From Chloroflexota bacterium (GTDB lineage: Bacteria > Chloroflexota > Anaerolineae > B4-G1 > SLSP01): a stretch of 64,000 nucleotides of DNA. The stretch is from positions 1,012 to 65,011 of the forward strand of contig JAIOAS010000002.1 of the NCBI GenBank assembly GCA_019873725.1, in the 5' to 3' direction. How positions within the stretch are numbered: position 1 is the first letter of the stretch; every line of letters begins with the position of its first letter. The translations under genes and the position numbers were made by a program. This document shows, piece by piece, positions 1 to 64,000 of this stretch. The notes under the pieces are model-generated. The model ran no database searches, had not been told where the DNA came from, and was given only the letters and a program-made list of their open reading frames with translations.

Positions 1-551
1 AGACGTCCCAGTTGCCTGCATTCTTCTTCTCGATCTCCTATTTCACGGGCTATCGTCAACGCACTCTGGTAGAAGGCCAGGCTCTTGTCTTTTTGTCCCA
101 AGACTCGATATGCACTTCCCAGGTTCCCCTGTAGCCGTGCCTCTCTGGCTCGATTGCCGAGACGGCGTGCCAACGCCAATCCCTGCTCATAATAGGTGAT
201 TGCAGCCTGAAGTTCCCCCATCGCTCTGAGTGCATCAGCAATCCCTGTTAAGTTGTTGAGTTGCAAGGCCATAGGTGCAACCTTTCCTACCAGGGTCTTA
301 TGCATTCCGACTAACAGTGCATAATACCCCCACAGAAATAAATGAGTAGCCTCTACGCTGTCCAAGACTCGACACGCCGCATCATAATCACCGGCTTTCA
401 CCAAGTGTTCAAACTCTGCCAATTGTGGCGCTAAATCCTCAAGCGCTTTCCACTCCTTCTCCGGCTTACGAATGCTGGCATAATACTCCGCTGCCCGCAA
501 TTCCAAGATGCGTCGGATATAGGTGGATGGTTGGGGTACTTCACGTGTCAT
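1..551 (-). CDS. TPR-repeat protein, 3' end beyond window (start ATG at 551)
   Basis: Manual minus-strand translation gives MTREVPQPSTYIRRILELRAAEYYASIRKPEKEW...MALQLNNLTGIADALRAMGELQAAITYYEQGLALARRLGNRAREARLQGNLGSAYRVLGQKDKSLAFYQSALTIAREIGD, typical 34-aa TPR periodicity (A/Y/G/L pattern). Not in the ORF track because it runs off the window edge. Confidence 0.5.
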   Translation of the reverse strand, partial: MTREVPQPSTYIRRILELRAAEYYASIRKPEKEWKALEDLAPQLAEFEHLVKAGDYDAACRVLDSVEATHLFLWGYYALLVGMHKTLVGKVAPMALQLNNLTGIADALRAMGELQAAITYYEQGLALARRLGNRAREARLQGNLGSAYRVLGQKDKSLAFYQSALTIAREIGDREEECRQLGR

Positions 552-734
552 CGTATGACTCGATTTTGGAACGTGAAAATGGATCGCTATCACGTTACTG
601 CCTGGTTGATTTTGTACTACTCTAATCCAAGTATAGGTACCTTTTGCAGACAGTCAAAATACCGTTGGCTCCCCACCCCTGCTGCGCTGCCAGATTTTCT
701 ATACGAAATCCCGAAATTCACCGGCTTAACCCCC

Positions 735-762
735 TTGATTTCGCATGCCCGCCATGTATAAT
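735..762 (+). promoter_or_regulatory. sigma70-like promoter (-35 TTGATT, 16-nt spacer, -10 TATAAT)
   Basis: cccTTGATTtcgcatgcccgccatgTATAATaaaaatatagcgg. The -10 is perfect and the -35 matches consensus at 4/6. Followed by a structured region and a terminator. Confidence 0.45.
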
Positions 763-769
763 AAAAATA

Positions 770-926
770 TAGCGGTAGAAAAACTACCGTGAAAAGGTCC
801 GGGGCTTCGGCTCCAAACCGCAGGAACCTCCAAGCCTGCGGCGTCCGGGTCAAGTAATGTGGCCTGGAAATGAAAGGGGAGGACTTGGAACTTCGGTTCC
901 AGGTCCTCCCCTTTTTTGTTTGCGTC
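770..926 (+). ncRNA. candidate structured leader or small RNA (~155 nt) between promoter and intrinsic terminator, class unknown
   Basis: Local hairpins ggtagAAAAActacc and ccgcagg...cctgcgg, a repeated GTCCGGG motif, and a terminator 17 nt before the RBS/ATG of the first tad-locus gene. The arrangement suggests an attenuator/riboswitch or an sRNA. Confidence 0.3.
872..926 (+). terminator. intrinsic terminator (16-bp stem, UUCG loop, U-tract)
   Basis: ggggaggacttggaac-TTCG-gttccaggtcctcccc followed by TTTTTTGTTTG. Confidence 0.65.
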
Positions 927-943
927 AAAGAGGGGTTAGGAAA

Positions 944-1543
944 ATGCGTCATATCGTCAGAATCACAGGGATCAGCGTCGGGCTGTGCTTGCTGCTGGGC
1001 TGCAATATCTTTTCGCTCTTGCCGTTGCCCATCGAGCCGCTGCCGGTGCGTCCGGTCGTCGTCGCCACGGCAACACCCACAGCGGGACAACTGCGCGTCA
1101 CAAGGGCATACACCGCCACGCACATCGCGCCCCCCACGGCAAGCAACGCCGTGACGCTGACACAACCCTTGGGTCTGACCCTATCTGCTCAGCCCACTGG
1201 CGTATTCATCGTCGTCGTGGCCGAGGTGCAGAACACGGGCACGGTGCGCCTTGACCTGGCCCAGGCTGAATTCACCCTGGACGACAATGCCGGGCACAGC
1301 TACTCCCGCGCGCAAGCCACCGAACTCGCCCTGAGCGTCGTCGAAGGGCCGCTGAGCGTAGCCGGAGGGCCAGCTTTGACGGACACTGCTCCGCTCTCCG
1401 ATCAAACCTTGCCGCCCAACGCACAAGTCGCGGGCTACCTGGTCTTTGACGTCAGCCCGGCCTACACCGCGCCCCTGCGCCTGACTGCGCGGATACCCGG
1501 CAGCCAAACCATCACATCCAATACTTTCACCGTGGAGGACTAA
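944..1543 (+). CDS. secreted lipoprotein, DUF4352-like
   Basis: N-terminus MRHIVRITGISVGLCLLLGC is a lipoprotein-type signal with cysteine. The C-terminal region (AQAEFTLDDNAGHSYS...GYLVFDVSPAYTAPLRLTARIPG) resembles the DUF4352 fold. RBS gagggg/aggaaa upstream. Confidence 0.55.
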   Translation: MRHIVRITGISVGLCLLLGCNIFSLLPLPIEPLPVRPVVVATATPTAGQLRVTRAYTATHIAPPTASNAVTLTQPLGLTLSAQPTGVFIVVVAEVQNTGTVRLDLAQAEFTLDDNAGHSYSRAQATELALSVVEGPLSVAGGPALTDTAPLSDQTLPPNAQVAGYLVFDVSPAYTAPLRLTARIPGSQTITSNTFTVED

Positions 1544-2275
1544 ATGCATACCAACGTACTCTGTGTCGCCCCCCAAGAAGCCCAGGCCGCAGCCCTGAGC
1601 GACGCCGTAACCGCCGTACCGGAGGTGCTGGTCGTCGGTATCTGCGACCCGCAAAAGACGTGGCAAATGCTAAAGTTCGTTGATGCCAACCTGATCGTTA
1701 CCCTGGAAGGGGCAGAGATTCCCGACGTTGAAAAACTCAGTATTCCAGTATTGCCTGTCCCGGAAAAGGAGGCCGCCGAGGTCCTGACCGCGTACCTGCA
1801 AGCGCAAGCGGCAAAGCAGCCGCCAGCGAAACAGGCTGCGCCCGCCACTGCTGCTCCCGTGGCAACCCCACGGTTGCCCTTCGCGCCACTTCGCCGCCAA
1901 CTGCGCCTCGGCTTCTACGGCACACGCGGTGGCGTCGGCACAACGACCGCCGTGGTCACCGCGGCCAAACTCCTGGCTACGCAGGGCAAGCGCGTAGCAC
2001 TCTTCGACGCAGCACAGCGCGGTGATCCCTATCTATTATTGGACCTTACTCCGTCCGACCAACCGGCCACGACCGGCAATATCACCGTATACCCCGATCT
2101 GGCCCTGGATGACGCGCGCGTCAGTTACGACGCGATCATCGTAGACGGCGGGCGCGAACGGCGGGCTTTCCCCGCGCGCTGGATCGCGATGGACAAACCG
2201 TTGTCTGAAGCGGCTGTCGCCAAACTGTTGGGTATTGACCTTGCGTTGCTCACTCAGGAGCAAGCCCAATGCTAA
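1544..2275 (+). CDS. TadZ/CpaE-like pseudo-ATPase (receiver-like N-domain + MinD/ParA-like domain lacking P-loop lysine)
   Basis: Walker-A position reads FYGTRGGVGTTT, where consensus is xKGGxGK[ST]; both lysines are absent. The N-terminal ~100 aa are receiver-like, as in TadZ. Confidence 0.55.
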   Translation: MHTNVLCVAPQEAQAAALSDAVTAVPEVLVVGICDPQKTWQMLKFVDANLIVTLEGAEIPDVEKLSIPVLPVPEKEAAEVLTAYLQAQAAKQPPAKQAAPATAAPVATPRLPFAPLRRQLRLGFYGTRGGVGTTTAVVTAAKLLATQGKRVALFDAAQRGDPYLLLDLTPSDQPATTGNITVYPDLALDDARVSYDAIIVDGGRERRAFPARWIAMDKPLSEAAVAKLLGIDLALLTQEQAQC

Positions 2276-2829
2276 TTCTCGTGGTGGGTGCAAAGGGCGG
2301 CATTGGCACAACCACGCTGGCGCAACACCTGTGCCGGCAGGCCAACGCCGTCCCCCTGGATGCCGCCGACGGCACATTGGCCCTGCAAATGGCTGCGCCA
2401 GGCGCGCCAGTGCTTGATCTAGGCTTCACCGCGCAGTGGACAGCGAGTCGCCGGGGACGCGCTGTCGAGCAAGCGGTCGAGACGCGGCAACCGTTGCTGT
2501 GGAGCGCCGCCTGCACCGTGTGGCGCGCGCCGGTGATGGCCTTCGTGTGGGACGCGGCAGCATTGGGACACGTCATTGCCGACGGCGGCACAACCCCGCC
2601 GCCCGCCCTGGTAGACCTCGCCAGCCTAATCCTCATCGTCAGCGCCGATAACCCGGTCGCCCAATGGCACGAGCGCCGCCTCAAGCAGCAATGGCCGCAG
2701 GCCCACGCCGTGGTCGGTGATCTGAAGGCGGCAGCCCAGGCGATTGCGGAGGAAACGTTGGGCGTGAAGAAGAAGCTTTCAGCTATCAGCTTTCAGCGTT
2801 CAGCCAGCAGTCCAAAAGCTGACCGCTGA
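2269..2829 (+). CDS. MinD/ParA-like protein with degenerate Walker A (GAKGGIGTTT)
   Basis: MLILVVGAKGGIGTTTLAQ: the signature lysine is present but the P-loop GK[ST] lysine is replaced by T. The C-terminal tail (KKKLSAISFQRSASSPKADR) is encoded by a hairpin-repeat element. Confidence 0.5.
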   Translation: MLILVVGAKGGIGTTTLAQHLCRQANAVPLDAADGTLALQMAAPGAPVLDLGFTAQWTASRRGRAVEQAVETRQPLLWSAACTVWRAPVMAFVWDAAALGHVIADGGTTPPPALVDLASLILIVSADNPVAQWHERRLKQQWPQAHAVVGDLKAAAQAIAEETLGVKKKLSAISFQRSASSPKADR

Positions 2830-2846
2830 CGGCTGAAAGCTAACGG
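2774..2846. repeat. tandem-heptamer inverted-repeat hairpin element (AGCTKWC / GCTGACG arms)
   Basis: agctttcagctatcagctttcagcgttcagccagc ... agctgaccgctgacggctgaaagctaacggc. Confidence 0.6.
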
Positions 2847-2874
2847 CAAATCATTCATCAAGGAGACAAACGAA

Positions 2875-3831
2875 ATGCGTATTCTGAAATCCATTCAATT
2901 CTGGGTCGGCCTGCTGCTCGTCGGGGGTGCGTTCGTGGGCGTGCTGCTGTTTGCGCAACTCACCACCCCGCCCACCTACGAAGTCGCCATCGCGGTGCAG
3001 GACATTCCGGCGTACACATCACTGCAAGACGCCTATACCAACGGTTATATTGCGTTGGACAAGCAATCGTTCAGCCCGTCGCTCTTGCAAGTCGTGCTGA
3101 CGCCCGAAACCTTGCAAGCGATGCTGGCCGATGGGGTCTTCGTCGAGACGGTCCGCGCGGGCGATGTGCTCAACCGAGGGCGCATTGCCACCGGTGAGAA
3201 CGCACAGAAAGTGCGCCGGCTGGCGCTGGCCCTCACCGATCCGCAATTGGTCATCAAGTCCATCCCAGTGGACGCCGAAACCACACCGTACATCGCGGTC
3301 GGCGACCTGGTGGACTTATACACCACGTTAGGCACCGTGCGCGCCACCGAGTTGGCGACCAGCACCGTGCCGCCTTTGCCCGCCGGGGTCACGCCACCCC
3401 CGCCCACACCGGAGCCGCTGCCCGACTACGAGGCGTTGACTCAGCCCGTGACGGTCACGCTGCAACTGCCGGTGACCAAGCGGGTGGTGGCCGGGGCCAT
3501 CGTGGTGCGCGTCAACCACGAGCAGATCGCCAACCCGCAGTATGGGGCGGTGACCGCCGATGGGCAACCCCAACCCGCACCGTTTATCGCCGGGCCGGTG
3601 GTGGGCGTGGACGTCCTCGTCCCCGAAACCACCGCCGAGAGCCTGGATTGGGCGGTGTTCAACGGCAAGATGTCCCTCGCGGTACGCCCCGCCATCTGGC
3701 GCGCGACCGTCGAGGCCGGGCAAGCCTTGCCGGAGACTCCGGGCTTCGCGTGGGAAGACTTCAATGCGGTGTTTTGGGGTGGTAGACGGCAGACGGTAGA
3801 CAGTAGACAGGGGGAGACGGAGACACGGTAA
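2875..3831 (+). CDS. cpaB: Flp pilus assembly protein CpaB/RcpC
   Basis: N-terminal TM helix (WVGLLLVGGAFVGVLLF), then SAF-like region (YEVAIAVQDIPAYTSL...GDVLNRGRI) and CpaB C-terminal domain. RBS aaggagacaaacgaaATG. Confidence 0.75.
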   Translation: MRILKSIQFWVGLLLVGGAFVGVLLFAQLTTPPTYEVAIAVQDIPAYTSLQDAYTNGYIALDKQSFSPSLLQVVLTPETLQAMLADGVFVETVRAGDVLNRGRIATGENAQKVRRLALALTDPQLVIKSIPVDAETTPYIAVGDLVDLYTTLGTVRATELATSTVPPLPAGVTPPPPTPEPLPDYEALTQPVTVTLQLPVTKRVVAGAIVVRVNHEQIANPQYGAVTADGQPQPAPFIAGPVVGVDVLVPETTAESLDWAVFNGKMSLAVRPAIWRATVEAGQALPETPGFAWEDFNAVFWGGRRQTVDSRQGETETR

Positions 3832-3940
3832 TGGGATGACGGGGTGACAAGGTGAGTGGGTGACAGCGTGAGATTCACCCTTTGTCCCCTCTCCCCTTCC
3901 CCCCGCCCCGTCTACCGTCTACCGTCTACTGTCTACTCTC
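3781..3940. repeat. tandem-heptamer inverted-repeat hairpin element (GGTAGAC family), nested arms
   Basis: ggtagacggcagacggtagacagtagacag ... ccccgtctaccgtctaccgtctactgtctac. Inner G-rich/C-rich arms pair with G-U wobbles. Confidence 0.65.
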
Positions 3941-3953
3941 CGAAGGAGGAACT

Positions 3954-5321
3954 ATGGAACGCATCAAGATTGTCATCGGCACAAAGGTATGGGACGACGT
4001 GCAGCGTCTGGAACGGGCGCTGTCCGAGATACCCGAAATGCAAATCGTCGCCGGGCCAACCACAGCTTCAGGGGTGTTTGCCGACGCCACCGAGATGGAG
4101 GCGGACATCGTACTTTTGTCGCCCACACTGCCAGGCTTTCGGCCAGAACTGGTGAGTGAACTGCTGCACTACGACGAGCGGCCCATTGCTTGCATTGGGC
4201 TGCTGCCCCCGCTGGAATCGCGCACTGACGAGTTACTGGCTCTGGGGATGAAAGGCCACGTCTCGTTGCCCCTCGACGACGCGCAGTTGCGGCGCTTGCT
4301 GGAACTGATCCCCAACGCCGTCACCCAGGCGCGCGCCGAACGGGCCAGCAGCAGCTACGTCGCCCTGGACACACCCACACTCTACACTCTGGCGGAGGCC
4401 GGGTGGCGACGCATGGTCATCGCCTTGTGGGGCACGGGCGGCGGCGTGGGCAAGACCAGCCTGGCGATCAACCTCGCGGCAGCCTTGGGCGTCATCGGCC
4501 AGCGCACTACCCTGTTGATGGACCTGGATATGACCCGCGGCGCAGTCGCGCCCCGCCTGGGCCTATCCCCGAAGGAAAACATCTACGGCCTGATCAATAC
4601 TTTACTGCTGGACTATCTGCGCACTCGGAATGCCAGTTGCCCGCCGCAGACGCTCCAGACGAAAGTGCAACTGTGGAACACCAGGCTGGCCTCGAAGCTG
4701 CACTGCCTGAGCGGTATCGCCTCAATGGAGGTCGCGGGCCGGGCAGAGTTCCGCGACGATCCGCACCGCACGCAGGCACTGACCCGCGCCATCATCGACA
4801 CCGCGCGCAAGCTCTATGACTTTGTGATCATCGACCTGGGGCCGGACATCAACAATGACGTGCATTTCGCCGCACTGGACGCCGCCGACCTGGTGCTGAC
4901 CGTGGTGCGGCCCGATGTGGCCGATATGCACTCCACCGGTCAGACTGTGCCGCGCCTGAAGCAGACCTTTGGCGAGGGCATCGGCAAGTTCGAGTTGGTC
5001 ATCAACCAGTGGAGCACCGAAACAGGTCTCAAGCTGAAGGACGTGATCAGCACCATTGGGATGAAGAAGTTCGCCCAAGTGCCCTACGATCCGCAGTTCA
5101 CCTACAGCAACAACCACCAGATGCCCTTCGTGCTGGAAAAGCCCAATCCCACGTCGGACGCGATTGTGTCAATGGCGGTGCGCTTTTACCCGCCGTTAGC
5201 GAACACCTGGGTTAGCCGTGGCGGGCAGATCGAAGGCGAGGCGGCAGCGTTCAAGCCACCGGAGCGTCGCAAAGAGCCGGGGCTGTGGCAGCAGGTGCAG
5301 AGTGTGTTCGTGGGGAAATGA
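3954..5321 (+). CDS. cpaE: Flp pilus assembly ATPase-like protein CpaE/TadZ
   Basis: Receiver-like N-domain (MERIKIVIGTKVWDD...IVLLSP) plus MinD/ParA domain with ALWGTGGGVGKTSLAINLAAAL. RBS gaaggaggaactATG. The upstream in-frame ORF start at 3882 lies inside a repeat element. Confidence 0.8.
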   Translation: MERIKIVIGTKVWDDVQRLERALSEIPEMQIVAGPTTASGVFADATEMEADIVLLSPTLPGFRPELVSELLHYDERPIACIGLLPPLESRTDELLALGMKGHVSLPLDDAQLRRLLELIPNAVTQARAERASSSYVALDTPTLYTLAEAGWRRMVIALWGTGGGVGKTSLAINLAAALGVIGQRTTLLMDLDMTRGAVAPRLGLSPKENIYGLINTLLLDYLRTRNASCPPQTLQTKVQLWNTRLASKLHCLSGIASMEVAGRAEFRDDPHRTQALTRAIIDTARKLYDFVIIDLGPDINNDVHFAALDAADLVLTVVRPDVADMHSTGQTVPRLKQTFGEGIGKFELVINQWSTETGLKLKDVISTIGMKKFAQVPYDPQFTYSNNHQMPFVLEKPNPTSDAIVSMAVRFYPPLANTWVSRGGQIEGEAAAFKPPERRKEPGLWQQVQSVFVGK

Positions 5322-5323
5322 AA

Positions 5324-5462
5324 CTGGTTGCTAGTTGCTGGTTGCTGGTTGCTGGTTGCTTGAAGCTCGATGCTCGATCCAGCAACGTGTAACCAGCAAC
5401 AAGTAACGAGTATCCAGTATCGAGTATCCAGTATCCAGCATCGAGCAACCAGCAACAAACAA
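5324..5462. repeat. tandem-heptamer inverted-repeat hairpin element (CTGGTTG / CCAGCAA family)
   Basis: ctggttgctagttgctggttgctggttgctggttgc...ccagcaacgtgtaaccagcaacaagtaacgagtatccagtatcgag. Confidence 0.65.
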
Positions 5463-5478
5463 CGAGGAGAGAGGAACA

Positions 5479-6279
5479 ATGAAAGAAAGCATCTTTTTGG
5501 AACGCGAAGTAGATCACGCGCGGCGCATTGGACTGTCGGAACGTCGGACCGGGATGTTGCGCCGGACGTTGGCGTTGAAACGGGAAGGATATACCCCCAG
5601 GCGCATCCGTGTCCAGATGTGCAAGGCCAACGTCACCTGGCGTGTGGCGCTGCGGACGCAGGAGGAGTTGGAACAGGAATTAGGCGTGGCGTGGGAAGGT
5701 GGGGTTTACGTCCCTGACAGTCCCGCTGTGCCCGCCGAGCAAGCGCAAGCCGTGGCCGAGGCCGGACGTGAACAGGCGCGGGGTAGCAACAAGCACCTCC
5801 GCGCCCAGTACGGTCTGCACAATGGCAGCACCGCGCCATACGGCTACGTTTTTGGCCCGGACATCACCATCAAGACCGCCGACGGGCAATCTTTGACCGG
5901 ACACAGCTTAGTCCCTGACCCAGATACAGCGGTTGTCGTAGCCGACATCTTCGCACAGTTCATCGGTGGGGCGTCGCCGTATACCATCGCCGCCGACCTG
6001 AACCGGCGCGGCATCGGCAGTCCCAACGGCGGACGCTGGGGCGAGGCCAACGTGCGCGACATCGTGCGCCGCGCGCCGCTGTACTCCGGGTACGTTGTCT
6101 ACCACGACGCGGCCCACAAGCAGGCGCGCTGGACGGGGATGCTGTACCCCGGCCAACACGAGGCCCTGATCGATTGGGAAACCACCCTGGCAGTCCTGGC
6201 TGTCACCGGACGCACATTGGAATGGACGTTTGGCCCGACACGGGAAGAAGCCACGCTTGCGACACCGGAGGTAGCCTGA
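5479..6279 (+). CDS. HTH + serine-recombinase 'Recombinase' domain protein lacking resolvase catalytic domain
   Basis: APYGYVFGPD...LVPDPDTAVVVADIFAQFIGGASPYTIAADLNRRGIGSPNGGRWGEANVRDIVRRAPLYSGYVVYH matches the Pfam Recombinase (PF07508) consensus. No S-Q-Y catalytic motif. N-terminal HTH-like RRIGLSERRTGMLRRTL. Confidence 0.55.
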   Translation: MKESIFLEREVDHARRIGLSERRTGMLRRTLALKREGYTPRRIRVQMCKANVTWRVALRTQEELEQELGVAWEGGVYVPDSPAVPAEQAQAVAEAGREQARGSNKHLRAQYGLHNGSTAPYGYVFGPDITIKTADGQSLTGHSLVPDPDTAVVVADIFAQFIGGASPYTIAADLNRRGIGSPNGGRWGEANVRDIVRRAPLYSGYVVYHDAAHKQARWTGMLYPGQHEALIDWETTLAVLAVTGRTLEWTFGPTREEATLATPEVA

Positions 6280-7616
6280 TGGCAGCGCCCTCGACCTTTG
6301 CCCAACGGGTCGCCGCGCACGCCACTGCGGAGTACCCCGATCCCTACACGGGCTTGCTCGCTGCTGCCCGTGACCGCCTGGCCGGACAGTTTAGCCTGGA
6401 AGCCTTGCGCACGCCCACTGCCCACGTCGAACGCGAGGCCGAGACGCTGCTGCGTTCCCTGGTCGAAGAACACGCGAATGCCGCGCTGCAACACGGCCGG
6501 CCCTTTACCGAGCCGCTGGAGGAGCTGGTCGCGCGCTTGCAGTACGACATCTTTGGCTACGGCGTCATCACCCCGTATCTGAATATGCCCACCGTCGAGG
6601 AAATTATGATCAACGGCCCGGACGTGATCTGGGTGGACGACGCCGAACGGGGAATGTACCGCGCCAGCGTGCGATTCGAGAGTCCGCGTGAGGTGCAGAA
6701 ACTCGTCGACCGCATCGCTGCGCGGCACGGACGGCGCTTCGACCGCTCCAACCCACGGGTCAACGCCAAGATGCCGGACGGCAGCCGCCTCAACGCCGTG
6801 ATGGAACCGCTGGTGGACAATGTGCCCGTCGCGGTGACGATCCGCCGCCACCGCCTGGTCGCCCGCACGCTGGATGACCTGGTGCGATTAGGGACGCTCA
6901 CTGCCGACATTGCGGGTTTCCTTAAGGAATGCGTGCTGGGCCGCCTCAACCTCATCGTCACTGGCGGCACGGGATCGGGCAAGACCAACACCCTCAACGC
7001 CCTGTGCGCCGTTCTCCCCCCGGAAGAACGGGTGGTCACCGTGGAAGATACCCCGGAACTCCAACTCGGTTTGGATAACTGGATTGCGATGGTCACCACG
7101 GAAGAAACTGAAGAAGGCCAACGTCCGATCACGCTGGACGACCTGGTGATCAACGCCTTGCGGATGCGCCCCGACCGCATCGTCACCGGTGAGGCGCGCG
7201 GGGCGGAGATTCGCTCCGTCCTGATGGCGGCTAACACCGGCCACGACGGGCAACTGCTGACCTTGCACTCCAATGGCGTCCACGAGATTGCCAACCGCGT
7301 GGTGCAGATGTGGCAACTGGCCGACTCAGCGATGGCCCCCGGCGTGATCACGCGTTATCTGGTCGATGCCTTCGACCTGGTGCTCTACATCGAGCGCGTC
7401 ACGGTCAACGGCCAACGCCGCCGCATCGTGCGCGAGGTCGCTGAGTTGCTGCCGTCGCGCCAGATGGAAGGTGACATCCCAGCGATCAATGTACTGTGGC
7501 AGGATACCGGCAATGGCTTGCAGTGGACGGGTCTGTATCCGCAGACGCTGGAAGAGAGCATCTACCTGCGCACCGGGCAACAGGTCAGCCTGCACCGCTA
7601 CTTCAAACGGGGGTGA
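6279..7616 (+). CDS. cpaF: Flp pilus assembly ATPase CpaF/TadA (VirB11-type secretion ATPase)
   Basis: LIVTGGTGSGKTNTLNAL Walker A, VTVEDTPELQL, RPDRIVTGEARG, and His box AANTGHDGQLLTLHSN. The ATG overlaps the previous stop (TGATGG). Confidence 0.9.
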   Translation: MAAPSTFAQRVAAHATAEYPDPYTGLLAAARDRLAGQFSLEALRTPTAHVEREAETLLRSLVEEHANAALQHGRPFTEPLEELVARLQYDIFGYGVITPYLNMPTVEEIMINGPDVIWVDDAERGMYRASVRFESPREVQKLVDRIAARHGRRFDRSNPRVNAKMPDGSRLNAVMEPLVDNVPVAVTIRRHRLVARTLDDLVRLGTLTADIAGFLKECVLGRLNLIVTGGTGSGKTNTLNALCAVLPPEERVVTVEDTPELQLGLDNWIAMVTTEETEEGQRPITLDDLVINALRMRPDRIVTGEARGAEIRSVLMAANTGHDGQLLTLHSNGVHEIANRVVQMWQLADSAMAPGVITRYLVDAFDLVLYIERVTVNGQRRRIVREVAELLPSRQMEGDIPAINVLWQDTGNGLQWTGLYPQTLEESIYLRTGQQVSLHRYFKRG

Positions 7617-7621
7617 GGACG

Positions 7622-7750
7622 ATGCGTTTTCTATGGGGAACACAAGCTGAAGCCGAGGTCAGTATGGTGCTGGTCGTTGGGCTGGTTCTGGTCTGCCTCG
7701 TAGTATTTGTGGCGTGTGCCGCGATGGGCGCGCCGCTGGGAGCTGTGTAG
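7622..7750 (+). CDS. small hydrophobic protein (42 aa), possible Flp-like or minor pilin
   Basis: MRFLWGTQAEAEVSMVLVVGLVLVCLVVFVACAAMGAPLGAV: a Gly followed by acidic residues and a ~22-aa hydrophobic helix. RBS ggtgaggac 6 nt upstream. Located between cpaF and cpaA. Confidence 0.3.
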   Translation: MRFLWGTQAEAEVSMVLVVGLVLVCLVVFVACAAMGAPLGAV

Positions 7751-8451
7751 TGAGTCAAGGGACAACCGCTGTCACACTCGTGCCCGCCCTGGTCGGCCTC
7801 TGGCTGGCTTGGTTGAGCTACGGCGATCGGCGGACACGCAACGTCCCGGCCTGGGCCACAGCCTTGCCCCTGGCAGTGTTGGGATTGCTGCGTGTTGTTG
7901 TAGTCCCACCGGATGGCGTGGTTGTACCTGGCGGCGCAGCGGTGGGGTTCGCCCTGCTGATGCTCTTGCTGTCCGACACGCCGTCCGCCATCTTCCCTGC
8001 CGGGGCCGCTGCGTTCTGCGCCGGACTCTCCGGGGAGCAGGCGCAAGTCCTGGTAGGCAGTTGGATCGCTGCGTTGGTGCTCGTTGACCTGAACATCTGG
8101 GGCGCAGGGGACGGCAAAGTGTTGGCCGTGTTGACGGCGCTGTATCCCGATGTGCGGGTACTGGTCGCAATGGGTATAGCTTTGCTCGCGGGCGGTGTGG
8201 TGACCTTGCTCCGGCACCGCCCACGCATTGGCGAACGCCGCACTTTCCCCGCCATCCCCTGGTTGGCAGTGGGAACAATGCTCTACCTGGTGTTGGTAGC
8301 GGTCAGCAATCAGCGTTCAGCTATCAGCTTCGGACTGCCAGCATCAAGCAACCAGCTTCCAGCATCCAATATTCAGCATTCACTCCCAAGTGCAAGGACT
8401 TCGGACTTTCGACTTTGGACTTGGGACTACTTTCAAGGAGGTTCACATTGA
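7750..8451 (+). CDS. cpaA: prepilin peptidase CpaA/TadV (A24 family)
   Basis: Polytopic membrane protein with LVDLNIWGAGDGKVLAVLTALYPD (the aspartyl peptidase DGK-type motif). GTG start at 7750 or ATG at 7714. The last ~48 aa are encoded by a repeat element and overlap the tadB start. Confidence 0.65.
   Translation: MSQGTTAVTLVPALVGLWLAWLSYGDRRTRNVPAWATALPLAVLGLLRVVVVPPDGVVVPGGAAVGFALLMLLLSDTPSAIFPAGAAAFCAGLSGEQAQVLVGSWIAALVLVDLNIWGAGDGKVLAVLTALYPDVRVLVAMGIALLAGGVVTLLRHRPRIGERRTFPAIPWLAVGTMLYLVLVAVSNQRSAISFGLPASSNQLPASNIQHSLPSARTSDFRLWTWDYFQGGSH
8301..8432. repeat. tandem-heptamer repeat element (CAGCNNT / CCAGC / GGACTT arms) encoding the cpaA C-terminal tail
   Basis: ggtcagcaatcagcgttcagctatcagcttcggactgccagcatcaagcaaccagcttccagcatcc...ggacttcggactttcgactttggacttgggac. 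Confidence 0.55.
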
Positions 8452-9332
8452 ATACACCGACTTTCCTTTTCGCCGCCCTGGCCGCCGCCGGGGTGCTCCT
8501 GGCCTGGATCGGGGCGACAACACGCGCTTACGTGCGCCTCGTACCCATCGATCAACGGGGAATACTCGCGCAGTTGAACACCCGCTTGCAGGCCGCTGAT
8601 ATTCCATTGTCCGCACGCGAGTTCCTGCTCACGGGTCTCGGGATCGGCGCGGTCTTGGCCGGGGGCGCGCTGGTCATCCTGGGGCCGACGGTTTTGGCCG
8701 CGGTCGTCATTTGCCTCGGTCCCGTCATCTATTGGCAGGCGTGGGCAGGCAAGCAGGAACGCTTCAAGCGCGAGTACGTCAACGCCCTCAGCCAGGCCAT
8801 CGAGACCTTGCTGCGGGCCTACAGCGCCAATCCCAACTTGACCGCCGCCTTGCAGGAGGCCACGCCCTATATGCGCGAACCGGTGCGTGGCGACTTCGTG
8901 CAGGTGGTCACATCCTTGCAGACCCGCGCGACGCTCAGCGACGCCCTCTACCAGGTGGCCGAACGGCGGCACAACCCGTACTTCGATATGCTGGCCGAGG
9001 CCCTCGTGGTGCGCGAGCAACAGGGCGGCAAACTCAAGACCGTCCTCGAAGGACTGCAAAGCCTGCTGCGTGGCGTGATCCAGATTCAGAACGAAGTCCG
9101 CGCCCGGCAAACACAGCCCAAACTGGAAGGCACGATTGTGGCCATTGCGCCGTTCGTTTTCCTCGCACTGCTCAAGCTGGCGTTGCGCGACTACGAGGGC
9201 GGCTTCTACGCCACGCTCGACGGGCAGATCGTGTTAGCCGTCGCCATTGTCTTCTCCGGGGTGGCTTATCTGCTCTCTCAGAAGATCGCCAAGGCCGGAC
9301 TTGACCTGGAAGCTCAGGGAGGTGCGCGATGA
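8448..9332 (+). CDS. tadB: Flp pilus assembly protein TadB (T2SS-F family)
   Basis: TTG start 7 nt after AAGGAGG. Membrane protein with T2SSF-like region (LSQAIETLLRAYSANPNLTAALQEATPYMREPVRGDF). Confidence 0.7.
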   Translation: MNTPTFLFAALAAAGVLLAWIGATTRAYVRLVPIDQRGILAQLNTRLQAADIPLSAREFLLTGLGIGAVLAGGALVILGPTVLAAVVICLGPVIYWQAWAGKQERFKREYVNALSQAIETLLRAYSANPNLTAALQEATPYMREPVRGDFVQVVTSLQTRATLSDALYQVAERRHNPYFDMLAEALVVREQQGGKLKTVLEGLQSLLRGVIQIQNEVRARQTQPKLEGTIVAIAPFVFLALLKLALRDYEGGFYATLDGQIVLAVAIVFSGVAYLLSQKIAKAGLDLEAQGGAR

Positions 9333-10237
9333 CGTACAGTCTGTGGTTCGCTTTCCTGGGTGGTCTGGGGACGTTCCTGGCGCTCAACGCCGGGCAACGC
9401 CGCGCCCCACGTACTTTGCGCGTGCGCCTGGGACTGGAACAGGTGCAAGCGCGGCGGCCCCTGGTAGATCGCTTGTTTGGCACGTGGGCGGAGAGCCTGT
9501 TACAGCGACGCGACGCCACCGACGTGGAAACGCGGCTCAAGCAAGCGGGGTTCTGGCAACGGGTCGGGGCGCTGTATCCCGATGTGCGCACCTTCTACGC
9601 CTACAAGGTCGCCAGCGCCACGCTGTTGGCCGTGCTGGGCTTGGGCGCAGGGCTGATCCTGGCGTCTCTGGGCGGTTTCAGTCCTGCGACGGGCCTGGCT
9701 GTCGCTGCGGCGACTGGTGCGCTGGGCTACTTCTTGCCGGATATGGACTTGAAGGGCAAGGTCTCGCGGCGCGACGACCAGATGCTCGCCGATATGGCTT
9801 CAGCGTTGGATCGCCTGGCGAACTTCCTGGCGGCGGGGTATCCCCTGGCGCAGGCGGTGCAGCAGTTGGCGGAGCGCCCCGGTGGGGTGTTCGTGGCCGA
9901 ACTGCGGCCTGTCGCGGCGCACTACAACGTCAGCGGCGATCTGGCGGCGGGGGTGGAAGCCTTGTTGGAAAACAACGGCAACCTGCCGCCGCTGATCCCG
10001 TTCGTGACGCTGCTGCGCACGACGGCGCGGTTGGGCGGCGGCGTGAGTGAACAGTTACGCGATTTGGCCGCAGAGCTACGGACGGAGTTGACCCAGCGCA
10101 TCACAGCGCGGGGCTACCGCAACACGGTCTTGATGATCGTCCCGGCCTTCTTCGCCATCCTCGCCACGCTGCTGGTCTTGGCCGCGCCCGGCGCGTTACG
10201 CGCCTTTGCCAGCCTGGGGACGGGCGGCTTTCTGTAA
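9329..10237 (+). CDS. tadC: Flp pilus assembly protein TadC (T2SS-F family)
   Basis: Overlapping start (ATGA). Membrane protein with T2SSF-like region (LDRLANFLAAGYPLAQAVQQLAERPGGVFVAEL). Confidence 0.7.
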   Translation: MTYSLWFAFLGGLGTFLALNAGQRRAPRTLRVRLGLEQVQARRPLVDRLFGTWAESLLQRRDATDVETRLKQAGFWQRVGALYPDVRTFYAYKVASATLLAVLGLGAGLILASLGGFSPATGLAVAAATGALGYFLPDMDLKGKVSRRDDQMLADMASALDRLANFLAAGYPLAQAVQQLAERPGGVFVAELRPVAAHYNVSGDLAAGVEALLENNGNLPPLIPFVTLLRTTARLGGGVSEQLRDLAAELRTELTQRITARGYRNTVLMIVPAFFAILATLLVLAAPGALRAFASLGTGGFL

Positions 10238-10264
10238 TAGCCGTTACGCGCCTGGCCGTTTTCT

Positions 10265-10346
10265 GACAGGATTAACAGGATTTTCAGGATTGGCAAAGGC
10301 TTTATGAGGTCTTTTTTCATCCTGTTCATCCTGGCAATCCTGTCCA
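10265..10346. repeat. CAGGATT-family inverted tandem repeat; paralog at 60713-60784
   Basis: gacaggattaacaggattttcaggatt ... catcctgttcatcctggcaatcctgtcc. The left arm is the exact reverse complement of the arm at 60758-60784. Confidence 0.7.
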
Positions 10347-10502
10347 AAGAAAGGAGGTGATGCCTATTGAATGACGACAACTAACCCATAACGGTCCCGC
10401 ACCTTACCGGGGGCGCAGTGCGTTCCACTGCGTCCCCACTTAACCGAAGCCATTCATAGTTCAGCCAAATCAGTTTCAGGCAGAAGGAGGAGAGATAAGC
10501 CT

Positions 10503-10787
10503 ATGAACATCGTGCAACGCACTCAAGATACAGTCACCCTGACCTATCTGCGGGTCAGCCAGCGTCTCGCGGCGCATCCCATCGCGCGACGGCTCAGCGC
10601 CTTGCAGCAGGGACGGGTCAAGCAGGCTTTGGCCTGCGAAGAGGGACAAGGCTTGCTGGAGTACATCATCGGCATCGCCGGGGTCTTTGTCGTCGCCGCT
10701 GCGGTGTTGGCGCTGTACCGCGCCATCCGCGGCAAGTACGGCGAAGCGACCAACAGCGTCAATTCGCTGACCATCACCGCGCCCTAA
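10503..10787 (+). CDS. flp: Flp family type IVb pilin (long leader)
   Basis: EEGQGLLEYIIGIAGVFVVAAAVLAL matches the G/XXXXEY Flp processing motif and is followed by a hydrophobic helix. Strong RBS aggagg. Unusually long ~47-aa leader. Confidence 0.7.
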   Translation: MNIVQRTQDTVTLTYLRVSQRLAAHPIARRLSALQQGRVKQALACEEGQGLLEYIIGIAGVFVVAAAVLALYRAIRGKYGEATNSVNSLTITAP

Positions 10788-10862
10788 GGCGTGCGCCGGG
10801 GAAGGCCCGTGCGCCGCCCTGGTGGACGCGCGGTCTTCCCCGGCCTGAAAGGAGTCACACAG

Positions 10863-11279
10863 ATGAACCAAGTGACACAACATCAAAAAGAGCAAGGCCA
10901 GGCCCTCATCGAGATGCTGTTGGTCTTGCCGGTCTTTCTGTTCCTGACCGGGGCGATCATCGGCATCGGCTGGGCCTACTGGGTGCGCCTGAATCACGTC
11001 GCCTATGCCCAGGATGCGACCACGATGGCGGGCAAAGCCAACGCCGTGGATGCGGGCCAGGCGTGGGCCGCGCGTTTTATCCAAGGGTCCAACGTGGACT
11101 TCGGGGCGCAGACGACGGTTGCGCCGTTGACGCTGCAACGCGGCGTCCAGGCCACGGCCCGGTACCAGGCCCCGGCGCTACTGCTGTGGGACTTAGCCGC
11201 ACCGGAAGTCACCGCCGGGGCGTTCACCCGCTGGGAGCAGTTCTACCCCGGCCCACCCGCGCCGGGCGCTTTTGAATGA
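10863..11279 (+). CDS. tadE: TadE-like pseudopilin
   Basis: HQKEQGQALIEMLLVLPVFLFLTGAIIGIG matches the TadE/TadG N-terminal motif. Confidence 0.7.
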   Translation: MNQVTQHQKEQGQALIEMLLVLPVFLFLTGAIIGIGWAYWVRLNHVAYAQDATTMAGKANAVDAGQAWAARFIQGSNVDFGAQTTVAPLTLQRGVQATARYQAPALLLWDLAAPEVTAGAFTRWEQFYPGPPAPGAFE

Positions 11280-11317
11280 CGGTGACACATACATCACAAG
11301 GAAAGGATAAATACACA

Positions 11318-13903
11318 ATGCGAAAGAAACGAATCTTGACCCTCGCTCTACTGGGCATTCTCATCATTTCCAACGTCGTGCGCGCCGTGGCTGCCCCGGC
11401 TGCACCGACTGCGCCATCGCGCCTCTTGACCTACCAGGGGCACCTACTGGACACAACAGGCTTGCCGGTGGCCGACGGTGCATACTCGATGGCCTTCAGC
11501 CTGTGGGACGCCGCGACAGACGGCGCACAGCTTTGGGGACCCGAAGCGCATACCGTGACCGTCACGGACGGCTACTTTGCGCTGCTCTTGGGCACGGAGA
11601 TACCCCTCGACGCGGCACACTTCACCGACGACACCTACCTGGAGATCGCGGTGAGCGGCGAGACGCTCACCTCCCGCCAGCCGTTGGGCGCTGTAGCGTA
11701 TGCGCTGGGTGCATCCCAGGCCGAGCACGCTGTCACTGCCGATGATGCGGCGCTGTTGGGCGGGGCCGCACCGGAGGTCTACCACGACTGGCGCAATCTC
11801 ACCCACGTCCCAGACGGCTTTGCCGATGGCCTCGACAATGACACGCTCTACACCGACGACGATGCGCTGTCAGCCGTGCAAGCTGCCGGGTATCTCACCG
11901 CCACCGGCGTCATCGAGGTGTTGAGCACCACGCACACGCTGACCGTCACCGTGGCCCACGCCCTGACCGCGAATGACGCGGAGACCCTCAACGGGCAGGC
12001 CGGGGACTACTACCTGGACTGGCGCAACTTCAACCATATCCCGGACGATTTTGCTGACGGTGTGGACAACGACACGACCTACAGCGCCGGTTTTGGTCTA
12101 GCACTGGAAGACGCCACCTTCAGCGTCATCGGCGCACCGTGGTCAGGCTTGGTCGGCATCCCGGCGGGCTTTGCTGACGGCGTGGACAACGACACAGTTT
12201 ACACCGATGAAGACGCACTATTGGCTGTGGAAGCCGCCGGATATGTCACCTCAAGCGAGGTCATCTCCGTGGTCAACCAGGCCGGCTATGTGACCGACGT
12301 GCAAGTGCTGGCCCTCATCACCAACACCACGTCACACACTTCGACGTATGCCTTTACTGCTGGAGATGCCGCGACCCTCAATGGACACGCCTGGGACTAC
12401 TACCTGGACTGGCGCAACTTCACGCACGTGCCTGACGATTTCACTGATGGCGTAGACAACGACACGACCTATACTGCCGGTTCTGGGCTGCGCCTGGACG
12501 GAACGATGTTTAGCGTCACCGGCGCACCGTGGTCAGGACTGACGGGCGTGCCTACCGGGTTTGCCGACGGGGTGGACAATGACACGACCTACGCGGCAAG
12601 CACTGGAATCACCCTGAGCGGGACACAGTTCAGTGTCGCTGTACCATATCGCTTGCCGCAAAGCTGCACCAGCGGGCAGATCGCTGAATGGAACGGGACG
12701 ACCTGGGTATGTGCTTCGGACAACGACAGCGGCGGCGACATCACCGCGGTCACCGCAGGGACAGGACTGACCGGCGGTGGCACAACGGGCAGCGTTGCTC
12801 TCGCCGCCGACACCGCTTATCTACAACGCCGCGTCAGCAGCACGTGCGCGGTGGGCAGCAGTATCCGCGCCATTAACGCCGACGGCACGGTGCTCTGCGA
12901 GGCCGACGACAATACCACCTACACTGCTGGGGATGGTCTGGCCCTGATCGGCACGCAGTTCAGCCTGTCCACACCCTATCAACTTCCCCAAACATGCGCC
13001 AACGGCCAAATGCCACAATGGAATGGCGCGGTGTGGGACTGCGGTAGTCCAGTTGTCCCTGGCTACGCTCGCACCCTGGTCGTCGCTGCGAGTGGCGGGG
13101 ACTTCATCAGCGTCCAGGCCGCCGTGAACAGCATCACCGACGCCAGTGCGACGAACCCGTACCTTGTCTGGATCGCGCCCGGTGTGTATGCCGAGACGGT
13201 GACGCTCAAGCCCTATGTCCACTTGCAAGGCGCGGGGCGCGATGTCACCGTGCTGCAAGGCAACATCACCGACGACGATGGTAGTCCAACGGACAAAGCG
13301 ACGCTGATCCTGGACAACAATACCAGCGTGCGTGACCTGTCGGTGAATAACAGCGGCAGCGAGGGGCAAACCCGCGTGGGGATCCTCGTGCCAATGGGAA
13401 AAAGCAATGTGCGCGTGGTCGATGTCAACGTGAGCAGTGGAGGCACAGCGCGCAGCAGTTTCGCGCTCTGGATCGCCGGACGCGCCACGCTGGAAAATGT
13501 CACCGCCACGGCCAGCGGGGGGACGGTCATCAACGCCGCCATGATGGTCAAGGCGCAGTCTGCGTATCCGCCGTTTCCCGCGGAAGCGACGCTCTACGAT
13601 GGCGTGTACACGGCCAGCGGAACGAACGCGATGGGCATCAAGGTGGAGAACCTCGACAGCCGCATGGTCGTCAATGCTGCTTACATCTCCGCTACCGAGG
13701 CGCTATACAGTGATGGCTGGATCGAGGTCTACCACAGCCGCCTGGAAGCGCCCACCCACGTGGTGGTCAACACACAAGCCAGCCAACCGCAGCGCGCGCT
13801 GGTCAAGTACACCGAGTTTGTGGGCGCGGGGGGCATCTTCAACACCATCACCTGTGTAGCCGTGAGTCGCGGTGCGACCTTCGGGGCGACGACGTGTCCG
13901 TAA
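11318..13903 (+). CDS. large secreted repeat protein with C-terminal right-handed beta-helix (pectin-lyase-fold) domain; candidate adhesin
   Basis: Signal peptide MRKKRILTLALLGILIISNVVRAVAA. About six copies of DWRN[LF]THVPD[GD]F[AT]DG[LV]DNDT[LT]YT. C-terminal VVAASGGDFISVQAAVNSI...GVYAETVTLKPYVHLQGAG beta-helix signature. Confidence 0.6.
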   Translation: MRKKRILTLALLGILIISNVVRAVAAPAAPTAPSRLLTYQGHLLDTTGLPVADGAYSMAFSLWDAATDGAQLWGPEAHTVTVTDGYFALLLGTEIPLDAAHFTDDTYLEIAVSGETLTSRQPLGAVAYALGASQAEHAVTADDAALLGGAAPEVYHDWRNLTHVPDGFADGLDNDTLYTDDDALSAVQAAGYLTATGVIEVLSTTHTLTVTVAHALTANDAETLNGQAGDYYLDWRNFNHIPDDFADGVDNDTTYSAGFGLALEDATFSVIGAPWSGLVGIPAGFADGVDNDTVYTDEDALLAVEAAGYVTSSEVISVVNQAGYVTDVQVLALITNTTSHTSTYAFTAGDAATLNGHAWDYYLDWRNFTHVPDDFTDGVDNDTTYTAGSGLRLDGTMFSVTGAPWSGLTGVPTGFADGVDNDTTYAASTGITLSGTQFSVAVPYRLPQSCTSGQIAEWNGTTWVCASDNDSGGDITAVTAGTGLTGGGTTGSVALAADTAYLQRRVSSTCAVGSSIRAINADGTVLCEADDNTTYTAGDGLALIGTQFSLSTPYQLPQTCANGQMPQWNGAVWDCGSPVVPGYARTLVVAASGGDFISVQAAVNSITDASATNPYLVWIAPGVYAETVTLKPYVHLQGAGRDVTVLQGNITDDDGSPTDKATLILDNNTSVRDLSVNNSGSEGQTRVGILVPMGKSNVRVVDVNVSSGGTARSSFALWIAGRATLENVTATASGGTVINAAMMVKAQSAYPPFPAEATLYDGVYTASGTNAMGIKVENLDSRMVVNAAYISATEALYSDGWIEVYHSRLEAPTHVVVNTQASQPQRALVKYTEFVGAGGIFNTITCVAVSRGATFGATTCP

Positions 13904-13912
13904 AGGAGGTCA

Positions 13913-15280
13913 ATGATGCGACATACACTGTTACTCCTGCTCCTGCTGAGCTGCTTGCTCGCTGCCCCTGTAGCAGCGCAAGCCCCCGGTCTGCAGCGCG
14001 TCACGGCGGACACGGCCAACGCCGTCGCCGGTGGCACGCTGACCAACGGGAACTACACGCTGCACGGCACGCTGGGCCAGACCAGCGTCGCCACCTCGCG
14101 GGGCACGACCGCCACCCTGACCGGCGGTATCTGGTCCGGCATCAACGCCGCTGAGGTGTTGGTGCTCGAAAAGACCTACCGCGACGTCACCCCCGCACGT
14201 ACCGAAGTCGGGGAGACACTGACCTTCATCGTCGCCGTGACCAACAACGGGGTGCGCCCGCAGGCTAACATCGTGGTCAGTGACACGCTACCGGTGGGCT
14301 TGACCTTGCTACCGCAGAGTGTTACGGCGGACAAGGGTACGGTCACGGCAAGTGACAACGCGCTCACGCTACACCTGGCGACGTTGAGCTACGAGGAAAT
14401 TGCGGTGCTCACCTATCGCGCCACGGTGGATGTGGGGACGGAGGGGCAAACACTGGTCAACACGGCGGTCGCGCAGAGCGATACTTATGGGCCGGTTAGC
14501 GAGTCGGCCAGTGTATCCGTATATCGTCCGACCCGCATCTTCCTGCCGTTGGTGATGCGCGGCTATCCCCCTACGCCGCCCGTAGTGCAGGTTGCGGATG
14601 CGCCGGGAACGTGTCCGGGCTTGAGCATTGCGCTGGACATCTTCTACCGCGAGGACTTCGACGGGGAGAACGACAACGACTGCTTTGCCTTCACTGCCGT
14701 CGCCGGGCAGACCTATGTGCTGGAAACGGGCGACCTGGGAGCACAGGCCGATACCCTACTGACCTTGTATGCCGCGACGGACTGTGGGACACCCCTGGCG
14801 GAGAACGACGACATCAACTACCCCCACGACGTGGCCTCGCGCATTGTCTGGACGGCTCCGGCAAACGGTGTCTACAGCGTCCTGGTGCGCAGCTACGACT
14901 GGCGCGTCTATGGGTCGGGCACGGAGTACACGTTCCGGGTAACGCGCAGCAATGGAGTTACGCCGCAGAGCGCACCGCCGTCCACTGACAAGCCCGTGCC
15001 ACCGCCTACACCGATGCCCGACACCGACGCCCGTGTTTCACGGCGCGTACCAGGTTTAGCCGCGCCCCTCGCCGAGAAGCCGACCCCGCCGCCTACGCCG
15101 GTCAAGCCGCCGGTTGCCCCGACGCCCACCGGTCTAGCGACGCCGGAGGCCACTCCGGTAGTGACACAGATCGTGTTGTTGCCGGAAACGGGTTACGCGG
15201 GACGACTCAGTGGAGCCGGTCTGGTGTTGGCTTTGCTGGGTGCTGGTGCGCTGTGGCGTGTGCGGAGGTCCGTAGCGTGA
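13913..15280 (+). CDS. LPXTG-anchored surface protein with DUF11-like repeat and PPC (pre-peptidase C-terminal) domain
   Basis: Signal peptide. DFDGENDNDCFAF...YDWRVYGSGTEYTFRV (PPC). Pro-rich linker. C-terminal LPETG + hydrophobic segment + RVRRS (sortase sorting signal). Confidence 0.65.
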   Translation: MMRHTLLLLLLLSCLLAAPVAAQAPGLQRVTADTANAVAGGTLTNGNYTLHGTLGQTSVATSRGTTATLTGGIWSGINAAEVLVLEKTYRDVTPARTEVGETLTFIVAVTNNGVRPQANIVVSDTLPVGLTLLPQSVTADKGTVTASDNALTLHLATLSYEEIAVLTYRATVDVGTEGQTLVNTAVAQSDTYGPVSESASVSVYRPTRIFLPLVMRGYPPTPPVVQVADAPGTCPGLSIALDIFYREDFDGENDNDCFAFTAVAGQTYVLETGDLGAQADTLLTLYAATDCGTPLAENDDINYPHDVASRIVWTAPANGVYSVLVRSYDWRVYGSGTEYTFRVTRSNGVTPQSAPPSTDKPVPPPTPMPDTDARVSRRVPGLAAPLAEKPTPPPTPVKPPVAPTPTGLATPEATPVVTQIVLLPETGYAGRLSGAGLVLALLGAGALWRVRRSVA

Positions 15281-16581
15281 TGCGCCGTTTCGCCGCGCTG
15301 CTCTTGCTGGGGTTGGTGGTGTGGGCCGTGCCGGTAGCGGCGCAGAAGCCCACGCCGCCACCCACGCCCGCGCCGGTCGTGGAACCGTCCGCTGCACCGA
15401 CCAAAGCGCCGGAACCGCCGACGCCCACGCCGGAGCCGCTGCCCACCGCGACGCCGGAAGCCTTGCTACCGACAGCGACAGCCGTGTGGCCTACGGCGAC
15501 GGCTACGACGGTGGAAACGACAGCGACACTGGATGTGCCCACGGCGACTGCCACTTTGCCTCGTCCTACCGCGACGCACGCGGTGACGCCTACAGTGGTA
15601 GTCACGGCGACGCTAGATGTCGCGCCAAGCACTGCATCCACGGCCACACCCGGCCAATGGCCGACGTTGCCGGGCTGGGTGTGGCCGGTGGTCGCCGGTA
15701 TTGGTGTGCTCATTCTGTGGCTTATCGTGCGCTTCGTGGGCTACACGCGGCAAGACCTGGCGATGAAGCGGCGGATGATCGCCGAGGATACGGCGGCGCG
15801 CGTCGCCGCCCACCGTCGTGATGTGGCGGCGCAGTTGCAGGAGACCGATGCCTGGCGGCACTTGCTCGGTCAGATCGCTACCGATGCGTTGGGCCAACCG
15901 GTGCGCATCGTCGGGGACACCTTGCCGTACATCAACGCCGACGACCTGGCCTTTACCGCGCTGGATGATCAGGGCGTGAGCTACTGCTTCACCGTGACCC
16001 CGCACAAGTTACCAGGCCAGGTCTACCGGCTGGACAACCCGGAAACCCAGGCTGAAGTCTCCGCTGTGTGGCACTATCTGGCAGCGCAGCGGCTACAGGG
16101 TGCGCTCCCCGCCGTCCCGCGCCAGGCGACGTGGATCCTGGTCGTGCAACGGCCCAGTTCCCCGCTACTGCGCCGCCGCACTAACCGGCGCTGGTGGCTA
16201 GGTGTAGCGTTGGGCGTCCTCTTGCTGATCGCGGCGAGTACCCTGGTCGGGGCGCGGTTGGTGCGAGCACACCTGGCGACGCCGACGCCTGCCGTAGCTG
16301 CCGTCACCCTGGTCAACGAAACGGGTGAGACGGTGAGTTTGTGGACACTGGAAAACGAACCAGTGTGCGTGGTCTGCCCTGAGGCGGCACTGTCGCCACA
16401 AGAGAGTCGTGTCTTGGACGTCACCCCTGGCCCCGTGCTCTGGGAAGTCGTCCGCGCGCCCTTCGGCGACTTCTACACCGCTTACCGCCTTGCCCTGGTC
16501 GAGACCTACGTCGCACCAGGGACCACCGCGCGGGATACGGTAATCACCCTATCCAAAATGCCATTCACCAATGGGAGGTGA
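15280..16581 (+). CDS. Pro/Thr-rich secreted protein with single TM helix and cytoplasmic C-domain
   Basis: Signal peptide MRRFAALLLLGLVVWAVPVAAQ, PTPPPTPAP... low-complexity region, TM WVWPVVAGIGVLILWLIV. The ATG overlaps the previous stop. Confidence 0.5.
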   Translation: MRRFAALLLLGLVVWAVPVAAQKPTPPPTPAPVVEPSAAPTKAPEPPTPTPEPLPTATPEALLPTATAVWPTATATTVETTATLDVPTATATLPRPTATHAVTPTVVVTATLDVAPSTASTATPGQWPTLPGWVWPVVAGIGVLILWLIVRFVGYTRQDLAMKRRMIAEDTAARVAAHRRDVAAQLQETDAWRHLLGQIATDALGQPVRIVGDTLPYINADDLAFTALDDQGVSYCFTVTPHKLPGQVYRLDNPETQAEVSAVWHYLAAQRLQGALPAVPRQATWILVVQRPSSPLLRRRTNRRWWLGVALGVLLLIAASTLVGARLVRAHLATPTPAVAAVTLVNETGETVSLWTLENEPVCVVCPEAALSPQESRVLDVTPGPVLWEVVRAPFGDFYTAYRLALVETYVAPGTTARDTVITLSKMPFTNGR

Positions 16582-16585
16582 AACG

Positions 16586-17032
16586 ATGCAAATTCGTAAC
16601 TCGCAACTCGCAACTCAGCCCGAACAAGGCCAGGCCCTCATCGAAATGCTCATCGCCTTGCCGCTGCTGCTCCTGATCCTGGCCGCGGTCATCGGCTTCG
16701 GGCGGGTGCTCTTTGTCGCCCTCGCCGTTGACCAGGCCGCCTTCACCGGTGGACGCTACGCCGCCGAGAGCCTGAATCCCTACCAGGCCGCGTACCAGGC
16801 CTACCGCGCCACGGCAATGAACCTGACCGCTAACGGGATCGACGCTGCGCCGATGGCCTGGCAACTCGACGCCGCCGGCTGGCAGCGTGGCGGGACGGTG
16901 ACCAACTACGCCGGCGTCGCCGTGCCCGTCAATGACATCCCGCTGGCCCCGCTGCTCTTCGGCAGCGACCGCGTGACGCTCTGGCAGGGTGCGACGTTCC
17001 GCATCGAAAGGTGGAAGTCGAAATGGCAGTGA
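16586..17032 (+). CDS. TadE/TadG-like pseudopilin
   Basis: QPEQGQALIEMLIALPLLLLILAAVIG. RBS gggaggtgaaacgATG. Confidence 0.7.
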   Translation: MQIRNSQLATQPEQGQALIEMLIALPLLLLILAAVIGFGRVLFVALAVDQAAFTGGRYAAESLNPYQAAYQAYRATAMNLTANGIDAAPMAWQLDAAGWQRGGTVTNYAGVAVPVNDIPLAPLLFGSDRVTLWQGATFRIERWKSKWQ

Positions 17033-17493
17033 GGACAGGGAGTAGGAAGTATGGAGTAGGGAGTAAGGGACGCTGGCGCGGCCCTGATGAACAGGGGCAA
17101 GTGCTGGTTTGGGTACTGGTGTTGCTCCCATTGCTCCTGCTGATGGCGGCGCTGCTCATCGAGGGTGGCCTGATGTACCGCACGTACCGGCTGGCGCAGA
17201 TGGCCGCCGATGCAGCGGCGCACGCCGCCGCCCAGGAACTGGACGTGGCCTTGTACATGCGTACCGGGCGCGTGGCGTTGACGCCCAATGCGGCGACCGT
17301 GGCGCGGACCATCGCCGCGACCAACACCCGCGGACTGGTGGCCTGCGGCGTCCCGCACGTATGGGCCAACCGTGTGGAACTCGTCTGTCAAGCGGACTTA
17401 CACCCTGTCGTGCTCATCGGCGGTCCCACGGTTCACGTCAGTGTGCGTGGCCGCGCCCGACCCGCCTGGGGTGCAACGGTGGAATACGAGTGA
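17023..17493 (+). CDS. tadG: TadG-like (Tad_N domain) pilus assembly protein
   Basis: DEQGQVLVWVLVLLPLLLLMAALLIEGGLMYRTYRLAQMAADAAAHAAAQE is Tad_N-like. Confidence 0.6.
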   Translation: MAVRTGSRKYGVGSKGRWRGPDEQGQVLVWVLVLLPLLLLMAALLIEGGLMYRTYRLAQMAADAAAHAAAQELDVALYMRTGRVALTPNAATVARTIAATNTRGLVACGVPHVWANRVELVCQADLHPVVLIGGPTVHVSVRGRARPAWGATVEYE

Positions 17494-17494
17494 C

Positions 17495-17656
17495 GGAGAT
17501 TGAGAGAGTGGGAGATTGAGAGAATGGGTGAATGGAGAATCAGCGAATGAGCGAATCAGCGTGCATCGCCTTTCTTCTTTCCCCCTTACTCCTTACTCCT
17601 TACTCCCTACTCCTATTCACCATTCTTAACTCGCAACTCATAACTCGCAACTCGCA
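17495..17656. repeat. compound tandem repeats (GAGATTGAGAGARTGGG x2; GAATCAGCG; CTTACTC xN; AACTCGC xN)
   Basis: The cccttactccttactccttactccctactcc run is the inverse of ggagtaggaagtatggagtagggagtaaggg at 17040-17070, so the pair flanks tadG. AACTCGC runs also occur at 16596-16620 and 54731-54768. Confidence 0.55.
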
Positions 17657-17665
17657 AGGAGAACA

Positions 17666-18382
17666 ATGAAACGACAACGACAACGACAACAACACAAACT
17701 CAAACGTCCCAGCTACATCTTACTGGCCGTCGGGATCATCTTCGGCGGTATTGTGTTGGCCGGTGGGGGGCGGCTGTATCGCTGGCTCACCGCGCCACGC
17801 ATTGATTTGCAGGCAACGCCGATTCCCACGGCGACTGCCTTGCCAGCACCCACGGCGACGCCGCGACCGGCCGGGTGGCAGGAACAACGAGACGCGCGCA
17901 GTGGGACGGTGTATCTCACCCCGCCAGCCGCCGAGGAACAGGCGTTGCGGACAGCGTTCGCCGTGCTGTTACAACGTACCCGCGTGGAAGCTGCCGATGA
18001 AGCGACGCTGCTGGCCTATGACTACGACGCCAGCATTGCCCAGGCGCGAGACTACGTGGCGGTGGACTTTGCCTGGCCCTTGCTGGACACGCCCTTCGTC
18101 TTCGTCCACACGGCGTTGGGGCCGGAGAATCCCATTCGCTGTGCTGATACGACGCATTGTTCTGTCACCCAGGCTGTGCTTGGCATCCAGGCCGTGCTCA
18201 TCTTTGATGCGGCGATGTGCCAATCATCGGGCAGTGCGCCGTGTCTGGCGCAGCTTGGCGATGACCAGATCGACGCGCGCGACAACCTGGTGACGGCGAC
18301 GTTTGTCCAGGATGCGGACGGCGGCTGGCGACTCACGGGCTGGGAGGCGCTGGCCTTGCCCACGCCGCCGGACACGTGGTAG
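17666..18382 (+). CDS. membrane-anchored hypothetical protein
   Basis: Basic N-terminus plus TM (ILLAVGIIFGGIVLAG). No recognisable domain. Confidence 0.45.
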   Translation: MKRQRQRQQHKLKRPSYILLAVGIIFGGIVLAGGGRLYRWLTAPRIDLQATPIPTATALPAPTATPRPAGWQEQRDARSGTVYLTPPAAEEQALRTAFAVLLQRTRVEAADEATLLAYDYDASIAQARDYVAVDFAWPLLDTPFVFVHTALGPENPIRCADTTHCSVTQAVLGIQAVLIFDAAMCQSSGSAPCLAQLGDDQIDARDNLVTATFVQDADGGWRLTGWEALALPTPPDTW

Positions 18383-18387
18383 AGGAG

Positions 18388-19875
18388 ATGAGTATGCACA
18401 CGAATGACAAACGCAAAACCGTTTTACGCATCGGCCTTCTGCTGCTGGTCACTGGACTGGCACTGTTGGCGCTGGCGGTGTTCGTCACCCCGGCAGGCGC
18501 GTGCTGTACGCCGCCGGAGAACAGTTGTTGCGGTGCTCCTACCAGTGGCTGCTTCAAGTGTGCCAGCGGTGGTTCTGGCGGTGGAGGAGGCGGTGGAAGT
18601 GCAACGCCGGTTCCCCCTGCACCAACGCCTGGCGAGGGTGGTGGCGGCGGCGGTACACCTGCGCCACCGCCTCCTACCGCGACACCGCCGGCGGGCTTGC
18701 CCGGTGGTGGTTTCTACCGGATGAGCTGCGACGCGCTGATTCCCGGCTGTCCCCACGACTGGACGGTGGTCTTGTGGTGGTGTATGCCGAGCGGCCAGTG
18801 CTACGTGGTGCAAGCGCGCTGTGCTGCCGCCGGGGAATGTGACCTGGCGACGCCCACGCCACGTCCCTCGCCAGAGCCAGGCGAGGGCAGTGAATGGCCG
18901 TGCGAAGATGTGCCCGATGTGTACCCTGGTGGCATTGACCAGACCTGCGATGACTGGCAGTGGAACATCGATGTGCAAGTCCAGATTCCGCCCGCGCAAG
19001 TGCTGCGCAATCCCTGGCCGCGTTCGCTGGTGGGCTTGCCAACCAAAATCTGGTACACCGGCGCGCCCAACCGTGTCGAAGCCTTTTCCACGGGCAAGGC
19101 GTTCCCCTGCAACGTGGACTACGGGGCAGCTTACAGCAGTACCGGCGATGTGCCGGCGTGTCCTTCACCGGTGGGTCAACCCACGGAAGGGACGCGGGTG
19201 AATCTGCAACTCGGCGCGGCCTGGCAACGCTGGACACAAGGGGCAGCAGGGGTGTACGGCTTCACCCCGCCGTATGCATCGCTGATCTCCGTGGGCGACC
19301 GCGCCTGGAATGGCGGCGGCAGTACCATACCGGGCAACTACCTGGAACACACCTTTCAGACTTCATCGTATGGCCTCACCGCCAACGGCCCGCGCTGGAA
19401 CCCGGACTGCCAGGACCGCAACTGTACCTGTGACGAACGGGTGCTGGCCTGGGATATGCCGGCGTATCAGGGCGGGGTGCAGACCTGGTGGTATCCGCAG
19501 TGGACGTGGAAGTACGACGAACTGCAATGCACACGCCGCGAGTGGGGCGACTGTTTCTACCGCGCCGAGCCGCCGTTGGGCATCTCCGCGCGCGGGTGCA
19601 GTTCCGGGGAACACACAGGGGAAGCCGACTGGTATCAGTTGGAACAATGCGTGGAATGGCGCTGGCGCAACATCACGGGGCCGCTGTTTGGCTGTTCTGG
19701 CGAGCAGCAAGGCGCGTGGTGCGTCTACGACTTGCGCAATCTTGGCTTTCAGCCAATGGTCACCTGGGCCGCCGCGCAGACTGCCGGGGCCGATGCCAAT
19801 GGGACGCAATGTGGCAGCTTCACGCCGGGTCTGGCGATTCCCGTCATCGAGGTGCAGGCGGTGTTAGAGCCGTGA
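18388..19875 (+). CDS. Cys/Trp-rich secreted or anchored hypothetical protein
   Basis: TM/signal (LLLLVTGLALLALAVFV), then CCTPPENSCCGAPTSGCFKCASGG, a poly-Gly/Pro linker, and more than 30 Cys and many Trp in the remainder. No known domain recognised. Start at 18388 or 18394. Confidence 0.45.
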   Translation: MSMHTNDKRKTVLRIGLLLLVTGLALLALAVFVTPAGACCTPPENSCCGAPTSGCFKCASGGSGGGGGGGSATPVPPAPTPGEGGGGGGTPAPPPPTATPPAGLPGGGFYRMSCDALIPGCPHDWTVVLWWCMPSGQCYVVQARCAAAGECDLATPTPRPSPEPGEGSEWPCEDVPDVYPGGIDQTCDDWQWNIDVQVQIPPAQVLRNPWPRSLVGLPTKIWYTGAPNRVEAFSTGKAFPCNVDYGAAYSSTGDVPACPSPVGQPTEGTRVNLQLGAAWQRWTQGAAGVYGFTPPYASLISVGDRAWNGGGSTIPGNYLEHTFQTSSYGLTANGPRWNPDCQDRNCTCDERVLAWDMPAYQGGVQTWWYPQWTWKYDELQCTRREWGDCFYRAEPPLGISARGCSSGEHTGEADWYQLEQCVEWRWRNITGPLFGCSGEQQGAWCVYDLRNLGFQPMVTWAAAQTAGADANGTQCGSFTPGLAIPVIEVQAVLEP

Positions 19876-20010
19876 GCTAGTTGCTGGTTGCTGGAAGCTC
19901 GAAGCTGGAAACTGGAAGCTGGAAAAGCCAGTGACCAGCAACCAGCAACCAGTAACCAGTAACCAGTAACCAGCTTCCAGCATCAAGTATCCAGCTTCAA
20001 GTATCAAGAA
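19876..20010. repeat. CTGGTTG/CTGGAAG inverted tandem-heptamer hairpin element
   Basis: gctagttgctggttgctggaagctcgaagctggaaactggaagctgg ... ccagtgaccagcaaccagcaaccagtaaccagtaaccagtaaccagcttccagc. Confidence 0.65.
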
Positions 20011-20030
20011 TCTCACAAGGAGGAACGTTT

Positions 20031-20420
20031 ATGAACAACATATCTTTATCAGGAACGGTGGTTCGGCGGCGGGTGTCGCCGGATCAGACGACGGTGTATC
20101 GGGTGCTGATCCCCCGTCAGCCGGGGATGTTACCGAATCCCGACGGCAAGAACTTCGACGCCATCGATGTGTGTTTCCCGCAAGCCGTGGGCAATGCGCC
20201 ATCGTGGCGGCAGGGTGACCAGGTGGAAGTGGCCGGGTTCTTGCAGCAGCGCGACACGCGGGAGAACCTGGTACACTTGCTACGGCGCGCCGAGGGCCTG
20301 GGCGATGCGGAGCGCAATGAACTCGCGGCGAACGCGCAGGGCTTTGTGCAACAGGCCAAGGTCGAGGTCGTGGCGACGCAGTGGCGGTTTTTGGGGAGGA
20401 GGGAGGAAGAGAGGAAGTAA
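20031..20420 (+). CDS. OB-fold (SSB/PriB-like?) hypothetical protein
   Basis: MNNISLSGTVVRR...YRVLI...DAIDVCF...GDQVEVAGFLQQR resembles the N-terminal beta-strands of SSB/PriB OB folds. Good RBS aaggagg. Confidence 0.3.
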   Translation: MNNISLSGTVVRRRVSPDQTTVYRVLIPRQPGMLPNPDGKNFDAIDVCFPQAVGNAPSWRQGDQVEVAGFLQQRDTRENLVHLLRRAEGLGDAERNELAANAQGFVQQAKVEVVATQWRFLGRREEERK

Positions 20421-20516
20421 CTCGACTTCAAGCAGCTTCGCACGTGCGGCTCTGTGGCTCTAGCCCTGGGCCTGATTTCAGATGTACCGGACGAAGCCCC
20501 TTCGCGTGCGTCACGC

Positions 20517-20567
20517 CACAAAAAAGTCGCCCCGGCTCAGGGATATACATCCCAGGAGACGGGGCTA
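20517..20567 (-). terminator. intrinsic terminator (minus strand) downstream of FGE remnant
   Basis: Minus-strand reading gccccgtctcctgggatgtatatccctgagccggggc followed by gacTTTTTTgtgg. Confidence 0.45.
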
Positions 20568-20699
20568 TTCTATCTTCGTCCGGCCTGTGGAGACCACAGG
20601 CGCGGCCAGGAGTCAGCCGCGCTTTCTCTCTGGGCGTTCGACTGACGCCGAACACCCTACCTCGGCCGCCAAGCCCGAAAGCCGGGCGGCATTTCTGGC

Positions 20700-20830
20700 A
20701 GAGCCGCAGAGAGGAATGAGCCGCCACACACACCCGCAACCCGGTGTCGTCGTTGTTGTCGTTGTTCCTGTTCCTGTGGTCGCGGCACGCGCAGCGGAGA
20801 GTTCGGCTGCCCCTACCCGCAACGGCGAAG
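20700..20830 (-). pseudogene. duplicated 3'-terminal remnant of the FGE-domain gene
   Basis: ~100 bp at ~85% identity to 20981-21075 (gagccgccacacacacccgcaacccgg...gtcgcggcacgcgcagcggaga). Minus-strand translation preserves the FGE C-terminal motif LRCACRD...GLRVCVAA. Confidence 0.45.
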
Positions 20831-20873
20831 TTGCAGGCAAGGGCACTATACGCCAGAGACAACAGATGTCAAA

Positions 20874-20921
20874 TGCCCAAAAAACCGTTTTGTAGCGGCC
20901 CAAGGGGGGTACCCCCCCTTG
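20874..20921 (-). terminator. terminator-like palindromes after CHAT-FGE gene
   Basis: caaggggggtacccccccttgg (G6-TA-C7 palindrome) plus the adjacent caaaacggttttttgg hairpin/T-tract on the minus strand. Confidence 0.4.
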
Positions 20922-20957
20922 GAACCCCCCAAGACCAAAGAACCAAAGGCCAAAGAT

Positions 20958-23327
20958 TCAAAGGGCAAAGGTGTGAGAGAAAGGAGCCGCCACACACACC
21001 CGCAACCCGGCGTCGACGTTGAGGTCGAAGTTCCCGAACCTGAGGTCGCGGCACGCGCAGCGGAGATACTCCTGGCTGTTCCAATATGCCCCGCCCCGCG
21101 CAACACGGTAATCATTCGAGCGCATATCCTCGCGCCCGTCGTCGGGCCGGTAAGGGTAGGTGAACTGCGGCCCCTTCCATTTCGGCCCCCAGCGCGTGCT
21201 CGTCCACTCCCACACATTGCCCGCCATGTCCGCGCACCCGTAGGGGCTGTCCCCCTGCGGCGAATACCGTCCCACTGGCGTGGTGCCTTTCACATTGTTG
21301 CCAAAATTGCACAATCGCTCTGTCGGCGGATCATCGCCCCACGGCCAGGTCCGTCCATCCGTCCCCCGCGCCGCTTTCTCCCATTCCGCCTCCGTCGGCA
21401 GGCGAACAATGCAAGAAGCGCGCGGCAGCTCTTCTGTCACCAGAATACCCCCGCGCCACACCTTGATCTTGCATCCGGCGTCTTGTATCTTTTCTGTCAG
21501 CCATTTGCAGTAGGCCACCGCCTCTTTCCAGTAAAGGCCTCTCACCGGGTGCTCGTCCTGGCCGAAGGGAAACTGCTTATTTTTCCAATAATACGGCGTC
21601 CTATCATGTCCCGTCTCCTGCACGAAAACCCCATACTGCGCGTTCGTCACCGGGTACTTGCCGATATAATACTCCGGCAGGTCAATAGTTCGCTGCGGCG
21701 TTTCCCACTCAAACTTGTACCAGTATGGTTCCTTAACCTGCCTGCGCAGCGCCGCCGCCTGTTGCGCCGTCGTGCCCATCCAGAACTTCCCCTTCGGGAC
21801 AAAAACCAACTCCGGCTCCCAACCCAGGCGCGGCTCCACGCCCTGGCGTGGTTCCTCCCGCCGATCGGGCTGTACTTTCCCTGCCGTTTCCTTCGGCTCC
21901 TTTCCCCCGGACGGCTGCACCTCCGTCGGCGACGTCGGCTCCTCCCGTGGCCGGCGAAGCATATCGATAAACCCATCCACCTTGATAGCCGTACTGGCGC
22001 TTTTCTCACCGGCTTTTTCACCAAGGCGGAACATCAAATCGCCGAACAACAACATCCAGGGAAGATCGCGCCGCACCTGCGCCAGTGTGGGATTATCGGC
22101 CAATCTGTCGAGCAAAACTCCGGCAATTTCGCGGAAAACGGCGCTGCGGGAAGGATCGTCCCGCCATGCTGCAAGCTGGGTGCGGATCGAGGGCCAGAAC
22201 TTCGGCAGTTCTATGTCGGCGGCTTGCACCCGTCCAGATTCGTTCACATGGAGCCAGAGTTGCCCATCTTCGCGCCGCATAAAGAGCGTTGGCACATAGG
22301 CATCGCTGCACCAGGCCGCATCCAGAGTGCGGCGCGCCGCATTCAGCGCGCGATCCACTACCCCGTCCAGCATCAGTTTTTTGTAGAAAATCGGCGTCAT
22401 ACGCCGCGCCGTGTCGATGTCCACAAAGTCCTGCATCGCCACCACTGCCGGGACACCAGCTTCGATCAGCCTCGGACCTAACCCGGCAAAAGCGTCCAAA
22501 GTTGCGCGCGTCGCGCTGTGACAGGCCGCCAGAAAGACCAGGCGCGGGCGCTTCTCCCCCTGCCGCTGAATAAGGGTGGCGAACTCCTTATCATCGACGC
22601 GCTTCACCTTACCATCATCGCCCTGCAAATAGAGCGCGGCCTGCCCGCTTTTCTGGCTGACACTTCCATGCCCCACAAAGTGCAGCACGTGATAGCCGTC
22701 ACCTTCACCGAGCGCCTCATTCAGGCGATCCAGTGTGATAGGGGCGGGAAGAGGCGTCACCTCGACGAACCGCATACCCCCTTTTTTCTTCGGGGGCAGA
22801 AAGTCAACAAAAGCTTCCTGCACCAACGCGTGTTCCTTCGCCACATCGATCTGCATCAGCCCGAGTTTGTCCTGCAAATCATCAGGATTCGAAACAACGA
22901 CCAGCACCCGAATGGGGTGAGCAGGGAGCAAGTCAGGCCGGGGAAGAGACAGAGGCAGGTGGCGTGAGAAAGGGGTCTTGTCGTCGGTTGCCAGCCAGAC
23001 ATCGCCGTCGCGCAGCAATTCCCAGGGCAGGCTATGGAGCTCGGCAGCGCCCGGCTCAATCCACAAACGAATCCGACGTTGCTCGTGACGGGCGCGCGCC
23101 GCCACCCACATATCGTGCAATCCAGGATCGGCAAAGAGCGCCGTAAAGAGGTCTTTTCCGTACTGCACCGGATCGCCACCGCTTCCCCAGAGGGGCAGGC
23201 CCTGCGTCGAGAAATCCCCGCTACACTCGCCGCCCTCCCCAAGTTTGACCGTCACATGATACACTCCCGTTCCCTTGGGAGCAATGCGAATTTCGAAATC
23301 CCAGAAAGCTTCCGGCGTCGTCTCCAT
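20958..23327 (-). CDS. CHAT (caspase-like) protease domain fused to FGE/SUMF1 (formylglycine-generating-enzyme-like) domain
   Basis: CHAT: HFVGHGSVSQKSG...LVFLAACHSA (His/Cys dyad). FGE C-terminus: GNVWEWT...YRVARGGAYWNSQEYLRCACRDLR...GLRVCVAA. Start METTPEAFWDFEIRI with RBS ggaggt 8 nt upstream. The ORF-track start at 23408 is probably an upstream extension. Confidence 0.75.
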   Translation of the reverse strand: METTPEAFWDFEIRIAPKGTGVYHVTVKLGEGGECSGDFSTQGLPLWGSGGDPVQYGKDLFTALFADPGLHDMWVAARARHEQRRIRLWIEPGAAELHSLPWELLRDGDVWLATDDKTPFSRHLPLSLPRPDLLPAHPIRVLVVVSNPDDLQDKLGLMQIDVAKEHALVQEAFVDFLPPKKKGGMRFVEVTPLPAPITLDRLNEALGEGDGYHVLHFVGHGSVSQKSGQAALYLQGDDGKVKRVDDKEFATLIQRQGEKRPRLVFLAACHSATRATLDAFAGLGPRLIEAGVPAVVAMQDFVDIDTARRMTPIFYKKLMLDGVVDRALNAARRTLDAAWCSDAYVPTLFMRREDGQLWLHVNESGRVQAADIELPKFWPSIRTQLAAWRDDPSRSAVFREIAGVLLDRLADNPTLAQVRRDLPWMLLFGDLMFRLGEKAGEKSASTAIKVDGFIDMLRRPREEPTSPTEVQPSGGKEPKETAGKVQPDRREEPRQGVEPRLGWEPELVFVPKGKFWMGTTAQQAAALRRQVKEPYWYKFEWETPQRTIDLPEYYIGKYPVTNAQYGVFVQETGHDRTPYYWKNKQFPFGQDEHPVRGLYWKEAVAYCKWLTEKIQDAGCKIKVWRGGILVTEELPRASCIVRLPTEAEWEKAARGTDGRTWPWGDDPPTERLCNFGNNVKGTTPVGRYSPQGDSPYGCADMAGNVWEWTSTRWGPKWKGPQFTYPYRPDDGREDMRSNDYRVARGGAYWNSQEYLRCACRDLRFGNFDLNVDAGLRVCVAAPFSHTFAL

Positions 23328-23502
23328 ACCCCTTACCTCCAAACACTCCACGCCCACGCCCAATCCACCGATCTGCCTATAAGTATACCCATCCTCCCAC
23401 CCGCGCAACTCCTCTCCCCATATCTAGCGCCCCCTTCTTGCCTCCTTGCTTCTTCCCCGTTATACTAGGGGCATAACATTTGGCGTAACGAGGAACAGCG
23501 TG

Positions 23503-24963
23503 ATGCGCACAGACTTGCTTTACTTCAACGGCATTGACGGCGATACCGGCAGCTACGACCTGCCCCCGATGTCCGCCGAGGAACTCGCCAAGGTAATCCT
23601 CGGTGAAGCGACTCCCCAAAATATCCTTGAATTACGCAGGCGGCATGAGCGGGAAACGGCCAAGCATCTAGGCCCGGAGGTGGATCCCAACAAGCTGGAT
23701 GAAGCAGGCTGGGGCGTGATCTTCCCCAAATACCCGGAAGAGGAACGCCAGAAAAAGGTGGAGGCGATCCGCGAGGCACTTCAGCCGCTGCTCCAATTGC
23801 GCGAGCAACAGGCCGGTGAACGCTTCGCCGCGTGGTGTCAGGGCACGGGCAAAGACTTTCAGATCGGTGATGACAAGAACAAAAACAAATATCTGGCGCG
23901 GCAAGGTATGGGGCCTGGCCCCGCCGATCCGAATATAGTGCCTTACTATCTGTTGATCGTGGGTAGCCCGGCCGACATCCCCTACGAATTCCAATCGCAA
24001 CTCGATGTCGATTATTTCGTTGGGCGCATCCACTTCGAGACGCCAGACGAATACGCAGCCTACGCCGCCAACGTCGTGGCAGCCGAGACAGGTCCAAAGA
24101 AGCAGGCGCGCAAAGCCGCATTCTTCAGTGTGGCCAATTCCCACGATCGCGCTACTCAACTTGGCGATACCAAACTCACCCAGCCACTAGCTGACAAGAT
24201 GCGCACCGGCTATCCTGATTGGGCTGTGCAGTTGTATCCGCCAGACCAGGCGTACAAAGCGACGTTGGCCTCGCTGTTGGGCGGCGCAGAGACACCGGCC
24301 TTCCTCTTTACGTCCAGTCACGGGATGAAGTTCGCCAAAGGTAGCCCACGCCAGCTTTCGCACCAGGGTGCGCTGCTCTGCCAGGATTGGCCCGGCCCGG
24401 AGGAGTGGACAAAACCCCTCATCCCTCAAGACTTCTACTTTGCAGGTGACGACTTGACGTCAGCCGCCGACCTGCATGGACTGGTTGCCTTTTTCTTCGC
24501 CTGTTACGGCGGCGGCACACCGCTCTGTGACGGGTTCGCCCGGCAAGCCCACCCGGGCGGCACATCTACCACGCGCTTCGAGATAGCCCCCTATCCTTTC
24601 CTGGCGCAGTTGCCGGTAAAGATGCTAGGCCGGTCACACGGAGCACTCGCCGTAGTCGGTCATGTGGACCGCGCCTGGGGTTGCTCTTTTGAGTGGGGCG
24701 CAGCAGAAACGCAGACGACCGTCTTCGAGGGCGCAGTGGAGCGGCTGCTCAAAGGCTATCCCATCGGCTGGGCGATTCAATACTTTAACAATCGTTATGC
24801 CAGTCTCGCCGTTATGCTAAATGATGAGCTTAGAGAGATCGACTTCGGGAAGCGCTATGATCCGCCCAAGCTGGCAGAGCTGTGGATAGCCAACAACGAC
24901 GCGCGTGGCTATGCGATCATCGGCGACCCAGCCGTAAGGCTGCCGGTGGACAAAGCCCCCTGA
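23503..24963 (+). CDS. caspase-like (clan CD) cysteine peptidase-domain protein
   Basis: Putative His/Cys dyad FLFTSSHGM ... VAFFFACYGGGT in the order and spacing typical of caspase/gingipain/clostripain folds. Divergently transcribed from the CHAT-FGE gene. Confidence 0.5.
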   Translation: MRTDLLYFNGIDGDTGSYDLPPMSAEELAKVILGEATPQNILELRRRHERETAKHLGPEVDPNKLDEAGWGVIFPKYPEEERQKKVEAIREALQPLLQLREQQAGERFAAWCQGTGKDFQIGDDKNKNKYLARQGMGPGPADPNIVPYYLLIVGSPADIPYEFQSQLDVDYFVGRIHFETPDEYAAYAANVVAAETGPKKQARKAAFFSVANSHDRATQLGDTKLTQPLADKMRTGYPDWAVQLYPPDQAYKATLASLLGGAETPAFLFTSSHGMKFAKGSPRQLSHQGALLCQDWPGPEEWTKPLIPQDFYFAGDDLTSAADLHGLVAFFFACYGGGTPLCDGFARQAHPGGTSTTRFEIAPYPFLAQLPVKMLGRSHGALAVVGHVDRAWGCSFEWGAAETQTTVFEGAVERLLKGYPIGWAIQYFNNRYASLAVMLNDELREIDFGKRYDPPKLAELWIANNDARGYAIIGDPAVRLPVDKAP

Positions 24964-25133
24964 GCCTGCGGGCTGCACCCCCTCCCCAGCTTGCAGGGCT
25001 TCGTGCTTTTGACCCTGTGATTCCAGCCCTGGGCCATCACCCTCACTCCCCAACTCCGCGATCACACCCGCACCGACATCGACTTCGACCCACGGTCCGC
25101 CAGCGGCGCCGTTAGCGCAGGTTATCTGTACCC

Positions 25134-28100
25134 TCAGCGGTTTCGACACACGAGCGGCAGATAGACGCGCAGCGGAGAGTAGCCGACAGCCTGTACCTCC
25201 AGTGTGCGTTGCGGCTGTAGAGGGTCGGTGCTGCTGATCCACAGCGTGGTTGTGACCGGCCCGACCTCCGCCGGACGGAAGTCCACCATGGCCGTGCAGA
25301 ATGCGCCCGGCGCCAGCGTTGCCAGCGTGCAGTTGTCTTGCGCCAGGCGGAAGCGGGACGCCGCCGCGCCCTCAAAGAGCATGGTGCGCACTGTGAGGTC
25401 GAGGCCCCCGCTGTTGGTCAGTGTGAAGGGGGTGCGCGCGTACGACAAGCCGACAGCGGCTTGCCCGGCATCGAGCGGGCCGGAGGGGCTGAGGGTCAGC
25501 GCGGGCGGATCGGCTGCACTGAAACTCCAGCTCCTGGTGTTGTTGATCGTGTTCGTGTCGGTGGGCACCACGTCGCTTACTTCACCCCTGAAGGTATAGC
25601 TGCCTGGAGCAGTCGGCGCGAAGGTCGCGCTCAGGTCGTGCCGCTCGAATGGCGTGAGGTGGAGCGTGCTGCGGGCCAGCAGTGTCTCGCCGCCGGTGGG
25701 CGGCGTCACGTACAGACTGAGTGTCGCGGTCACCGGCGCGCCCGTGTTGTGCAGGCGCAGAACGACTGTGTTCGTCATGCCGCGGGCCAGCGTTACCGGA
25801 GCGCTCGTGGTTGGATCGCGCTGCGGTGGCTGCACGCGCAGCGCATCGGCCGGCAGTGCCAGGTCCACCGTCGGCATGGACGCGACTGTCACCTGCACTG
25901 AGGCGCTGACCATCACACCCGCGCTGTCCGCCGCCTCATAGGTCAGCGTATGCGTGCCCGTCGGCAGAAGCACGCCGCTCAAGTTCGGGCCGCTGCCCAG
26001 CGTGCCGGTGGCCGTGCGCCACGTCCCGGTCATCACGATCCCGTCTTCCGGGTCGTAGACGCTGGCCTGGAGCGTCCAGCGCGTCTCCGGCTCGCCGCAC
26101 GCACCGTCTTCTGGCGACCAGATGGCGATCGTGGGTGGCAGGTTGGGTCTCGTCAGCTCGTCAACCTGCCCGGCTGCCAGGCGAAAGCCGTCGGATGCGG
26201 TCACACGCAGCGCCAGATTGTCGCTCACCGGCAGGGCGTTCACCGGCAGCACGACGTGGTCGCCCTCGACCGGCAGGCCGAGCGCCGACCACGTGACACC
26301 GCCGTCGGTGCTGTACTGTACCAGGTTCTGCAGCGGTTGGCCCGCGGGCATATCGCCGGTGGTTTGCCAGCGCAGGGTGAAGGTGACGGCGTCTCCTGAG
26401 CCAGGCAGCGTTGTCCCGGTCACAGGCTCCAGGATTTGTGTGGTCAACGGGCCTGAACCGCTAAAGACTGCTATCGCCGGGCCGGTGTAGGGGTCGTAGG
26501 CTAATTCTAACTGCGGCGGGTCGCTGTAAAGGTTGACGGTCGCCAAGAACGCATCGTAGTCGCGCCCGGCGTCACGGCCCGGAATGGCGTTGCTCAACAG
26601 GACAAAAGATGGAAATCCGGCATCATCGTAGCGCAGGTAGAGGTAACTGAAGTCGCTGTACGAGCAGAGTGGCAGGCCGCTTGACGTGCTCGCCTCAGCC
26701 GTCGTCGCTGCGCTCTGGGTCGGGCTCACAGACGACAGCATCGCAGTTGCCGGCGCCGGAAGTTCTACGATGCGGACCGTATCCGGGATCAGTTCAAAAT
26801 CGAGGCACAGTTCCCGCGTGTATCCCTGCGTAGTTCCAAGTGTCTCGACCCGCCGCGTCTGTCCTGAGATGACCAGCGTGCGTTGGGCTGATGGTGCGCC
26901 AGCAATACCCGTCGCTGTCACTAACGGCGTCAGGGTGCCGAAATACGTCCTAAATGCGTTCACCGTGCTGATGCTGGGCCACCGGTTCAACAATCCCGCG
27001 CCCATGATGTCGTACCACATCGGATTGTCGGTCGCCCAGTAGACGTTGTTGCCCGGAAGGTGACACACGCGACCGGCATCGCACGCCGAGAAGAAGCCGT
27101 TGATGGTTGCACTGCTGGTGGACGGCATGTCCAGGAACACGGTTACGTCTTCCAGCGGCATTCCCAGGTCGGGATAGTTGGGCCAGTTGTACTGTTCGAC
27201 TGTGTTGTACAGCCCGATGCCGTGCCCCATCTCGTGGAAAACGGCCTCCGGCTTGTCCTCGTCCACGAAGATCACTCCGCGGCGCAGCGCCATGCTCGCG
27301 CCGTCGGCTCCTCCTATTGAGCCATGCGGCATCACCGCCACGATAAAGTCGGTTACATCCTGCGGTTGCCCGTATTTGGCCGCATAGGCGTTCAGAAAGG
27401 CGCGCCGTCCCGCCAACTGTGTAGACAAGGAGTTCAGCAGCCCGGTGGTGGTCCAGTGCGTTGTCTTGTGCACCAGAGGCGGCAGCAGGCGCACGTTGAC
27501 CCTGTTGGCGGGAATGGGAAACATGGCCGGGAGGGCGCTTTCCAGCACCGCGGCCACCGGCCCCGCTTTCGCCGCGCCGGACGGAAGCTGGATGGGGATC
27601 ACGGCAATGCGCAGTTCGCGGGCGGGCGGCGCCTGGAAATAGAGCGTCCCCGGCAAGCCGCTCAGTTGCGTCAGGCTGCCTGTACCGCCATAGCCGGTCA
27701 CCCCGCTTGTATCCAACCACACTTCCAGCGTGGCGGCGCTTTTATCGGTGGGCGGCAGGATGAAGTTGACGGTGCTGCGTCCCAGGTTGTTGCCGTTCCG
27801 GCCATAGTCTATGCTGTCGCGGTGCAGCGTCAGACTGCTGCCAGCGGTGGGTTCCACGGTCTGCCCGTCAAACACGGCATAGACATGCACATTGTTTACG
27901 GTGCGGTCGTTGGTGACCAGGTTCAGGCTCAGCAACGTCTCCTTGCCCTGGACTAACTCCCCGGCCCCCGAGGTCCCATATCTCCCCACACTCTGCAGTA
28001 CACGGTAGAAGGGAGAGCCGAGGTAGTTGTTGAGCCAGAACGACGGGAAGACATCCGTATCAGTGCACCAGCGGCCCGTGACGTTAGCTGGCGCCACCTC

Positions 28101-29564
28101 GAAGATCGTGTCGTCCACGTAAGCGCCCCGGCGCAGAAAACCTCGCGGTCCGCTTTCCAGGACGGGGCCGTCCGTGTCGCCGTAGTAGTTGGCCCCGACC
28201 GGGATTTTGTTCTGGCAAAGCCAGGTACCTTCGGTCACCAGCGCCCGGCTGCCCAGGAAGCTGTTGGTCTCGAACGTGGGTGTGGGAGTCTCGCCGAAAT
28301 AGCAGAACCCACTCAGCGCGACTGCATCCATGAACACGTTGCCCTGAAAGACAGCATCCGTGTTTTGGTTCACGGTTACCTGGCCGGCGAAATCATTCAG
28401 GATGAAGTGCGGGTGCCCGGTCGCAGCCATGAGGTTCACCGGGCCGCGAAACGAAGAGTCCTGGATGGTAACTCCTGCGCCAGAGGTGATATACATCTGG
28501 ACTCCACCTGGAACCGTCAGACGGCGGGCTTCGAGCGTCCCTTCGATAGACGGGCAATCAGTGCTAGGGCAGGCTCCCTGAGCGTAGAAGGCTGAGCCGG
28601 TATACTCAACAGTGTTCAAGGTTACCCCTGAATCGACAGCCAACTGGGCGTCCAGGAGGCTCAAATTCGTTACGTCCTGGATGGTCACGTTGCCTTGCGG
28701 CCGGTTAATTTGAAGCGACAGGCCGTCTATATACTGTATTGCCAGCCCGACTGCTGTCACTACCTTCAGGTCCGAGCTGCTGCTGAGGCTTGAGCCGGCG
28801 CTCCCCACATCGAAGCGAAGGTTGGCGTGGGTCAGGTCGGAGAAGCTGTGCGGGGAGTACAGTGAGATCTGCGCCACCGAGATGACCGATTGGGAATCCA
28901 ACGCCAGCGTTCCATAGGCTCTGATCGAGCAGGAGCCTTCAGGCAGCAGCAGCAACTGAGTCTGGGCGATGTTCAGGGTTTTCCCCTCCGGGATGTCAAT
29001 CCCACCAGCGCAGACCACCATGCCTTCAAGGGTCTCGTCGAAGAGCAACGCGCCTGACGCCTGGTCGCCAGTCACAACAGCCTCCGTCGTCAGGGGTGTG
29101 GACGTTTGTTGCAGGTTGTTGTCCGCATCGTAGCGTTCGACGATCACGCTGAACGCATAGGTGCGCGCATCCAGGTTCGCGTGGTGATAGGCGCCGGTGA
29201 AAACATAGTCACCCCCTGGCGCTTGCTCGCGTTTCAATTCGACCTGCGCGCCGCCACCAGCCGGGGTGCCCATCAGGCGATAGACACAGTAAGCGTAGGC
29301 GCAATAGTCGGACAGGTAGTAGCTCAGATGCACGGTTTTAGGGCCGATGTAGGACGCCCCCAGGCTATTGAAGGTCGGCGCGGCGGGCTGGCAACGTGTA
29401 GCGTCGCACGCCGCCTCAGCAGTCGTTTTGTCCGATGGGACAGCTGGCGTCATCGCTGCTTCTGGGTGCGCCGCCGTGCGGGGCGCAGGCCATAACAGCC
29501 AAATGCTTGATATGCTGCTTAAGCACACAATCGCCAATGGAAGAAGGAATTTATGGGGTTTCAT
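25134..29564 (-). CDS. giant secreted multidomain zinc metalloprotease (HEXXH; M6/M64-like), beta-helix and CARDB/ASH-like Ig domains
   Basis: Signal peptide MKPHKFLLPLAIVCLSS. AVFHEMGHGIGLYNTVEQY zinc-binding motif. Right-handed beta-helix-like repeats. C-terminal Ig-like/ASH domains. Alternative upstream start at 29606. Confidence 0.7.
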   Translation of the reverse strand: MKPHKFLLPLAIVCLSSISSIWLLWPAPRTAAHPEAAMTPAVPSDKTTAEAACDATRCQPAAPTFNSLGASYIGPKTVHLSYYLSDYCAYAYCVYRLMGTPAGGGAQVELKREQAPGGDYVFTGAYHHANLDARTYAFSVIVERYDADNNLQQTSTPLTTEAVVTGDQASGALLFDETLEGMVVCAGGIDIPEGKTLNIAQTQLLLLPEGSCSIRAYGTLALDSQSVISVAQISLYSPHSFSDLTHANLRFDVGSAGSSLSSSSDLKVVTAVGLAIQYIDGLSLQINRPQGNVTIQDVTNLSLLDAQLAVDSGVTLNTVEYTGSAFYAQGACPSTDCPSIEGTLEARRLTVPGGVQMYITSGAGVTIQDSSFRGPVNLMAATGHPHFILNDFAGQVTVNQNTDAVFQGNVFMDAVALSGFCYFGETPTPTFETNSFLGSRALVTEGTWLCQNKIPVGANYYGDTDGPVLESGPRGFLRRGAYVDDTIFEVAPANVTGRWCTDTDVFPSFWLNNYLGSPFYRVLQSVGRYGTSGAGELVQGKETLLSLNLVTNDRTVNNVHVYAVFDGQTVEPTAGSSLTLHRDSIDYGRNGNNLGRSTVNFILPPTDKSAATLEVWLDTSGVTGYGGTGSLTQLSGLPGTLYFQAPPARELRIAVIPIQLPSGAAKAGPVAAVLESALPAMFPIPANRVNVRLLPPLVHKTTHWTTTGLLNSLSTQLAGRRAFLNAYAAKYGQPQDVTDFIVAVMPHGSIGGADGASMALRRGVIFVDEDKPEAVFHEMGHGIGLYNTVEQYNWPNYPDLGMPLEDVTVFLDMPSTSSATINGFFSACDAGRVCHLPGNNVYWATDNPMWYDIMGAGLLNRWPSISTVNAFRTYFGTLTPLVTATGIAGAPSAQRTLVISGQTRRVETLGTTQGYTRELCLDFELIPDTVRIVELPAPATAMLSSVSPTQSAATTAEASTSSGLPLCSYSDFSYLYLRYDDAGFPSFVLLSNAIPGRDAGRDYDAFLATVNLYSDPPQLELAYDPYTGPAIAVFSGSGPLTTQILEPVTGTTLPGSGDAVTFTLRWQTTGDMPAGQPLQNLVQYSTDGGVTWSALGLPVEGDHVVLPVNALPVSDNLALRVTASDGFRLAAGQVDELTRPNLPPTIAIWSPEDGACGEPETRWTLQASVYDPEDGIVMTGTWRTATGTLGSGPNLSGVLLPTGTHTLTYEAADSAGVMVSASVQVTVASMPTVDLALPADALRVQPPQRDPTTSAPVTLARGMTNTVVLRLHNTGAPVTATLSLYVTPPTGGETLLARSTLHLTPFERHDLSATFAPTAPGSYTFRGEVSDVVPTDTNTINNTRSWSFSAADPPALTLSPSGPLDAGQAAVGLSYARTPFTLTNSGGLDLTVRTMLFEGAAASRFRLAQDNCTLATLAPGAFCTAMVDFRPAEVGPVTTTLWISSTDPLQPQRTLEVQAVGYSPLRVYLPLVCRNR

Positions 29565-29862
29565 TTCTTCGCTTATCTCCGTTCGATCAGTATTTTTCTG
29601 TGTCACCGACTATAAATGAGTAAACGAAAGGGATATTTAATCTGTATTGTGCCACAAAACATACCGGATACAAGCTAACACTACAGCCTGATTCAAAGCA
29701 CGGCTTGCGCTTACTCCATCAAAACCCGGAGGCCGTGCCGCCTGGCTCTGACTCCCTCGGCAGCGGGAAGTGGAAATGCTATCTGATGGGCCGGAAGAGC
29801 CAGTCATCGATCCTGTATTAGCGGATGGTCAATCGGGAATGAGAGAGGCGGGGTAAAGGCAG

Positions 29863-32800
29863 TCAGCGATTCGCAGGGGGTTGGACGGCGGTGATTTCTT
29901 TCAGCAATTGGGCGGCCTGCTGCGCCAGTTGCACAAAACGCCGTTTGAGTTGTTCCGGCGACTCGCCCTGGATATTCACGAAGAATGGGTCGGTGGGATG
30001 CGGCTTTCTGCCGGCGAGGCGACCTCCCAGCACTTTGAGCAATGGCGCCCAGGGATAGCCATGCCGCTTCAGGCCGGAAATTGCTGTGGCGTCGAACGCC
30101 AGCGGGTAGCCGGTTTGCTCCAACAGACTGGGCTGCTGCCCCAATGCCAGTTCGACCAGCGCGGCATCCAGCAGCAGACGCCCGGCGCGCGCCAGCAGCG
30201 CCTCGCGCTGGATGTGCTGTAGCCGTTCCTGTCCGCGCTGCACGCGCGCCCATTCAGCTTCAGCGGCGGATTGCACCGCGGTTTGTGCCGCGGCGATCTG
30301 CGCTGGCGTCCAGGTGATGTCGCTCTCGGATTTCAGCGCCTTGCGCAGCTCCGCCAAACGTCCTACGGGCTGCAAGTTCCCCGTCTTATCCTGTGTGAAG
30401 TATCCCACCCGCGGCAACGGTTCAGCAATTGCAATGCGCAGGATCGTAGAAGGTACAGCCTTTGATGTTACATCGCCTGCGAGGTCGGGCAAACTCTGAA
30501 GCAATGCGTCCAGCAAGGGATTGCCAAACGTCAGCAGTCGCACGGTGTTGGGATGAGTGTCGAACACCTGACGGTCGAAGGTAACGGCAGTTTGTGCGCC
30601 TTCCAGACTTAGCCAGTAAGCTCCCGCTATCGTTTCGTGAGGCTGGAAGTGCGTTTTTAGCGTAGGCGCTTCAAGGATGGCGGAGGCCATCTCCGGCAAA
30701 TTGAAGGCAACCTGGTTGCCCGCTGCCCCTGTCGCTTCCACTTCGGGATGCGCGGCCCACTCATCGAGGTTTAGCTGCGCCGTTTGCCGATCCAGGGCCG
30801 CGTCAAGATCGGCCAATTCCTGTTGGAGCACTCGCTGCCGCTCCGCGTCGCCGGTCAACGCCACACGCTGGATGGCGCGCCCCACCTGCGCCAGGATGGG
30901 TTGCAGCGGCCCCACAACGTCCTGGAACCAATCGATCCGGTTGTTGAGCGCCTGGTACACTTTGGCTTCGACGGTCTCTTTGTAGAAATAGTTATAAATC
31001 CATACCCGCTCGTAACGCTGCCCAATGCGGTCCACGCGCCCGATGCGTTGCTCGACCCGCATGGGATTCCACGGCATATCGTAATTGATCAACACGCCGC
31101 ACGTTTGCAGGTTCAAGCCTTCGCTGGCCGCCTCGGTCGCCAACAGGATTTTGATCCGTTCGCCCTCGCGGAAGGCGTTTTTCAACTCTTCTTTGGTGAT
31201 GGGCATCCAGGCGTTGCCGTCCCACCATTCGCCGCCGCGCCCGCTATAGCAGGCGACCTGGCTGCCGTATTGCTGCCGCAGTTGCTCACGTAGAAAGTCC
31301 AACGTGTCGGTATATTGCGTAAACACCAGCGCCGTCTCGCGTTGGCGAAATGCGGTCCCCAGATCGTGTTGCAATTGCGCGACTTTGGAATCATGGCCAC
31401 TCAGCGCCTGCAACGCGTGCAGGAAATCTTCAACGTAGGCGATTTCCTCCTGGTACTCTGCCGCGTAGTCTGGATCACGCGCCACGGCGAGGTCTTCGTC
31501 TATATCGAGCGCCAGTACGTCCTGTTCCAGATCATCGTCGTCCCAGAGCAGATCAGCCTGCCCGCGCAGGAAAGCCAGCCGGCGATTCAGGCTGCATTGG
31601 ACAGCGTGAAAGCTGCTGGTGAGCCGCCGGCGGTAGACGGTCATCACAAACCCCAGCCCTTTGCGCTTGGCCTCGTACTTGCGGTAGAAGTTGCTGATGT
31701 ATTCTTCGATGCGCAGGTATAGCTCGCGTTCCTCTTCCCGCATATCAATCCAGATCAGACGAGGGTCGCGGTAAGGGACGTTCTCCCGCAACAATCCCCG
31801 GCGGACATAATCGCGCAGCAGTGGGCGCGTGTTGCGGAAAACCAGTCGGCGCAGCGGTGTCGTGCGTTGAAGCAACTCCGCAGCCAGCGTTTGTGCTGTG
31901 GGTGGCAGTTTCTTGAATCCGGCGGCAGCAGCCTGGGGGTCAGCTTCGAGGACCTGTTGGAGTTGCGCCCAATCGACTGCGCCCAAACGTTGTTGCGCCT
32001 TGTGCGACCATTCTGCGGAGACACCGTCCGCCGCGCCGTCCCCACCGGCCGCGCGTTCGGCCTGGAACATACGAAAGACGAAGTCCCAGTCCGGTTCTTG
32101 ACTGCGCAACTCGGTGTAGAAACGCAGGAAATTGCGCCCGTCAGCGCCCCATTCGCCGCTCAATCCAAGCAACGTGAGCAAATCCCACACTTCGATGGGA
32201 TCGACTTGCATCGGCGTGGCGGTCATCAAGAGTAGGGATTGGGTGCGCGCTTGCAAGCCGCGCAGCAATTCGAGCAATCGGTTGGGACGATAGGTGCGCT
32301 GATCGAGGAAATCTTTGCGGCGGGCGTGATGCGCTTCGTCGACGAGCACCAAATCCCAGGCGGCTGAGGTCAGTAATTCGGCCTGCCGATCCTGGCGCTT
32401 GAGGAGCTGGCTGGAGGCTAACGCCAGGTTGACGCTGTCCCAGGGATTCGGAGTGGATACGGGTTGGATTTGCTCCCAATAATCCACGAAATCCTTGCCG
32501 TTATACAGCGGGACGTTGAGGGCGAACTTCTCGTAGAGTTCTTCCTGCCATTGGCGCAGCACGGACTTGGGCGCGAGGATCACCGCGCGTTTGACCAGCC
32601 CGCGCAGCCAGAGTTCGCGCAGCACCAGCCCCGCTTCGATGGTTTTGCCCAGGCCGACTTCATCGCACAACAGATAGCGCGAGGGGTACGTCTCGACGAT
32701 CTGTCTGGCGACGGCAATCTGGTGCGGCCAGGGCGCTACCGGCGCCGTCGCTGTTCCCAAGCCGGCGCCATTGATCAGGTGTGGCGCATCCTGTAGGAAG

Positions 32801-33621
32801 CGGCTTACCCAACGTTCGCGTTCCACGGCTGAGGCCAGGAGCAGTTGGGGCTTGTGCTCCTCGGTGCGAGAGGGCTTTCCAGGTTCACATTCCAACGGAT
32901 CGCGGTTGGGTGCAGCGTGGGGCGTGTAGCGCAGCAGGCTTTGCCGCGCGGCTTCAGGCACAGGGAGCGAAATCCAATCCGGCTCGCGGTGTTCCCACAG
33001 ACGCTCGAAGCGCGCCACGGCCTCCGCCACCCATAGCCGCCCCTCATTCCACGAACAGAACACCATAAACTGTTCGTAGTTGTGTTCCCAGCCGGTTTCC
33101 GATTCGTTGATGCTGCCGCTAAAGGCGACCTGATGGCCCTCAGCGTCGGTGAAGATACCGACTTTCGGATGGAAGTAGTCGTGGGTGTCGGGCGCGGGGA
33201 GGGGCAAGCCGCCAGGACCTTTGGGGAGCACCACGCGGATGTCCAGGCGCTCGTGGGCTACCAACCAGGCCAACGCTTCCAACCGCGCGCGGAGCAGATG
33301 GTCGGTCAAGGTCTCTGGATCGGGCAAGCCCGGACCCAGGCTATTGGCGACCACATCAGGCAGGTTGTAGCCGGCTTCAATGGCCGCCACATCTTCCCGG
33401 CTGAGTTGCGCGCCGACGAGCAGGCGCATCCGTCCGCCGTTGGCGATGAGGTGCGCCACGCCTGCCGCCGCAATCGCCAGCGCGTGGCTGCTAAAGTAGC
33501 CCGTCATCCGGTCGTAACGCACGCTGGCGGTGAGGGCCGGGATGTAGAAGGTGTGCAGCCGGTCATCGCCGGGACCGTAGGAGAGGCGAAAAGAAAGGTC
33601 TGGCAGAAGATTAGCCATCAT
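29863..33621 (-). CDS. PLD-like (HxK) nuclease domain fused to SNF2/Rad54-family helicase
   Basis: PLD: YFHPKVGIFTDAEGHQVAFSGSINESETG. Helicase: LLCDEVGLGKTIEAGLVLREL, LVDEAHHARR, LLATEAASEGLNLQTCGVLINYDMPWNPMRVEQRIGRVDRIGQ. Start overlaps the upstream stop (ATGA). Confidence 0.8.
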   Translation of the reverse strand: MMANLLPDLSFRLSYGPGDDRLHTFYIPALTASVRYDRMTGYFSSHALAIAAAGVAHLIANGGRMRLLVGAQLSREDVAAIEAGYNLPDVVANSLGPGLPDPETLTDHLLRARLEALAWLVAHERLDIRVVLPKGPGGLPLPAPDTHDYFHPKVGIFTDAEGHQVAFSGSINESETGWEHNYEQFMVFCSWNEGRLWVAEAVARFERLWEHREPDWISLPVPEAARQSLLRYTPHAAPNRDPLECEPGKPSRTEEHKPQLLLASAVERERWVSRFLQDAPHLINGAGLGTATAPVAPWPHQIAVARQIVETYPSRYLLCDEVGLGKTIEAGLVLRELWLRGLVKRAVILAPKSVLRQWQEELYEKFALNVPLYNGKDFVDYWEQIQPVSTPNPWDSVNLALASSQLLKRQDRQAELLTSAAWDLVLVDEAHHARRKDFLDQRTYRPNRLLELLRGLQARTQSLLLMTATPMQVDPIEVWDLLTLLGLSGEWGADGRNFLRFYTELRSQEPDWDFVFRMFQAERAAGGDGAADGVSAEWSHKAQQRLGAVDWAQLQQVLEADPQAAAAGFKKLPPTAQTLAAELLQRTTPLRRLVFRNTRPLLRDYVRRGLLRENVPYRDPRLIWIDMREEERELYLRIEEYISNFYRKYEAKRKGLGFVMTVYRRRLTSSFHAVQCSLNRRLAFLRGQADLLWDDDDLEQDVLALDIDEDLAVARDPDYAAEYQEEIAYVEDFLHALQALSGHDSKVAQLQHDLGTAFRQRETALVFTQYTDTLDFLREQLRQQYGSQVACYSGRGGEWWDGNAWMPITKEELKNAFREGERIKILLATEAASEGLNLQTCGVLINYDMPWNPMRVEQRIGRVDRIGQRYERVWIYNYFYKETVEAKVYQALNNRIDWFQDVVGPLQPILAQVGRAIQRVALTGDAERQRVLQQELADLDAALDRQTAQLNLDEWAAHPEVEATGAAGNQVAFNLPEMASAILEAPTLKTHFQPHETIAGAYWLSLEGAQTAVTFDRQVFDTHPNTVRLLTFGNPLLDALLQSLPDLAGDVTSKAVPSTILRIAIAEPLPRVGYFTQDKTGNLQPVGRLAELRKALKSESDITWTPAQIAAAQTAVQSAAEAEWARVQRGQERLQHIQREALLARAGRLLLDAALVELALGQQPSLLEQTGYPLAFDATAISGLKRHGYPWAPLLKVLGGRLAGRKPHPTDPFFVNIQGESPEQLKRRFVQLAQQAAQLLKEITAVQPPANR

Positions 33622-34283
33622 TCTCGCTGAGGTTGTCTGTGTTCACAACCATTTTGGTCACACACTACCATTTCTAAGAAATATGCCAGGCTCCGATTCC
33701 TTTGCGCAGCTGTTGCTAACATTTGCATTTGTTCGGCGATCTCACCGGATTTCGATTTTTCGTACCGTACCCGTTTGGTATCCCGAGTGCCTTTTTCTTT
33801 GGCCACCTGACGAATAATATGGGTAATGGTTTCCTCCGCTTGAGACGGAGTATAGCCTTCTGTTTGCCCGCTTTGCTGGGGAGTATATCTGCTACCTCTA
33901 TTCCCAGCTTGAAAGCGTACAATCGCCTGCGTGTCGGTTAAGAGCCAACATTCAAGACAACTATGCGCCACAATTAACCCTACTATCATATCCTTTGGTG
34001 GGTCTTCGCAAAGTTCATCAAATGCTTGTGTAATCCGTCGCAGTAGGGCACGTTTGCTCGGATCATGAGGTTCTTGATCAACAACAAACATAACACAGTT
34101 ACACTGCTTATGCTGCGCGCTCGCTACCACCTTTTGCATCTTGGCAACGGTTTCTATTTCGTCTACTGAGTGAAACTCGACAAAAACGTGTGTGTTTATG
34201 CCATACTGCCGTCGCCAGTTTTCGGCCAGAATTTTGTAGGCAGCATTGCTCGAATCATCTACGGAGAGCAGTAAGCCCATCAA
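33618..34283 (-). CDS. DUF4276-like protein (putative Toprim/OLD-like partner of AAA_21 ATPase)
   Basis: 221-aa low-GC gene translationally coupled on both sides. Acidic/His-rich motifs (FVVDQEPHD, CLECWLL). Assignment to DUF4276 is from memory of the family consensus; low certainty. Confidence 0.4.
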   Translation of the reverse strand: MMGLLLSVDDSSNAAYKILAENWRRQYGINTHVFVEFHSVDEIETVAKMQKVVASAQHKQCNCVMFVVDQEPHDPSKRALLRRITQAFDELCEDPPKDMIVGLIVAHSCLECWLLTDTQAIVRFQAGNRGSRYTPQQSGQTEGYTPSQAEETITHIIRQVAKEKGTRDTKRVRYEKSKSGEIAEQMQMLATAAQRNRSLAYFLEMVVCDQNGCEHRQPQRE

Positions 34284-35998
34284 AACACCCCCTGATCCAA
34301 GATGTTTTTACGGGTCAGGTCGCCTAACCGATATTCATCCAGCCACGGCGCAAATTCTTCCGCCGTAACCGGCTCAAATGTGGTTTTTCCTTCTTCATCC
34401 CGTCGCGCAATGAACACTTGGAGATAGGATGCCTCTGCACGTAAATCAAAGCAATCCATAAAGTCGGGGCTGTGGGTCGTAATGACGATTTGTGGTCGCC
34501 GAAACTCCTGATCGTCCGACTCTGGCTCAAGATCTACGACTGAGCGGATAGCGTCGGCCAACCATAACATCAAATGAGGATGCAAGCCCCGATCTGGCTC
34601 TTCCAGACAGATCAAGGCGGCGCCTGGATCGCCGATAAGAACAGCCAATGTAGAGAGGAGACAAAGCGTGCCATCAGACATGCTTTCCGCTGGAATGGCA
34701 CGGCCAGGAAAGAATGTCTCGTTAAAAGCGATTTCAGCCTTGCCGGTTCCGCCAGTTACAGATGCGCGAAGCGTGGTTGTCAGGGATTGCGCTGCGCGAA
34801 TGGCGCTATGCAGGCGCTCCTGAATTTCCTCGAAAAGATCGTTTGTTGTTTCATTGTGCTTCAGAGCGTACAAAAAAGCACTTAGATTGCCAGCATTGTT
34901 TTGTAACGCTGGTATTTCTTCTCCTATGCTTTCTGGAATCACACTCTCCCGTGCAGCGCGCGGATCAACTTGAAGGAAACGCCAGCCCTGTATAAACCGA
35001 TACAAGTTTTCCAAAGGTGGGAAAGTCGTTTCCCGTCCGTACGTTGCTAAAGCGGCTGTCCGCAAAGGCAATTTCCCTTGCACTGGAAGGTATCGGGGAT
35101 GCTGGTTTTCGGGATCAGAATTGGGGTGCTCGGCGTAACGTTCCACTTTTCCGGCTTGCCGGTCAATGAAGGCGATTTCAGGTCCGATGGAATGCAACCT
35201 GAGCATCAAGCGCTCCCTATCGATAATCAGTCTGTCCCTTGCCTGCTTGATGGCTAGTTCGTAGCGCGGCGCAAAGCGTCCCTGCTGACCGGGAACTGCC
35301 ATTGTCAGATCAAATGTGAATTGCGGTTCGATTTCATCTGAAGTTCCATACCAAAACAGATGGCGGGCCATTTCCTGGTGCCCTTTTCCGATACCCTCAC
35401 TTGCCAGATCATGAACAAACCTTAAGGCTTTGAACAGATTTGATTTCCCGCTGGCATTTGGCCCGATGATGATATTGAGTTGTTTTAGTTCTATGCTAGA
35501 GTCAAAAATGCTTCTGAATCCGGTGATATGAATTTCTCGTAACAGGGGTGAGAAAACACGATGTTGTTGTTCCACAAAGGCCAAGGCTTCATCGGCTGTG
35601 ACGAGTTCGTTCCGTCCATTTTGTCTCACCCAATACGCTTCAAGCTCTTTCTGGCGATAGGGTTTGGCGTTATCATTTCCATACACACGCAACACGACAA
35701 CTGCGCCCCTTGCAGTTTCCACCGTTTCAATTTTGGGTGTTAAGGGCGGAGCGCAATGCTGTAAGCAGAGGTTTTCCAGTTGCGCTTGCAGGCGTTCAGG
35801 ATCCGGAACCCCGACAATTTCGGCAGCTCCGGCCTCGGCAGTTCCGGTCACGCCAAAAATGATCCATCCCTCAAAAACGCCGTTGGCGAACGCAATAACG
35901 GCAGGGAGCACCGCGGATACAGAGGTAAAGTCAGTTTTGAATGCGGTCCATCTGTTTTCACCCGCACTTATCCGCTCCCGTAAAACCTCCTCAATCAC
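34280..35998 (-). CDS. AlbA_2/Schlafen-like DNA-binding domain fused to AAA_21 (ABC/OLD-type) ATPase
   Basis: N-terminus LPAVIAFANGVFEGWIIFGVTGTAE (AlbA_2-like). Walker A NIIIGPNASGKSNLFKALRF. Walker B/D-loop ALICLEEPDRGLHPHLMLWLADAI. Confidence 0.6.
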   Translation of the reverse strand: MIEEVLRERISAGENRWTAFKTDFTSVSAVLPAVIAFANGVFEGWIIFGVTGTAEAGAAEIVGVPDPERLQAQLENLCLQHCAPPLTPKIETVETARGAVVVLRVYGNDNAKPYRQKELEAYWVRQNGRNELVTADEALAFVEQQHRVFSPLLREIHITGFRSIFDSSIELKQLNIIIGPNASGKSNLFKALRFVHDLASEGIGKGHQEMARHLFWYGTSDEIEPQFTFDLTMAVPGQQGRFAPRYELAIKQARDRLIIDRERLMLRLHSIGPEIAFIDRQAGKVERYAEHPNSDPENQHPRYLPVQGKLPLRTAALATYGRETTFPPLENLYRFIQGWRFLQVDPRAARESVIPESIGEEIPALQNNAGNLSAFLYALKHNETTNDLFEEIQERLHSAIRAAQSLTTTLRASVTGGTGKAEIAFNETFFPGRAIPAESMSDGTLCLLSTLAVLIGDPGAALICLEEPDRGLHPHLMLWLADAIRSVVDLEPESDDQEFRRPQIVITTHSPDFMDCFDLRAEASYLQVFIARRDEEGKTTFEPVTAEEFAPWLDEYRLGDLTRKNILDQGVF

Positions 35999-36012
35999 AT
36001 CTGGCCTCCTTC

Positions 36013-38856
36013 CTAAAATCCGTATTTCATCCGGCGCAATTCAAAGGCGAAAGCGCCGCCTTCCAGAATAGATTTGACCTGTTCGCACACCTCAGGGGTA
36101 TCCACAAAGCCGCTAGATAAAACGCGCGCATGTAAGTCTTTGTCCTCTTGTACGACATCCAAGGCAATGATCAGTTCAGCATCGCCGGCAACAGGAATGT
36201 TGGGATTGTGGGTTGTAAAGAGCATTTGACGTTTACCTCGTTCCGCGCGCAGGGTCTCGACAATCTCCTGATAAATAAAACGATTGTCCAAATCATCTTC
36301 GGGCTGATCAATAATCAACGGCTCATTCGACTCAAGCAGCAAAATGGATAGAATAGCCGTACAGCCTTGCCCAACGGATACGCCTTCCCCCAAACGCCGG
36401 CCCAAAGCGCGCCAGATTCCGGGAGTGCGGTCCCCTTCATCTAAGGCGATGTTCATCTCGATTGTGACGCGATCCGGCGGTTGCATTTCATCAAGTTCCA
36501 GGCGCGTTTTAAGGTCCAGGCGTTCACGTAACTTTTCGAGCCTGTCGCCGTCCAGGTTACAATACTGTCTGAGTTGGGTCAAAGCATCAGGGATGAACAA
36601 ACTGGCCTGGGGCTGCGGCAACCATTCGGCGTAAAGCGATTCTCCTGTATTTTCTCCTTCAGCAGCCTCGATCAATGCTAACAAGGGTAGTAAATGAGGG
36701 GATTGAGTTTGCACCAGAGCGTCATAATCGGTAGCGCGCAACCGCGTACCCCGCAAGTAACGCTCCCATACTTCACGTAGCCAGTCTGCATCACGGCCCT
36801 GTTCGACGGTGATCCGAATGCGCTGTAAACGGTTGGTGATACTTGCGGCCTTTTCCTGCCTTAACTCATATTGCTGTTTACTGTTCTCTACCAGTCGCCG
36901 CAGATATGCGCGACGTTGCGCAAATAGCTGCTGTAATTCGCGTCTGGATTTTTCAACTTCGCGTTCTAAACGTTCCAATTCTGCACGTTCGCGTTCAAGG
37001 CGTAATACACCATCCGGCGATAAATCCGGCAACGCGCTTAACGCCTCACGATAGCGCGTCTCAAACATGTCGCGCGCCTGCACCCAAGTCCCCTGCGCCT
37101 GCTCAATCTCGGTCTGCGCTTCCTTTAACCTTTCTTCAACTATTTGCCACGTAGCCTCCACATCTCGCGCCAGGCGTTGTATACGTTCGCCTAACCACTT
37201 CAACTGCGCTGCATTGGGTAGAGTCTGGAGAGTATCATCAGGCAATAAGGTTTCTGGCGGCGCTATACGACGTCGTGTTTCTTCGAGCACTTTGCCGGAT
37301 TGTCTCAGATGCAGCAAGGCGTCATCCCACCCCTGCATTTCACGGTCATAGAGACGTTTGGTTGCCGACAATTCCTGGATGCCCAATTGATGGTATTGGC
37401 GCAATTGTTCTTCAATCCGCGCTTTGCTTTTGAGACGCTCCTTCGTCTGTTTGATGCGTTCATACTCAGCGATAATCGCTTCACGATTACGGCGCAATTC
37501 GATCAACTGTGTATTATGCTCGCGCTTCAGTTGTTCTAAACTTTCCCCGACAAACCGATCCAACAACTCCAATTGTGAACTGACGTTCTCAGAAGTATAC
37601 AGGATTTCTTTCTGCCCGTAGAGTTGTGGCCGGAACACATCTACCGGACGCAAGTCTGTAGATAACCAATGCCCATTCGATTCACACCGTTCCACCTGCG
37701 TAGGGTTGCGTCCTTGTCGTACCAGACGATAGCGCGTGCGATCCTTGACGATCTCCAATTCGGCGCGCCCTGTTTCCGGCAAAAACACATCGGCAAATCC
37801 TCGAAGGTCTACTTCTTTGGTCCGTAAGGGTTCGATCTCCCATAAATAACGCAATAATTCCACCAGGGCTGATTTTCCGGTCCCACGTGCGCCAATGAGA
37901 CAATTCAGACGCGGGTTGAATTGCAGATTGATTTCACGCAGGAACCCGGTCGTATTGAATCCGTTTTGCTTAACCAAACGCAAGGCTGTTAGATAGCATC
38001 CTGGCTCTGGCGGCGGATTATCTCTTAGTCGTAGACGAGCCTGGGGGTCATGTAATGCATTTTTAAGCGCGGAGAAGTTGGGACATTCACATTTCACATG
38101 GGTAAACCATGTACCAATTTCTTCAAGCTGGTGAGCATCGGAGGCATTTAGACATGCAATTGGCCGTTCGCGTCGAAAATCAGCGTCGTTATGTTGATTG
38201 GTGACGACAAGCCGTTGCCATTCACTCAGTTCCGCAATGGTACTTTTGTGGATTTGTACGCCCAGGAGTTTGGGGTGACAAAAATCGCGTTTACGCTTAA
38301 GACCCTTGTTCGATTTTGAATCCAACAAACTGTCTTCAGAACTAAAAACATGCGCGGCAATCGCTATGCCATCGCGGTTTGCAATTGCCTGTACAACGTC
38401 GGTGAAACTGCGCGGCGTTGGAATACAAAATCCCGCATCTGTAAAGCGCTCCTTGAGGTCAAGATCATCATCCAAAAAGCGTTCGAGAATCTCAACCTTT
38501 GTATCTTCTGAGAAAATTGCCAAAATATGGATAGCGCCAAGGCCCCCTGAGGCGCTGACTTCTATTCCTGGCAACACAACGAAAGTTTCTCCATAGAGTT
38601 CCTTTGCCGCCTGTCTTAAAGGATCAATCCAGCTCGCGTCGTTGTGATTGGTAATCGCAATTGCGTCCAGTCCGGCTATTTCATGCGCTTGGCGGACATA
38701 ACGACGGGCAAAGGCAAGTTTCTCCTCCGGAGTCGCTGGTATCGCCTCGCCGTTCGGCATGGTGAAATGTTGCCCCACGCCGGGCGCATGTAGATGTATG
38801 TCAAACTTTTTGTAAGTTGCTCCCAAGCTCATCAACCGCTCCTTTGATCTAAACAC
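36013..38856 (-). CDS. PHP-domain phosphoesterase fused to SMC/Rad50-like coiled-coil ATPase
   Basis: PHP: KKFDIHLHAPG...AIAITNHND...GIEVSA. Walker A LIGARGTGKSALVELL, ~400 aa of coiled-coil-like sequence. C-terminal LIIDQPEDDLDNRFIYQEIVETL...LFTTHNPNIP (Walker B/D-loop/H-loop). Confidence 0.7.
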   Translation of the reverse strand: MFRSKERLMSLGATYKKFDIHLHAPGVGQHFTMPNGEAIPATPEEKLAFARRYVRQAHEIAGLDAIAITNHNDASWIDPLRQAAKELYGETFVVLPGIEVSASGGLGAIHILAIFSEDTKVEILERFLDDDLDLKERFTDAGFCIPTPRSFTDVVQAIANRDGIAIAAHVFSSEDSLLDSKSNKGLKRKRDFCHPKLLGVQIHKSTIAELSEWQRLVVTNQHNDADFRRERPIACLNASDAHQLEEIGTWFTHVKCECPNFSALKNALHDPQARLRLRDNPPPEPGCYLTALRLVKQNGFNTTGFLREINLQFNPRLNCLIGARGTGKSALVELLRYLWEIEPLRTKEVDLRGFADVFLPETGRAELEIVKDRTRYRLVRQGRNPTQVERCESNGHWLSTDLRPVDVFRPQLYGQKEILYTSENVSSQLELLDRFVGESLEQLKREHNTQLIELRRNREAIIAEYERIKQTKERLKSKARIEEQLRQYHQLGIQELSATKRLYDREMQGWDDALLHLRQSGKVLEETRRRIAPPETLLPDDTLQTLPNAAQLKWLGERIQRLARDVEATWQIVEERLKEAQTEIEQAQGTWVQARDMFETRYREALSALPDLSPDGVLRLERERAELERLEREVEKSRRELQQLFAQRRAYLRRLVENSKQQYELRQEKAASITNRLQRIRITVEQGRDADWLREVWERYLRGTRLRATDYDALVQTQSPHLLPLLALIEAAEGENTGESLYAEWLPQPQASLFIPDALTQLRQYCNLDGDRLEKLRERLDLKTRLELDEMQPPDRVTIEMNIALDEGDRTPGIWRALGRRLGEGVSVGQGCTAILSILLLESNEPLIIDQPEDDLDNRFIYQEIVETLRAERGKRQMLFTTHNPNIPVAGDAELIIALDVVQEDKDLHARVLSSGFVDTPEVCEQVKSILEGGAFAFELRRMKYGF

Positions 38857-38920
38857 TGAACGCTCTCATCCCTATTCTACAACAACTTCCTCAGAAGCCG
38901 CACACAAGTCGCCCTCTGTC

Positions 38921-38990
38921 CATTCCAGTATCGAGCTTCCAGCATCCAGCCTCAAGCTTCCAGCTTCCAGCATCCAGCCTCAAGCCCCAA
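38921..38990. repeat. GCTGGAA/GCTGGAT tandem repeats forming the methyltransferase C-terminal tail
   Basis: cagtatcgagcttccagcatccagcctcaagcttccagcttccagcatccagcctcaagc. Confidence 0.5.
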
Positions 38991-41900
38991 CTTCCCCTGC
39001 ACCATCTCCACCCGCTCCTCTTCCTCCGCCGGGACCTCCAACGCCTCGAAGAACGCCGCGCGGATGCCGTCCAGCGCCGCCGCCTCCGGGCGGACGAACT
39101 TGCCCTTGACCTTGCCGCGCGGCACGGCATTGATGAACGCTTGCAGCGCCGCCTTGAACGCGCCATCCGCGCCCAAACCGCTCTTCTTGAGGAACGCCTC
39201 GCAGGCCGCCGCGCCATCCTCCGCGTAGACGAGCATCACGGTATGGACGGCGTCCAGCCAGGTGTCGTAGTGTTTGGCTTCGGGGTCCACTTTGCCACGC
39301 GCGCGGCGCTGTTTGGGTTGGAGCATGGTGACGTCGCTGCCGCTCTTGCTGATGACGCGCTGCGCCACCAGATCGCGCTCCACGTCCAGCCCCAGCGCCA
39401 GGGCGAGCTTGCGTGCTTCGTCCGCCGGGAAGGTCTCCGCCTGGAACGCATCCCACGCCATCAACGCCCAATCGGTGACGGGATCGAACTGCACGTCGCG
39501 CCCCAGGAGCAGGCCGCGCTTGCGTAAGGCAATGACTTCTTCGCGGGCCAGATCGAGCGCGGTTTCCGGGCGCAAGGCTCTGGGCTGCCCGGTGCGTTCG
39601 TCCACCTCGCGGGTGAGGACGGGCCAGCGTTCGGAAATGACGGCGAGCACGGGGCCAAAGGTGCTCAGGTAAAGATCGACGCCGCTGATGCCCTGCGCGT
39701 TGAACTCCGCCGCCTTCTCGCGGGCCACAGCGCGCACGCGCGGCGCGAGATCGTCCCACCAGACGGGTTGCTCGAAGCTGGAAGCTGGATACTCGATACT
39801 GGAAGCTGGTTGCTGGATGCTGACGGCTGATAGCTGACGGCTGACGGCTGACGGCTCGCTGCGTTTCCGGCACACCAGCAGTATCGTGCTCTGCGCGGCG
39901 TTTTTCTTGGCCTGGTGGAGGGAGTGCTCGCTTTCGGTGTGGACGGGCCACGAGGCGGTAATGGTGAACCCGGCGTTGATGAGCGCCATCGCCAGGGTGT
40001 CCCACGCTTCGACCTGTTTGTGGGTGAACATCACGGTGAGGACGCCGTCGTCGCGGAGGACGCGCGCCATCTCGCGGAAGGACGCGCCCATTTTGCGCTC
40101 GTAGTCCTGCGCGGCCATCTCCCGTTTGTTGCCGCCCAGATCGGTAAAGCGGGCAGGATTGGCAACGGCTTCGGCGTCCTTGTCGGTGAGTTGGGCAGCG
40201 AACCACTCCGGGTAGAGGTGGCCCACGGTGCGCTTGAGCCACACGTAGAAAAAGTCCGCGAGTTCTGCGTACATCACGTTGTCGTAGTAGGGCGGGTCGG
40301 TGACGATGACATCCACCGAACCATCCGCCAGCGCGGCGAGGCGGGCGGCGTTGCCTTGAAGCTGCGTAAGCGGGCCGCGTGCCATTGCCGCCGTTCCCAA
40401 CTTCGCCGGCGCGAAGGCAAGCAAATCGGCCATATCTTTGTAGGCATCGGCAACTTGACTGATGGCCCACGGCATCAAGTTGGCCGAAGCGTCGAATTCA
40501 CCGTGACTCCAGACAAAAGCGTAATCGTGGCGGTCGAAATTGCTGCGCAGCCCTCGGCTTGGGTCGAAACGGCACAGCCGGTTGTTATAGATCACCATCT
40601 TGTCCATCATCAGACCGAGATAAGCTTCGATGGCAGGAGCGCGTTCTTCGCCCAAGACTTTATAGATTTCAGGGCGTAGTTCTGACAAAGTTTCGATGGC
40701 TGTCCCCATCGCTAACAGTTGTCGCGGTGAGAAGAAGTCCGACCAGATCGGCATCCCGTACAATGCCGGCCGCATATCATTGCCCTGTGGGAACGCCTCC
40801 GTCGGAATCAAATCCCGTGCTTCCCACAGCGGACGTCTGCGAGCCAGTTCCGCCTCCGCCGCCGCGACGGCGTCCAGGTCGGCCTCGGTGGGCGCGCGGA
40901 AGTCGAAGCCGCCACGCCGTTTGAGCGCCACCGAGTAGAGCATCTGCCCCATGCGCCCGGCCTGCGCCTCGGCTTTGATGTAGTCGCCGTCAATGGCGTC
41001 GCCGGTCCACGGGGAGCGGCCTGTGCCCCGGCTCACCGTGCCTTCGTCGGGGTCGTACTGTAAGGGTGAGGCATCCCCACCCACACCGTCGTTCACTACC
41101 TCCCATGCGTCTTCCGTGGTGTCTTGACGATTACGTTGATTGCCGGGATGCCTCGCCCGTACGATCTCGAAGCGCGGCGCATCCCAGGCCGGGTCGGTCA
41201 GCACGCGGACGGCTATGGGCGGGGATTTGCTCAGCCACCAGTTAGGGCTGAGTGGGACGGGCTTTCCCGTCACCGGGCAGGCGACGGTCCGCGCCCAGAG
41301 GTAGGCGAAGATGTTCTCGCCTTTACCCTTGGGGAAATACGGTGCGAGTTTCTCCTGTACCCGTTTGGCCCACACATTCCCCCACTTTTTGATGTCCGCC
41401 GCCAGTTCCGGGCCGAACGTCGCAGGGTAGTCGAGTGTGGCCTTGAGGATGACGCACGCCACAGGGTTGAGTTCGTTGGCAATGGTCGCCAGCCCGTAGC
41501 GCCGCGCCTCAAAAGGAATCGAACCGCCGCCAGCAAAGGGATCGAGGACGACGACGTCTTTCAAAGACCTGACAGGTCTCGGAAGACCTGTCAGGTCTAG
41601 CAGTTTCTCGAAAAGCGCCAGGTCGTCGGCTTCAGGGTTGACGGTGAAGGCGCGGGCATAACCATAGGGATTCGCACCCAGGTCTTCGCCGGTTACACGG
41701 GCATTGAGCAGTATCTGGCGCATCTTTGCCGGATCCCCCTTGATGCCGAGGAACCGCAGGAACCAGGCGCGATAGGCGGCCTCGTCGTCGAAAGGATTCG
41801 TAGCACAGGCTTCCAGCCTGTCCCACGCCGGCAACAACGAAGCCACAATCGCCGCGCGGGAGATCGTCAACGGGCGGCGCGCCCACCAGACATGGAGACG

Positions 41901-42008
41901 GTTGAGCGGAGGCTTCTGCGCCGCGCTCGCATCGCGCAGGCTCTCCGCGCCGATGGCGTCGAAGGGGAGCCAGGATTCGATGAGGGATTGGGGGTGGTCA
42001 GATGACAT
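38952..42008 (-). CDS. DUF1156-family N6-adenine DNA methyltransferase
   Basis: N-terminus ESWLPFDAIGAESLRD...LHVWWARRPL (DUF1156), LDPFAGGGSIPFEARRYG (SAM-binding motif I), DPPY-like VIVTDPPYYDNVMY. An internal S/Q/A-rich linker and the C-terminal tail are encoded by repeat elements. Confidence 0.7.
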   Translation of the reverse strand: MSSDHPQSLIESWLPFDAIGAESLRDASAAQKPPLNRLHVWWARRPLTISRAAIVASLLPAWDRLEACATNPFDDEAAYRAWFLRFLGIKGDPAKMRQILLNARVTGEDLGANPYGYARAFTVNPEADDLALFEKLLDLTGLPRPVRSLKDVVVLDPFAGGGSIPFEARRYGLATIANELNPVACVILKATLDYPATFGPELAADIKKWGNVWAKRVQEKLAPYFPKGKGENIFAYLWARTVACPVTGKPVPLSPNWWLSKSPPIAVRVLTDPAWDAPRFEIVRARHPGNQRNRQDTTEDAWEVVNDGVGGDASPLQYDPDEGTVSRGTGRSPWTGDAIDGDYIKAEAQAGRMGQMLYSVALKRRGGFDFRAPTEADLDAVAAAEAELARRRPLWEARDLIPTEAFPQGNDMRPALYGMPIWSDFFSPRQLLAMGTAIETLSELRPEIYKVLGEERAPAIEAYLGLMMDKMVIYNNRLCRFDPSRGLRSNFDRHDYAFVWSHGEFDASANLMPWAISQVADAYKDMADLLAFAPAKLGTAAMARGPLTQLQGNAARLAALADGSVDVIVTDPPYYDNVMYAELADFFYVWLKRTVGHLYPEWFAAQLTDKDAEAVANPARFTDLGGNKREMAAQDYERKMGASFREMARVLRDDGVLTVMFTHKQVEAWDTLAMALINAGFTITASWPVHTESEHSLHQAKKNAAQSTILLVCRKRSEPSAVSRQLSAVSIQQPASSIEYPASSFEQPVWWDDLAPRVRAVAREKAAEFNAQGISGVDLYLSTFGPVLAVISERWPVLTREVDERTGQPRALRPETALDLAREEVIALRKRGLLLGRDVQFDPVTDWALMAWDAFQAETFPADEARKLALALGLDVERDLVAQRVISKSGSDVTMLQPKQRRARGKVDPEAKHYDTWLDAVHTVMLVYAEDGAAACEAFLKKSGLGADGAFKAALQAFINAVPRGKVKGKFVRPEAAALDGIRAAFFEALEVPAEEEERVEMVQGKLGLEAGCWKLEA
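39772..39856. repeat. heptamer repeats (CTGGAAG + GCTGACG types) inside the DUF1156 MTase coding sequence
   Basis: gaagctggaagctggatactcgatactggaagctggttgctggatgctgacggctgatagctgacggctgacggctgacggc. Confidence 0.6.
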
Positions 42009-42069
42009 AAAAGAATCTCCCTACAGTGTAGTATCATGCATAATGTATGATGTTATGCTAAAAACGTTA

Positions 42070-42852
42070 TCACTTGGTTCGCGTCATTTCAATGAGCAGG
42101 AACTTACCTGACTGTAAATACGCCTTCCTGTATTCAAGCTCACCGTTTCGGCGCTGGAAAACTATGATAAGTTCGTTATCACTTAACCAAGTATAATCCA
42201 AGACCTGGTAAGCTATGTCGGTAACACGCAGAACCTGTTGCCCATCAGTGCGAGCAGCAAAAAGCTCAACCACTTCGCTTTTCACGGATTGAGCGGGAAA
42301 CACGACCCATGCGCCGTCAGGCGAAAAGGCTGGTGCCAATGTCGTCAGTATCACAAAGTCGGTGTGCAGACCGGTTGTACCAGAGTGAAATGTTGGCATC
42401 GTAAGCGTACGGGATATAAGGTCTAGAGTATACAAGTTCACTACAGAGTCGCTCTGACCATAAAAAGCAATTCGTTCGGTTTCCTTATGGTAGACTGGCT
42501 GAATTTCCTCGACTGTTGGACTTCGTGTGAGATAATCACATGAATATGTCGCCGTTACTGTTTCACAAATGTACAGATCGTTATCTTCTATCATCACAAA
42601 TCGAGAAGGCACCGTCTGGCTGTAAGGTAGCGTCAATAAACGAGAGGAGGCATCTGGCAAAACCACATCGCTTACAGGATTCTTAGATAATATAGGGCGA
42701 TATAAAATGGCACTAACAATGCACAAAGTCAGTATCAACAAAATTCCAAGTAAGGGCAAATTAATACGGATATACCACCATAGTTTATCAAATACCCCCG
42801 GTTTAGGATCATAGGTCGGGGAGCCTGCAGCCGATTCAAACTCTTCAGACAT
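42070..42852 (-). CDS. membrane-anchored partial beta-propeller (PD40/TolB-like) protein
   Basis: N-terminal TM (INLPLLGILLILTLCIVSAIL). SPDGAWVVF and DGQQVLRVTD PD40-like strands. The locus is markedly AT-richer than its flanks. Confidence 0.4.
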   Translation of the reverse strand: MSEEFESAAGSPTYDPKPGVFDKLWWYIRINLPLLGILLILTLCIVSAILYRPILSKNPVSDVVLPDASSRLLTLPYSQTVPSRFVMIEDNDLYICETVTATYSCDYLTRSPTVEEIQPVYHKETERIAFYGQSDSVVNLYTLDLISRTLTMPTFHSGTTGLHTDFVILTTLAPAFSPDGAWVVFPAQSVKSEVVELFAARTDGQQVLRVTDIAYQVLDYTWLSDNELIIVFQRRNGELEYRKAYLQSGKFLLIEMTRTK

Positions 42853-42857
42853 AACAC

Positions 42858-43178
42858 TTAACCAATCAGATGGTGCCTAATCTTGTTTCGTAGTCCTTTA
42901 TGATGCTCTAGTACGCCAGTAAACTCTGGCTGGGTCTGAGCATCCTGATTGACCAATATCCGGTTGGCTTGGCGCCATGCTTTCCAGGCTTCAGAATAGT
43001 CACCTTTGTTTAGAGCATTATCGACCTCTATATGTAACTTAATGACCTGCCCTCTAGCATTATCAGATACTTCGGTGCCATCACCACTTAAACCAGGAAG
43101 AGACCTGATATTGGAGAAAGTCACCAGTCTGCCAAATCCCAGAACGCTGCCTATCCAAACAATGATATCTCTGATCAT
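42858..43178 (-). CDS. hypothetical small protein
   Basis: 106-aa ORF in the AT-rich insert, coupled spacing to neighbours. No recognisable domain. Confidence 0.3.
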   Translation of the reverse strand: MIRDIIVWIGSVLGFGRLVTFSNIRSLPGLSGDGTEVSDNARGQVIKLHIEVDNALNKGDYSEAWKAWRQANRILVNQDAQTQPEFTGVLEHHKGLRNKIRHHLIG

Positions 43179-43196
43179 TTTCTTGCCCTTCTTCCA

Positions 43197-44210
43197 CTAG
43201 CTTTGTGCCTGTTTTCGCGAAAGTGCATCATAATCAAAAATCTCTATTGCTGCGTTGGGGTCCTGATCGCGGAAAAAGCGACTAACATACTTCCATCGTT
43301 CGCGCTCATCTTCATCATCGATGAAATACCTCAATCCCAGGTGCTCGCGTAATTCGTCTTTATGAAGCGTAAACGCAACCTTAACTGTATGTCCCCAGGC
43401 TAATGCCCCCTGAATTGCAAAAACGTAGAAAATATAAGCCACAAAACACGTAATGATGGCCTGCAATATTACCGAGTACCAGAAGTCAAAACTTTGAAGA
43501 ACAGGAGCAAATAGAAAGTCAGTGTAGAGTAACTCACCACCAAATATTAGCGTGATAATGCTCATGTTTAGCAGGAAATCCAAGAGCGATTTTTCGGCAG
43601 CAACGGAAGTCGCATAACCGCTTTTCTGTAAAAATGGTACAAGATAAGGCCACAAAGCCACAGAATCAATACCGTAAAGCACAGAAGGATATTGTTCGGC
43701 GCAAGCAATGACATTGCCTAGCCGTGTCGGCAAAATACGACGGAGCTCATGTTGAGGATAAATGTAATTGAGTTCCTCTTTGCAAACGTTTCTTTGCACC
43801 TCGGCCTTTGAGCGCTCCGGTGAACCTGCAGGGGACTTCTCAGCCAATTCCCGCCATTTTCCATACTCCCTTTTAAGGTAAAAGACTCGCCGTTCGTTAG
43901 AATCGCGCAACCATTGCCCAATCCCTGTCCACAGCCACGGATAGCCTTCAAAAAGGCGGATAATACTGATATTCAGAACGTTCAAGGCATATGCAACCAC
44001 AAGGATAGCAAAACCAGCGATCATACCTGAGGATAAATCAAGGTTCAATGCCTGCAAATGCTCAAATAATCTTGTACCCTGGAAACGTGGCCAAACAAAC
44101 GCGATATTAAGTCCAACCAAAATCACCGAAGGCAGCAGCATATCAAAGCGCAATACCTGTAGAAACAAAGCTACTAAATCTGATAGTGTTTTTACGAGAA
44201 CAGTCATGCT
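43197..44210 (-). CDS. polytopic membrane protein, unknown function
   Basis: Start MTVLVKTLSDL. At least 5 predicted hydrophobic helices and a charged C-terminal domain. AT-rich. Confidence 0.4.
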   Translation of the reverse strand, partial: SMTVLVKTLSDLVALFLQVLRFDMLLPSVILVGLNIAFVWPRFQGTRLFEHLQALNLDLSSGMIAGFAILVVAYALNVLNISIIRLFEGYPWLWTGIGQWLRDSNERRVFYLKREYGKWRELAEKSPAGSPERSKAEVQRNVCKEELNYIYPQHELRRILPTRLGNVIACAEQYPSVLYGIDSVALWPYLVPFLQKSGYATSVAAEKSLLDFLLNMSIITLIFGGELLYTDFLFAPVLQSFDFWYSVILQAIITCFVAYIFYVFAIQGALAWGHTVKVAFTLHKDELREHLGLRYFIDDEDERERWKYVSRFFRDQDPNAAIEIFDYDALSRKQAQS

Positions 44211-44221
44211 TTGCTCCTTAC

Positions 44222-45241
44222 TTATTCCTCCGCCAGCAGTACCCGTAACGCCTTCTGCGCACGAATGGCATCCGGCCCGGCGGTGCATTTGCTGAACCAG
44301 TAATAGGCTTCCTCACCGCTCATCGCCTGGATGCCCTGCCCAATCGCCTCGATGCGATCCTGGCGCGTCAGCGGCTTCACCGCCAGCAAGATCAGCGCCA
44401 GGCGCAGCCCCGTCGGTTCGTCAAGGTAGAAAGGCTTGTCGCTGCCCACAGCGCGGGCCAGGTCGGTGGCCTTGTAGCCATTGGCGCGCAGCGCCGCGAG
44501 CAGGTGCTCGGTCGTCGCGTGGAGCGTCTGCGCATCCACGTCCACGCTCCACAACGCCTGTGCGGCGGGCTTTGTGGCCTGCTCGTAAGCGAATTTGGCA
44601 GTCTGCCGCCCATTGAGCCACTGGTATAACGCCGCGCGGTAGCCCCCGGCAGGATCAGGCAACGTGTAGAGCACAAAAGGCCGGGCCGGGTCGGGTTGGA
44701 AGCTGGGTGCTGGTTGCTGGATACTGGTTGCTGGTTGCTGGATGCTGGATGCTGGATGCTCGATGCTGGATGCTGGATGCTCGATGCTGGATGCTGGTTG
44801 CTGAGGGCTGACCGCTGACTGCTGATAGCTAATAGCTGACGGCTGACGGCTGATAGCTGATGGCTGATCGCTGACATCGAAGAGACGGCGGCGGCCGGCG
44901 GTATGCAGCGGTGCGGGCAGGCGTTGCGGAGCGGCGAAGAACCAGCCAAAGCACGGCGCGCCGGGAAAGGGTTGGTCCAGGCGGTGCTGGGCTTGCAAGG
45001 CTGCGTAAGATTCGGCGTCCAGCGCGCGGATCTCGACCAGTTCCACCGTCCCGAGGAGTGCGCCGTAGGCCAGCGCATCGGGATCGAAGCCCAGGGCGCG
45101 GCAGCGTGCGTCCCGGCGCGTGGCGGCGGCGTGCACTGCCAACGGGCCGCGATAGGCCGTCTGCCAGGTGCGGATGTCCACCGTCTTTTCACCGCGGACG
45201 ATCTGCTCCGCGCGCGGCTGGTGGAAGCTCAAAGCTTTCAC
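44222..45241 (-). CDS. ASCH-domain protein fused via repeat-encoded linker to DUF3780-like C-terminal domain
   Basis: ASCH: MKALSFHQPRAEQIVRGEKTVDIRTWQTAYRGPLAVHAA...GTVELVEI. Linker SDQPSAISRQPSAISYQQSAVSPQQPASSIEHPASSIEHPASSIQQPATSIQQP encoded by heptamer repeats. The C-terminal ~170 aa sit in the position expected for DUF3780 in DUF1156/DUF499 cassettes. Confidence 0.5.
   Translation of the reverse strand: MKALSFHQPRAEQIVRGEKTVDIRTWQTAYRGPLAVHAAATRRDARCRALGFDPDALAYGALLGTVELVEIRALDAESYAALQAQHRLDQPFPGAPCFGWFFAAPQRLPAPLHTAGRRRLFDVSDQPSAISRQPSAISYQQSAVSPQQPASSIEHPASSIEHPASSIQQPATSIQQPAPSFQPDPARPFVLYTLPDPAGGYRAALYQWLNGRQTAKFAYEQATKPAAQALWSVDVDAQTLHATTEHLLAALRANGYKATDLARAVGSDKPFYLDEPTGLRLALILLAVKPLTRQDRIEAIGQGIQAMSGEEAYYWFSKCTAGPDAIRAQKALRVLLAEE
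44698..44876. repeat. heptamer repeats (CTGGATG/CTCGATG + GCTGACG types) inside the ASCH-DUF3780 coding sequence
   Basis: ggatgctggatgctggatgctcgatgctggatgctggatgctcgatgctggatgctggttgctgagggctgaccgctgactgctgatagctaatagctgacggctgacggctgatagctgatggctgatcgctgac. Confidence 0.65.
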
Positions 45242-48200
45242 TTTTCCTCCGCGTCAAGTTGGATCACGTCCAGCCCCACCGTCGTGAGCACTTCGTGCAG
45301 GGTGCGGAAGGCGTCGCTATCCACGGCCAGCCCTTCGGGGAAACGCAAAATCAACGTCAACGTCATCGTGAATTTGTCGGCGAGCTTCGCCAGGTCATCC
45401 GTCGCGGCCTTGAGCTGGCGATAGCGTTCCCAGGCCAGGTCGACGGTGAAGGTGGCCGATTCATCCTCCCCGAACTCGGCTGCTGAACGCAGTTGTACCC
45501 GCGCCGCAGGCGCATTCAGTTGTGGGATGACGACGCCCACCGTGCGCAACGCCCGCGCGCCGGCCTGTCCCTGCCCTTGCAGCGCGATGCGGAGCGTCTG
45601 GATATGGGTGATCTGCCGGTCATGGCAGATATCGGACAATTGCTGGAACGCCTGCTGCGGCACCCCCGCACCGCGCAGCGGTTTTTCTGTGGGCGGTGGC
45701 GTGATGATGATGTCTTCCCCACACGTACATTGCGATTGTGGCTTTCCGCAGACCGGGCACGGTTCTTCCGGCGGCGGTGTGATGATCACCTTACCTTTGA
45801 TCGGCAGGCCCAGTCGCGCGGCCTCGGCGGGCAGGTACAGATACGCCTCATCGGCGATCTGCACCGCGGGCGGTGGGGAGTCGTGATCGTAGCCCATCTC
45901 GGCGCGCGCGTCGTAGTAAATCCACGTCTGTGTCTTGATCCCGTTGAGGATCGTCTTCTTCAGTTGGTTCAGATCGAACAACATCGGGAGGCTCAGCCGG
46001 CGGGCAAACGCCTTGCGCAAGTCCTCGGTCGTCATTTGCGTGAGATTGGCGTCCCAAGCCCGCGATTTCACGTAAGCGGCGGACAGCATCTGCTCGTTAC
46101 CGGTGAGCGCCTTCTGCTGCTGTCGCAGCACGCGCAGCACCACGTCGGATTGGTCTTTTTGCACATCGCCCTGATCCTGTGCGGGCAGCATCTCGTGCAT
46201 CAGATACCCGTCGCGCTGCAATGCATCCGCCTGCGGAAAGTAGCAATGCCGGTAGACTTTCGTGATGCCCACCCGCACATCCAACTCCGCGCTTTCACCG
46301 AGCTTCTTGATCTTTTTGCGCTGCTCCTCGGTGAACTCCTGCATCCGCTGCGCGTCGCCCGTGATCCGGTTGATGCCCAGGTAGTAGCGAACGGTATCCA
46401 CCACATCATCAACCCGCTCGCCATCGGCCACCAGGAACAGCAGATTGTTGGGGAAGCGGCGATACCCCTCCATCGCGCCGGCGCGCGCCGCGAGCTTGCG
46501 CGCCAGTTCGGGCGGTTGCGGCGCGGTCGCCGTGGCGCTGGCCGCGTCGTAATGCAACACGACCAGCTTGGGCGCATCGGCGTCATCGTCCACGTCGTCG
46601 GCTTCCTGGGGAAAATAGATAACCTTGAACGCGCCGCTCTTCCAGACCTTGCGGATGCGCGCATCCAGTTCCGCTTTGGCCGTCGTCAGCCCCACCAGTT
46701 GCATTTCGTCGTTGATGATTTTGTTGATCGAAGGCTCCGGCTTGAAGCGATACCGCAGCCCGTCCCACTCGAAGAACCAGCCCTTGTCGTAGAGCCGTTC
46801 CGCCGCCTTGTGGACCAACGCCGGCTCGTCGCCTGGCGCCAGCGCGCCCAGCAGCAATTCGGGCGGCGCGATGCCGGAGATCGCGCCCTGTACCAGGCTA
46901 TGCAGGAACACCGTGGTCGCCACGCGGCGGGCGTAGCGCGGCTTGCCCGTCATCACCCAGGGACCGTCGATCTGGTAGGCGTGGCCCGGCGCAGCGCCTT
47001 TGGGACTGACGATGTCGGCTTCGATCACTTGCCGGAAGGCCGGACGCTCCAGGCGGCTGGTGAGGTCTTCGGCGATCTCCGTGTTGCGCAAGTCCACGTG
47101 ATACGGCGCGATGAACCAGGCATCGGCCGGGCGCTCTTCCCAGACCCGGCGCACCACCAACGCCAGCAGGCGCAGTGCGCCGCGCGTCTTTTGGAAATTG
47201 GGGATCGTCGCCACCCGCAGAGTCAGCGCGTTGAGGAGTTCTGGGTGAAATGGGTAAGCCGCCGCCAGCGCCTGCGCGTATTCCGCCGTAAGCGCCTGCG
47301 TGGGCAAGGCCACGTTCTGCTCGTGCCAGCGGCGGTAAGCCTCCGTGTACGCCTGCGCCGTCTCGGCGGCGGCCTGGGCGTCAATCGTCGCAAACAACCG
47401 GTGGCGCACAATCGCGGCGATCTCCGTCTCGCCGGTAGGGGTGATGACCCGCTCTTGCCGCGCCGAAACCTTGTACGCTTCGGCCAGGTGCGCGCGCAGT
47501 TGGTCGGTCTCCTTCGCAAAGGCGTCTTCCGCGCCAGCCAGGGTGAGCACCACGACGACGTTGGCGCGGCTGGCAGCGAACTCCAGCAGCGACATCAAAA
47601 AAGCCACCGTCTGCTCGGCCAAATCGGATTTTCCGGTAGCGGTGGGGACGGATTGCGCGGCGCGCATGTGCCGGGCCACTTCGTCCAGCATAATTAGCGT
47701 GGGCCGGTCACCCAGCAGTTCGGCAAAGAGGCCAGTGCCGGGCGCGGAGCGGTGCTGATCGCTCTCCTGCGCCAGCGCGTACCCGGCCGGGCCGCCGAGT
47801 TGGTAGGCCAGTTCGCCCCATAGCGTAAACGTGCGGAGATTGGCGTCTGCATGATAAAGCCCCGTCGTGGGATCCAGGTCCGAACCTACCACACCGGCGA
47901 TGCGCACCTGATCAGGCGCGGGTAACAAAGCCGGGTCCACCACCTGCGGCATCAGCGCCGCGGGCAGGTCTTGGCCGCGCGCCGCGTGATACAGCGCAAT
48001 GAGATTGTGCGTCTTGCCGCCGCCGAAAGCGGTTTCCAGGCGCAGAATCGGGCTGCTGGCAGGGCGTGCGCCGGTCAGGCGCCCGAGGGCTTCAGTCAAC
48101 AACAGCCGCAGGCCGGCGGTAGGATATGTGTTCTCGAAAAAGGTCGTGGGGTTTTGGTACACCGGCACAGCTTTGCCATCCAGCACATCCTTGAGCCGGG

Positions 48201-48276
48201 CAGCAAAAATGTCTTCAGTCAATTGCCCCTGCAAGACTTCGGGCCGAGGCGTACAGGTATCAAAAACGAGTTGCAT
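45238..48276 (-). CDS. DUF499-family ATPase
   Basis: MQLVFDTCTPRPEVLQGQL...ILRLETAFGGGKTHNLIALYHAARG matches the P-loop and N-terminal region of DUF499. RBS aggagg 6 nt upstream of the ATG at 48276. The longer ORF-track start at 48576 is unlikely. Confidence 0.6.
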   Translation of the reverse strand: MQLVFDTCTPRPEVLQGQLTEDIFAARLKDVLDGKAVPVYQNPTTFFENTYPTAGLRLLLTEALGRLTGARPASSPILRLETAFGGGKTHNLIALYHAARGQDLPAALMPQVVDPALLPAPDQVRIAGVVGSDLDPTTGLYHADANLRTFTLWGELAYQLGGPAGYALAQESDQHRSAPGTGLFAELLGDRPTLIMLDEVARHMRAAQSVPTATGKSDLAEQTVAFLMSLLEFAASRANVVVVLTLAGAEDAFAKETDQLRAHLAEAYKVSARQERVITPTGETEIAAIVRHRLFATIDAQAAAETAQAYTEAYRRWHEQNVALPTQALTAEYAQALAAAYPFHPELLNALTLRVATIPNFQKTRGALRLLALVVRRVWEERPADAWFIAPYHVDLRNTEIAEDLTSRLERPAFRQVIEADIVSPKGAAPGHAYQIDGPWVMTGKPRYARRVATTVFLHSLVQGAISGIAPPELLLGALAPGDEPALVHKAAERLYDKGWFFEWDGLRYRFKPEPSINKIINDEMQLVGLTTAKAELDARIRKVWKSGAFKVIYFPQEADDVDDDADAPKLVVLHYDAASATATAPQPPELARKLAARAGAMEGYRRFPNNLLFLVADGERVDDVVDTVRYYLGINRITGDAQRMQEFTEEQRKKIKKLGESAELDVRVGITKVYRHCYFPQADALQRDGYLMHEMLPAQDQGDVQKDQSDVVLRVLRQQQKALTGNEQMLSAAYVKSRAWDANLTQMTTEDLRKAFARRLSLPMLFDLNQLKKTILNGIKTQTWIYYDARAEMGYDHDSPPPAVQIADEAYLYLPAEAARLGLPIKGKVIITPPPEEPCPVCGKPQSQCTCGEDIIITPPPTEKPLRGAGVPQQAFQQLSDICHDRQITHIQTLRIALQGQGQAGARALRTVGVVIPQLNAPAARVQLRSAAEFGEDESATFTVDLAWERYRQLKAATDDLAKLADKFTMTLTLILRFPEGLAVDSDAFRTLHEVLTTVGLDVIQLDAEEK

Positions 48277-48454
48277 ACCACCTCCTGTGGCCTGGAAATG
48301 GGTCGTGATCCGTCTACAGTTTATCATCTTTTGGGGAAGGATGCAAATGTACTTGCTATAGGGCACAATCTTCCTTGCTTTTTCGCAGCCTGACGTTATA
48401 GTTAGGGTATGCACATTGTCGTATTCCGGTTCTTGAGATGACTTCAAGCTATCT

Positions 48455-51220
48455 ATGATGACAGCAGTACAATCCCCAACACCTACTACGCACCGGCGAT
48501 TCTTCTCAGACCGCCAAGCCGCGCTGCGGTGCATCGCCTCCGCGTTGGAATCTGCCGAACACATACGGATTGCCACGGCGTACTTTGAGGGTTCAGGATT
48601 TCAGGCGCTCCAAGAGACGCTCAGAGGCAAAAAGATTCGTCTGCTTGTGGGACGGCAGGAAGGTGGAGAAGATAGCTTTCGCGAAGTATTGAAAGAATTC
48701 GTCCGAGAGCTTTCCTATGGTCCGCAAGAGCATCGCAGCCGCGCTATGCAGCAAATGTTGGAGGCGCTGGAACAAGGATGGATGACCGTAGCAGTGGGAG
48801 CAGCGTTATCCGAAGACTTGCCCTGGCTAGAGGCGCGCTATCTCTACCATCATGCCAAACTCTACATCGCCGATGAACGATTCGCAGTAGTTACATCAGC
48901 TAATTTTTCATACCATGGCTTGTGTATTAGCCGTGAAGCTGGGATCACGGTCACTGATTCCGACGATGTGCGCTACTTTGTCCATTGCTTCGACAAGTAT
49001 TTTGACCAGGCGCGTTCCATTACTGCAGAGCTAATCGAAGCCCTGCGGGCGTATCTGCGCGCGTATGATCCCTATGTAGTCTATGCTCGCGCTTTGCTGG
49101 AACTGTATGGCTTGCCACAGGACGAAGCGCCGCCACAATTGCCCCCTTTGGCCAAGTACCAGGAAGGCGTAGTATCCAGCGTTTTGCGGTCGCTCCTGGA
49201 ACACCATGGGGCGTTCCTTATTGCTTCGACCGGCTTGGGCAAGACAATCATCGCCGCACACGTCGCAGCCTACTTGCGGATGCAAGGTGAAATCGATAGC
49301 GTAGTGGTGATCGGACCGGCAGGACTCCGTGAGGTCTGGAGGCGCTCCATGCGGGCAGCGCGGGTACCCAGCGTAGAATTCTCATATCACACCCTCACCC
49401 GCACCGACGGCGACTCAAACTTGCCCATCCTGGAACACGAACTGCGCCAGGTCAATGAGCAGACACTTATTATCCTTGACGAATCCCATCGCCTGCGCAA
49501 TGAAAGCAGCAATGGCGGCGATCTGCGGTTGAGCAATGCGCGAATCCAAGAAGCCGTGCGGGAAAAAGGGGCCAAAGTGTTGCTCCTAACCGCCACCCCT
49601 TATGGCAAGGATTTTTCGGAAGTCGAAAGTCAATTGAAGCTCTTGCCTGCTCCGAGACACGCTATGCACACTGCATTAGGATTCACCACCAGCATTACGA
49701 CATGGCAAGCGCAAAAGTTGGCCGATTTGCCAGAACTACCGCCCTGTACAGTGCTAACCACACCGGATGTCGTGCGGCACTTTGGACATCAAGACGAACA
49801 GGGTGAACGCTATGTTGTATTCTCTGAAACCGATCGGCGCTATTTCCCGCGCCGTATCCGCCTGCAGACCGTACGTTACGACAACCCTTTCGATGAGTTC
49901 CTGGCTGAGCTTCTCGAAAGTAAATTGCTGTATAAAGAATTGGCATCCGGCAAACCATCTCCACAGGCTGCTCTGCCACTCGACCTACCCAATGGACATG
50001 GTGAAAGGCTACCCCTGCAAGAAGCACTCTTCTTACATCAGTTTTGTTCTTCGCCAGCAGAAGTCAAAGAGGTGTGTGACAAACTTGAGTTCGGCGGCTA
50101 CAACTACACCTTTGCCCGCCAAAAGGAACTGAGCGATTTCGTCCGGGAACGACGCAGACTCATCCGACAATCTGGGAACCCTCGCAAAGACCCAAAGCTA
50201 CGGGCCTTATTCGACATTATCAAGACGGCTAAAGACAGCAAATTAGTCATCTTTTGCGAGTATCATGCCACAGCACGTTATCTACGAGAAGGATTACTGA
50301 AGCTTATGCCGCGTTTGAAAGTCGAAACGACGCTGGATGTATCCGATTTGGATGGTCTTCTACGTCGTTTTGCTCCGCTGGCTAATGAAGTGCTGCCGGA
50401 AGAGCGCCAACCAGAACAAGAAATCCAGGTATTGATCGCCACACGCTCTATGGCTGAGGGCTTTAACCTGCAGGATGCGGCAATACTGGTCAATTACGAT
50501 CTGTCTTGGACAGTCTTACAACTGGCACAACGTATGGGGCGCATTCTACGTCCCTGGCATATTCCCCGCGACGTAACCATCTATAACTTTGTACCTTCTA
50601 CAATGGATCATGCGCGCATTGCACATGCTCGTAATTGGGAACGCCGCTTGCGAGAACGCAATCGCCAACATCGCTCGCTTGCCCAGATCCCCGTGATGGT
50701 TTATAAGGAAAGCCGCCAGAGCAATTTGGCGCAAGAGCTTGAGATGGAACGCCTGGGGCGCGAAATGTACCTGTCTGGAGAGACCTATGCTGACCTGGAT
50801 TTACACCAGGTAATGGAATTCATCCAATCGGTGGATGATCTCACGACCAGCACCTTCTACAATGATCTGGCAACCATTGCCAACCGTGATGAAATTCTCA
50901 ACTTGCCGGCTGGGATCCGGAGCGCCATGGTCAAGCCTGGTCGCAAGCGTCTGTTTCTCTTGCTGCGTAGCGCGCGTTCACGTTTGGATACAGTTCTGGC
51001 AGACAGTAGAGGGCGTCCATTGGATGAAAGTTGGCGACGCGATGACGTGATGCGGGCCATTCGATGTCTGCCTGAGACACCCAAAGCACCTGCTGCTACC
51101 TATCCTACACCTGATGATTTTGACACCTGGATCGAAGTTACACGCAATGAGTGGGCGACCCAGCACGGACTCGATGCAACAAAACTACAGATCGTCTGTG
51201 CTTTGGCATTACTGCCGTAG
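48455..51220 (+). CDS. PLD-like (HxK) domain fused to SF2 helicase (DEAD/SNF2-like)
   Basis: PLD: YLYHHAKLYIADERFAVVTSANFSYHG. Helicase: FLIASTGLGKTIIAAH, LIILDESHRLRN, VLLLTATPYG, VLIATRSMAEGFNLQDAAILVNYDLSWTVLQLAQRMGRILRPW. Confidence 0.75.
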   Translation: MMTAVQSPTPTTHRRFFSDRQAALRCIASALESAEHIRIATAYFEGSGFQALQETLRGKKIRLLVGRQEGGEDSFREVLKEFVRELSYGPQEHRSRAMQQMLEALEQGWMTVAVGAALSEDLPWLEARYLYHHAKLYIADERFAVVTSANFSYHGLCISREAGITVTDSDDVRYFVHCFDKYFDQARSITAELIEALRAYLRAYDPYVVYARALLELYGLPQDEAPPQLPPLAKYQEGVVSSVLRSLLEHHGAFLIASTGLGKTIIAAHVAAYLRMQGEIDSVVVIGPAGLREVWRRSMRAARVPSVEFSYHTLTRTDGDSNLPILEHELRQVNEQTLIILDESHRLRNESSNGGDLRLSNARIQEAVREKGAKVLLLTATPYGKDFSEVESQLKLLPAPRHAMHTALGFTTSITTWQAQKLADLPELPPCTVLTTPDVVRHFGHQDEQGERYVVFSETDRRYFPRRIRLQTVRYDNPFDEFLAELLESKLLYKELASGKPSPQAALPLDLPNGHGERLPLQEALFLHQFCSSPAEVKEVCDKLEFGGYNYTFARQKELSDFVRERRRLIRQSGNPRKDPKLRALFDIIKTAKDSKLVIFCEYHATARYLREGLLKLMPRLKVETTLDVSDLDGLLRRFAPLANEVLPEERQPEQEIQVLIATRSMAEGFNLQDAAILVNYDLSWTVLQLAQRMGRILRPWHIPRDVTIYNFVPSTMDHARIAHARNWERRLRERNRQHRSLAQIPVMVYKESRQSNLAQELEMERLGREMYLSGETYADLDLHQVMEFIQSVDDLTTSTFYNDLATIANRDEILNLPAGIRSAMVKPGRKRLFLLLRSARSRLDTVLADSRGRPLDESWRRDDVMRAIRCLPETPKAPAATYPTPDDFDTWIEVTRNEWATQHGLDATKLQIVCALALLP

Positions 51221-51267
51221 AAAGTTGATGGTTTATTGGCTGTGGAGTGCGACAACAACGGATACCG

Positions 51268-51296
51268 GTATCCCTCTTGATTTCACCCCCTCCCGT
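51268..51296 (+). promoter_or_regulatory. second sigma70-like promoter (TTGATT-17/18-TATAAT)
   Basis: ctcTTGATTtcaccccctcccgtatggTATAATattgg. Same -35 and -10 hexamers as the promoter at 735-762. Confidence 0.4.
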
Positions 51297-51484
51297 ATGG
51301 TATAATATTGGTAAGAATCGTTCTTTACCAGTTCCATAACCTGCCCATCCTGACCTGCCCGCGCCTGTCGCGGGTCCGCTGTCTTTGTTGCATCATATCC
51401 GGTCATCGGACTGGAAACCCTGACATACCTTGAAAGCCCCACCGGGGCATCTGACGTTTTTCACGCCTGACGGACTTTGTGCCG

Positions 51485-51516
51485 CCCACGTTAGATGCTT
51501 GCCCGCGTGGGGCTTT
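51485..51516 (+). terminator. terminator-like hairpin + U-tract
   Basis: cccacg-ttagatgcttgcc-cgtggg followed by gcTTTTTgcg. Confidence 0.3.
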
Positions 51517-52073
51517 TTGCGTTCCAATGATACCTTCAGTCCGTGGTCGCGGCATCGGCCTTGCAGCGCAAGGCTTGTGCCGAGGCTCCGGCCTCACATC
51601 CGGCCCTGTCTGATCAAGACAAGGCGCAATGGGCAGAACCTTAACAACCTCAATATTCTTATTCTGACTGCGAAAGGCAGAGCCGTGGGCAGCGCCCGGA
51701 GAACAATCCCGGTGCATTTCCTGCGGCTGCCAATACGCAATTCTGAAACGTAAAGACGTAAAACGTAATGCGCAAGAAAGACACGGCGACTTGGCTTTGT
51801 CCCTTTACGTTTCACGTTTTACGCCTTATTCTGCCCATCTTTGCTTTGGCCTCTCCGGTGCCCCGGCCTAAAAACAGTCGGTGCGCGGGAGACGCACTGA
51901 TTGATACCCTGGTTCATCCACGCACCACCCCGACCCCGGCTTCAGCTTGTCGAGTCAGCCAGGCGATGGGGCGTCCGGCTGACCACTGTTTTCGTCGTTG
52001 TCCTTCACACGGGAGGCGCATCGTTCTCCCGTCGTGGAGAACCCGTGCGCCTCTCAGTTGTGATCCACTGGTA

Positions 52074-52124
52074 ATCAACAAATCTCAAATCAACAAATCT
52101 CAAATCAGCAAATCACAAATCTAA
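52074..52124. repeat. AAATCTCAAATCA tandem repeat upstream of RBS; paralog at 60878-60920
   Basis: aatcaacaaatctcaaatcaacaaatctcaaatcagcaaatcacaaatcta. Both copies end ...GGAGGTATRC(G)AATG. Confidence 0.55.
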
Positions 52125-52137
52125 TCGGAGGTATGCA

Positions 52138-53052
52138 ATGTCTTGGCAAGATCGTGACAACTCGCAGATTCTACAAGAAGAAATGGTGTCCGAATACCCG
52201 TTCATTCAATACGTGAACGATGGTGGTTCGTTGGAACCCCGCGAAACCACCGGCGGCTTTGCGATGAGCGCGGAGCAGGCGGAACTGCTCAAGGCTACGC
52301 CCAACGGCGCGGTCGAACACACGCTCATCTTCAGCACCGGCGAAAGCGAAAGTGTGTTCTTCACCGACTGGCTGCGCTTCGTGCCTTTGGCGACGCGCTT
52401 CGCCTGGGTCAAGGACGGCAACCGGCTCGGCGGCTTCGTGGACGGGGCGCGCGGGAAACTGCAAGCCCTGGGCTACGTGGAGACCGAGAGCGGGTACGTC
52501 GGCCCGGTGATGCTAACCGTCAAAGGGATGGCATCGAAAGACCTGGCGCAGGCGTTGCGCGAACACCGGCAGGCGGTGCGCAAGGCGACGCAGGGCAAGG
52601 CCCCCAGTTCGTTCTTCGCGGTGCTGCTGCACGCCGGGGAACCGGCAATGCGCGGCACCAAGCAGAAGAGCCGCGCCACCCCCATTGTACGTTCCAATGA
52701 GTTCGACCCGGATGTGGACTACATCGGGGACGAGCTGGCCGACCTCATCGAGGCCGAGTGGGAGCTGTACAAGCAATGGGCGGCGGCCTGGGAGCACAAC
52801 CCCGGTCCCAACGGTGACGGTGAATTGGCTGACGGCGACGTACCGGTCGAGGAAGAAGGCGCTGCGCCTACCGACGCTCCGGCGAAGGCTGGCAAAGCGG
52901 ACGCTGTTCCGGCGACGGAGAGCACCAAACGGTTGCTCACCGCGTTGATGCGCGGCAAGGGCTTCACGCCGGACGCCATCGACAGCACGCTGGATGGCAT
53001 CACCGCCGACGCCGCGCAAGCCTTGCTCGCCGAACTGAAGCGCCAGGGGTAA
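52138..53052 (+). CDS. hypothetical protein (acidic C-terminal tail)
   Basis: 304-aa ORF with RBS cggaggtatgcaATG. No recognised domain. Confidence 0.45.
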   Translation: MSWQDRDNSQILQEEMVSEYPFIQYVNDGGSLEPRETTGGFAMSAEQAELLKATPNGAVEHTLIFSTGESESVFFTDWLRFVPLATRFAWVKDGNRLGGFVDGARGKLQALGYVETESGYVGPVMLTVKGMASKDLAQALREHRQAVRKATQGKAPSSFFAVLLHAGEPAMRGTKQKSRATPIVRSNEFDPDVDYIGDELADLIEAEWELYKQWAAAWEHNPGPNGDGELADGDVPVEEEGAAPTDAPAKAGKADAVPATESTKRLLTALMRGKGFTPDAIDSTLDGITADAAQALLAELKRQG

Positions 53053-53055
53053 GCG

Positions 53056-53535
53056 ATGGACGGACAAGCTGTATACCGCGTCTATCGCCGTCACCCCGCG
53101 CAACACCGTCCGGCGCGTCAGGCCCAAGTGCGTCCGGCGCAGGAACCCCGTGAAACGGAGAACCTGCACTGGCGACCGGCGCAGCAAGCCGCACCAACTC
53201 GGACTGTACCGTGCCAGGCGGCGGACTTGCACTGGCGGCCACAATGCCAGCAAGCGCACGCGCCGGCGCCGCGCCACCCGCGCTCCGCACCCCGGCGCAA
53301 GCCGCGCGGAGGGGCCAGGTGGTGGCGTCCGCTGTTCTTGTTAGCGTTGATCGTGCCTGGTCTGACGTGGCTGTATGCCCAAGCGCCGCGCCTGTTGCCC
53401 TTCACGGCCCGACACGGTGCGCACCCTGGCTTGCTTCTGCTGGTCGTGGTCGCCCTGGTGGTAGCCGGTGGACTGAAGCAGGTGGTCTGGTTCAAGACCA
53501 TGCAGCGCGTTGCGCCCACGTTGTCTGAGGAGTAG
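53056..53535 (+). CDS. Arg-rich N-terminus, two-TM membrane hypothetical protein
   Basis: WRPLFLLALIVPGLTWLY and LLLLVVVALVVAGGL hydrophobic helices. Confidence 0.4.
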   Translation: MDGQAVYRVYRRHPAQHRPARQAQVRPAQEPRETENLHWRPAQQAAPTRTVPCQAADLHWRPQCQQAHAPAPRHPRSAPRRKPRGGARWWRPLFLLALIVPGLTWLYAQAPRLLPFTARHGAHPGLLLLVVVALVVAGGLKQVVWFKTMQRVAPTLSEE

Positions 53536-53695
53536 GTTTCTGTCCTACATCCGATGTAAAAGCCCCTGGCTTTTACCAAGCGCCTGTGGACTCAGTTCCC
53601 AGGCGCTTTTCTCCATTCCTGCCCTGTCGAGGAGGCTGTGCGCCTCCGTGACAGGAGACGCCGGCCTTCCTCGTCACCTACGAGGAGGTATACAA

Positions 53696-54165
53696 TGACC
53701 TTTCAGCAAGTTCAAGGCGAGCCCCTTCACCAAGTTCAGGGCAAGCCATTTGCCCCTGTCCTGAAGCTGCCCACAATGGCAGCCCCGCTTCACCCCGTCG
53801 CCTTCACCCCGGAACAGCAACAGCGCCGCGCCCGGTTGATCCAACAGACCGGTACCGCGCTGCGCGCTGATCCCACGGTGACACGTCTACGGGGCACAAT
53901 GACCCCCACGCCGCCGCGCGCGGTGTGGCTGGACTTCACGTTGTCGTATGATGCCACACCCTATTGCCTGACGTTTCCCAACACCGCGCCCACCGTAACC
54001 CTGTGGATGCCGGGACGCTTCGCGCCGTGGGAGACGCTGGCCTGCTGGACGTTGGCCGACTTTGCAACCGGCGCAGACCTGTGGGAAGCCGTGAAAGCCA
54101 CCCTGGACGCGCCGGAACTGGACGTGCTCCACCGTTGGCTGGAAGACACCGGAGGTGTACCGTGA
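53696..54165 (+). CDS. hypothetical protein
   Basis: RBS cgaggaggtatacaATG. The ORF-track start at 53638 lacks an RBS. Confidence 0.4.
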
Positions 54166-54692
54166 ATGCCACGCTCGCCCACGAACTCCAACAACGGTTG
54201 GGCTACCACTTTGCCAACCCTGACCTGCTGCGCCTGGCCTTGACCCACAGTTCCGCCGGCGTGCAGAACTACGAACGCCTGGAACACCTGGGCGACGCGG
54301 TGCTGGAACTGGCGGTGACCTACTGGCTCTACCGCGACTTCCCGCACTTCGGGCCGGGCCAGATGAGCATCTTGCGCGCCGAGTTGGTGCGCGCTGAAAG
54401 CCTGGCGCGCTTCGCCCGGCAACTGGAACTGCCCTGGGCTGTGCGCTTGAGCCTGCGCGCCGACAGTCGTGGCTTGCGCCAGCGCACCTCGGTGCTCAGC
54501 GACGTCTTCGAGGCGGTGCTGGGTGCGGTGTTCGTGGACACGGCGCTTGACACCGGCAACACCGATTTAGCGACGGTGCAGACTGTGCTCCGTCCGTTGG
54601 TGACGCCGCTGGCCGATACCGTCATCCACCGCAACCCCGGCTTCTACCGCATATCCACTCCGGGACTCACGCTGTATCCCAGCCTGCCCTGA
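54163..54692 (+). CDS. mini-RNase III-like ribonuclease (catalytic domain only, no dsRBD)
   Basis: YERLEHLGDAVLELAVTYWLY matches the RNase III signature ERLEFLGDA. Acidic SDVFEAVLGAVFVD. GTG start overlapping the upstream stop. Confidence 0.6.
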
Positions 54693-54730
54693 CCCCGCAT
54701 CCCGCGCGGAACGGGCAACGCCCCTAACCT

Positions 54731-54768
54731 GTAACTCGCAACTCGCAACTCATAACTCGCAACTCATC
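54731..54768. repeat. AACTCGC tandem repeat
   Basis: gtaactcgcaactcgcaactcataactcgcaactc, immediately 5' of caaggaggtaactcgtATG. Confidence 0.55.
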
Positions 54769-54786
54769 CCCAAGGAGGTAACTCGT

Positions 54787-55713
54787 ATGAACCCATTGTT
54801 GTCATCCGCGTTGGCTTACACCCGCGCGGGCTTATCCGTGATTCCCTGTGACCGGCGGCGCAAACAACCGCGCCTGCGCCGGTGGAAGCCGTACCAGGAC
54901 CGTCCACCCACGCCTTTCGAGGTGTGGCGCTGGTTCGGTCCCTGGACGCAGGCCGACGCCCTCGCCGTGATCACCGGTGGGGTCAGCGGCGATCTGGAAG
55001 TGCTCGACTTCGATGCGCCCGCGCTGTTCGCGCAATGGGCGACGGCGCTGATGCAGTACGACGCGACGCTGCTCGCGCGGCTGCCCGTGGGGCAGACGCA
55101 AAGCGGCGGCTACCACGTGTACTATCGTTGTGACGTGGCGATCAGCGGCAACCAGAAACTAGCCGTGGATCCAGCCAAGCCCGGCGGCAAGTTCACGCTC
55201 ATCGAAACGCGCGGCGCGGGCGGCTACGTGCTGGCCCCGCCGAGCGCGGGCTACACGCTGCTGCAGGGCGACCTGACCGCGATCCCGTTTCTGAGCTGCG
55301 AAGAACGTGCGGCGCTCTTGGACACCGCGCGGCAGTTCAGCCGTGTACCGCCGGTCTGCGTGCCACGCACGGCGATGACGCCCTGGCGCTATGCAACGCA
55401 GGCCCACCGGCCCGGCGACGACTACAACCGGCGCGGGGACGTGGTGGGCATCCTGGAACGCCACGGCTGGCGCTGTGTACGCCACGTCCACGAGGCATCG
55501 TACTGGCGACGACCGGGGAAGCGGTGCGGACATTCCGCCACCTACAACTACCGCGACTCGCGCTGTTTCTACGTCTTCACCAGCAATGCCCCGCCGTTCG
55601 ACCCCGCGCGGGCCTACAGCCCCTTCGCCGTGTTTGCGTTGTTGGAACACGGCGGCGACTACCACGCGGCGGCCACGGCCTTGCGGCAGTTAGGCTATGG
55701 CGGTAGCTCATAG
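54787..55713 (+). CDS. bifunctional primase-polymerase (Prim-Pol) N-terminal domain replication protein
   Basis: ALAYTRAGLSVIPCDRRRKQP...WKPYQDRPPTPFEVWRWF...LAVITGGVSGDLEVLDFD matches the Prim-Pol (PF09250) pattern with acidic catalytic motif. Confidence 0.65.
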   Translation: MNPLLSSALAYTRAGLSVIPCDRRRKQPRLRRWKPYQDRPPTPFEVWRWFGPWTQADALAVITGGVSGDLEVLDFDAPALFAQWATALMQYDATLLARLPVGQTQSGGYHVYYRCDVAISGNQKLAVDPAKPGGKFTLIETRGAGGYVLAPPSAGYTLLQGDLTAIPFLSCEERAALLDTARQFSRVPPVCVPRTAMTPWRYATQAHRPGDDYNRRGDVVGILERHGWRCVRHVHEASYWRRPGKRCGHSATYNYRDSRCFYVFTSNAPPFDPARAYSPFAVFALLEHGGDYHAAATALRQLGYGGSS

Positions 55714-55813
55714 CTATCAGCCGTCAGCGGTCAGCGTTAGCAGCGCAGCCAGCCCTTGACGTGAGGATGAGATGCACCTCCGGGCTGATGGCTGAAAGCT
55801 GAATGCTGACGGC
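55706..55813. repeat. AGCTATCAGCCGTCAGC / GCTGATGGCTGAAAGC inverted tandem-heptamer hairpin
   Basis: agctcatagctatcagccgtcagcggtcagcgttagc ... gctgatggctgaaagctgaatgctgacggc. Confidence 0.6.
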
Positions 55814-55836
55814 TTTTACTCACAAGGAGAACCACG

Positions 55837-56298
55837 ATGAACACCTTTGTCAGTCTTGTCTACGTTGAAACATTAGCCGACTTTGCTCGCGAAGTGTCCT
55901 GTGAGTGCCCGGTGCGGCTGTTGTTGTCGCACCAGACGCAAGGGCAGAGTCCCTTGTTCAGCCGCGTCTACACGTTGACGTTAGCTGGTTTCAACGCCTA
56001 CCACGAACTGGTCATTCTGGCCGACACCGTGCAGATTGACCTCGACCCGCAAGGACAACAGCCCTGGACGGCGGCAGGGGAGTCCATTGCCGAGCAGGTC
56101 GCCACCTGGCGCGCCCTGGTGCGCGAGCATCTGGAAGCGCGCGGGTATACCGTGTGGCCGGCAATGTACGCGCTCCCGAAGGATTACACCGCCTTGCGGG
56201 GCACGTTCGAGTGTGTGCGCTGGCGCAAGACCGGGGACACCTGGTCGGTCGAAGCCGCCACGCCGGAAGCGGAGGCAACCCAATGCCCTACCGCTTGA
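55837..56298 (+). CDS. hypothetical protein
   Basis: 153-aa ORF with RBS aaggagaaccacgATG. Confidence 0.35.
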   Translation: MNTFVSLVYVETLADFAREVSCECPVRLLLSHQTQGQSPLFSRVYTLTLAGFNAYHELVILADTVQIDLDPQGQQPWTAAGESIAEQVATWRALVREHLEARGYTVWPAMYALPKDYTALRGTFECVRWRKTGDTWSVEAATPEAEATQCPTA

Positions 56299-56771
56299 CC
56301 TATAATGACCGCCTGTACATCCAATGTGACGTCTGCGGGAAGGTGTATCCGCAGCTCTTTGCCGACGACTTTGCCACACCCTTGCCACCCGGCTGGGGCG
56401 GCGGGCCGTCACACGTGCGCTGTCTGTACTGTGAAGCCGACTGGCCGCAATGCGATGTGTATGGTTATGGCTGGAAATCGGGAACACCCGTGCCAATCAT
56501 CGATCACTGGACCGGCGCGCGGTCAGGGCCGGTGTTCCCCGGCGAACCACCGGAGCACTACCCGCTGGGCTACTTCCGTAGCTTTGGCGCGGCCCAAGTG
56601 CCGTACTTCTCGCGCAAAGCGAAGGTGCACCTGTTGGGCCACTGGATCAGCAGCGCCGAACGGGTGTTGCCGACCCTGAGCCGCCTCGACCAACCGGCGC
56701 AAGAACGCCGCATCGCCCGCTGGCGACAGGAGTTCGACGCGCTGCTGGCCGAGATCGCAGCGGACCGTTGA
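56283..56771 (+). CDS. hypothetical Cys-containing protein (possible zinc ribbon)
   Basis: CDVCGK...CLYC pairs. ATG at 56283 inside the longer ORF-track call 56154..56771. Confidence 0.3.
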   Translation: MPYRLTYNDRLYIQCDVCGKVYPQLFADDFATPLPPGWGGGPSHVRCLYCEADWPQCDVYGYGWKSGTPVPIIDHWTGARSGPVFPGEPPEHYPLGYFRSFGAAQVPYFSRKAKVHLLGHWISSAERVLPTLSRLDQPAQERRIARWRQEFDALLAEIAADR

Positions 56772-56885
56772 TTGTAACTTGAAAACATCACCCTTGCAGG
56801 AGTTGCTGCCGCTCCTGCAACGGGGGCACGTGGGCAGCAACTCCTGCACGCATCTTAAAACCAAGACTATGCAGGAGGAACAATA

Positions 56886-57575
56886 ATGAGCACTTTGCAT
56901 ACTTTGCCCTTACACGAACGCCCGGCGGCGCGCTTGAGTTACGTCGGCAGCGCTGGGGTCAGCCAGGTCGAACTCCTGGCGCTTCTCATCGGTGGCCCTG
57001 ACCAACTCGACATCGCGCAAGCCGTGGTGCAACGCTTTGGGGACACACTGCCCCAGGCTTTGACCGATGAACTCCTTGCCATCCCCGGCATCGGAGCGGC
57101 GACAGCGGCCCGGATACGGGCGGCTCTGGAACTGGGACGGCGGTTTGCCCACGGCCAAGACACCGACCGGCGACAGATCAGCAGTCCGAGCGACGCCGCC
57201 GACATCCTGATGGCCCTCATCGGCCATGCTGAACAGGAGTGCTTTGCCGTGCTGTATCTGGACATCCGCAACCGCGTGCAGGATCAGGAGATTCTGTATC
57301 GCGGCACGCTCAACACCACGCATATCCGTCCCGCCGAAATCTTTCGCGGTGCGGTGCGGCGCAATGCGGGCGCGGTGTTGGTCGGGCATAACCATCCTTC
57401 GGGCGACCCACGGCCTTCCCCGGAAGACCGCGACATCACCCGTACCCTGATCCAGAGCGGGAAATTGGTGGAGATAGACGTGGTGGATCACGTGATCATC
57501 GGACGTAACCGCTGGACGAGCTTGCGCCAGACTGGTGGTGAACTCTGGGAGGCGTTGCCGGGGGTGACCCGATGA
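56886..57575 (+). CDS. radC: RadC-like JAB/MPN domain protein
   Basis: HhH region (LAIPGIGAATAARI) plus JAMM motif VLVGHNHPSGDPRPSPEDRDITRTL. Confidence 0.8.
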   Translation: MSTLHTLPLHERPAARLSYVGSAGVSQVELLALLIGGPDQLDIAQAVVQRFGDTLPQALTDELLAIPGIGAATAARIRAALELGRRFAHGQDTDRRQISSPSDAADILMALIGHAEQECFAVLYLDIRNRVQDQEILYRGTLNTTHIRPAEIFRGAVRRNAGAVLVGHNHPSGDPRPSPEDRDITRTLIQSGKLVEIDVVDHVIIGRNRWTSLRQTGGELWEALPGVTR

Positions 57576-57907
57576 ACGGTGTCACACCGCTACCTGGCAA
57601 GTGGCGGGCGCGACACTCCACGGCGCTGGCCGATGAGACCCGCGCGGCAGTGGAAGCCTGTCTGAATAGCTTTGCCGCTACGAAGACGGCAACGCCGACC
57701 CCGCCGACCACTGTGTCGGCCCAATGGGAAGACCTGTTGGCCGGACGGCTGGCGCACTGCCACTTACCAGCCGGCGTCCTGGAACGCCTCATTGCCGAGG
57801 CCGTGGCCGACACGATGTCGGCAATGGCCGCGACGTTGGAACGCCAGTTGCGCTTCCGCATCCAACGCGAGCAACAGGCGCAATTGCAGACCTGTGACGA
57901 TTACTGA
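57572..57907 (+). CDS. hypothetical protein
   Basis: 111-aa ORF with overlapping start. Confidence 0.3.
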   Translation: MNGVTPLPGKWRARHSTALADETRAAVEACLNSFAATKTATPTPPTTVSAQWEDLLAGRLAHCHLPAGVLERLIAEAVADTMSAMAATLERQLRFRIQREQQAQLQTCDDY

Positions 57908-58207
57908 GTGGTACTGTTGATCGTGTTGTTACATTTCTCCGCGTATTGGCCTACTCCGTAAGTGCTGACATCGTTTGACGATTCCAGCACACTGCGACTC
58001 TATGTCGCGCATCCGCAAGGGAAGCGGACGAGGACGCACAGCGTCTTTCTCCGCTTCCCCGGCCTTTTCTTCGCAGGACCGCGCTGCGTGCGGCTCTGCT
58101 TTTCGCAGAATACGTTTTTCCCCGGCAGGGAGGCACATCGTTTCCCCGCCTGGGGAGCTATGTGTGCCACCTTGCCACCATTCTATCTTGAGCAAGGAGG
58201 CTCAACC

Positions 58208-59329
58208 ATGCAACTGACCTGTGTGAACGAAACCTTGAGTGCCGGCCTGAGCCGGGTGGGACGCGCCGCGTCTCCCCGTGCGACGGCAATGCCCATCTTG
58301 GGCCATGTTCTGTTGGATGCCACACCCGATACGCTGACCCTCGCGGCCAGCAACCTCGAATGGCACATCGTCCAACGCATTCCCGCCGTGGTCACTGAAC
58401 CCGGGCGCGTCACCGTCCCCGCGGCAGCCTTCGCCGAGTGGGTCAAGATGCTGCCCGCTGGTTTGACCTCGGAACTGACGCTGGACGTCACGTCCCTCAC
58501 GTTGTCAATGACCTGTGACCAGGCCAACGCGCGCTTTCGCGGCCTGGATGCAACGGAGTACCCGCTTCTGCCGGAACCCGATGCCGACAGCGTGGAAGTC
58601 GAGGCTACGGCCTTGCGCGCGGCGCTGACCCGCGTGGCGTTCGCCGCCTCGGAGGACGCCGCCCGTCCGGTGTTGATGGCCGTGCTGGCGCACTTCGCGG
58701 GACAGACCCTCACGCTGGCGGCTGCCGATGGCTACCGCCTGTCCGAGGCGCAAGTTCCGCTGGCCGCGCCGGTCACCGCGCCCTTCGATGTGCTGATTCC
58801 TGCGCCGGTCTTGGCCGAAGTCCAACGGTTGTTGGGCCGCGAAGGGACGGTGACGTTGTCCGTCACTGACCTGCGCGACCGCATCGCCTTGCACTTCGAC
58901 GCGACCACGGTGGTCTCCCAAGTCGTGGCCGGGACTTACCCCAACTACAAGGCGGTGATCCCGACCAGCACGGCCACGAGCGTCACGGTGGAACGCGCGG
59001 CAGTGCTCCACGCCTGCCAGCGGGCGCGCATCTTTGCCCGCGATGTCGGCGGCCTGGTGCGGTTGCACCTCGATGACGCTGGCCTGACGGTGACGGCGGA
59101 GTCCGCCACGGGCGGCGATAGCAGCACGGTCGTGCTGGTGGTGAGCCACCAGGGACTGGCGCTGGATATTGCCTTCCGTGTGGACTTCCTCATCGAAGCG
59201 TTAGCCGCGTTGGACACCTCGCTGGTAGGACTGCGCTTCAACAGCGCCCTGCAACCGGGTGTCATTGGGCTGGCTGATGTGGATGCCTTCGTCCACGTGG
59301 TGATGCCGATGGAGATCGGTAGACGGTAG
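58208..59329 (+). CDS. dnaN: DNA polymerase III beta subunit (sliding clamp)
   Basis: MQLTCVNETLSAGLSRV...AMPILGHVLLDA...LTLAASNLEWHI and YPNYKAVIP motif. RBS agcaaggaggctcaaccATG. The C-terminal codons overlap a repeat element. Confidence 0.8.
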   Translation: MQLTCVNETLSAGLSRVGRAASPRATAMPILGHVLLDATPDTLTLAASNLEWHIVQRIPAVVTEPGRVTVPAAAFAEWVKMLPAGLTSELTLDVTSLTLSMTCDQANARFRGLDATEYPLLPEPDADSVEVEATALRAALTRVAFAASEDAARPVLMAVLAHFAGQTLTLAAADGYRLSEAQVPLAAPVTAPFDVLIPAPVLAEVQRLLGREGTVTLSVTDLRDRIALHFDATTVVSQVVAGTYPNYKAVIPTSTATSVTVERAAVLHACQRARIFARDVGGLVRLHLDDAGLTVTAESATGGDSSTVVLVVSHQGLALDIAFRVDFLIEALAALDTSLVGLRFNSALQPGVIGLADVDAFVHVVMPMEIGRR

Positions 59330-59538
59330 ACGGTAGACAGGAGGGAGAGAATTCTCCCCGTCTACTGTTGGCTGACTATTGGCTACCCGGCCTGACAAGG
59401 CCACTCAACATCAATGTGAATCGTTGTGCAACATTAACCTGGAGACGGAAGACAACCGACTACCGACAGGGCAACACCCCCTCTTCCCCTTCTCCCTTTC
59501 CCCGCCCCGTCTACCGTCTACTGTCTACCGTCTACTCT
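59318..59538. repeat. GGTAGAC-family inverted tandem-repeat hairpin; paralog of 3781-3940
   Basis: ggtagacggtagacggtagacagg ... ccccgccccgtctaccgtctactgtctaccgtctactc. The right arm plus flanking C-rich tract is ~90% identical to 3893-3940. Confidence 0.7.
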
Positions 59539-59551
59539 CAAGGAGAAATCG

Positions 59552-60685
59552 ATGAACCCTGTACTGACCTTTCAAGATGATGTTACCTCGTTGTTGACCG
59601 AGTTGCGGCGCTATCTGGCGCAGTACCCGGAGATGCCGCTGCTGTGCAGCGTGACGTACCCCTTGCCTGGCTTGCCGTTGATCCCGGAACGCGCCGAGCG
59701 CGTCTACCGCAACTACCGCCAGTATCTCCAAACGCCGTGGGGCCTCGCCGTCTACACCGACATCCGCCACTACCAGTACCCGCAGCTTTCTTACGCGGGC
59801 CTCTACACGCTGGTCGAAGTGGCGAAAGACGTCGTGTGTCCGCAGCCGACGGCGCCAGAACCCGCTGTGGCCGTGGTCAACCCGATCAATGGACTGGCCG
59901 CGGTCTACGCGGGTGACACCCTGGCGACGGAGACAATGGACGGTACGCCGGCCTGGGAAGGGAAGCTGATCTTGCCCGACCACTGGAATGCGGTCGATGT
60001 GCTGTACCAGGTACGGCTGGCGTTGGCCCAGGCGGGTGCCGCGTGGTATCCCGGTGCGTTGTACGTCGAACGAGTGGCCTATCCCTGGCTCACGCCAGAG
60101 GGCTTGCCCACGCAGACGGCCTACATCGCCAACGGGGAAGTGCGCTTGCCCGTCATCGGCTACGCCATCGACCCGCATACCGAGGCGCTCGTGTACCTGA
60201 GCCTGGTGGGGCACAAGACCGCCGCGCGCAGCATCTGGGGATCGCTGAACACGATGCACCAGCGCAAGCTGACCCTGGAAGCGCACCGCACCCAGACTAC
60301 GGTGGTTTCGTCGCACAACTACGCCACCTACACCGCCAGCGTGGACGCCGACACGGGCCTGCTGCGGATGCAGATCGTGGAACGCCGCGCCTGCGCCGCC
60401 GATGTGGAGGACTGGGTCTACCTGGTCACCCCACCGGGCCTGGACGCAGCGGCGGTCAATGCGGCCTTCGCCGCGCGCCTCAGCGCCGTGTTGCCTATCG
60501 GCGTGCCGGCGCAATGGGGCGGCAAGTTGCGCGAGGCCGGCGACGATCTGGGCCTGGTGCGGCGGTGCTTGTGCGGTGGGGACGTGGGCGCAGCCTACGC
60601 GCTCACCGCTGATGAACAATGGCTGGACGTGATCGCAGGCTTGTTGCGCGACGATCCGGCCTTCGTGATTCCTGAGACGTTGTAA
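59552..60685 (+). CDS. hypothetical protein
   Basis: 377-aa ORF with RBS caaggagaaatcgATG. No recognised domain. Confidence 0.45.
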   Translation: MNPVLTFQDDVTSLLTELRRYLAQYPEMPLLCSVTYPLPGLPLIPERAERVYRNYRQYLQTPWGLAVYTDIRHYQYPQLSYAGLYTLVEVAKDVVCPQPTAPEPAVAVVNPINGLAAVYAGDTLATETMDGTPAWEGKLILPDHWNAVDVLYQVRLALAQAGAAWYPGALYVERVAYPWLTPEGLPTQTAYIANGEVRLPVIGYAIDPHTEALVYLSLVGHKTAARSIWGSLNTMHQRKLTLEAHRTQTTVVSSHNYATYTASVDADTGLLRMQIVERRACAADVEDWVYLVTPPGLDAAAVNAAFAARLSAVLPIGVPAQWGGKLREAGDDLGLVRRCLCGGDVGAAYALTADEQWLDVIAGLLRDDPAFVIPETL

Positions 60686-60712
60686 GCGTGATCTTACGCG
60701 GTTTGTTCCTTT

Positions 60713-60784
60713 GGACAGGATTAACAGGATAAAAAAGTTGGCAGCAAGCCTTTCCTAATCCTGAAAATCCTGTTAATCCTGTCA
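60713..60784. repeat. CAGGATT-family inverted tandem repeat (paralog of 10265-10346)
   Basis: gacaggattaacaggat ... aatcctgaaaatcctgttaatcctgtc. Confidence 0.7.
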
Positions 60785-60877
60785 GAAAATGACACACCAC
60801 GTCACGCCTGATCTTACACACCGGGGGATGCACCATGCATTCCCCCGGTGGGAATGTACGGTGTGTCCTCCGTTGGT

Positions 60878-60920
60878 CAATCATCAAATCTGCAAATCAC
60901 CCAATCATCAAATCACATCA
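60878..60920. repeat. AATCATCAAATCWS tandem repeat upstream of RBS
   Basis: caatcatcaaatctgcaaatcacccaatcatcaaatcacatca. Confidence 0.5.
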
Positions 60921-60935
60921 ATGGAGGTATACGAA

Positions 60936-63900
60936 ATGGCACGTCTAATCAATGCTGAAGTGTTGGGGTTCTTCGCGACCCCACCAAATGTCACCGCGCT
61001 CATCGCGGAATGGTTACAGGCCCCACAAGGCGAAAAACTGTGGCGGCTCCTCGATCCCTGCTGTGGCGAAGGCGTGGCTGCCGCGCAACTGGCGACTGCG
61101 CTCGGCGGCCCGGTACAAACCTGGGGCGTCGAACTGAGTCCCAAGCGTGCCGAACGCGCCGCAGCGGTGCTGGACAAGGTCCACAACACCGCCTGGCAAG
61201 CCACGCGGGTGAGTAAGGAATCCGTGTCGTTGCTATTGTTGAACCCCCCGTATGACAGCGACCTGGACGGCGACAGCAAGCGCCTGGAAATCGAATTCCT
61301 GCGCACGGCGCTGCCCACGTTGGTCCACGGCGGGGTCCTGGTCTACATCGTGCCCCAACACCTGTTGGGCTACCGCGACGTGGCGCGGCTGTTGTCCGGC
61401 CACTTTGAGAACATCGTCGTGCGCCGTTTTCCCGACGGCGAGTACGAACGCTTCAAGCAAGTCGTGGTGCTGGCACGGCGCAAGCCCTACAGCACGCCGA
61501 CCGAGGAAAGCCTGGATGTCTTGCGCGCCTTGCGCGACGCCGACCTGCCGCCGTTGGCCGCACCGCCCGAACGCTGGCGACGCGAGTTACCTGCTGCGCC
61601 GCTGAAGGCGAAGTGTGTGCGCATCGACCTCAGCGACCGCGAGCAGGTGGCTCTGGGCTACGCCCTGGACTGGCCGGATGCGCTGCGCCAGGCGTTGCAA
61701 CCGCAAAGCCAGACCCCTTTCTGCCCCCCGATCCCGCTCAAGAAAGGGCACGTGGCGATGCTGATGGCCTCCGGGCTGATGGGCACCTTGCTCATCCGCA
61801 AGGACGGGCAGCGGCTCTTGGTCAAGGGCCGCGTGCGCAAGGCGCAGGACGTGAGCACCGAGGAAACGGAGAAAGGCGACGTGATCACCATCCGCCGCGA
61901 CCGCTTCACCACCACGGTGGGCGTCGTGTCCGCTGACGGTGTGCAAGTGCTCGACGACGTAGCCGGGTTGACTGCCTTTATGGAAGACTACGGCGAGGAA
62001 ATCGCTGCCGAAATCCTGAAGCATCCCCCGCGCTACGACTTGAAGCCGACAACGGCAGAATGGCAACACCTGAGCACGCTGGGCAAGAACCGTGCGGCGC
62101 TGCCAGGCCAGGCCGAAGCCGGGTTGCTGCCAGTGCAGAAGCACGTGACGATTGCACTGACACGCACGTTGCAAGCGCGGAAAAACGCCCTGATCCAGGG
62201 CGAAATGGGTTGTGGGAAGACCACGATTGGCCTGGCGACCATCGATGCGCTCAACGCCTACCCCGCACTGGTCGTTGGTCCGCCGCACCTGGTGGAGAAG
62301 TGGCTGCGTGAGGCCGCCGAGGTCATCCCCGGTGTGCAGGTGCGCGAGTTGCGCAAGGTGGGGCGCAATGGCGACCCGCACGATATCAACGATGCACGCG
62401 AGTTTGTTGAAGACTGGCAAGCCGGGCGCTTGGGCGACAAGGCCATCGCCGTCATCTCCGAGACCAGCGCCAAGCTGGGATCAGGGTGGCGCGGGGCCAC
62501 CGCGACGCGCTACATGCTGCTGCGGCCTAAGCCACGCCGCGATGAACGCGAGGTCGATCCGGCGCAGGTGCAGCGGGAGCAGTTCCGCAAGGCCGTGCAA
62601 GCCTACAAGGAAGCACGAAGAGTGCTCCTGGAACTCAGCACCGGCGACGATGCCACCGCTGTGGCGCAGCAACGCGCTACGGTGGAGCGACTACGGAAAG
62701 CAGCATTGCAAGTCGCCACGACCATCCCGGTGTGTCCTGACTGTGGCAAAGTGCAACAGGAGCGCAATGGTTTGCTCTTGACGGCGAAGCTGTTCGACAA
62801 GCAGCCACGCCACTGCGACCGTCCCGGCATCGGCTGGGCGCGGGATGCGCAAGGCAGCAAGCTACGCGACGACGACGGCCAACCCACGTGGGTCTGGGAC
62901 GTCGAACACGAACACGCGCCGCGCTGTACCAATGCGTTGTTCCAGTTCGGGGATCAGTTCCGCCGTTGGCCCATCGCCGACTATGTACGTCGCAAGTGTC
63001 GCCACGTCTTCAAGCTGCTGATCGCCGACGAGGTGCATCAGTTCCGCAGCAAGGACAGCGACCGCGGCCAAGCCTTCCATCACTTGATCACGGCGACCAG
63101 ATACCATCTGGGAATGACAGGGACGGTCTACGGGGGGAAGTCCACCTCGGTCTTCTACCTCTTCTACCGCCTGTTCCCCCAGGTGCGTAACGCCTTCCCC
63201 TTCAATGGGGAGAAGCAGTGGGCGGCTAAGTACGGGGTGCTGGAAACGCGGCAGTATGGGGCCAAGGGCGCGACCGACGACGACAGCGCCGAGTTCGGGA
63301 GCTTCAATGCCACCCGGCGCGGGCACGTTACCGTCACCGAAAAGCCCGGCGTCTCCCCTGCGATCCTCTCGCAGATCGTGGATCACGCGATCTTCCTATC
63401 CTTGAAAGACCTCGGCGTGGGCCTCCCGGCCTACCGCGAGGAAGCCTTGCCCCTGGCGATGACCCCGGAGCAGGCCGCGCAGTACCAGCGAATGGAAGGG
63501 GCGCTGCGCCTGCAAGCGCGGCAGTACCCCAGTTGGCTATCCACGTGGCTGCAATGGTCGCTGTCGCGGCCTAACTCTGCCTTCCGCCCGGAAATCGTGG
63601 AGAAGCAGCGCCGGGACGACGAGGGCAATGTCATCGACGTGACCGCGTTTATGGAGTTGCCGGAGATTGTTGCCGGGGTGGATGCCACGACCAATTCTTC
63701 GGGTGAAGTGGTGTACGTGCCCAACGGCACTGCGCCACTGCCCAAGGAAGCCTGGTTGGTGGACTTCATCAAGGCCGAGAAAGCCGTGGGGCGCAAGACG
63801 CTGGTCTTCGTGCGCCAGACGGCCACGCGCGACATCCAGCCACGTATCCAGGCGGTGCTACGCCAGGCGCAGCTACGCGCGCAGGTGCTCTACGCTAACG

Positions 63901-64000
63901 TGGACACCCGCAAGCGCGAAGCCTGGGTCAACCGCCACGCGCCGGGGTTGGATGCCTTGATCTGCAATCCAGCTTTAATCGAAACTGGACTGGACCTTGT
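60936..64000 (+). CDS. N6-adenine DNA methyltransferase fused to SNF2-like helicase (DarB-like), C-terminus beyond window
   Basis: MTase: LLDPCCGEG (motif I), LLLLNPPYD (motif IV). Helicase: LIQGEMGCGKTTIGLA, LIADEVHQFRS, GMTGTVYGGKS. Zn-ribbon CPDCGK...HCDR. Continuous frame to the window end. Confidence 0.75.
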   Translation, partial: MARLINAEVLGFFATPPNVTALIAEWLQAPQGEKLWRLLDPCCGEGVAAAQLATALGGPVQTWGVELSPKRAERAAAVLDKVHNTAWQATRVSKESVSLLLLNPPYDSDLDGDSKRLEIEFLRTALPTLVHGGVLVYIVPQHLLGYRDVARLLSGHFENIVVRRFPDGEYERFKQVVVLARRKPYSTPTEESLDVLRALRDADLPPLAAPPERWRRELPAAPLKAKCVRIDLSDREQVALGYALDWPDALRQALQPQSQTPFCPPIPLKKGHVAMLMASGLMGTLLIRKDGQRLLVKGRVRKAQDVSTEETEKGDVITIRRDRFTTTVGVVSADGVQVLDDVAGLTAFMEDYGEEIAAEILKHPPRYDLKPTTAEWQHLSTLGKNRAALPGQAEAGLLPVQKHVTIALTRTLQARKNALIQGEMGCGKTTIGLATIDALNAYPALVVGPPHLVEKWLREAAEVIPGVQVRELRKVGRNGDPHDINDAREFVEDWQAGRLGDKAIAVISETSAKLGSGWRGATATRYMLLRPKPRRDEREVDPAQVQREQFRKAVQAYKEARRVLLELSTGDDATAVAQQRATVERLRKAALQVATTIPVCPDCGKVQQERNGLLLTAKLFDKQPRHCDRPGIGWARDAQGSKLRDDDGQPTWVWDVEHEHAPRCTNALFQFGDQFRRWPIADYVRRKCRHVFKLLIADEVHQFRSKDSDRGQAFHHLITATRYHLGMTGTVYGGKSTSVFYLFYRLFPQVRNAFPFNGEKQWAAKYGVLETRQYGAKGATDDDSAEFGSFNATRRGHVTVTEKPGVSPAILSQIVDHAIFLSLKDLGVGLPAYREEALPLAMTPEQAAQYQRMEGALRLQARQYPSWLSTWLQWSLSRPNSAFRPEIVEKQRRDDEGNVIDVTAFMELPEIVAGVDATTNSSGEVVYVPNGTAPLPKEAWLVDFIKAEKAVGRKTLVFVRQTATRDIQPRIQAVLRQAQLRAQVLYANVDTRKREAWVNRHAPGLDALICNPALIETGLDL

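Follow-up and report, generated by a model that had tools for sequence, protein, structure and literature searches.

The region immediately upstream of a Tad-type gene cluster in the window (by which we mean the whole 64,000-nt stretch of Chloroflexota DNA that was analysed) carries a promoter, a leader RNA predicted to form five hairpins and an intrinsic terminator, and these recur together as a multi-copy cassette in related genomes. We propose that this clade-specific cassette provides the operon behind it with a promoter and with a 5' leader that contains a terminator, and that the operon would be expressed by read-through; judged from sequence comparison, the probability of this leader-attenuator reading is roughly 0.5. 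The cassette is probably a transcription gate and not a known riboswitch. Its RNA family is new, being absent from Rfam, while the general kind is already known, and it is confined to a clade of uncultured Anaerolineae.

A promoter scan of the + strand revealed a -35 hexamer TTGATT (735-740) separated by a 16-nt spacer from a -10 hexamer TATAAT (757-762), with 10 of 12 positions matching the σ70 consensus (Table 1); four promoter-like sites fell within the first 3 kb, against 0.8 +/- 0.8 expected. The spacer contains a CATG-N5-CATG element, which is conserved among type A and type B copies of the cassette (see below). The start of the predicted transcript was placed ca. 7 nt past the -10 hexamer and its end within the U-tract. 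Folding of a 158-nt transcript yielded five separate hairpins, H1, Hx, H2, H3 and the terminator T, with an energy of -80.4 kcal/mol (z = -6.7), a stability reached by none of 200 shuffled sequences. A covariance model of the family, R1, matched positions 763-917 at 158 bits and, with filters off, matched nothing else in the window, which therefore holds no second copy. The terminator stem begins 110-114 nt past the -10 hexamer; its core (G876-C891 paired with G896-C911) is extended by four further A-U or G-U pairs, and on its own the hairpin has a folding energy of -37.4 kcal/mol (z = -8.3). An earlier sequence-only reading of this DNA had described a TTGATT-16-TATAAT promoter followed some 110 nt later by a GC-rich 16-bp stem with a UUCG loop and U6GU3, directly before the tad locus; all of this is borne out, the 16-bp stem being the core of a 20-pair hairpin (872-915). 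The ribosome binding site and start codon lie right behind the U-tract, as was also described, with ATG 944 at 22 nt past the last U.

Table 1. Features of the cassette, the gene cluster behind it and the heptamer arrays of the window
Feature	Position	Strand	Description and basis
C-run	730-734	+	Abuts the -35 hexamer; CCCCC(C) in most copies (ca. 100 copies compared)
σ70-type promoter	735-762	+	Promoter scan; constant distance to H1 in related loci
Predicted primary transcript, ca. 150 nt	769-921	+	Deduced from promoter and terminator positions
Hairpin H1	772-790	+	GCGGUAG / CUACCGU, loop AAAAA; z = -6.0
Hairpin Hx	801-814	+	GGGGC-UUCG-GCUCC; helix 2, 99% paired
Hairpin H2	818-841	+	Stem CCGCAGG / CCUGCGG; 10-nt loop AACCUCCAAG at 825-834
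Hairpin H3	844-868	+	UCCGGGUCA / UGGCCUGGA; folding and covariation
Intrinsic terminator T	872-921	+	20-bp stem 872-891 / 896-915, UUCG 892-895, U6GU3 912-921 (T912-917, G918, T919-921)
Translation start of first gene	930-946	+	Shine-Dalgarno GAGGGG 930-935, ATG 944-946; from sequence
First gene, DUF4352 lipoprotein	944-1543	+	Domain annotation
Co-directional gene cluster, ca. 19 kb	944-19875	+	Annotation and promoter scan
Flp-type pilin ORF (…EEGQGLLEYIIGIAGVFVVAAAVLALYRAIRGKY…)	about 10550-10787	+	After tadC-like gene
Heptamer arrays	2781-2852, 3876-3940, 5306-5480, 8298-8390, 16591-16673, 17621-17673, 19852-20036, 38910-38991, 39752-39870, 44685-44883, 54708-54778, 55705-55818, 59475-59539		

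Covariation was assessed in an alignment of 45 representatives (A1), with the five-hairpin fold of the window as the tested structure. Standard pairs were found in 91% of cells and 23 pairs had changed on both sides, a result that none of 500 shuffles reached; when the partner was slid by 1-3 columns, only 39-55% of cells remained paired. The signal is strongest in H1, H3 and the upper half of T: three pairs changed on both sides in H1 (helix 1), whose sequence is variable, seven of nine in H3 (helix 4), which is highly variable in sequence and length, and eight in the terminator (helix 5, 96% paired). Helix 3 (H2) is 98% paired, with three such changes. Covariation in homologous upstream regions, which had been suggested as a check, was thus found, and at the level of sequence it supports all five hairpins.

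Two elements stand out by their constancy. The H2 loop and its closing pairs are the same across all lineages (consensus AGG-AA(N)CCUYCANG-CCU), while the outer stem covaries; the core of the loop, ACCUCC, is an anti-Shine-Dalgarno sequence. The terminator base (AAAGGGGAGG / CCUCCCCUUUU) is likewise invariant and the upper stem covaries. Across the 93 loci of the metagenome scan described below, this invariance is partly by construction, since the DNA pattern used there fixed the H2 loop and AAAGGGGAGG; the two elements are equally invariant in loci found through proteins, without the DNA pattern. A U-tract follows the G+C-rich terminator hairpin in 45 of 45 representatives. The rest of the RNA turns over. 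Hx is missing from the L007, L010-12, L006, L070 and L051 versions, and the last three of these, the most reduced members, have little beyond H2 and T, H1 and H3 being missing as well. The most distant members retain only H2 and the terminator base, and do without three of the four hairpins that precede the terminator.

The co-directional genes behind the cassette code for the lipoprotein and for ParA-like, TadZ-like, TadA/CpaF-like, TadB/C-like, Flp pilin, TadE-like and other proteins. The genes are of the Tad type, with two T2SSF proteins, a T2SSE ATPase and a CpaE/TadZ-like ParA ATPase among their products. In the region from 900 to 20800, no other recognisable σ70-like promoter was found on the + strand; the scan returned a single site, on the - strand, where 3.1 sites were expected. 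The upstream neighbour, a TPR gene starting at 551 on the minus strand, is divergent, and so read-in from the left is not possible. To the extent that a sequence scan can recognise promoters, the cassette promoter is the sole σ70-like + strand promoter for the ca. 19-kb cluster. Internal terminators are not in excess in the cluster (16 found, 13 expected).

Several further features of the cluster and the window were noted. The Flp-type pilin ORF is not at the head of the cluster here, while in the distant locus L008 an flp gene occupies the position of the cassette. An ORF at 5479-6279 (+), between the TadZ-like and TadA-like genes, has PF07508 ('Recombinase') as its sole domain and may be a serine recombinase remnant; heptamer arrays come before it, and it overlaps the TadA-like ORF at the start of the latter. 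Arrays of 7-nt tandem repeats (variants GCTGGTT, GCTGGAT, CCAGCAT, GCTGACG, AACTCGC and GTCTACC; Table 1) fill many intergenic spacers of the window; they are often inverted and would give long imperfect hairpins in mRNA. We take these arrays to recall the STRR heptamers of cyanobacteria. A 79-nt inverted repeat (10239-10317 / 60731-60809) has arms that are 78% complementary and 50 kb apart, and two different genes are each preceded by a copy of a 65-nt direct repeat (3876-3940 / 59475-59539; 82% identical).

A scan with the TadZ-like protein placed the window among Anaerolineae metagenome-assembled genomes, and further loci were reached via homologues of the lipoprotein. The cassette lies directly upstream of the first tad-cluster gene in L002, L003, L005-L007, L010-12, L106, L107, L109 and L110, and the lipoproteins of these protein-anchored loci range from 41% to 100% identity. 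In L002, L003 and L005, the intergenic region is 78-85% identical to that of the window. In L006 and L007, where the lipoproteins are 47-50% identical, the cassette is shorter and diverged, and in the remaining seven loci (lipoprotein identity 41-75%) the element occupies the corresponding position. In every protein-anchored locus, the start codon follows the U-tract after about 17-25 nt, and in all retrieved orthologous loci with a cassette the terminator lies, in the same orientation, behind the only promoter and ahead of the first gene. Only L008 is without a cassette (TadZ 65%, lipoprotein 32% identical). The sequence-only reading had named a lack of conservation upstream of orthologous loci as part of what would refute it; such conservation is present in the protein-anchored loci with that one exception. 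The upstream neighbours vary, being a divergent TPR gene, a divergent σ-factor gene or a co-oriented gene. We conclude that the cassette moves together with the operon downstream of it.

Metagenome contigs were scanned with an exact pattern, which revealed 93 loci with 68 distinct RNA sequences, and several single contigs carry two or three copies. Similarity between copies extends from the C-run just before the -35 hexamer to the U-tract, and the repeated unit therefore consists of promoter, RNA and terminator. Where the context is intact, the terminator is usually followed after 17-115 nt (438 nt in L051) by the start of a co-oriented ORF that has a Shine-Dalgarno sequence. What lies downstream is the tad lipoprotein, small proteins of plasmid-like regions, a membrane protein with a 1331-aa protein, or the context of L096. 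In context A, the lipoprotein/tad cluster follows the cassette. In context B, the cassette is followed, ca. 28 nt past the terminator, by the start of unannotated small proteins, 60-100 aa long, that carry an arginine-rich helix (…ILARRGRQLREAE…) and homologues of which were not found in the window; actin-like partition proteins, excisionase-like HTH proteins and Arc/RHH repressors occur nearby, and these neighbourhoods look plasmid-like or phage-like. Examples are type B copies in L093 (3578-7525), L044, L054 and L083, beside an actin-like partition protein (ALP_N, phrog_691), an excisionase-like HTH protein and an Arc/RHH repressor. Context C consists of ACAGGAT heptamer repeats, which resemble the heptamer arrays of the window, followed by genes for a 132-aa membrane protein and then the 1331-aa protein. 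Neither Pfam nor PHROGs gave a match for the small proteins of context B or for the 132-aa and 1331-aa proteins of context C, and IMG/VR viral contigs contained no match to the cassette pattern.

Nine contigs carry both a type C and a type A copy on one strand, the former 5-23 kb upstream of the latter. RNAs that are mosaics between types occur in L042, L023, L096 and L103, which indicates recombination between paralogs. Intact cassettes without a co-oriented gene were found in two contexts, one a truncated A context with a convergent gene behind the cassette (L085/L098) and the other with a convergent IS110-like transposase gene behind it (L069/L024); both bear marks of rearrangement. Many contigs (L023, L037, L038, L044, L049, L058, L068, L083 and L086) end within the cassette or within about 300 nt of it, as a multi-copy repeat that breaks short-read assemblies would cause them to do. 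In L025, the -35 region of a type C cassette overlaps a perfect 15-bp palindrome (1417-1431, CCTTGAAATTCAAGG), and the spacers of many type A copies, e.g., that of L002, carry another palindrome, GGCATGCC. Both look like operator sites, and cassette promoters may therefore be under different repressors while one leader is shared.

The RNA could not be assigned to a known family. A cmscan of the whole window against Rfam 15, the check that had been proposed, returned no family at gathering score, in agreement with the earlier failure to match the aptamer region to riboswitch consensus sequences; at E <= 10, the interval 500-1200 gave only chance matches to hairpins of the miRNA type, and six other family members gave no match at gathering or permissive thresholds. 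The c-di-GMP-type control that had been suggested for the pilus genes is not upheld, since neither the GEMM-I nor the c-di-GMP-II model matched the window or the six members, and c-di-GMP, ZTP, guanidine, Mn and glycine riboswitches are excluded as identities for the same lack of Rfam matches. The suggestion of a T-box-like leader also fails: RF00230 was unmatched, and the downstream gene codes for a lipoprotein and not for an aminoacyl-tRNA or amino-acid function. A hidden small ORF or leader peptide was rejected, as relatives keep neither ATG 857 nor the overlapping frame 870-1154; as read from the sequences, no start codon lies at a usable distance from GGAGG except in L006. The RNA is not a remnant of an flp pilin gene, because a separate Flp-like ORF is present in the window downstream of tadC and the RNA has no pilin-like frame. 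Nor is it part of a type III toxin-antitoxin system, there being no tandem repeats in 763-921 and no endoRNase toxin downstream, where DUF4352, small or membrane proteins are encoded instead. A retron and an IS-associated guide or bridge RNA were dismissed for want of repeats and of a constant partner protein; the IS110-like gene adjoins only one orphan copy, convergently. A full-text literature search found no description of this cassette.

The leader-attenuator reading rests on the absence of any other σ70-like + strand promoter across the ca. 19-kb cluster. A leader acting in cis is favoured by the fixed position before co-oriented genes whose ribosome binding sites follow the U-tract, by the change of upstream neighbours, and by the lack of room for another promoter in contexts A and B. 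According to this reading, RNA polymerase would start at the near-consensus promoter, transcribe the five-hairpin leader and meet a very strong intrinsic terminator shortly before the first start codon. From the anatomy of the site and its comparison among relatives, most transcripts would be expected to end there, giving an abundant RNA of ca. 150 nt, and the operon would be made only by those polymerases that read through, presumably in a regulated manner. Regulation may act via the two invariant elements, namely the H2 loop with its AA(N)CCUYCANG consensus and GGAGG in the terminator 5' arm. Their sequences are complementary, and a pseudoknot between them could keep the terminator base from closing; alternatively, a protein antiterminator could bind these two elements. 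Either a pseudoknot or a protein-bound hairpin would, as a working hypothesis, explain why exactly H2 and the terminator base are invariant. In the same genomes, the leader also stands before two or more further kinds of operon, which suggests a small regulon.

Alternative pairings that might relieve termination were considered. CCUYC of the H2 loop can pair with GGAGG of the terminator 5' arm in 45 of 45 sequences, with no changes on both sides, the bases varying only between C and U opposite G. A helix between linker GGUCC and GGAC(UU) is possible in 86% of cells, again with no changes on both sides, and closes a multi-helix junction in truncated-transcript folds of the window and of several type C and mosaic copies. 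In such folds, pairing of the terminator 5' arm with alternative partners brings a gain of only 2-12 kcal/mol, and which partners are used differs between lineages; in L051, reading of the sequence shows an upstream segment, UUCUAAUUC, complementary to the terminator arm of the same copy, GGAUUUAGAA. Since the paired bases do not vary, the candidate antiterminator pairings are unproven. An anti-terminator, which had been named earlier as something to look for, thus has candidates compatible with 86-100% of cells and covariation in none of them. Of the attenuating leader itself, the proposed geometry is real and conserved, while the riboswitch or T-box identity attached to it finds no Rfam match and is at odds with the dispensable hairpins. 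The intact orphan cassettes that lack a co-oriented gene count against a leader and fit an RNA with a function of its own.

Going beyond a simple leader, H2 and the terminator GGAGG could form the recognition or pseudoknot module for a single factor, an RNA-level antitermination switch that would join mobile-element, giant-protein and Tad pilus operons as one regulon in filamentous wastewater Anaerolineae. We regard so broad a scheme as doubtful. The factor could be a small arginine-rich protein such as those behind the plasmid-like copies, free 30S subunits or another global signal.

The rival that survives best, though we consider it rather unlikely, is a family of independently transcribed, multi-copy, trans-acting sRNAs, in which the H2 loop (ACCUCC / CCUUC) would be a seed for Shine-Dalgarno regions and the neighbouring operons would be bystanders or transcribed only by leakage. 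An independent sRNA had been offered earlier as the alternative to a leader. Its strong promoter and terminator, the several near-identical paralogs per genome and the orphan copies that stay intact all speak for it, as does the H2 hairpin, with its conserved, unpaired loop on top of a stem that covaries. There is also a precedent: according to one report (PMC7547250), the terminated RNA of a lambdoid late promoter can itself act as an sRNA, StxS of Stx phages. However, intact copies are co-oriented with a gene at the short distances given above (the longest again in L051), and so constant a placement before operons is not expected of free-standing sRNA genes; contexts A and B leave the downstream gene no room for a promoter of its own. 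The window contains no extended complementarity to the H2 loop beyond the RNA gene itself, 8-mers complementary to the loop were as frequent as expected by chance when 1 Mb of related loci was examined, and the 5-6 nt loop core is no more specific than any anti-Shine-Dalgarno sequence. The two models are compatible, as a terminated leader can also act in trans.

We find it distinctly unlikely that the cassette is a constitutive attenuator, whose fixed, small read-through would keep a costly pilus or mobile-element operon low behind a strong promoter while the hairpins merely stabilise the RNA or are neutral. Such a device would match the promoter-terminator geometry, would need no antiterminator, none being demonstrable, and would tolerate the loss of H1, Hx and H3 in some lineages. 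It would not account for the H2 loop and terminator-base sequence, which are kept where the other stems have turned over completely, as a purely structural terminator needs no such invariance; and a 20-bp hairpin of -37 kcal/mol with a tract of U6-U8 should let very few polymerases pass into a 19-kb operon. A metabolite or second-messenger riboswitch (e.g., for c-di-GMP), in which a ligand-binding junction, formed by GGUCC-GGACUU around Hx, H2 and H3, would tie up part of the terminator 5' arm, has a transcriptional expression platform and the widely possible, fold-supported junction described above in its favour, but is very improbable, as its closing helix lacks covariation, no Rfam aptamer matched, no junction nucleotides are seen to be conserved apart from GUC, the downstream genes have no metabolic theme, and the cassette keeps its position where H1, Hx and H3 (L006, L070, L051) or Hx (L007, L010-12) are lost; in L006, L070 and L051 H2 and T alone persist, and no multi-helix aptamer core is common to all members. 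A complex ligand-binding aptamer is likewise unlikely, because all helices beyond H2 and T are dispensable and the core is too small.

Regulatory RNAs of Chloroflexota are almost unexplored, and the Anaerolineae in question are abundant, uncultured filaments of activated sludge. A well-defined RNA family supported by covariation, and absent from Rfam, is now available for them, and an identical leader ties the Tad pilus cluster to at least two other operon types. If read-through is regulated, the cassette would be the point at which these bacteria control the expression of pili and adhesion; if it is not, the cassette is still a useful annotation, which explains assembly breaks and marks operon starts. 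In either case, it offers a compact hairpin-plus-terminator module open to in vitro study.

The cassette shares features with several known systems. In the type III toxin-antitoxin system ToxIN, a promoter is followed by a structured RNA, a terminator and a gene expressed by read-through. The order of elements is the same in the cassette, but the RNA lacks tandem repeats, and the proteins encoded downstream are lipoproteins, small proteins or membrane proteins instead of a ToxN/AbiQ-type RNase. RsaE/RoxS, LhrC and the streptococcal csRNAs are multi-copy or conserved RNAs that present C/U-rich, anti-Shine-Dalgarno-like unpaired motifs on hairpins and end in a Rho-independent terminator. The anti-Shine-Dalgarno-like H2 loop, the multiple copies and the terminator recall these Gram-positive sRNAs, whereas the fixed position before co-oriented operons, the lack of an Rfam match and of predicted targets, and the Shine-Dalgarno-like GGGGAGG conserved in the terminator, which has no counterpart in the C-rich-loop families, set the cassette apart.

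The likeness to pseudoknot-type transcriptional ON riboswitches, such as that for fluoride (crcB), lies in the small hairpin loop, whose CCUYC could pair with GGAGG of the terminator arm in each of the 45 aligned sequences; a stabilised pseudoknot would prevent termination. The differences are the missing Rfam match, the lack of pseudoknot covariation and the absence of any ligand hint from the downstream genes. HK022 put, the Bacillus EAR element and LoaP-dependent leaders place a structured leader RNA at long surface-structure operons, in which terminators are bypassed. The cassette likewise puts a structured leader at the start of a long surface-structure operon, but it does not match the Rfam EAR model. 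Processive antitermination systems differ further in that the cluster shows no excess of internal terminators, for which reason processivity is not obviously needed, and no NusG paralog was identified.

In the lambdoid PR'-tR' module (6S RNA), a strong promoter is followed immediately by a terminator, a default RNA of ca. 150-200 nt is made, and the long operon behind requires antitermination. The cassette differs in that no Q-like or N-like protein and no qut or nut site was identified for it, and in that it is chromosomal and multi-copy, stands before a Tad cluster, and has no sequence or Rfam similarity to the phage module and no match in IMG/VR. What the two have in common is a promoter, then a terminator and a long operon behind, and some copies of the cassette lie in plasmid-like or phage-like neighbourhoods. 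In concept, the lambdoid PR'-tR' module is the closest known arrangement.

Follow-up and report, generated by a model that had tools for sequence, protein, structure and literature searches.

Gene junctions in a 64,000-nucleotide stretch of DNA (here called the window) from an uncultured Anaerolineae (Chloroflexota) lineage carry short tandem units that are followed, after a spacer, by their reverse complement. These junctions raise the question of what the repeats are, how they arise and whether they act in the operon transcript. An earlier note on this DNA had described at least 15 sites of one architecture, composed of units of 6 to 8 nt and located at gene junctions.

Heptamer arrays and their positions

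The window contained 26 period-7 arrays of at least three copies, compared to 0.35 expected from first-order Markov simulations, and the identical detector found 0 in 50 kb of Escherichia coli K-12. Other periods were scarce (7 arrays of period 6, 1 of period 8 and 2 of period 9), and TRF agreed with the excess at period 7. The enrichment is established, and the heptamer arrays in the gene spacers of this Anaerolineae fragment are real and striking. Unit length was essentially 7 nt, with a few variants of 8 to 9 nt. About 11 to 13 of the 19 co-directional spacers of at least 45 nt held arrays, compared to none of the four divergent or convergent spacers. At about 11 junctions, the arrays stopped 9 to 34 nt short of the next start codon and adjoined a Shine-Dalgarno sequence of the AAGGAG type. 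The claim of a single architecture holds for only about 10 sites, where the arms are indeed reverse-complementary; about 10 further sites carried direct arrays only, several of them inside coding sequence and away from gene junctions.

Among the direct arrays on the plus strand, a compound array of (NN-TCAGC)×4 (CCAGCWW)×6 and then (GGACTTN)×5 (8298 to 8428) encoded the C-terminal tail of a prepilin-peptidase ORF and adjoined the Shine-Dalgarno sequence of tadB (8448). An (AACTCGC)×3.7 array (16591 to 16616) lay within the opening codons of a TadE-like gene, at a site that was 21 nt longer in the related contig L003, and an (AGGGAGT)×4 array (17037 to 17065), missing in L005 and L007, formed the N-terminal leader of ORF 17023-17493. 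An (AACTCGC)×4 leader array (17628 to 17657) ran into the Shine-Dalgarno sequence of gene 17666. Two leader arrays with an AATC core, one of (AAATCNN)×6-7 (52073 to 52122) and one of 7- to 9-nt units (60879 to 60916), ended 15 nt 5′ of ATG 52138 and 20 nt 5′ of ATG 60936, respectively. An (AACTCGC)×5 leader array (54731 to 54765) lay between a mini-RNase III gene and PrimPol. The mini-RNase III gene (54162 to 54692), which the earlier note had pointed out, is real; it encodes an RNase III domain only and sits within a mobile-element-like module.

On the minus strand, a direct (GCTGGAW)×8 array, G-rich on the coding strand, spanned the stop codon of a DUF1156 methylase (38923 to 38990). An in-frame array of (CGTCAGC)×5 (WWCCAGC)×7 inside this methylase ORF (39767 to 39856) was translated as a linker (SAVSRQLSAVSIQQPASSIEYPASSFEQ), and orthologous linker arrays were present in L128 and L130. 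A 26-unit in-frame array of (NN-TCAGC)×11 (WWCCAGC)×15 (44695 to 44874) was the linker joining ASCH and DUF7680 domains. Some in-frame arrays encoded 7-residue linker repeats. In the arrays interior to large ORFs (methylase, ASCH-DUF7680, L128, L130 and carA of L035), the coding strand was the stop-free C-rich strand. Among orthologues of ASCH-DUF7680 and CarA, linker arrays were hypervariable, and distant orthologues lacked them.

The core vocabulary at 7-nt spacing comprised NN-YCAGC, GTCTAC-Y, AACT-NNN, AATC-NNN, GAATCAGC and GGCAAGA. Across 104 units of the NN-YCAGC type, values were 1.7 to 1.9 bits at the two spacer positions and 0.1 to 0.7 bits in the CAGC core. A variable spacer beside a steady core suggests either that the core is constrained or that a more specific process generates the units, and the fact that the units are not clean copies speaks against clean slippage. 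Orthologous AACT- and AATC-core arrays likewise kept their core while the spacer varied: the L128 counterpart of the 52073 array retained AATC, and that of the 54731 array read AACTTGT, AACTTTC, AACCTGA and AACTATC. Such arrays might be recognition sites, with 4- to 6-nt cores read every 7 nt by a protein, either a cold-shock- or S1-type binder of single-stranded RNA or DNA, each domain of which covers about 7 nt, or an enzyme that processes DNA ends and reads an oriented, Chi-like G-rich motif; alternatively, an enzyme that adds repeats to 3′ ends at breaks might have written them. The limited vocabulary, common across the clade, fits this idea, and heptamer binding by cold-shock proteins has been discussed elsewhere (PMC4679880). 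The polarity is strand-symmetric, each G-rich strand pointing inward in its 5′ to 3′ direction; such a pattern would be expected if repeats were added to the two 3′ ends at a break, and also if oriented recognition sites faced outward. However, the analysis yielded no candidate protein, the variety of cores would call for a large number of readers, and repeats every 7 bp do not keep step with the turn of the DNA helix. We regard recognition-site arrays as very unlikely.

Inverted pairs between cistrons

The inverted partner arrays lay at 2774/2815, 3781/3908, 5324/5389, 10264/10319, 17495/17577, 19876/19928, 51746/51805, 55712/55783, 59317/59507 and 60714/60767, all on the plus strand. Their predicted folds were much more stable than those of shuffled sequences (z of -3.7 to -8.4), in agreement with the long imperfect stem-loops that had been proposed for the operon transcripts, and their placement, with the stop codon of one gene on the 5′ side and the ribosome-binding site of the next on the 3′ side, was also borne out. 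In seven of nine hairpins, the 5′ arm overlapped the upstream stop codon or began no more than 3 nt from it. The hairpin of (CTGGTTG)×5 (GCTCGAT)×3 and (CCAGYAW)×10 (5324 to 5466; dG -70, z -8.4) began 3 nt past stop 5321 and ended 13 nt 5′ of ATG 5479. The hairpin of GGAGATTGAGAGA... and (CCTTACT)×5, with central (GAATCAGC) units (17495 to 17616), began 2 nt past stop 17493. Stop codons were overlapped by (GCTGGWW)×7 and (CCAGYAA)×12 (19872 to 20012; z -6.8; stop 19875), ending 19 nt 5′ of ATG 20031, and by (NN-TCAGC)×4 and (GCTGA-NN)×4 (55712 to 55814; z -5.7; stop 55713), ending 23 nt 5′ of ATG 55837. For the hairpin of (CGGTAGA)×3 and (CCGTCTA)×4 with a 169-nt interior (59317 to 59538), the stop of a dnaN-like ORF was a TAG of the array itself. 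At 3781 to 3937, (GGTAGAC)×4 and (CCGTCTA)×4, separated by a purine and then a pyrimidine tract, formed a hairpin (dG -83, z -6.7) that ended 17 nt 5′ of ATG 3954 and had orthologues in L003, L006 and L126; ORF 2875-3831 read through its 5′ arm, in which the TAG of unit 2 was changed to CAG. The pair of (AAACGTA)×3 and (TACGTTT)×3 (51746 to 51827) lay directly 3′ of ORF 51430-51753.

The arms followed a fixed order. The G-rich arm came first and the C-rich arm second in 41 of 44 pairs, GTAGAC..GTCTAC occurred 30 times and the reverse order 0 times, and this purine-first polarity, which is established, was common to about 15 unrelated unit families. The sole family with the C-rich arm leading was that of the pair of (NN-TCAGC)×4 and (GCTGA-NN)×3 at 2774 to 2841. 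The 5′ arm of this pair lay in the final codons of ORF 2269-2829, and its 3′ arm contained the stop TGA. A search of the hairpins for a T-tail or U-tail found none; therefore, they are not intrinsic terminators, and this interpretation was rejected. A search of Rfam with the elements gave no match. The hairpins are likely neither terminators nor dedicated regulatory RNAs.

A role at the RNA level had been suggested. The elements could be selected intercistronic RNA elements that serve as decay barriers, as processing sites for a double-strand-specific (RNase III-type) enzyme or as translational-coupling devices, with the A/C-rich AACT- and AATC-core arrays acting as unstructured standby or enhancer leaders before the Shine-Dalgarno sequence. 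This proposal is in line with the confinement to co-directional junctions, with stems bounded by stop codon and Shine-Dalgarno sequence and with the cores kept in leader arrays at orthologous junctions. Hairpin potential was also retained in relatives at junctions 2774, 3781 and 17495 even where the unit differed; at the L003 junction equivalent to 17495, for example, the hairpin was built of a different unit. Positive selection for a function would also fit this retention despite sequence turnover. Both arms showed double-sided changes: in L002, 4 of 22 pairs at junction 2774 were changed from C-G to U-A, once per unit. Similar roles have been proposed for other heptamers, namely transcript stability or translational coupling for STRR hairpins (PMC2670836) and RNA-level roles for TAACTGA leader repeats (MacGregor 2015, PMC4679880). 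However, the sense strand was the more stable in only 3 of 10 folds and the antisense strand in 6 (4 versus 4 in a further comparison), and the sense strand had no advantage in G-U pairs either. Arm-to-arm template switching could also give covariation of the arms, and in L123 the segment 3182 to 3229 was a perfect palindrome in which even the variable spacer letters were mirrored. At junction 5324, the hairpin was lost or replaced by direct arrays in L002 and L003, distant relatives were without the elements, and the same units occurred in coding regions, where a role in RNA structure is unlikely. Selected RNA elements are a possible but doubtful explanation.

Copying and turnover in relatives

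Array density per 10 kb was 4.1 for the window, 2.3 to 3.7 for relatives at 83 to 89% DNA identity and 0 to 0.9 for more distant ones; distant relatives with tightly abutted genes lacked the elements. The pattern extended beyond the window, as the earlier note had anticipated: relatives carried elements at equivalent junctions, and the Anaerolineae contig L035 drew on the same few units in and around carA. Independent assemblies (DAOLUH01, DAOUAQ01, JBBIOY01, and JGI and Logan contigs) also carried them at equivalent junctions, and in-frame arrays kept the reading frames of conserved proteins. An assembly or sequencing artefact of the metagenome-assembled genome is hardly credible against these observations, even though a run of N in L001 at the orthologue of 10258-10350 indicates that assemblers struggle at the elements.

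The elements do form a dispersed family, in which some copies are true paralogues. The two near-identical pairs reported previously (the regions 3893-3940/59490-59538 and 10265-10291/60758-60784) are real, and the likeness includes their flanks. Segments 3860-3950 and 59455-59550 shared a C-rich tract, a (CCGTCTA)4 array, CTCTC and the Shine-Dalgarno sequence over about 75 nt, non-repeat flanks included, before genes for unrelated proteins. Composites of C-tract and GTCTAC also occurred in L015, L035, L115 and L123. The hairpin at 10258 to 10350, built of 9-nt units (ACAGGATTN)×3 and their complement, is MITE-like and matched the reverse complement of 60705-60790 with 33 identical bases plus common flanks; this second, inverted copy of the CAGGATT element (60708 to 60790) had 17/17 complementary terminal repeats. 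L002 and L003 lacked the element at the junction equivalent to 10258-10350, and the inserted segment was the part common to the inverted copy. By sequence comparison, the two paralogue pairs and this clean insertion show that some elements were copied as units.

These copies could indicate miniature mobile DNA of the MITE or REPIN kind, with tandem-heptamer terminal inverted repeats, non-autonomous and spread by a transposase encoded elsewhere; inherited terminal repeats would give a fixed arm polarity. MITEs resemble the CAGGATT element in their terminal inverted repeats, its length of about 90 nt, the two window copies and the empty site in relatives. In contrast to MITEs, neither a target-site duplication nor a parent transposon was found, and most hairpins were not mutual copies, since unit, length and interior varied among them. 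Purine-first polarity over unrelated unit families would not be accounted for by a single transposase family, and direct-only and in-frame arrays do not fit. A Pfam scan of about 59 larger window ORFs revealed no transposase, RAYT or TnpB, which upholds the earlier observation that no transposase is nearby. The REP/BIME and REPIN elements of proteobacteria, on which Bertels and Rainey reportedly wrote in 2011, are likewise extragenic, multi-copy, hairpin-forming inverted doublets at gene ends within operons, and REP elements are classically linked to mRNA stabilisation. REPs, however, are single imperfect palindromes of about 20 to 40 nt with one consensus, unlike tandem heptamers, and depend on a RAYT transposase, which was not seen in the window. 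We consider a mobile-DNA origin unlikely.

The earlier conclusion that the arrays do not reflect local slippage was not sustained. Equivalent junctions in L001 to L003, L006 and L126 differed in copy number or unit, with steps of whole units or 21 nt, and in-frame arrays in relatives changed by 21-nt steps. This turnover is established, and these whole-unit and 21-nt differences show that local expansion happens beside copying. The unit vocabulary, in turn, recurred in a further Anaerolineae contig and across unrelated loci, which pure local slippage does not predict.

We hypothesize, with slightly better than even confidence, that these are heptanucleotide simple sequence repeat (SSR) arrays of the STRR/GGGAATC kind, formed by slippage and inverted duplication, filtered by position and tolerated as self-folding spacers. 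Arrays would originate and vary in situ through slipped-strand mispairing. A copy made on the opposite strand, by template switching or fold-back synthesis, would give array-spacer-reverse-complement pairs, and now and then an array would be copied to a new site. Selection would then retain arrays only where harm is small, such as co-directional gene spacers, first or last codons and inter-domain linkers translated from the stop-free C-rich strand. Between cistrons, the tolerated form would be the self-folding pair. Its G/purine-rich arm begins at the stop codon of the preceding gene and usually has stops in each of the three frames, and its C/pyrimidine-rich, G-poor arm reaches as far as the Shine-Dalgarno sequence of the following gene. 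In the operon mRNA, a stem-loop of roughly 25 to 65 pairs would bring stop and start together, leave the ribosome-binding site unpaired and mask C-rich sequence that would otherwise be unstructured. The probable outcome would be a structurally neutralised spacer with translational coupling preserved; the stem-loop may also buffer mRNA decay or processing.

Comparison with described heptamer repeats

The assertion that the elements match no described class did not hold. The cyanobacterial STRR, reportedly introduced by Mazel et al. in 1990 as short tandemly repeated repetitive sequences, have the units CCCCAGT, TTGGTCA and CAACAGT (STRR1-3). As in the window, they are 7-bp units in several families per genome, intergenic within operons and hairpin-forming, and STRR hairpins lie between hupS and hupL (PMC2670836). 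They differ from the window elements in unit sequence and host. The TAACTGA repeats of marine Beggiatoaceae, cyanobacteria and some Bacteroidetes, with only one inverted set in the BOGUAY genome (PMC4679880), resemble the leader arrays: they are forward direct heptamers directly 5′ of start codons, are predicted to be unstructured, and contain related heptamers in "split" sets. The window AACT-core arrays (AACTCGC, AACTCAT and AACTTGT) share the AACT core and position, but the unit is not TAACTGA, and leader arrays are one of several families beside inverted pairs.

The heptameric SSRs of Xanthomonas and Nostoc, which are transcribed (Rehm et al. 2015, PMC4692102), are also strongly intergenic 7-nt tandem units (89 to 93% of GGGAATC repeats in Xanthomonas; GGGGAYT in Nostoc is strongly non-coding), with dozens of "convergent" pairs able to form stem-loops or cruciforms (70 to 75 per Xanthomonas genome, few in Nostoc). 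In the three genomes studied, the coding strand is G-rich just after stop codons and C-rich just 5′ of starts, and the repeats are under-represented between divergent genes, as in the window. A pair of Xanthomonas sister species holds repeats at the same junction, with wide variation in length and sequence (PMC4692102). The window differs in its host phylum, Chloroflexota, and in having at least eight core families and no single dominant unit; these families lack G-runs, so that G-quadruplexes are not in play. Its units consist of core plus variable spacer, and its arrays occupy the entire stop-to-Shine-Dalgarno interval and also lie in frame within conserved proteins. The close match of traits to STRR and to the Xanthomonas "convergent" pairs places the window arrays in this known kind, and by analogy they would correspond, in Anaerolineae, to the heptamer repeats known from cyanobacteria and Xanthomonas.

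Heptamer arrays in the window and their layout

Period-7 arrays of at least three copies were present in large excess, as both Tandem Repeats Finder and our own detector showed: the window contained 26 of them, compared to seven arrays of period 6, one of period 8 and two of period 9. First-order Markov simulations of the window gave an expectation of 0.35 period-7 arrays, and 50 kb of E. coli K-12 contained none. The resulting density was about 4 arrays per 10 kb; 7 arrays were found in 21 kb of the related contig L128 and 13 in 11 kb of the housekeeping carA region of L035, an Anaerolineae contig, counts that lend indirect support to a genome-wide spread such as that of published heptameric repeats, which reach hundreds of copies. 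The units in the window were NN-YCAGC, GTCTACY, AACTCGC, AATC-NNN, CCTTACT, GGACTTN and CAGGATT. Arrays occupied approximately 11 to 13 of the 19 co-directional spacers of at least 45 nt versus none of the four divergent or convergent spacers, and those outside spacers were located at ORF termini and in linkers.

An earlier note had claimed a layout of array, spacer and reverse-complement array, and this was present at ten sites, with predicted folds of -25 to -90 kcal/mol and z values of -3.7 to -8.4 against shuffles. The 5′ arm overlapped the upstream stop codon or began no more than 3 nt from it in seven of nine cases. The 3′ arm, which had been placed against the ribosome-binding site of the next gene, did end 9 to 34 nt before the start codon, adjoining a Shine-Dalgarno sequence of the AAGGAG type. 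The G-rich strand lay on the coding strand after the stop and the C-rich strand lay on it before the start, with the TCAGC..GCTGA family as the exception. The claim of one architecture at 15 or more sites was too strong; about ten other arrays were direct only, several of them within ORFs. Both proposed paralogue pairs, namely, the GTCTAC pair (3860-3950 and 59455-59550) and the CAGGATT element (10258-10350, inverted copy at 60708-60790), were borne out. The two GTCTAC paralogues precede genes whose proteins are unrelated, and common ancestry of these genes was therefore rejected.

The G+C content of the window was 62%, with lower-GC islands. Its CpaF-like ATPase was 95%, 92% and 88% identical to proteins from Anaerolineae metagenome-assembled genomes (MAGs), whose CpaF loci were collinear with the window at a DNA identity of 83 to 89%. 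A Tad/Flp pilus operon occupied 1.5 to 20 kb. Within it, immediately before cpaF, lay an ORF with a serine-recombinase 'Recombinase' domain (5479-6279), which was found as a tandem duplicate in the related locus L002 (8489-9253 and 9280-10050). A defence island followed on the minus strand at 25 to 51 kb (25134-51220), comprising DUF499, ASCH-DUF7680, DUF1156 methylase and SNF2/PLD helicase genes as well as a second PLD-helicase (48455-51220). It was interrupted by low-GC inserts at 33.6 to 38.9 kb (Schlafen/AAA_21, DUF4276 and PHP-AAA) and at 42 to 44 kb (three unannotated genes), and no heptamer arrays were found in these inserts. The defence island of the related contig L130 was more compact (DUF499, ASCH-DUF7680, a CAP-domain gene, methylase and helicase). 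A module at 53.7 to 61.6 kb (53695-61605) encoding mini-RNase III, PrimPol, RadC, a DnaN-like clamp and a DUF6094 methyltransferase was mobile-element-like and resembled the cargo of an integrative element; its RNase III/PrimPol end was syntenic in L128, which covers that end alone.

Unit structure, polarity and in-frame arrays

The units consisted of a conserved core and a variable spacer. In a set of 104 NN-YCAGC units drawn from 22 arrays, the spacer was nearly random at both of its positions (1.7 to 1.9 bits), and the CAGC core was nearly fixed (0.1 to 0.7 bits). The AACT-NNN and AATC-NNN leader arrays likewise retained their cores at the orthologous junctions of L128 with different spacer letters; under simple recent slippage, the spacers would be copied too.

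Scanning metagenomes with (GTCTACY)3 matched at least 120 contigs with G+C contents of 31 to 72%, and many of the contigs listed bore additional heptamer arrays. Among the matches listed, GTAGAC repeats were located within 250 nt upstream of 30 of 119 (GTCTACY)3 arrays and downstream of none of the 119. When all loci compared were considered, the G-rich arm was 5′ and the C-rich arm 3′ in 41 of the 44 inverted pairs; this polarity spanned about 15 unrelated unit families, and the sole exceptions were TCAGC..GCTGA pairs. The arrangement was identical on both strands and hence is not a consequence of gene orientation. Most G-rich arms contained TAG, TGA or TAA. Since 7 and 3 have no common factor, an array bearing a stop codon provides a stop in all three frames, and the upstream ORF ended on an array-supplied stop in several cases (59317, 38923 and L128 16351).

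Arrays were also integrated in frame into genes. An array of 26 units (44695-44874) formed the linker joining the ASCH and DUF7680 domains, and another (39767-39856) formed a linker within the DUF1156 methylase. Further in-frame arrays, of heptamers and also of 8-mers, were located in L128 (13818-13850 and 15521-15551, with a CCGTCTA array in the methylase), L130 (10378-10517 and 14908-14962) and L035 (5251-5382 and 5791-5924). In every listed case, the coding strand was the stop-free C-rich strand; in the two window arrays this was NN-TCAGC and NN-CCAGC, which by construction lacks stop codons in all frames. The host proteins (DUF1156 methylase, ASCH-DUF7680 and CarA) were conserved, and the arrays encoded hypervariable linkers of 7- to 8-residue repeats such as PASSIQQ, SAVSRQP, ESANQRIG and QDARGKR. 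Across 16 homologues, the ASCH-DUF7680 linker ranged from about 10 to more than 80 residues, and its 7- or 8-residue repeats differed between lineages. The L035 carA gene was 80% identical to named Anaerolineae proteins; its product carried two hypervariable insertions encoded by units shared with the heptamer arrays of that contig, and these insertions were missing from more distant CarA proteins. The occurrence of arrays in genes of relatives and in the L035 carA region indicates that the phenomenon is clade-wide and independent of the window's pilus, defence and mobile genes.

Two readings of the methylase arrays were considered. An 800-nt cassette bounded by the TCCAGCA array (38924-38978) and the TGCTGGA array (39769-39822) was rejected, as the sequence between them encodes, in frame, the conserved C-terminal domain of the methylase. 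Phase variation of the methylase through 7-nt slippage was unsupported because the arrays were degenerate and in frame in all relatives.

Any explanation must meet three regularities: the strand-symmetric polarity with the purine-rich arm first across unrelated unit families; the unit of conserved core and free 2- to 3-nt spacer; and the recurrence of one small vocabulary across intergenic hairpins, leader regions and in-frame insertions such as those of CarA. All three would fit a dedicated system, common to Anaerolineae, filamentous cyanobacteria, Xanthomonas and Beggiatoaceae, that writes or reads the arrays, which would then not be passive products of slippage; we consider this account improbable. 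Such a system could be a protein with one core bound for every 7 nt of single-stranded nucleic acid or, possibly, an enzyme that extends both 3′ ends of a DNA break with core-plus-spacer units before they are rejoined. The enzyme would account for the inverted pairs and their G-rich-toward-centre polarity, for the fixed vocabulary and for the presence of insertions in conserved genes.

Turnover at orthologous junctions and a proposed origin of the pairs

Comparison with related loci (L001 to L003, L006 and L126) and with L128 showed that arrays at junctions 2774, 3781, 5324, 8298, 16591 and 17495 were shared with variable length and sequence. At junction 2774, TCAGC/GCTGA was kept in L003, and both arms of L002 carried TCAGT/ACTGA; in the latter, 4 of 22 pairs were changed on both sides from C-G to U-A. 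At junction 3781, the GTAGAC/GTCTAC arms were found in L003, L006 and L126 with differing copy numbers and interiors and were missing from L004 and L005; the flanking genes were 1 nt apart in L005, and a longer spacer without an array separated them in L004. A direct GGCAAGA array replaced the hairpin of junction 5324 in L002 and L003, and the L003 hairpin at junction 17495 was made of a different unit. The CAGGATT element at 10258-10350 was a clean insertion compared to L002 and L003. Hairpin stability was kept at some orthologous junctions and lost at others. In L001, an N-run (approximately 4240-4340) coincided exactly with the orthologue of 10258-10350. Metagenome assemblies and scaffolds break at repeat hairpins, and the practical effect of the arrays on Anaerolineae MAGs is that they break assemblies, inflate ORF calls and add low-complexity linkers to predicted proteins.

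A perfect 48-nt palindrome was observed at 3182-3229 of L123, another contig with heptamer arrays. It comprised four TCAGC units and their complement around a 2-nt central gap and mirrored even the variable spacer letters exactly. Judged by its sequence, it is the cleanest case of what appears to be inverted duplication of a whole array.

We lean, if only slightly, towards an explanation in which slippage and inverted duplication of whole arrays, the latter suggested by the L123 palindrome, would produce and remodel arrays in place. Arrays would now and then be copied to new sites, and selection would retain them in permissive places only. Between cistrons, the permissive form would be the self-folding pair: its stop-rich arm would terminate the upstream ORF promptly, its G-poor arm would run into the Shine-Dalgarno site, and the stem would draw stop and start together and take a long unstructured C-rich spacer out of the transcript. 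The steps concerning origin and consequences for the RNA are those that we infer.

In the main rival, which we regard as doubtful, positive selection would maintain the hairpins and leader arrays as RNA elements. Selection on the transcript was probed by folding the sense and antisense strands, as G-U pairs are permitted on one strand only. The sense strand was more stable in three of the ten window hairpins and less stable in six; at other loci with inferable orientation, the outcome was 4 to 4, in a weak test with 8 usable pairs and noisy orientation inference. The folding and G-U test for RNA-level selection showed no bias.

Known element classes and published heptamer repeats

Both strands of the 64 kb had no matches to Rfam at the gathering threshold and no tRNA according to ARAGORN; the elements do not correspond to any catalogued RNA. 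Intrinsic (Rho-independent) terminators consist of a GC-rich stem-loop followed by a U-tract. In a terminator scan of 1-20000, no heptamer hairpin had a T-tail or was among the terminator-like sites, and this reading was rejected. REP, BIME and REPIN elements share one conserved imperfect-palindrome consensus of about 20 to 40 nt that lacks internal tandem repeats, and their genomes encode a RAYT transposase; the elements studied here were internally tandem and heterogeneous, and the scanned window ORFs included no Y1/RAYT domain. Nor was any other transposase domain found among these ORFs, as the earlier note had stated. CRISPR arrays consist of 24- to 48-nt repeats separated by unique spacers of similar length, whereas the present units were 7 nt long and contiguous. 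MITEs have terminal inverted repeats, a target-site duplication and multiple near-identical copies. The CAGGATT element alone showed terminal repeats, two copies and an empty site, with no recognisable target-site duplication; a MITE-like reading fits this element but not the whole family.

Several other features were observed in the window. At 10347-10362, GAAAGGAGGTGATGCC is a 12- to 13-nt match to the anti-Shine-Dalgarno sequence and was conserved in L001 to L003, L005 and L007, even without the hairpin. It was followed only by ORFs of 4 to 5 codons, with a Flp-type pilin gene (10503-10787) about 150 nt downstream, and may serve as a leader or in regulation. At approximately 60820-60852, CACCGGGGGATGCACCATGCATTCCCCCGGTG is a near-perfect GC-rich hairpin that separates the CAGGATT element from the AATC leader array. 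At 872-915 (and 735-762), a perfect 20-bp stem and then a T-run had the canonical terminator shape. This stem is within the predicted ORF 857-1543, with a promoter-like site about 110 nt upstream. It may represent a small RNA or attenuator; alternatively, the ORF start may be wrongly called. The palindrome CCAAGGGGGGTACCCCCCCTTGG between convergent genes (approximately 20899-20922) may be a bidirectional terminator and is followed by 15-nt AAGGCCAAAGAACCA repeats at 20931-20970.

Cyanobacteria have been known to carry heptameric repeats since 1990, and Xanthomonas and Beggiatoaceae were added later; we know of no accepted origin or function for them. Elhai et al. reportedly found, in 2008, small dispersed repeats embedded in heptamer arrays. 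We searched the literature for reports of such repeats in Chloroflexota or Anaerolineae and found nothing specific. Rehm et al. described GGGAATC repeats in Xanthomonas, 89 to 93% of them intergenic, and GGGGAYT repeats in Nostoc (PMC4692102). Xanthomonas contained 70 to 75 'convergent' plus/minus-strand pairs per genome, which are potential stem-loops, and Nostoc only a few (PMC4692102). In all three genomes studied, repeats on the coding strand were found up to 50 bp past stop codons and those on the non-coding strand up to 50 bp ahead of start codons, with under-representation between divergent genes (PMC4692102). X. citri transcribes its GGGAATC repeats, to which no function has been assigned (PMC4692102). 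In cyanobacteria, the region between hupS and hupL contains hairpins of 7-bp STRR repeats, for which transcript stabilisation or translation coupling has been proposed (PMC2670836), and MacGregor described TAACTGA direct repeats immediately upstream of start codons (PMC4679880).

The AACT-core leader arrays of the window resembled the TAACTGA repeats in position and core. With heptameric repeats of the SSR/STRR type, the window shared 7-nt head-to-tail arrays over-represented against other periods, a mostly non-coding location near ORF ends, rarity between divergent genes, and convergent inverted pairs with stem-loop potential. Placement of the G-rich strand after stops and the C-rich strand before starts was also shared, as was occurrence at the same junctions of related genomes with variable length and sequence. 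No window unit was identical to a named heptamer family (STRR1-3, GGGAATC, GGGGAYT or TAACTGA); the kind is shared, and the sequence families differ. Given these shared traits, the claim that the elements map onto no described class does not hold. The feature is real and dense; it is not a new class but belongs to the heptameric-repeat (STRR-like) phenomenon, which it extends to Chloroflexota at very high density.

Follow-up and report, generated by a model that had tools for sequence, protein, structure and literature searches.

The gene lying between cpaE/tadZ and cpaF/tadA in this Anaerolineae Tad pilus locus encodes a protein that combines the recombinase domain (RD) of large serine recombinases (LSRs) with a different, family-specific N-terminal domain and that is devoid of the catalytic domain. 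Its architecture and its genomic placement are undescribed, and the feature is real and reproducible. As a lineage-specific addition, the gene is confined to one group of Anaerolineae without cultured members, and its taxonomic range is very narrow. To our judgement, the chances are about even that the gene would represent an exapted factor, non-catalytic and coexpressed with CpaF, with an accessory or regulatory role. The relevant features of the window, by which we mean the whole 64-kb stretch of DNA that was analysed, are listed below.

3954 to 5321, plus strand: cpaE/tadZ-like gene for a ParA/MinD ATPase of 455 amino acids, counted from the ATG at 3954 (AAA_31, E=2e-13; CbiA, E=7e-11).
5324 to 5466, no strand assigned: intergenic palindrome (CTGGTTG)n...(CAACCAG)n, built of heptamer tandem repeats and predicted to form a long RNA hairpin.
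5464 to 5474, plus strand: Shine-Dalgarno sequence GAGGAGAGAGG of the type A gene, strong as judged from the sequence.
5479 to 6279, plus strand: catalytic-domain-less LSR-derived gene, paralog type A, an ORF of 266 amino acids starting with ATG.
5479 to 5718, plus strand: N-terminal family-specific domain, amino acids 1-80, with five helices and a β-hairpin in the AlphaFold2 (AF2) model.
5719 to 5802, plus strand: linker, amino acids 81-108, the C-terminal part of which aligns with the end of helix αE and the αE-RD linker of LSRs.
5803 to 6213, plus strand: RD, amino acids ~109-245, according to Pfam, PHROG 95, and Foldseek.
6214 to 6279, plus strand: C-terminal tail, amino acids 246-266, bearing the GGAGG of cpaF and the TGA/ATG overlap.
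6279 to 7616, plus strand: cpaF/tadA gene for a secretion ATPase of 445 amino acids (T2SSE, E=5.6e-43).

A sequence-only reading of the locus had placed the gene between cpaE and cpaF, in agreement with the Pfam assignments of a ParA/MinD-type ATPase 5′ and a T2SSE ATPase 3′ of it. The translational link to cpaF, which was part of the same reading, is borne out as well. The stop codon TGA at 6277-6279 and the cpaF ATG at 6279-6281 have one A in common (TGATGG), and the cpaF Shine-Dalgarno sequence, GGAGG at 6267-6271, is located within the final codons of the 266-amino acid ORF. The TGATG overlap and the internal Shine-Dalgarno sequence show that the gene is arranged for co-translation with CpaF. 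Located 3′ of cpaF are the genes for a 42-amino acid membrane peptide, a prepilin peptidase, TadB, TadC, and a Flp-type pilin (10503-10787), followed farther 3′ in the operon region by those for a TadE-like pseudopilin and large surface proteins. Tad loci of related Anaerolineae harbour type A orthologs (92-77% identity) in the corresponding position; cpaE orthologs of 455 amino acids are present in all of these loci, and the CpaF orthologs show 92-98% identity. The start context ...GGAGAGAGGAACAATG, which is found 5′ of both copies of the gene at locus L001, matches that of the window gene, and copy A at L004 has a closely similar one, GGAGAGAGTAACAATG.

The presence of the recombinase domain, proposed from the sequence, is confirmed by Pfam Recombinase PF07508, which matches amino acids 148-239 with E=1.1e-13 and 51.7 bits (cut-off, 21.1). 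PF07508 is matched by 14 of 14 family members scanned, Resolvase PF00239 by 0 of 14, even at E<=1, and Zn_ribbon_recom PF13408 likewise by 0 of 14. NCBIfam yielded no match for the 266-amino acid protein, and neither the Pfam nor the NCBIfam scan assigned it to a Tad family. PHROG 95 ("integrase") matches amino acids 89-236 only (E=2e-23). Alignments to LSRs begin at query position ~87-91; by HMMER, residues 88-183 are aligned with residues 129-214 of Bxb1 integrase, a stretch that runs from the end of helix αE through the linker to about the middle of the RD. The RD itself contains the motifs GxxPYGY and W...V..IV...LY.GY. A full-length AF2 model built from 13 family sequences reached a mean pLDDT of 64.8. 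The N-terminal helices are predicted with good confidence, as is the RD core (amino acids 120-205), with block means of 58-93, mostly 77-93; confidence is low at amino acids 78-103, 209-221, and 246-266, with a pLDDT of 34-48 in the linker. A comparison with LSR structures had been suggested as a check, and in the PDB Foldseek retrieved large serine recombinases exclusively, via the RD only and with a probability of 1.0. The structures matched are SPbeta integrase (9dxh, E=2e-6), Bxb1 (9iu2), the LI/A118 integrase-DNA complex (4kis), and PhiC31, with E-values ranging from 2e-6 to 1e-3. The protein stops about 20 amino acids past the RD and contains a single Cys, and neither a zinc ribbon nor a coiled coil was found C-terminal of the RD in the sequence and the PF13408 scan. 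The catalytic Ser domain had been described as missing; this is correct, given the lack of a PF00239 match and the different fold of amino acids 1-80. Because the catalytic domain is absent, the protein is not a recombinase, and its domain content shows that strand cutting and strand exchange by this protein are impossible. Of the three domains defining the LSR class, one is present and the other two gave no match; the label "recombinase" is inappropriate and should not be used, with some of the orthologs being named "recombinase family protein" at NCBI.

The N-terminal domain (amino acids 1-80) was modelled separately in AF2 with 18 sequences, resulting in a pLDDT of 89.7 and a pTM of 0.79. 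Helices are predicted at residues 10-17, 21-35, 40-47, 54-58, and 61-68, in addition to a β-hairpin; F6, H13, R28, L64, and L68 are invariant, and in the window allele the domain is basic (pI 9.8). It has no Pfam match and no significant match among PDB sequences, PDB folds, or viral folds (BFVD), and when it served as the sole query of a profile search, nothing but fragments of the same family came up. The best fold matches have E>0.8 and are recurrently HTH domains, namely those of FixJ, RcsB, ECF sigma factors, CsgD, and small terminase. With matches that are recurrently of the HTH type yet insignificant, the designation "HTH-like" is at most plausible for the modelled domain; the tetra-helical HTH of the sigma-70 region 4 / LuxR-GerE type was considered as a putative class. 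The N-terminus had been read as a short HTH-like segment. This has to be amended insofar as the model describes an autonomous domain of 80 amino acids, whose resemblance to HTH folds is statistically insignificant.

Eighteen protein clusters among 5.8e9 match the whole protein, and all those carrying a taxonomic label originate from Anaerolineae MAGs. The Tad-linked form is found in 2 of 185,579 GTDB species representatives, both being Anaerolineae MAG species. About 20 distinct Tad loci related to that of the window were obtained by genomic look-ups and by scanning metagenomes with CpaF as the seed. Most of the related strains carry the gene as tandem paralogs A and B, which are ~50% identical to each other; A, the type of the window, is conserved, and B, which always adjoins cpaF, is highly variable. 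Both copies are intact in tandem at 12 fully read loci, and L037 and L047 gave full-length matches to A and B. Only A is found at L006-8, L034, and in the window, where tblastn revealed no second copy over the 64 kb, and at L001/L039 A is frameshifted and B is intact. Among the ~20 distinct loci, there is none of this clade from which A and B are missing at the same time. The ~27 alleles examined at Tad loci are all intact, comprise 256-267 amino acids, and follow an identical two-module plan. The stop codon of the copy adjoining cpaF overlaps the cpaF ATG at all loci read except L055, where the copy nearest to cpaF ends 6 nt 5′ of the cpaF ATG.

Median dN/dS values (Nei-Gojobori) are 0.14 for A, 0.37 for B, 0.14 for cpaE, and 0.05 for cpaF, at a dS of about 0.35-0.65; for the window-type gene (A), the range is 0.13-0.30. 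According to dN/dS by region, the N-terminal domain and the RD are both under constraint. Non-synonymous evolution of the gene is 2-7 times faster than that of cpaF. The median dN of B is 0.26, more than 10 times that of cpaF, and at least six deeply divergent allele classes of B exist, with the variability being concentrated in the linker, the RD helices, and the tail; the RD of A is almost invariant. Positive selection on B was considered and rejected, since the crude region-wise Nei-Gojobori medians are all <1 and dN/dS does not exceed 1 in any region. The flanks of the gene are mosaic, as exemplified by two loci with identical cpaE, yet with cpaF at a dS of 0.35, which indicates frequent recombination among strains. 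Every strain examined has retained one or more intact copies, which are under purifying selection. The earlier proposal of a domesticated gene is reasonable, because the gene is maintained by selection, as is evident from intact alleles and dN/dS far below 1.

The distribution within tad loci, which had been named as informative, is such that one Anaerolineae sub-clade carries the gene and sister loci are without it. In the sister loci L042-L045 and L053, the CpaF and CpaE proteins of which are 82-87% and 71-79% identical, respectively, cpaE is directly followed by cpaF. The same order is found at the more distant L052 (CpaF, 58% identical), with a gap of ~14 bp. In the closer sister loci, the cpaE-cpaF spacer consists only of a heptamer-repeat palindrome of ~110 bp and a Shine-Dalgarno sequence. 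From the direct succession of cpaE and cpaF it follows that the gene is a spacer insertion in one sub-clade. As Tad evidently works without the gene in the sister lineages, where it is dispensable judging from gene content, it is an accessory rather than a core Tad component. A conserved element 5′ of the pilin gene was considered as a putative target of the protein; at L042-L044, the sister loci closest to the window, blastn revealed neither the pilin gene nor its leader.

The palindrome at 5324-5466 folds with -70.4 kcal/mol (z = -7.7). Heptamer palindromes of this kind constitute a genome-wide repeat class found in nearly every intergenic gap, and given their occurrence at >20 intergenic sites and the variation of their sequence between strains, a function as specific operator was rejected. 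Inverted repeats and invertible segments had been proposed as something to look for nearby, and only these generic palindromes were found; an invertible promoter or segment was rejected for the same reason. In and near the locus, Rfam gave nothing at gathering thresholds and only chance-level matches at E<=1. A Resolvase-domain gene or full integrase is not present in the 64-kb window by tblastn. No att-like sites, other genes of mobile genetic elements (MGEs), or element ends were found around the gene, which at all related loci is flanked by cpaE and cpaF and does not lie at an element edge.

The origin of the protein was approached by an exhaustive HMM search of 1.84e9 representatives, which returned 2,359 matches. 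Nearly all among the matches listed are ordinary integrases of ~500 amino acids, matching only positions ~90-240 of the query. About 15 proteins of 246-314 amino acids match from residue 1 to ~255 with 31-38% identity, and P0020-P0037 cover the HMM profile positions 1-255 with E-values of 1e-46 to 1e-19. Common to the family is the N-terminal motif F..E...H..R...........RR.L, the alignment being collinear with the RD; F6, H13, R28, L64, L68, G112, P120, G122, and W187 are invariant in the window protein and the distant relatives. There was no Tad locus among the readable neighbourhoods of these relatives, which contain the following.

L009: Xis-like HTH, XRE repressor, FtsK/SpoIIIE-like ATPase, ParA, and HNH.
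L011: two homologous Xis-like HTH genes 5′ and an SSB-like start 3′, beside chromosomal genes.
L013/14: DNA methylases, a PAPS-reductase-like gene, a weak sub-threshold TGT-like match, and Vut_1.
L019: P0030, encoded 2 nt 5′ of a complete 517-amino acid integrase with Resolvase, Recombinase, and Zn-ribbon domains.

INPHARED phages, PLSDB plasmids, and IMG/VR viral contigs contained no family member with N-terminal coverage, the matches being ordinary integrases retrieved via the RD only. Since the relatives sit in MGE-like neighbourhoods, the family is best seen as a mobile-element-borne, catalysis-less LSR derivative, of which one branch would have been captured by the Tad operon.

The charge of the RD differs between the Tad-linked proteins and integrases. 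The window RD is acidic (pI ~5.9). The Tad-linked A RDs have a pI of 5.4-6.2 and a net charge of -2 to -4, and for B RDs the net charge ranges from about 0 down to -12, as compared with a pI of 8.1-10.4 and a net charge of +1 to +8 in the RDs of nine bona fide LSRs. Several B proteins are acidic in the N-terminal domain, too. A basic RD has been retained by some distant MGE-borne relatives. Because of the acidic RD, DNA binding in the classical manner of an RD is doubtful, especially for B, and a shift from DNA binding to protein binding has therefore to be regarded as a serious alternative. No DNA target, operator, or conserved motif attributable to the protein was found.

From these data, the following scenario is proposed. 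In the ancestor of the clade, one copy would have entered the spacer, filled with repeats, that separates cpaE/tadZ from cpaF/tadA, followed by duplication into A and B and by translational coupling to cpaF. The product is a cytoplasmic two-module protein, in which the helical N-terminal domain (amino acids 1-80) and the RD (amino acids ~109-245) are joined by an αE remnant. Being neither a structural pilus part nor a recombinase, it would serve as a non-catalytic accessory or regulatory factor that is produced together with the Tad motor ATPase. Most plausibly, it would act as a site-specific DNA-binding or a protein-binding regulator of tad/pilin expression or of Tad activity. That Tad of the sister lineages does without the gene and that the gene evolves faster than cpaF count against the accessory or regulatory role as such; the DNA-binding mode has against it the acidic RD and an N-terminal domain without a significant match to any DNA-binding fold.

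Several other explanations have to be weighed against an accessory or regulatory factor. The RD may have been repurposed as an acidic protein-interaction module contacting CpaE/TadZ or CpaF, in which case the protein would be an adaptor of the Tad motor that tunes assembly, localisation, or the balance of extension and retraction. The conserved position between tadZ and tadA, the translational coupling to cpaF, the loss of the positive charge typical of DNA-binding RDs, and the retention of at least one copy in every strain of the clade all point in this direction. We nevertheless consider it unlikely, as sister Tad loci, with CpaF identities of 82-87%, do not possess the gene, and the extreme variability of B next to nearly invariant CpaE and CpaF would be unexpected for a partner of conserved surfaces. 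Similarly unlikely is a mobile-element passenger with a function unrelated to pili, which would reside in a permissive spacer and use the transcription of the operon, for instance, as a decoy or dominant-negative factor versus integrase-carrying elements or in another conflict-related role. Such a passenger would fit the MGE-like contexts of the distant relatives, the lineage-specific insertion, and a history in which duplication, pseudogenisation, and loss are all seen and at least six divergent B classes coexist with freely recombining flanks. Opposed to this are the lack of flanking MGE genes or ends, the fact that in each of the ~20 distinct loci it occupies one fixed place and is precisely coupled to cpaF, the lack of any region with dN/dS > 1, and the failure to find the family with N-terminal coverage in IMG/VR, INPHARED, or PLSDB.

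Two further readings would tie the protein to recombination itself. It might be an accessory subunit, conferring specificity or directionality, of a full serine recombinase that is encoded in trans and, through inversion or excision, switches the Tad locus in a kind of phase variation. To our knowledge, recombination directionality factors (RDFs) share no common sequence signature. The location of P0030 2 nt 5′ of a complete 517-amino acid integrase would agree with an accessory subunit, as would the control of surface appendages by serine invertases (PMC8987985). In our estimation this is decidedly unlikely, however, because tblastn detected no Resolvase-domain gene in the 64-kb window and none is present in related loci, inverted repeats other than the ubiquitous heptamer palindromes are lacking, and gene order is identical across related loci. 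The least probable explanation by far is a decaying integrase relic, that is, a pseudogene from an old prophage or phase-variation system; a relic of a phase-variation recombinase had been entertained in the sequence-only reading. The missing catalytic and zinc-ribbon domains, the frameshifted A of L001/L039, and the absence of B from the window could be taken for signs of decay. The N-terminus, however, is a distinct, well-folded, and conserved domain and not a shortened catalytic domain, ~27 alleles are intact despite a dS of 0.4-1.0, dN/dS amounts to 0.14 (A) and 0.37 (B), and the Shine-Dalgarno sequence has been conserved along with the coupling to cpaF. The window yielded no invertible segment, and the plan of N-terminal domain plus RD has been kept down to 31% identity in unrelated contexts, so that the relic did not hold up. 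A truncated pseudogene in the strict sense is ruled out by conservation, since the ORFs are intact at 256-267 amino acids, dN/dS is low, and both domains are constrained.

In an extension of the accessory or regulatory role, which we regard as quite unlikely, A and B would form a Tad-linked, catalysis-dead integrase module, used either for strain-specific control of the motor or operon or for defence against integrase-carrying phages and elements that exploit the pilus. A would then be the conserved and B the polymorphic subunit, and in the case of defence, att-like DNA would be occupied or integrase assemblies would be poisoned. Such a module would be a previously undescribed exaptation of a serine-integrase DNA-binding domain. 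Independent of this, the pairing of the RD with a new N-terminal domain implies that the recombinase domain can live outside recombination. For Tad pili, the locus provides an example of a lineage-specific gene that is wedged between tadZ and tadA and would be co-translated with the motor ATPase. These filamentous Anaerolineae are dominant in biofilms of wastewater plants and digesters, in which a role of Tad pili in adhesion has been suggested (PMC4877987); with a narrow and uncultured clade, the practical impact is limited for now.

With regard to known systems, the published Anaerolineae Tad cluster contains pilA, cpaB, cpaE, cpaF, tadB, and tadC only (PMC4877987). The claim that no Tad component of the present type has been described agrees with the literature searched, in which we found no recombinase-domain-only protein in Tad loci, no exapted catalysis-less serine integrase, and no natural derivative that retains solely the recombinase domain under selection. 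PprB resembles the window gene in being a non-structural, probably regulatory gene physically tied to Tad genes. It differs in encoding a response regulator, in its position beside the locus and not between tadZ and tadA, in lacking homology, and in having a function that was shown experimentally. The serine invertases Hin and Gin/Cin (PMC8987985) share with the window protein that a mobile-element-derived relative of the serine recombinases is linked to surface-appendage genes. They belong, however, to the small serine recombinases, are active in catalysis, and have invertible segments as substrates; the window protein is devoid of a catalytic domain, and no invertible segment was found. A weak likeness to PF20552 (HTH_62) is confined to an RD sub-motif at amino acids ~165-200, with weak matches in 12 of 14 members (best E=3.6e-4) and a score of 15.6 bits for the window protein, which is far below the gathering threshold of 27 bits. 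HTH_62 proteins contain isolated or repeated HTH motifs, as seen in the multi-repeat proteins of the HMM search, while the window protein contains the whole RD once.

Serine integrases have been intensively studied and engineered. With the LSRs among them, such as Bxb1 Int, PhiC31 Int, SPbeta SprA, and Listeria A118/LI Int, the window protein has in common the homologous RD, including the end of αE, the GxxPYGY motif, and the W...V..I...Y.G helix, as well as membership in a mobile-element-associated family. In contrast to LSRs, in which PF00239, PF07508, and PF13408 are combined, it has neither a catalytic Ser nor a zinc-ribbon/coiled-coil domain, its N-terminal domain is new, its RD is acidic, and it comprises 266 instead of ~500 amino acids; the window gene does not mark the boundary of an element, and att-like sites were not detected. 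The closest correspondence is with the rare metagenomic family P0020-P0037, whose members are termed "recombinase family protein" or "hypothetical" in the databases and possess the same two-module architecture over the full length at 31-38% identity. Unlike the window protein, they are found in MGE-like contexts, and several of them combine a basic RD with a C-terminal WECPW motif.

A second copy of the gene, paralog B, is found in related loci:

Position equivalent to window 6279, in the related loci L024-L055: paralog B, absent from the window

Paralog B is hypervariable. At least six allele classes are found among these loci, its median dN is 0.26 versus 0.02 for cpaF, and the variation concentrates in the helices of the recombinase domain (RD). 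Some alleles have C-termini resembling those of paralog A, the type present in the window, which suggests gene conversion. In the same loci, the region from cpaE to cpaF is strongly mosaic among strains. Two strains whose cpaE, or whose A gene, is identical can differ in cpaF at a dS of ~0.35, and the converse pattern is also found; this indicates that homologous recombination is frequent in these wastewater Anaerolineae populations.

A distant member of the family occurs in another setting:

L019, 1505-3959: P0030 and an adjoining serine integrase

P0030 comprises 300 amino acids, is devoid of a catalytic domain, and is followed after 2 nt by a complete 517-amino acid integrase with Resolvase, Recombinase, and Zn ribbon domains. 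Because the two genes abut, there is a hint that partnership with an integrase may have been the ancestral role of the family. Five further proteins (P0025, P0033, P0036, P0038, and P0041; 520-850 amino acids) match the helix-turn-helix segment of the RD (profile ~160-200) in tandem, five to seven times each; a catalytic domain is not evident, and they are arrays of recombinase-like HTH repeats.

The Tad locus includes further small genes:

1544-2275 and 2269-2829: two overlapping genes (243 and 186 amino acids), degenerate ParA/TadZ-like P-loops
7622-7750: conserved 42-amino acid hydrophobic ORF between cpaF and the prepilin peptidase gene

The first two are located upstream of the CpaB-like gene and are kept across all related loci; with these additional genes, the ParA-like proteins of the locus number three. 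The hydrophobic ORF has gene calls in several related loci.

A non-coding element of ~110 nt (~10340-10445), kept in four related loci, precedes the start codon of the Flp pilin gene (ATG at 10503). It includes a GC-rich hairpin, GGGGGCGCAGTG-N6-CACTGCGTCCCC, together with a Shine-Dalgarno sequence and a 4-codon mini-ORF (ATG CCT ATT GAA TGA). Rfam gave no match for the element, which may serve the pilin gene as a leader or attenuator.

Nearly all intergenic gaps of the window contain tandem heptamer repeats that together form imperfect palindromes; an example is (CTGGTTG)n...(CAACCAG)n:

5324-5466, 3782-3936, 8298-8428, 10266-10345: heptamer-repeat palindromes
19876-20012, 38923-38990, 39769-39856, 44697-44875, plus others: further such palindromes

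TRF returned about 30 period-7 rows, some of which overlap, over the 64 kb. The palindrome upstream of the gene (5479..6279) has a predicted fold of -70 kcal/mol (z = -7.7), and the same spacer carries other heptamers in other strains (GGCAAGA and similar in the related loci L001/L004). The repeats are similar to the STRR repeats of cyanobacteria.
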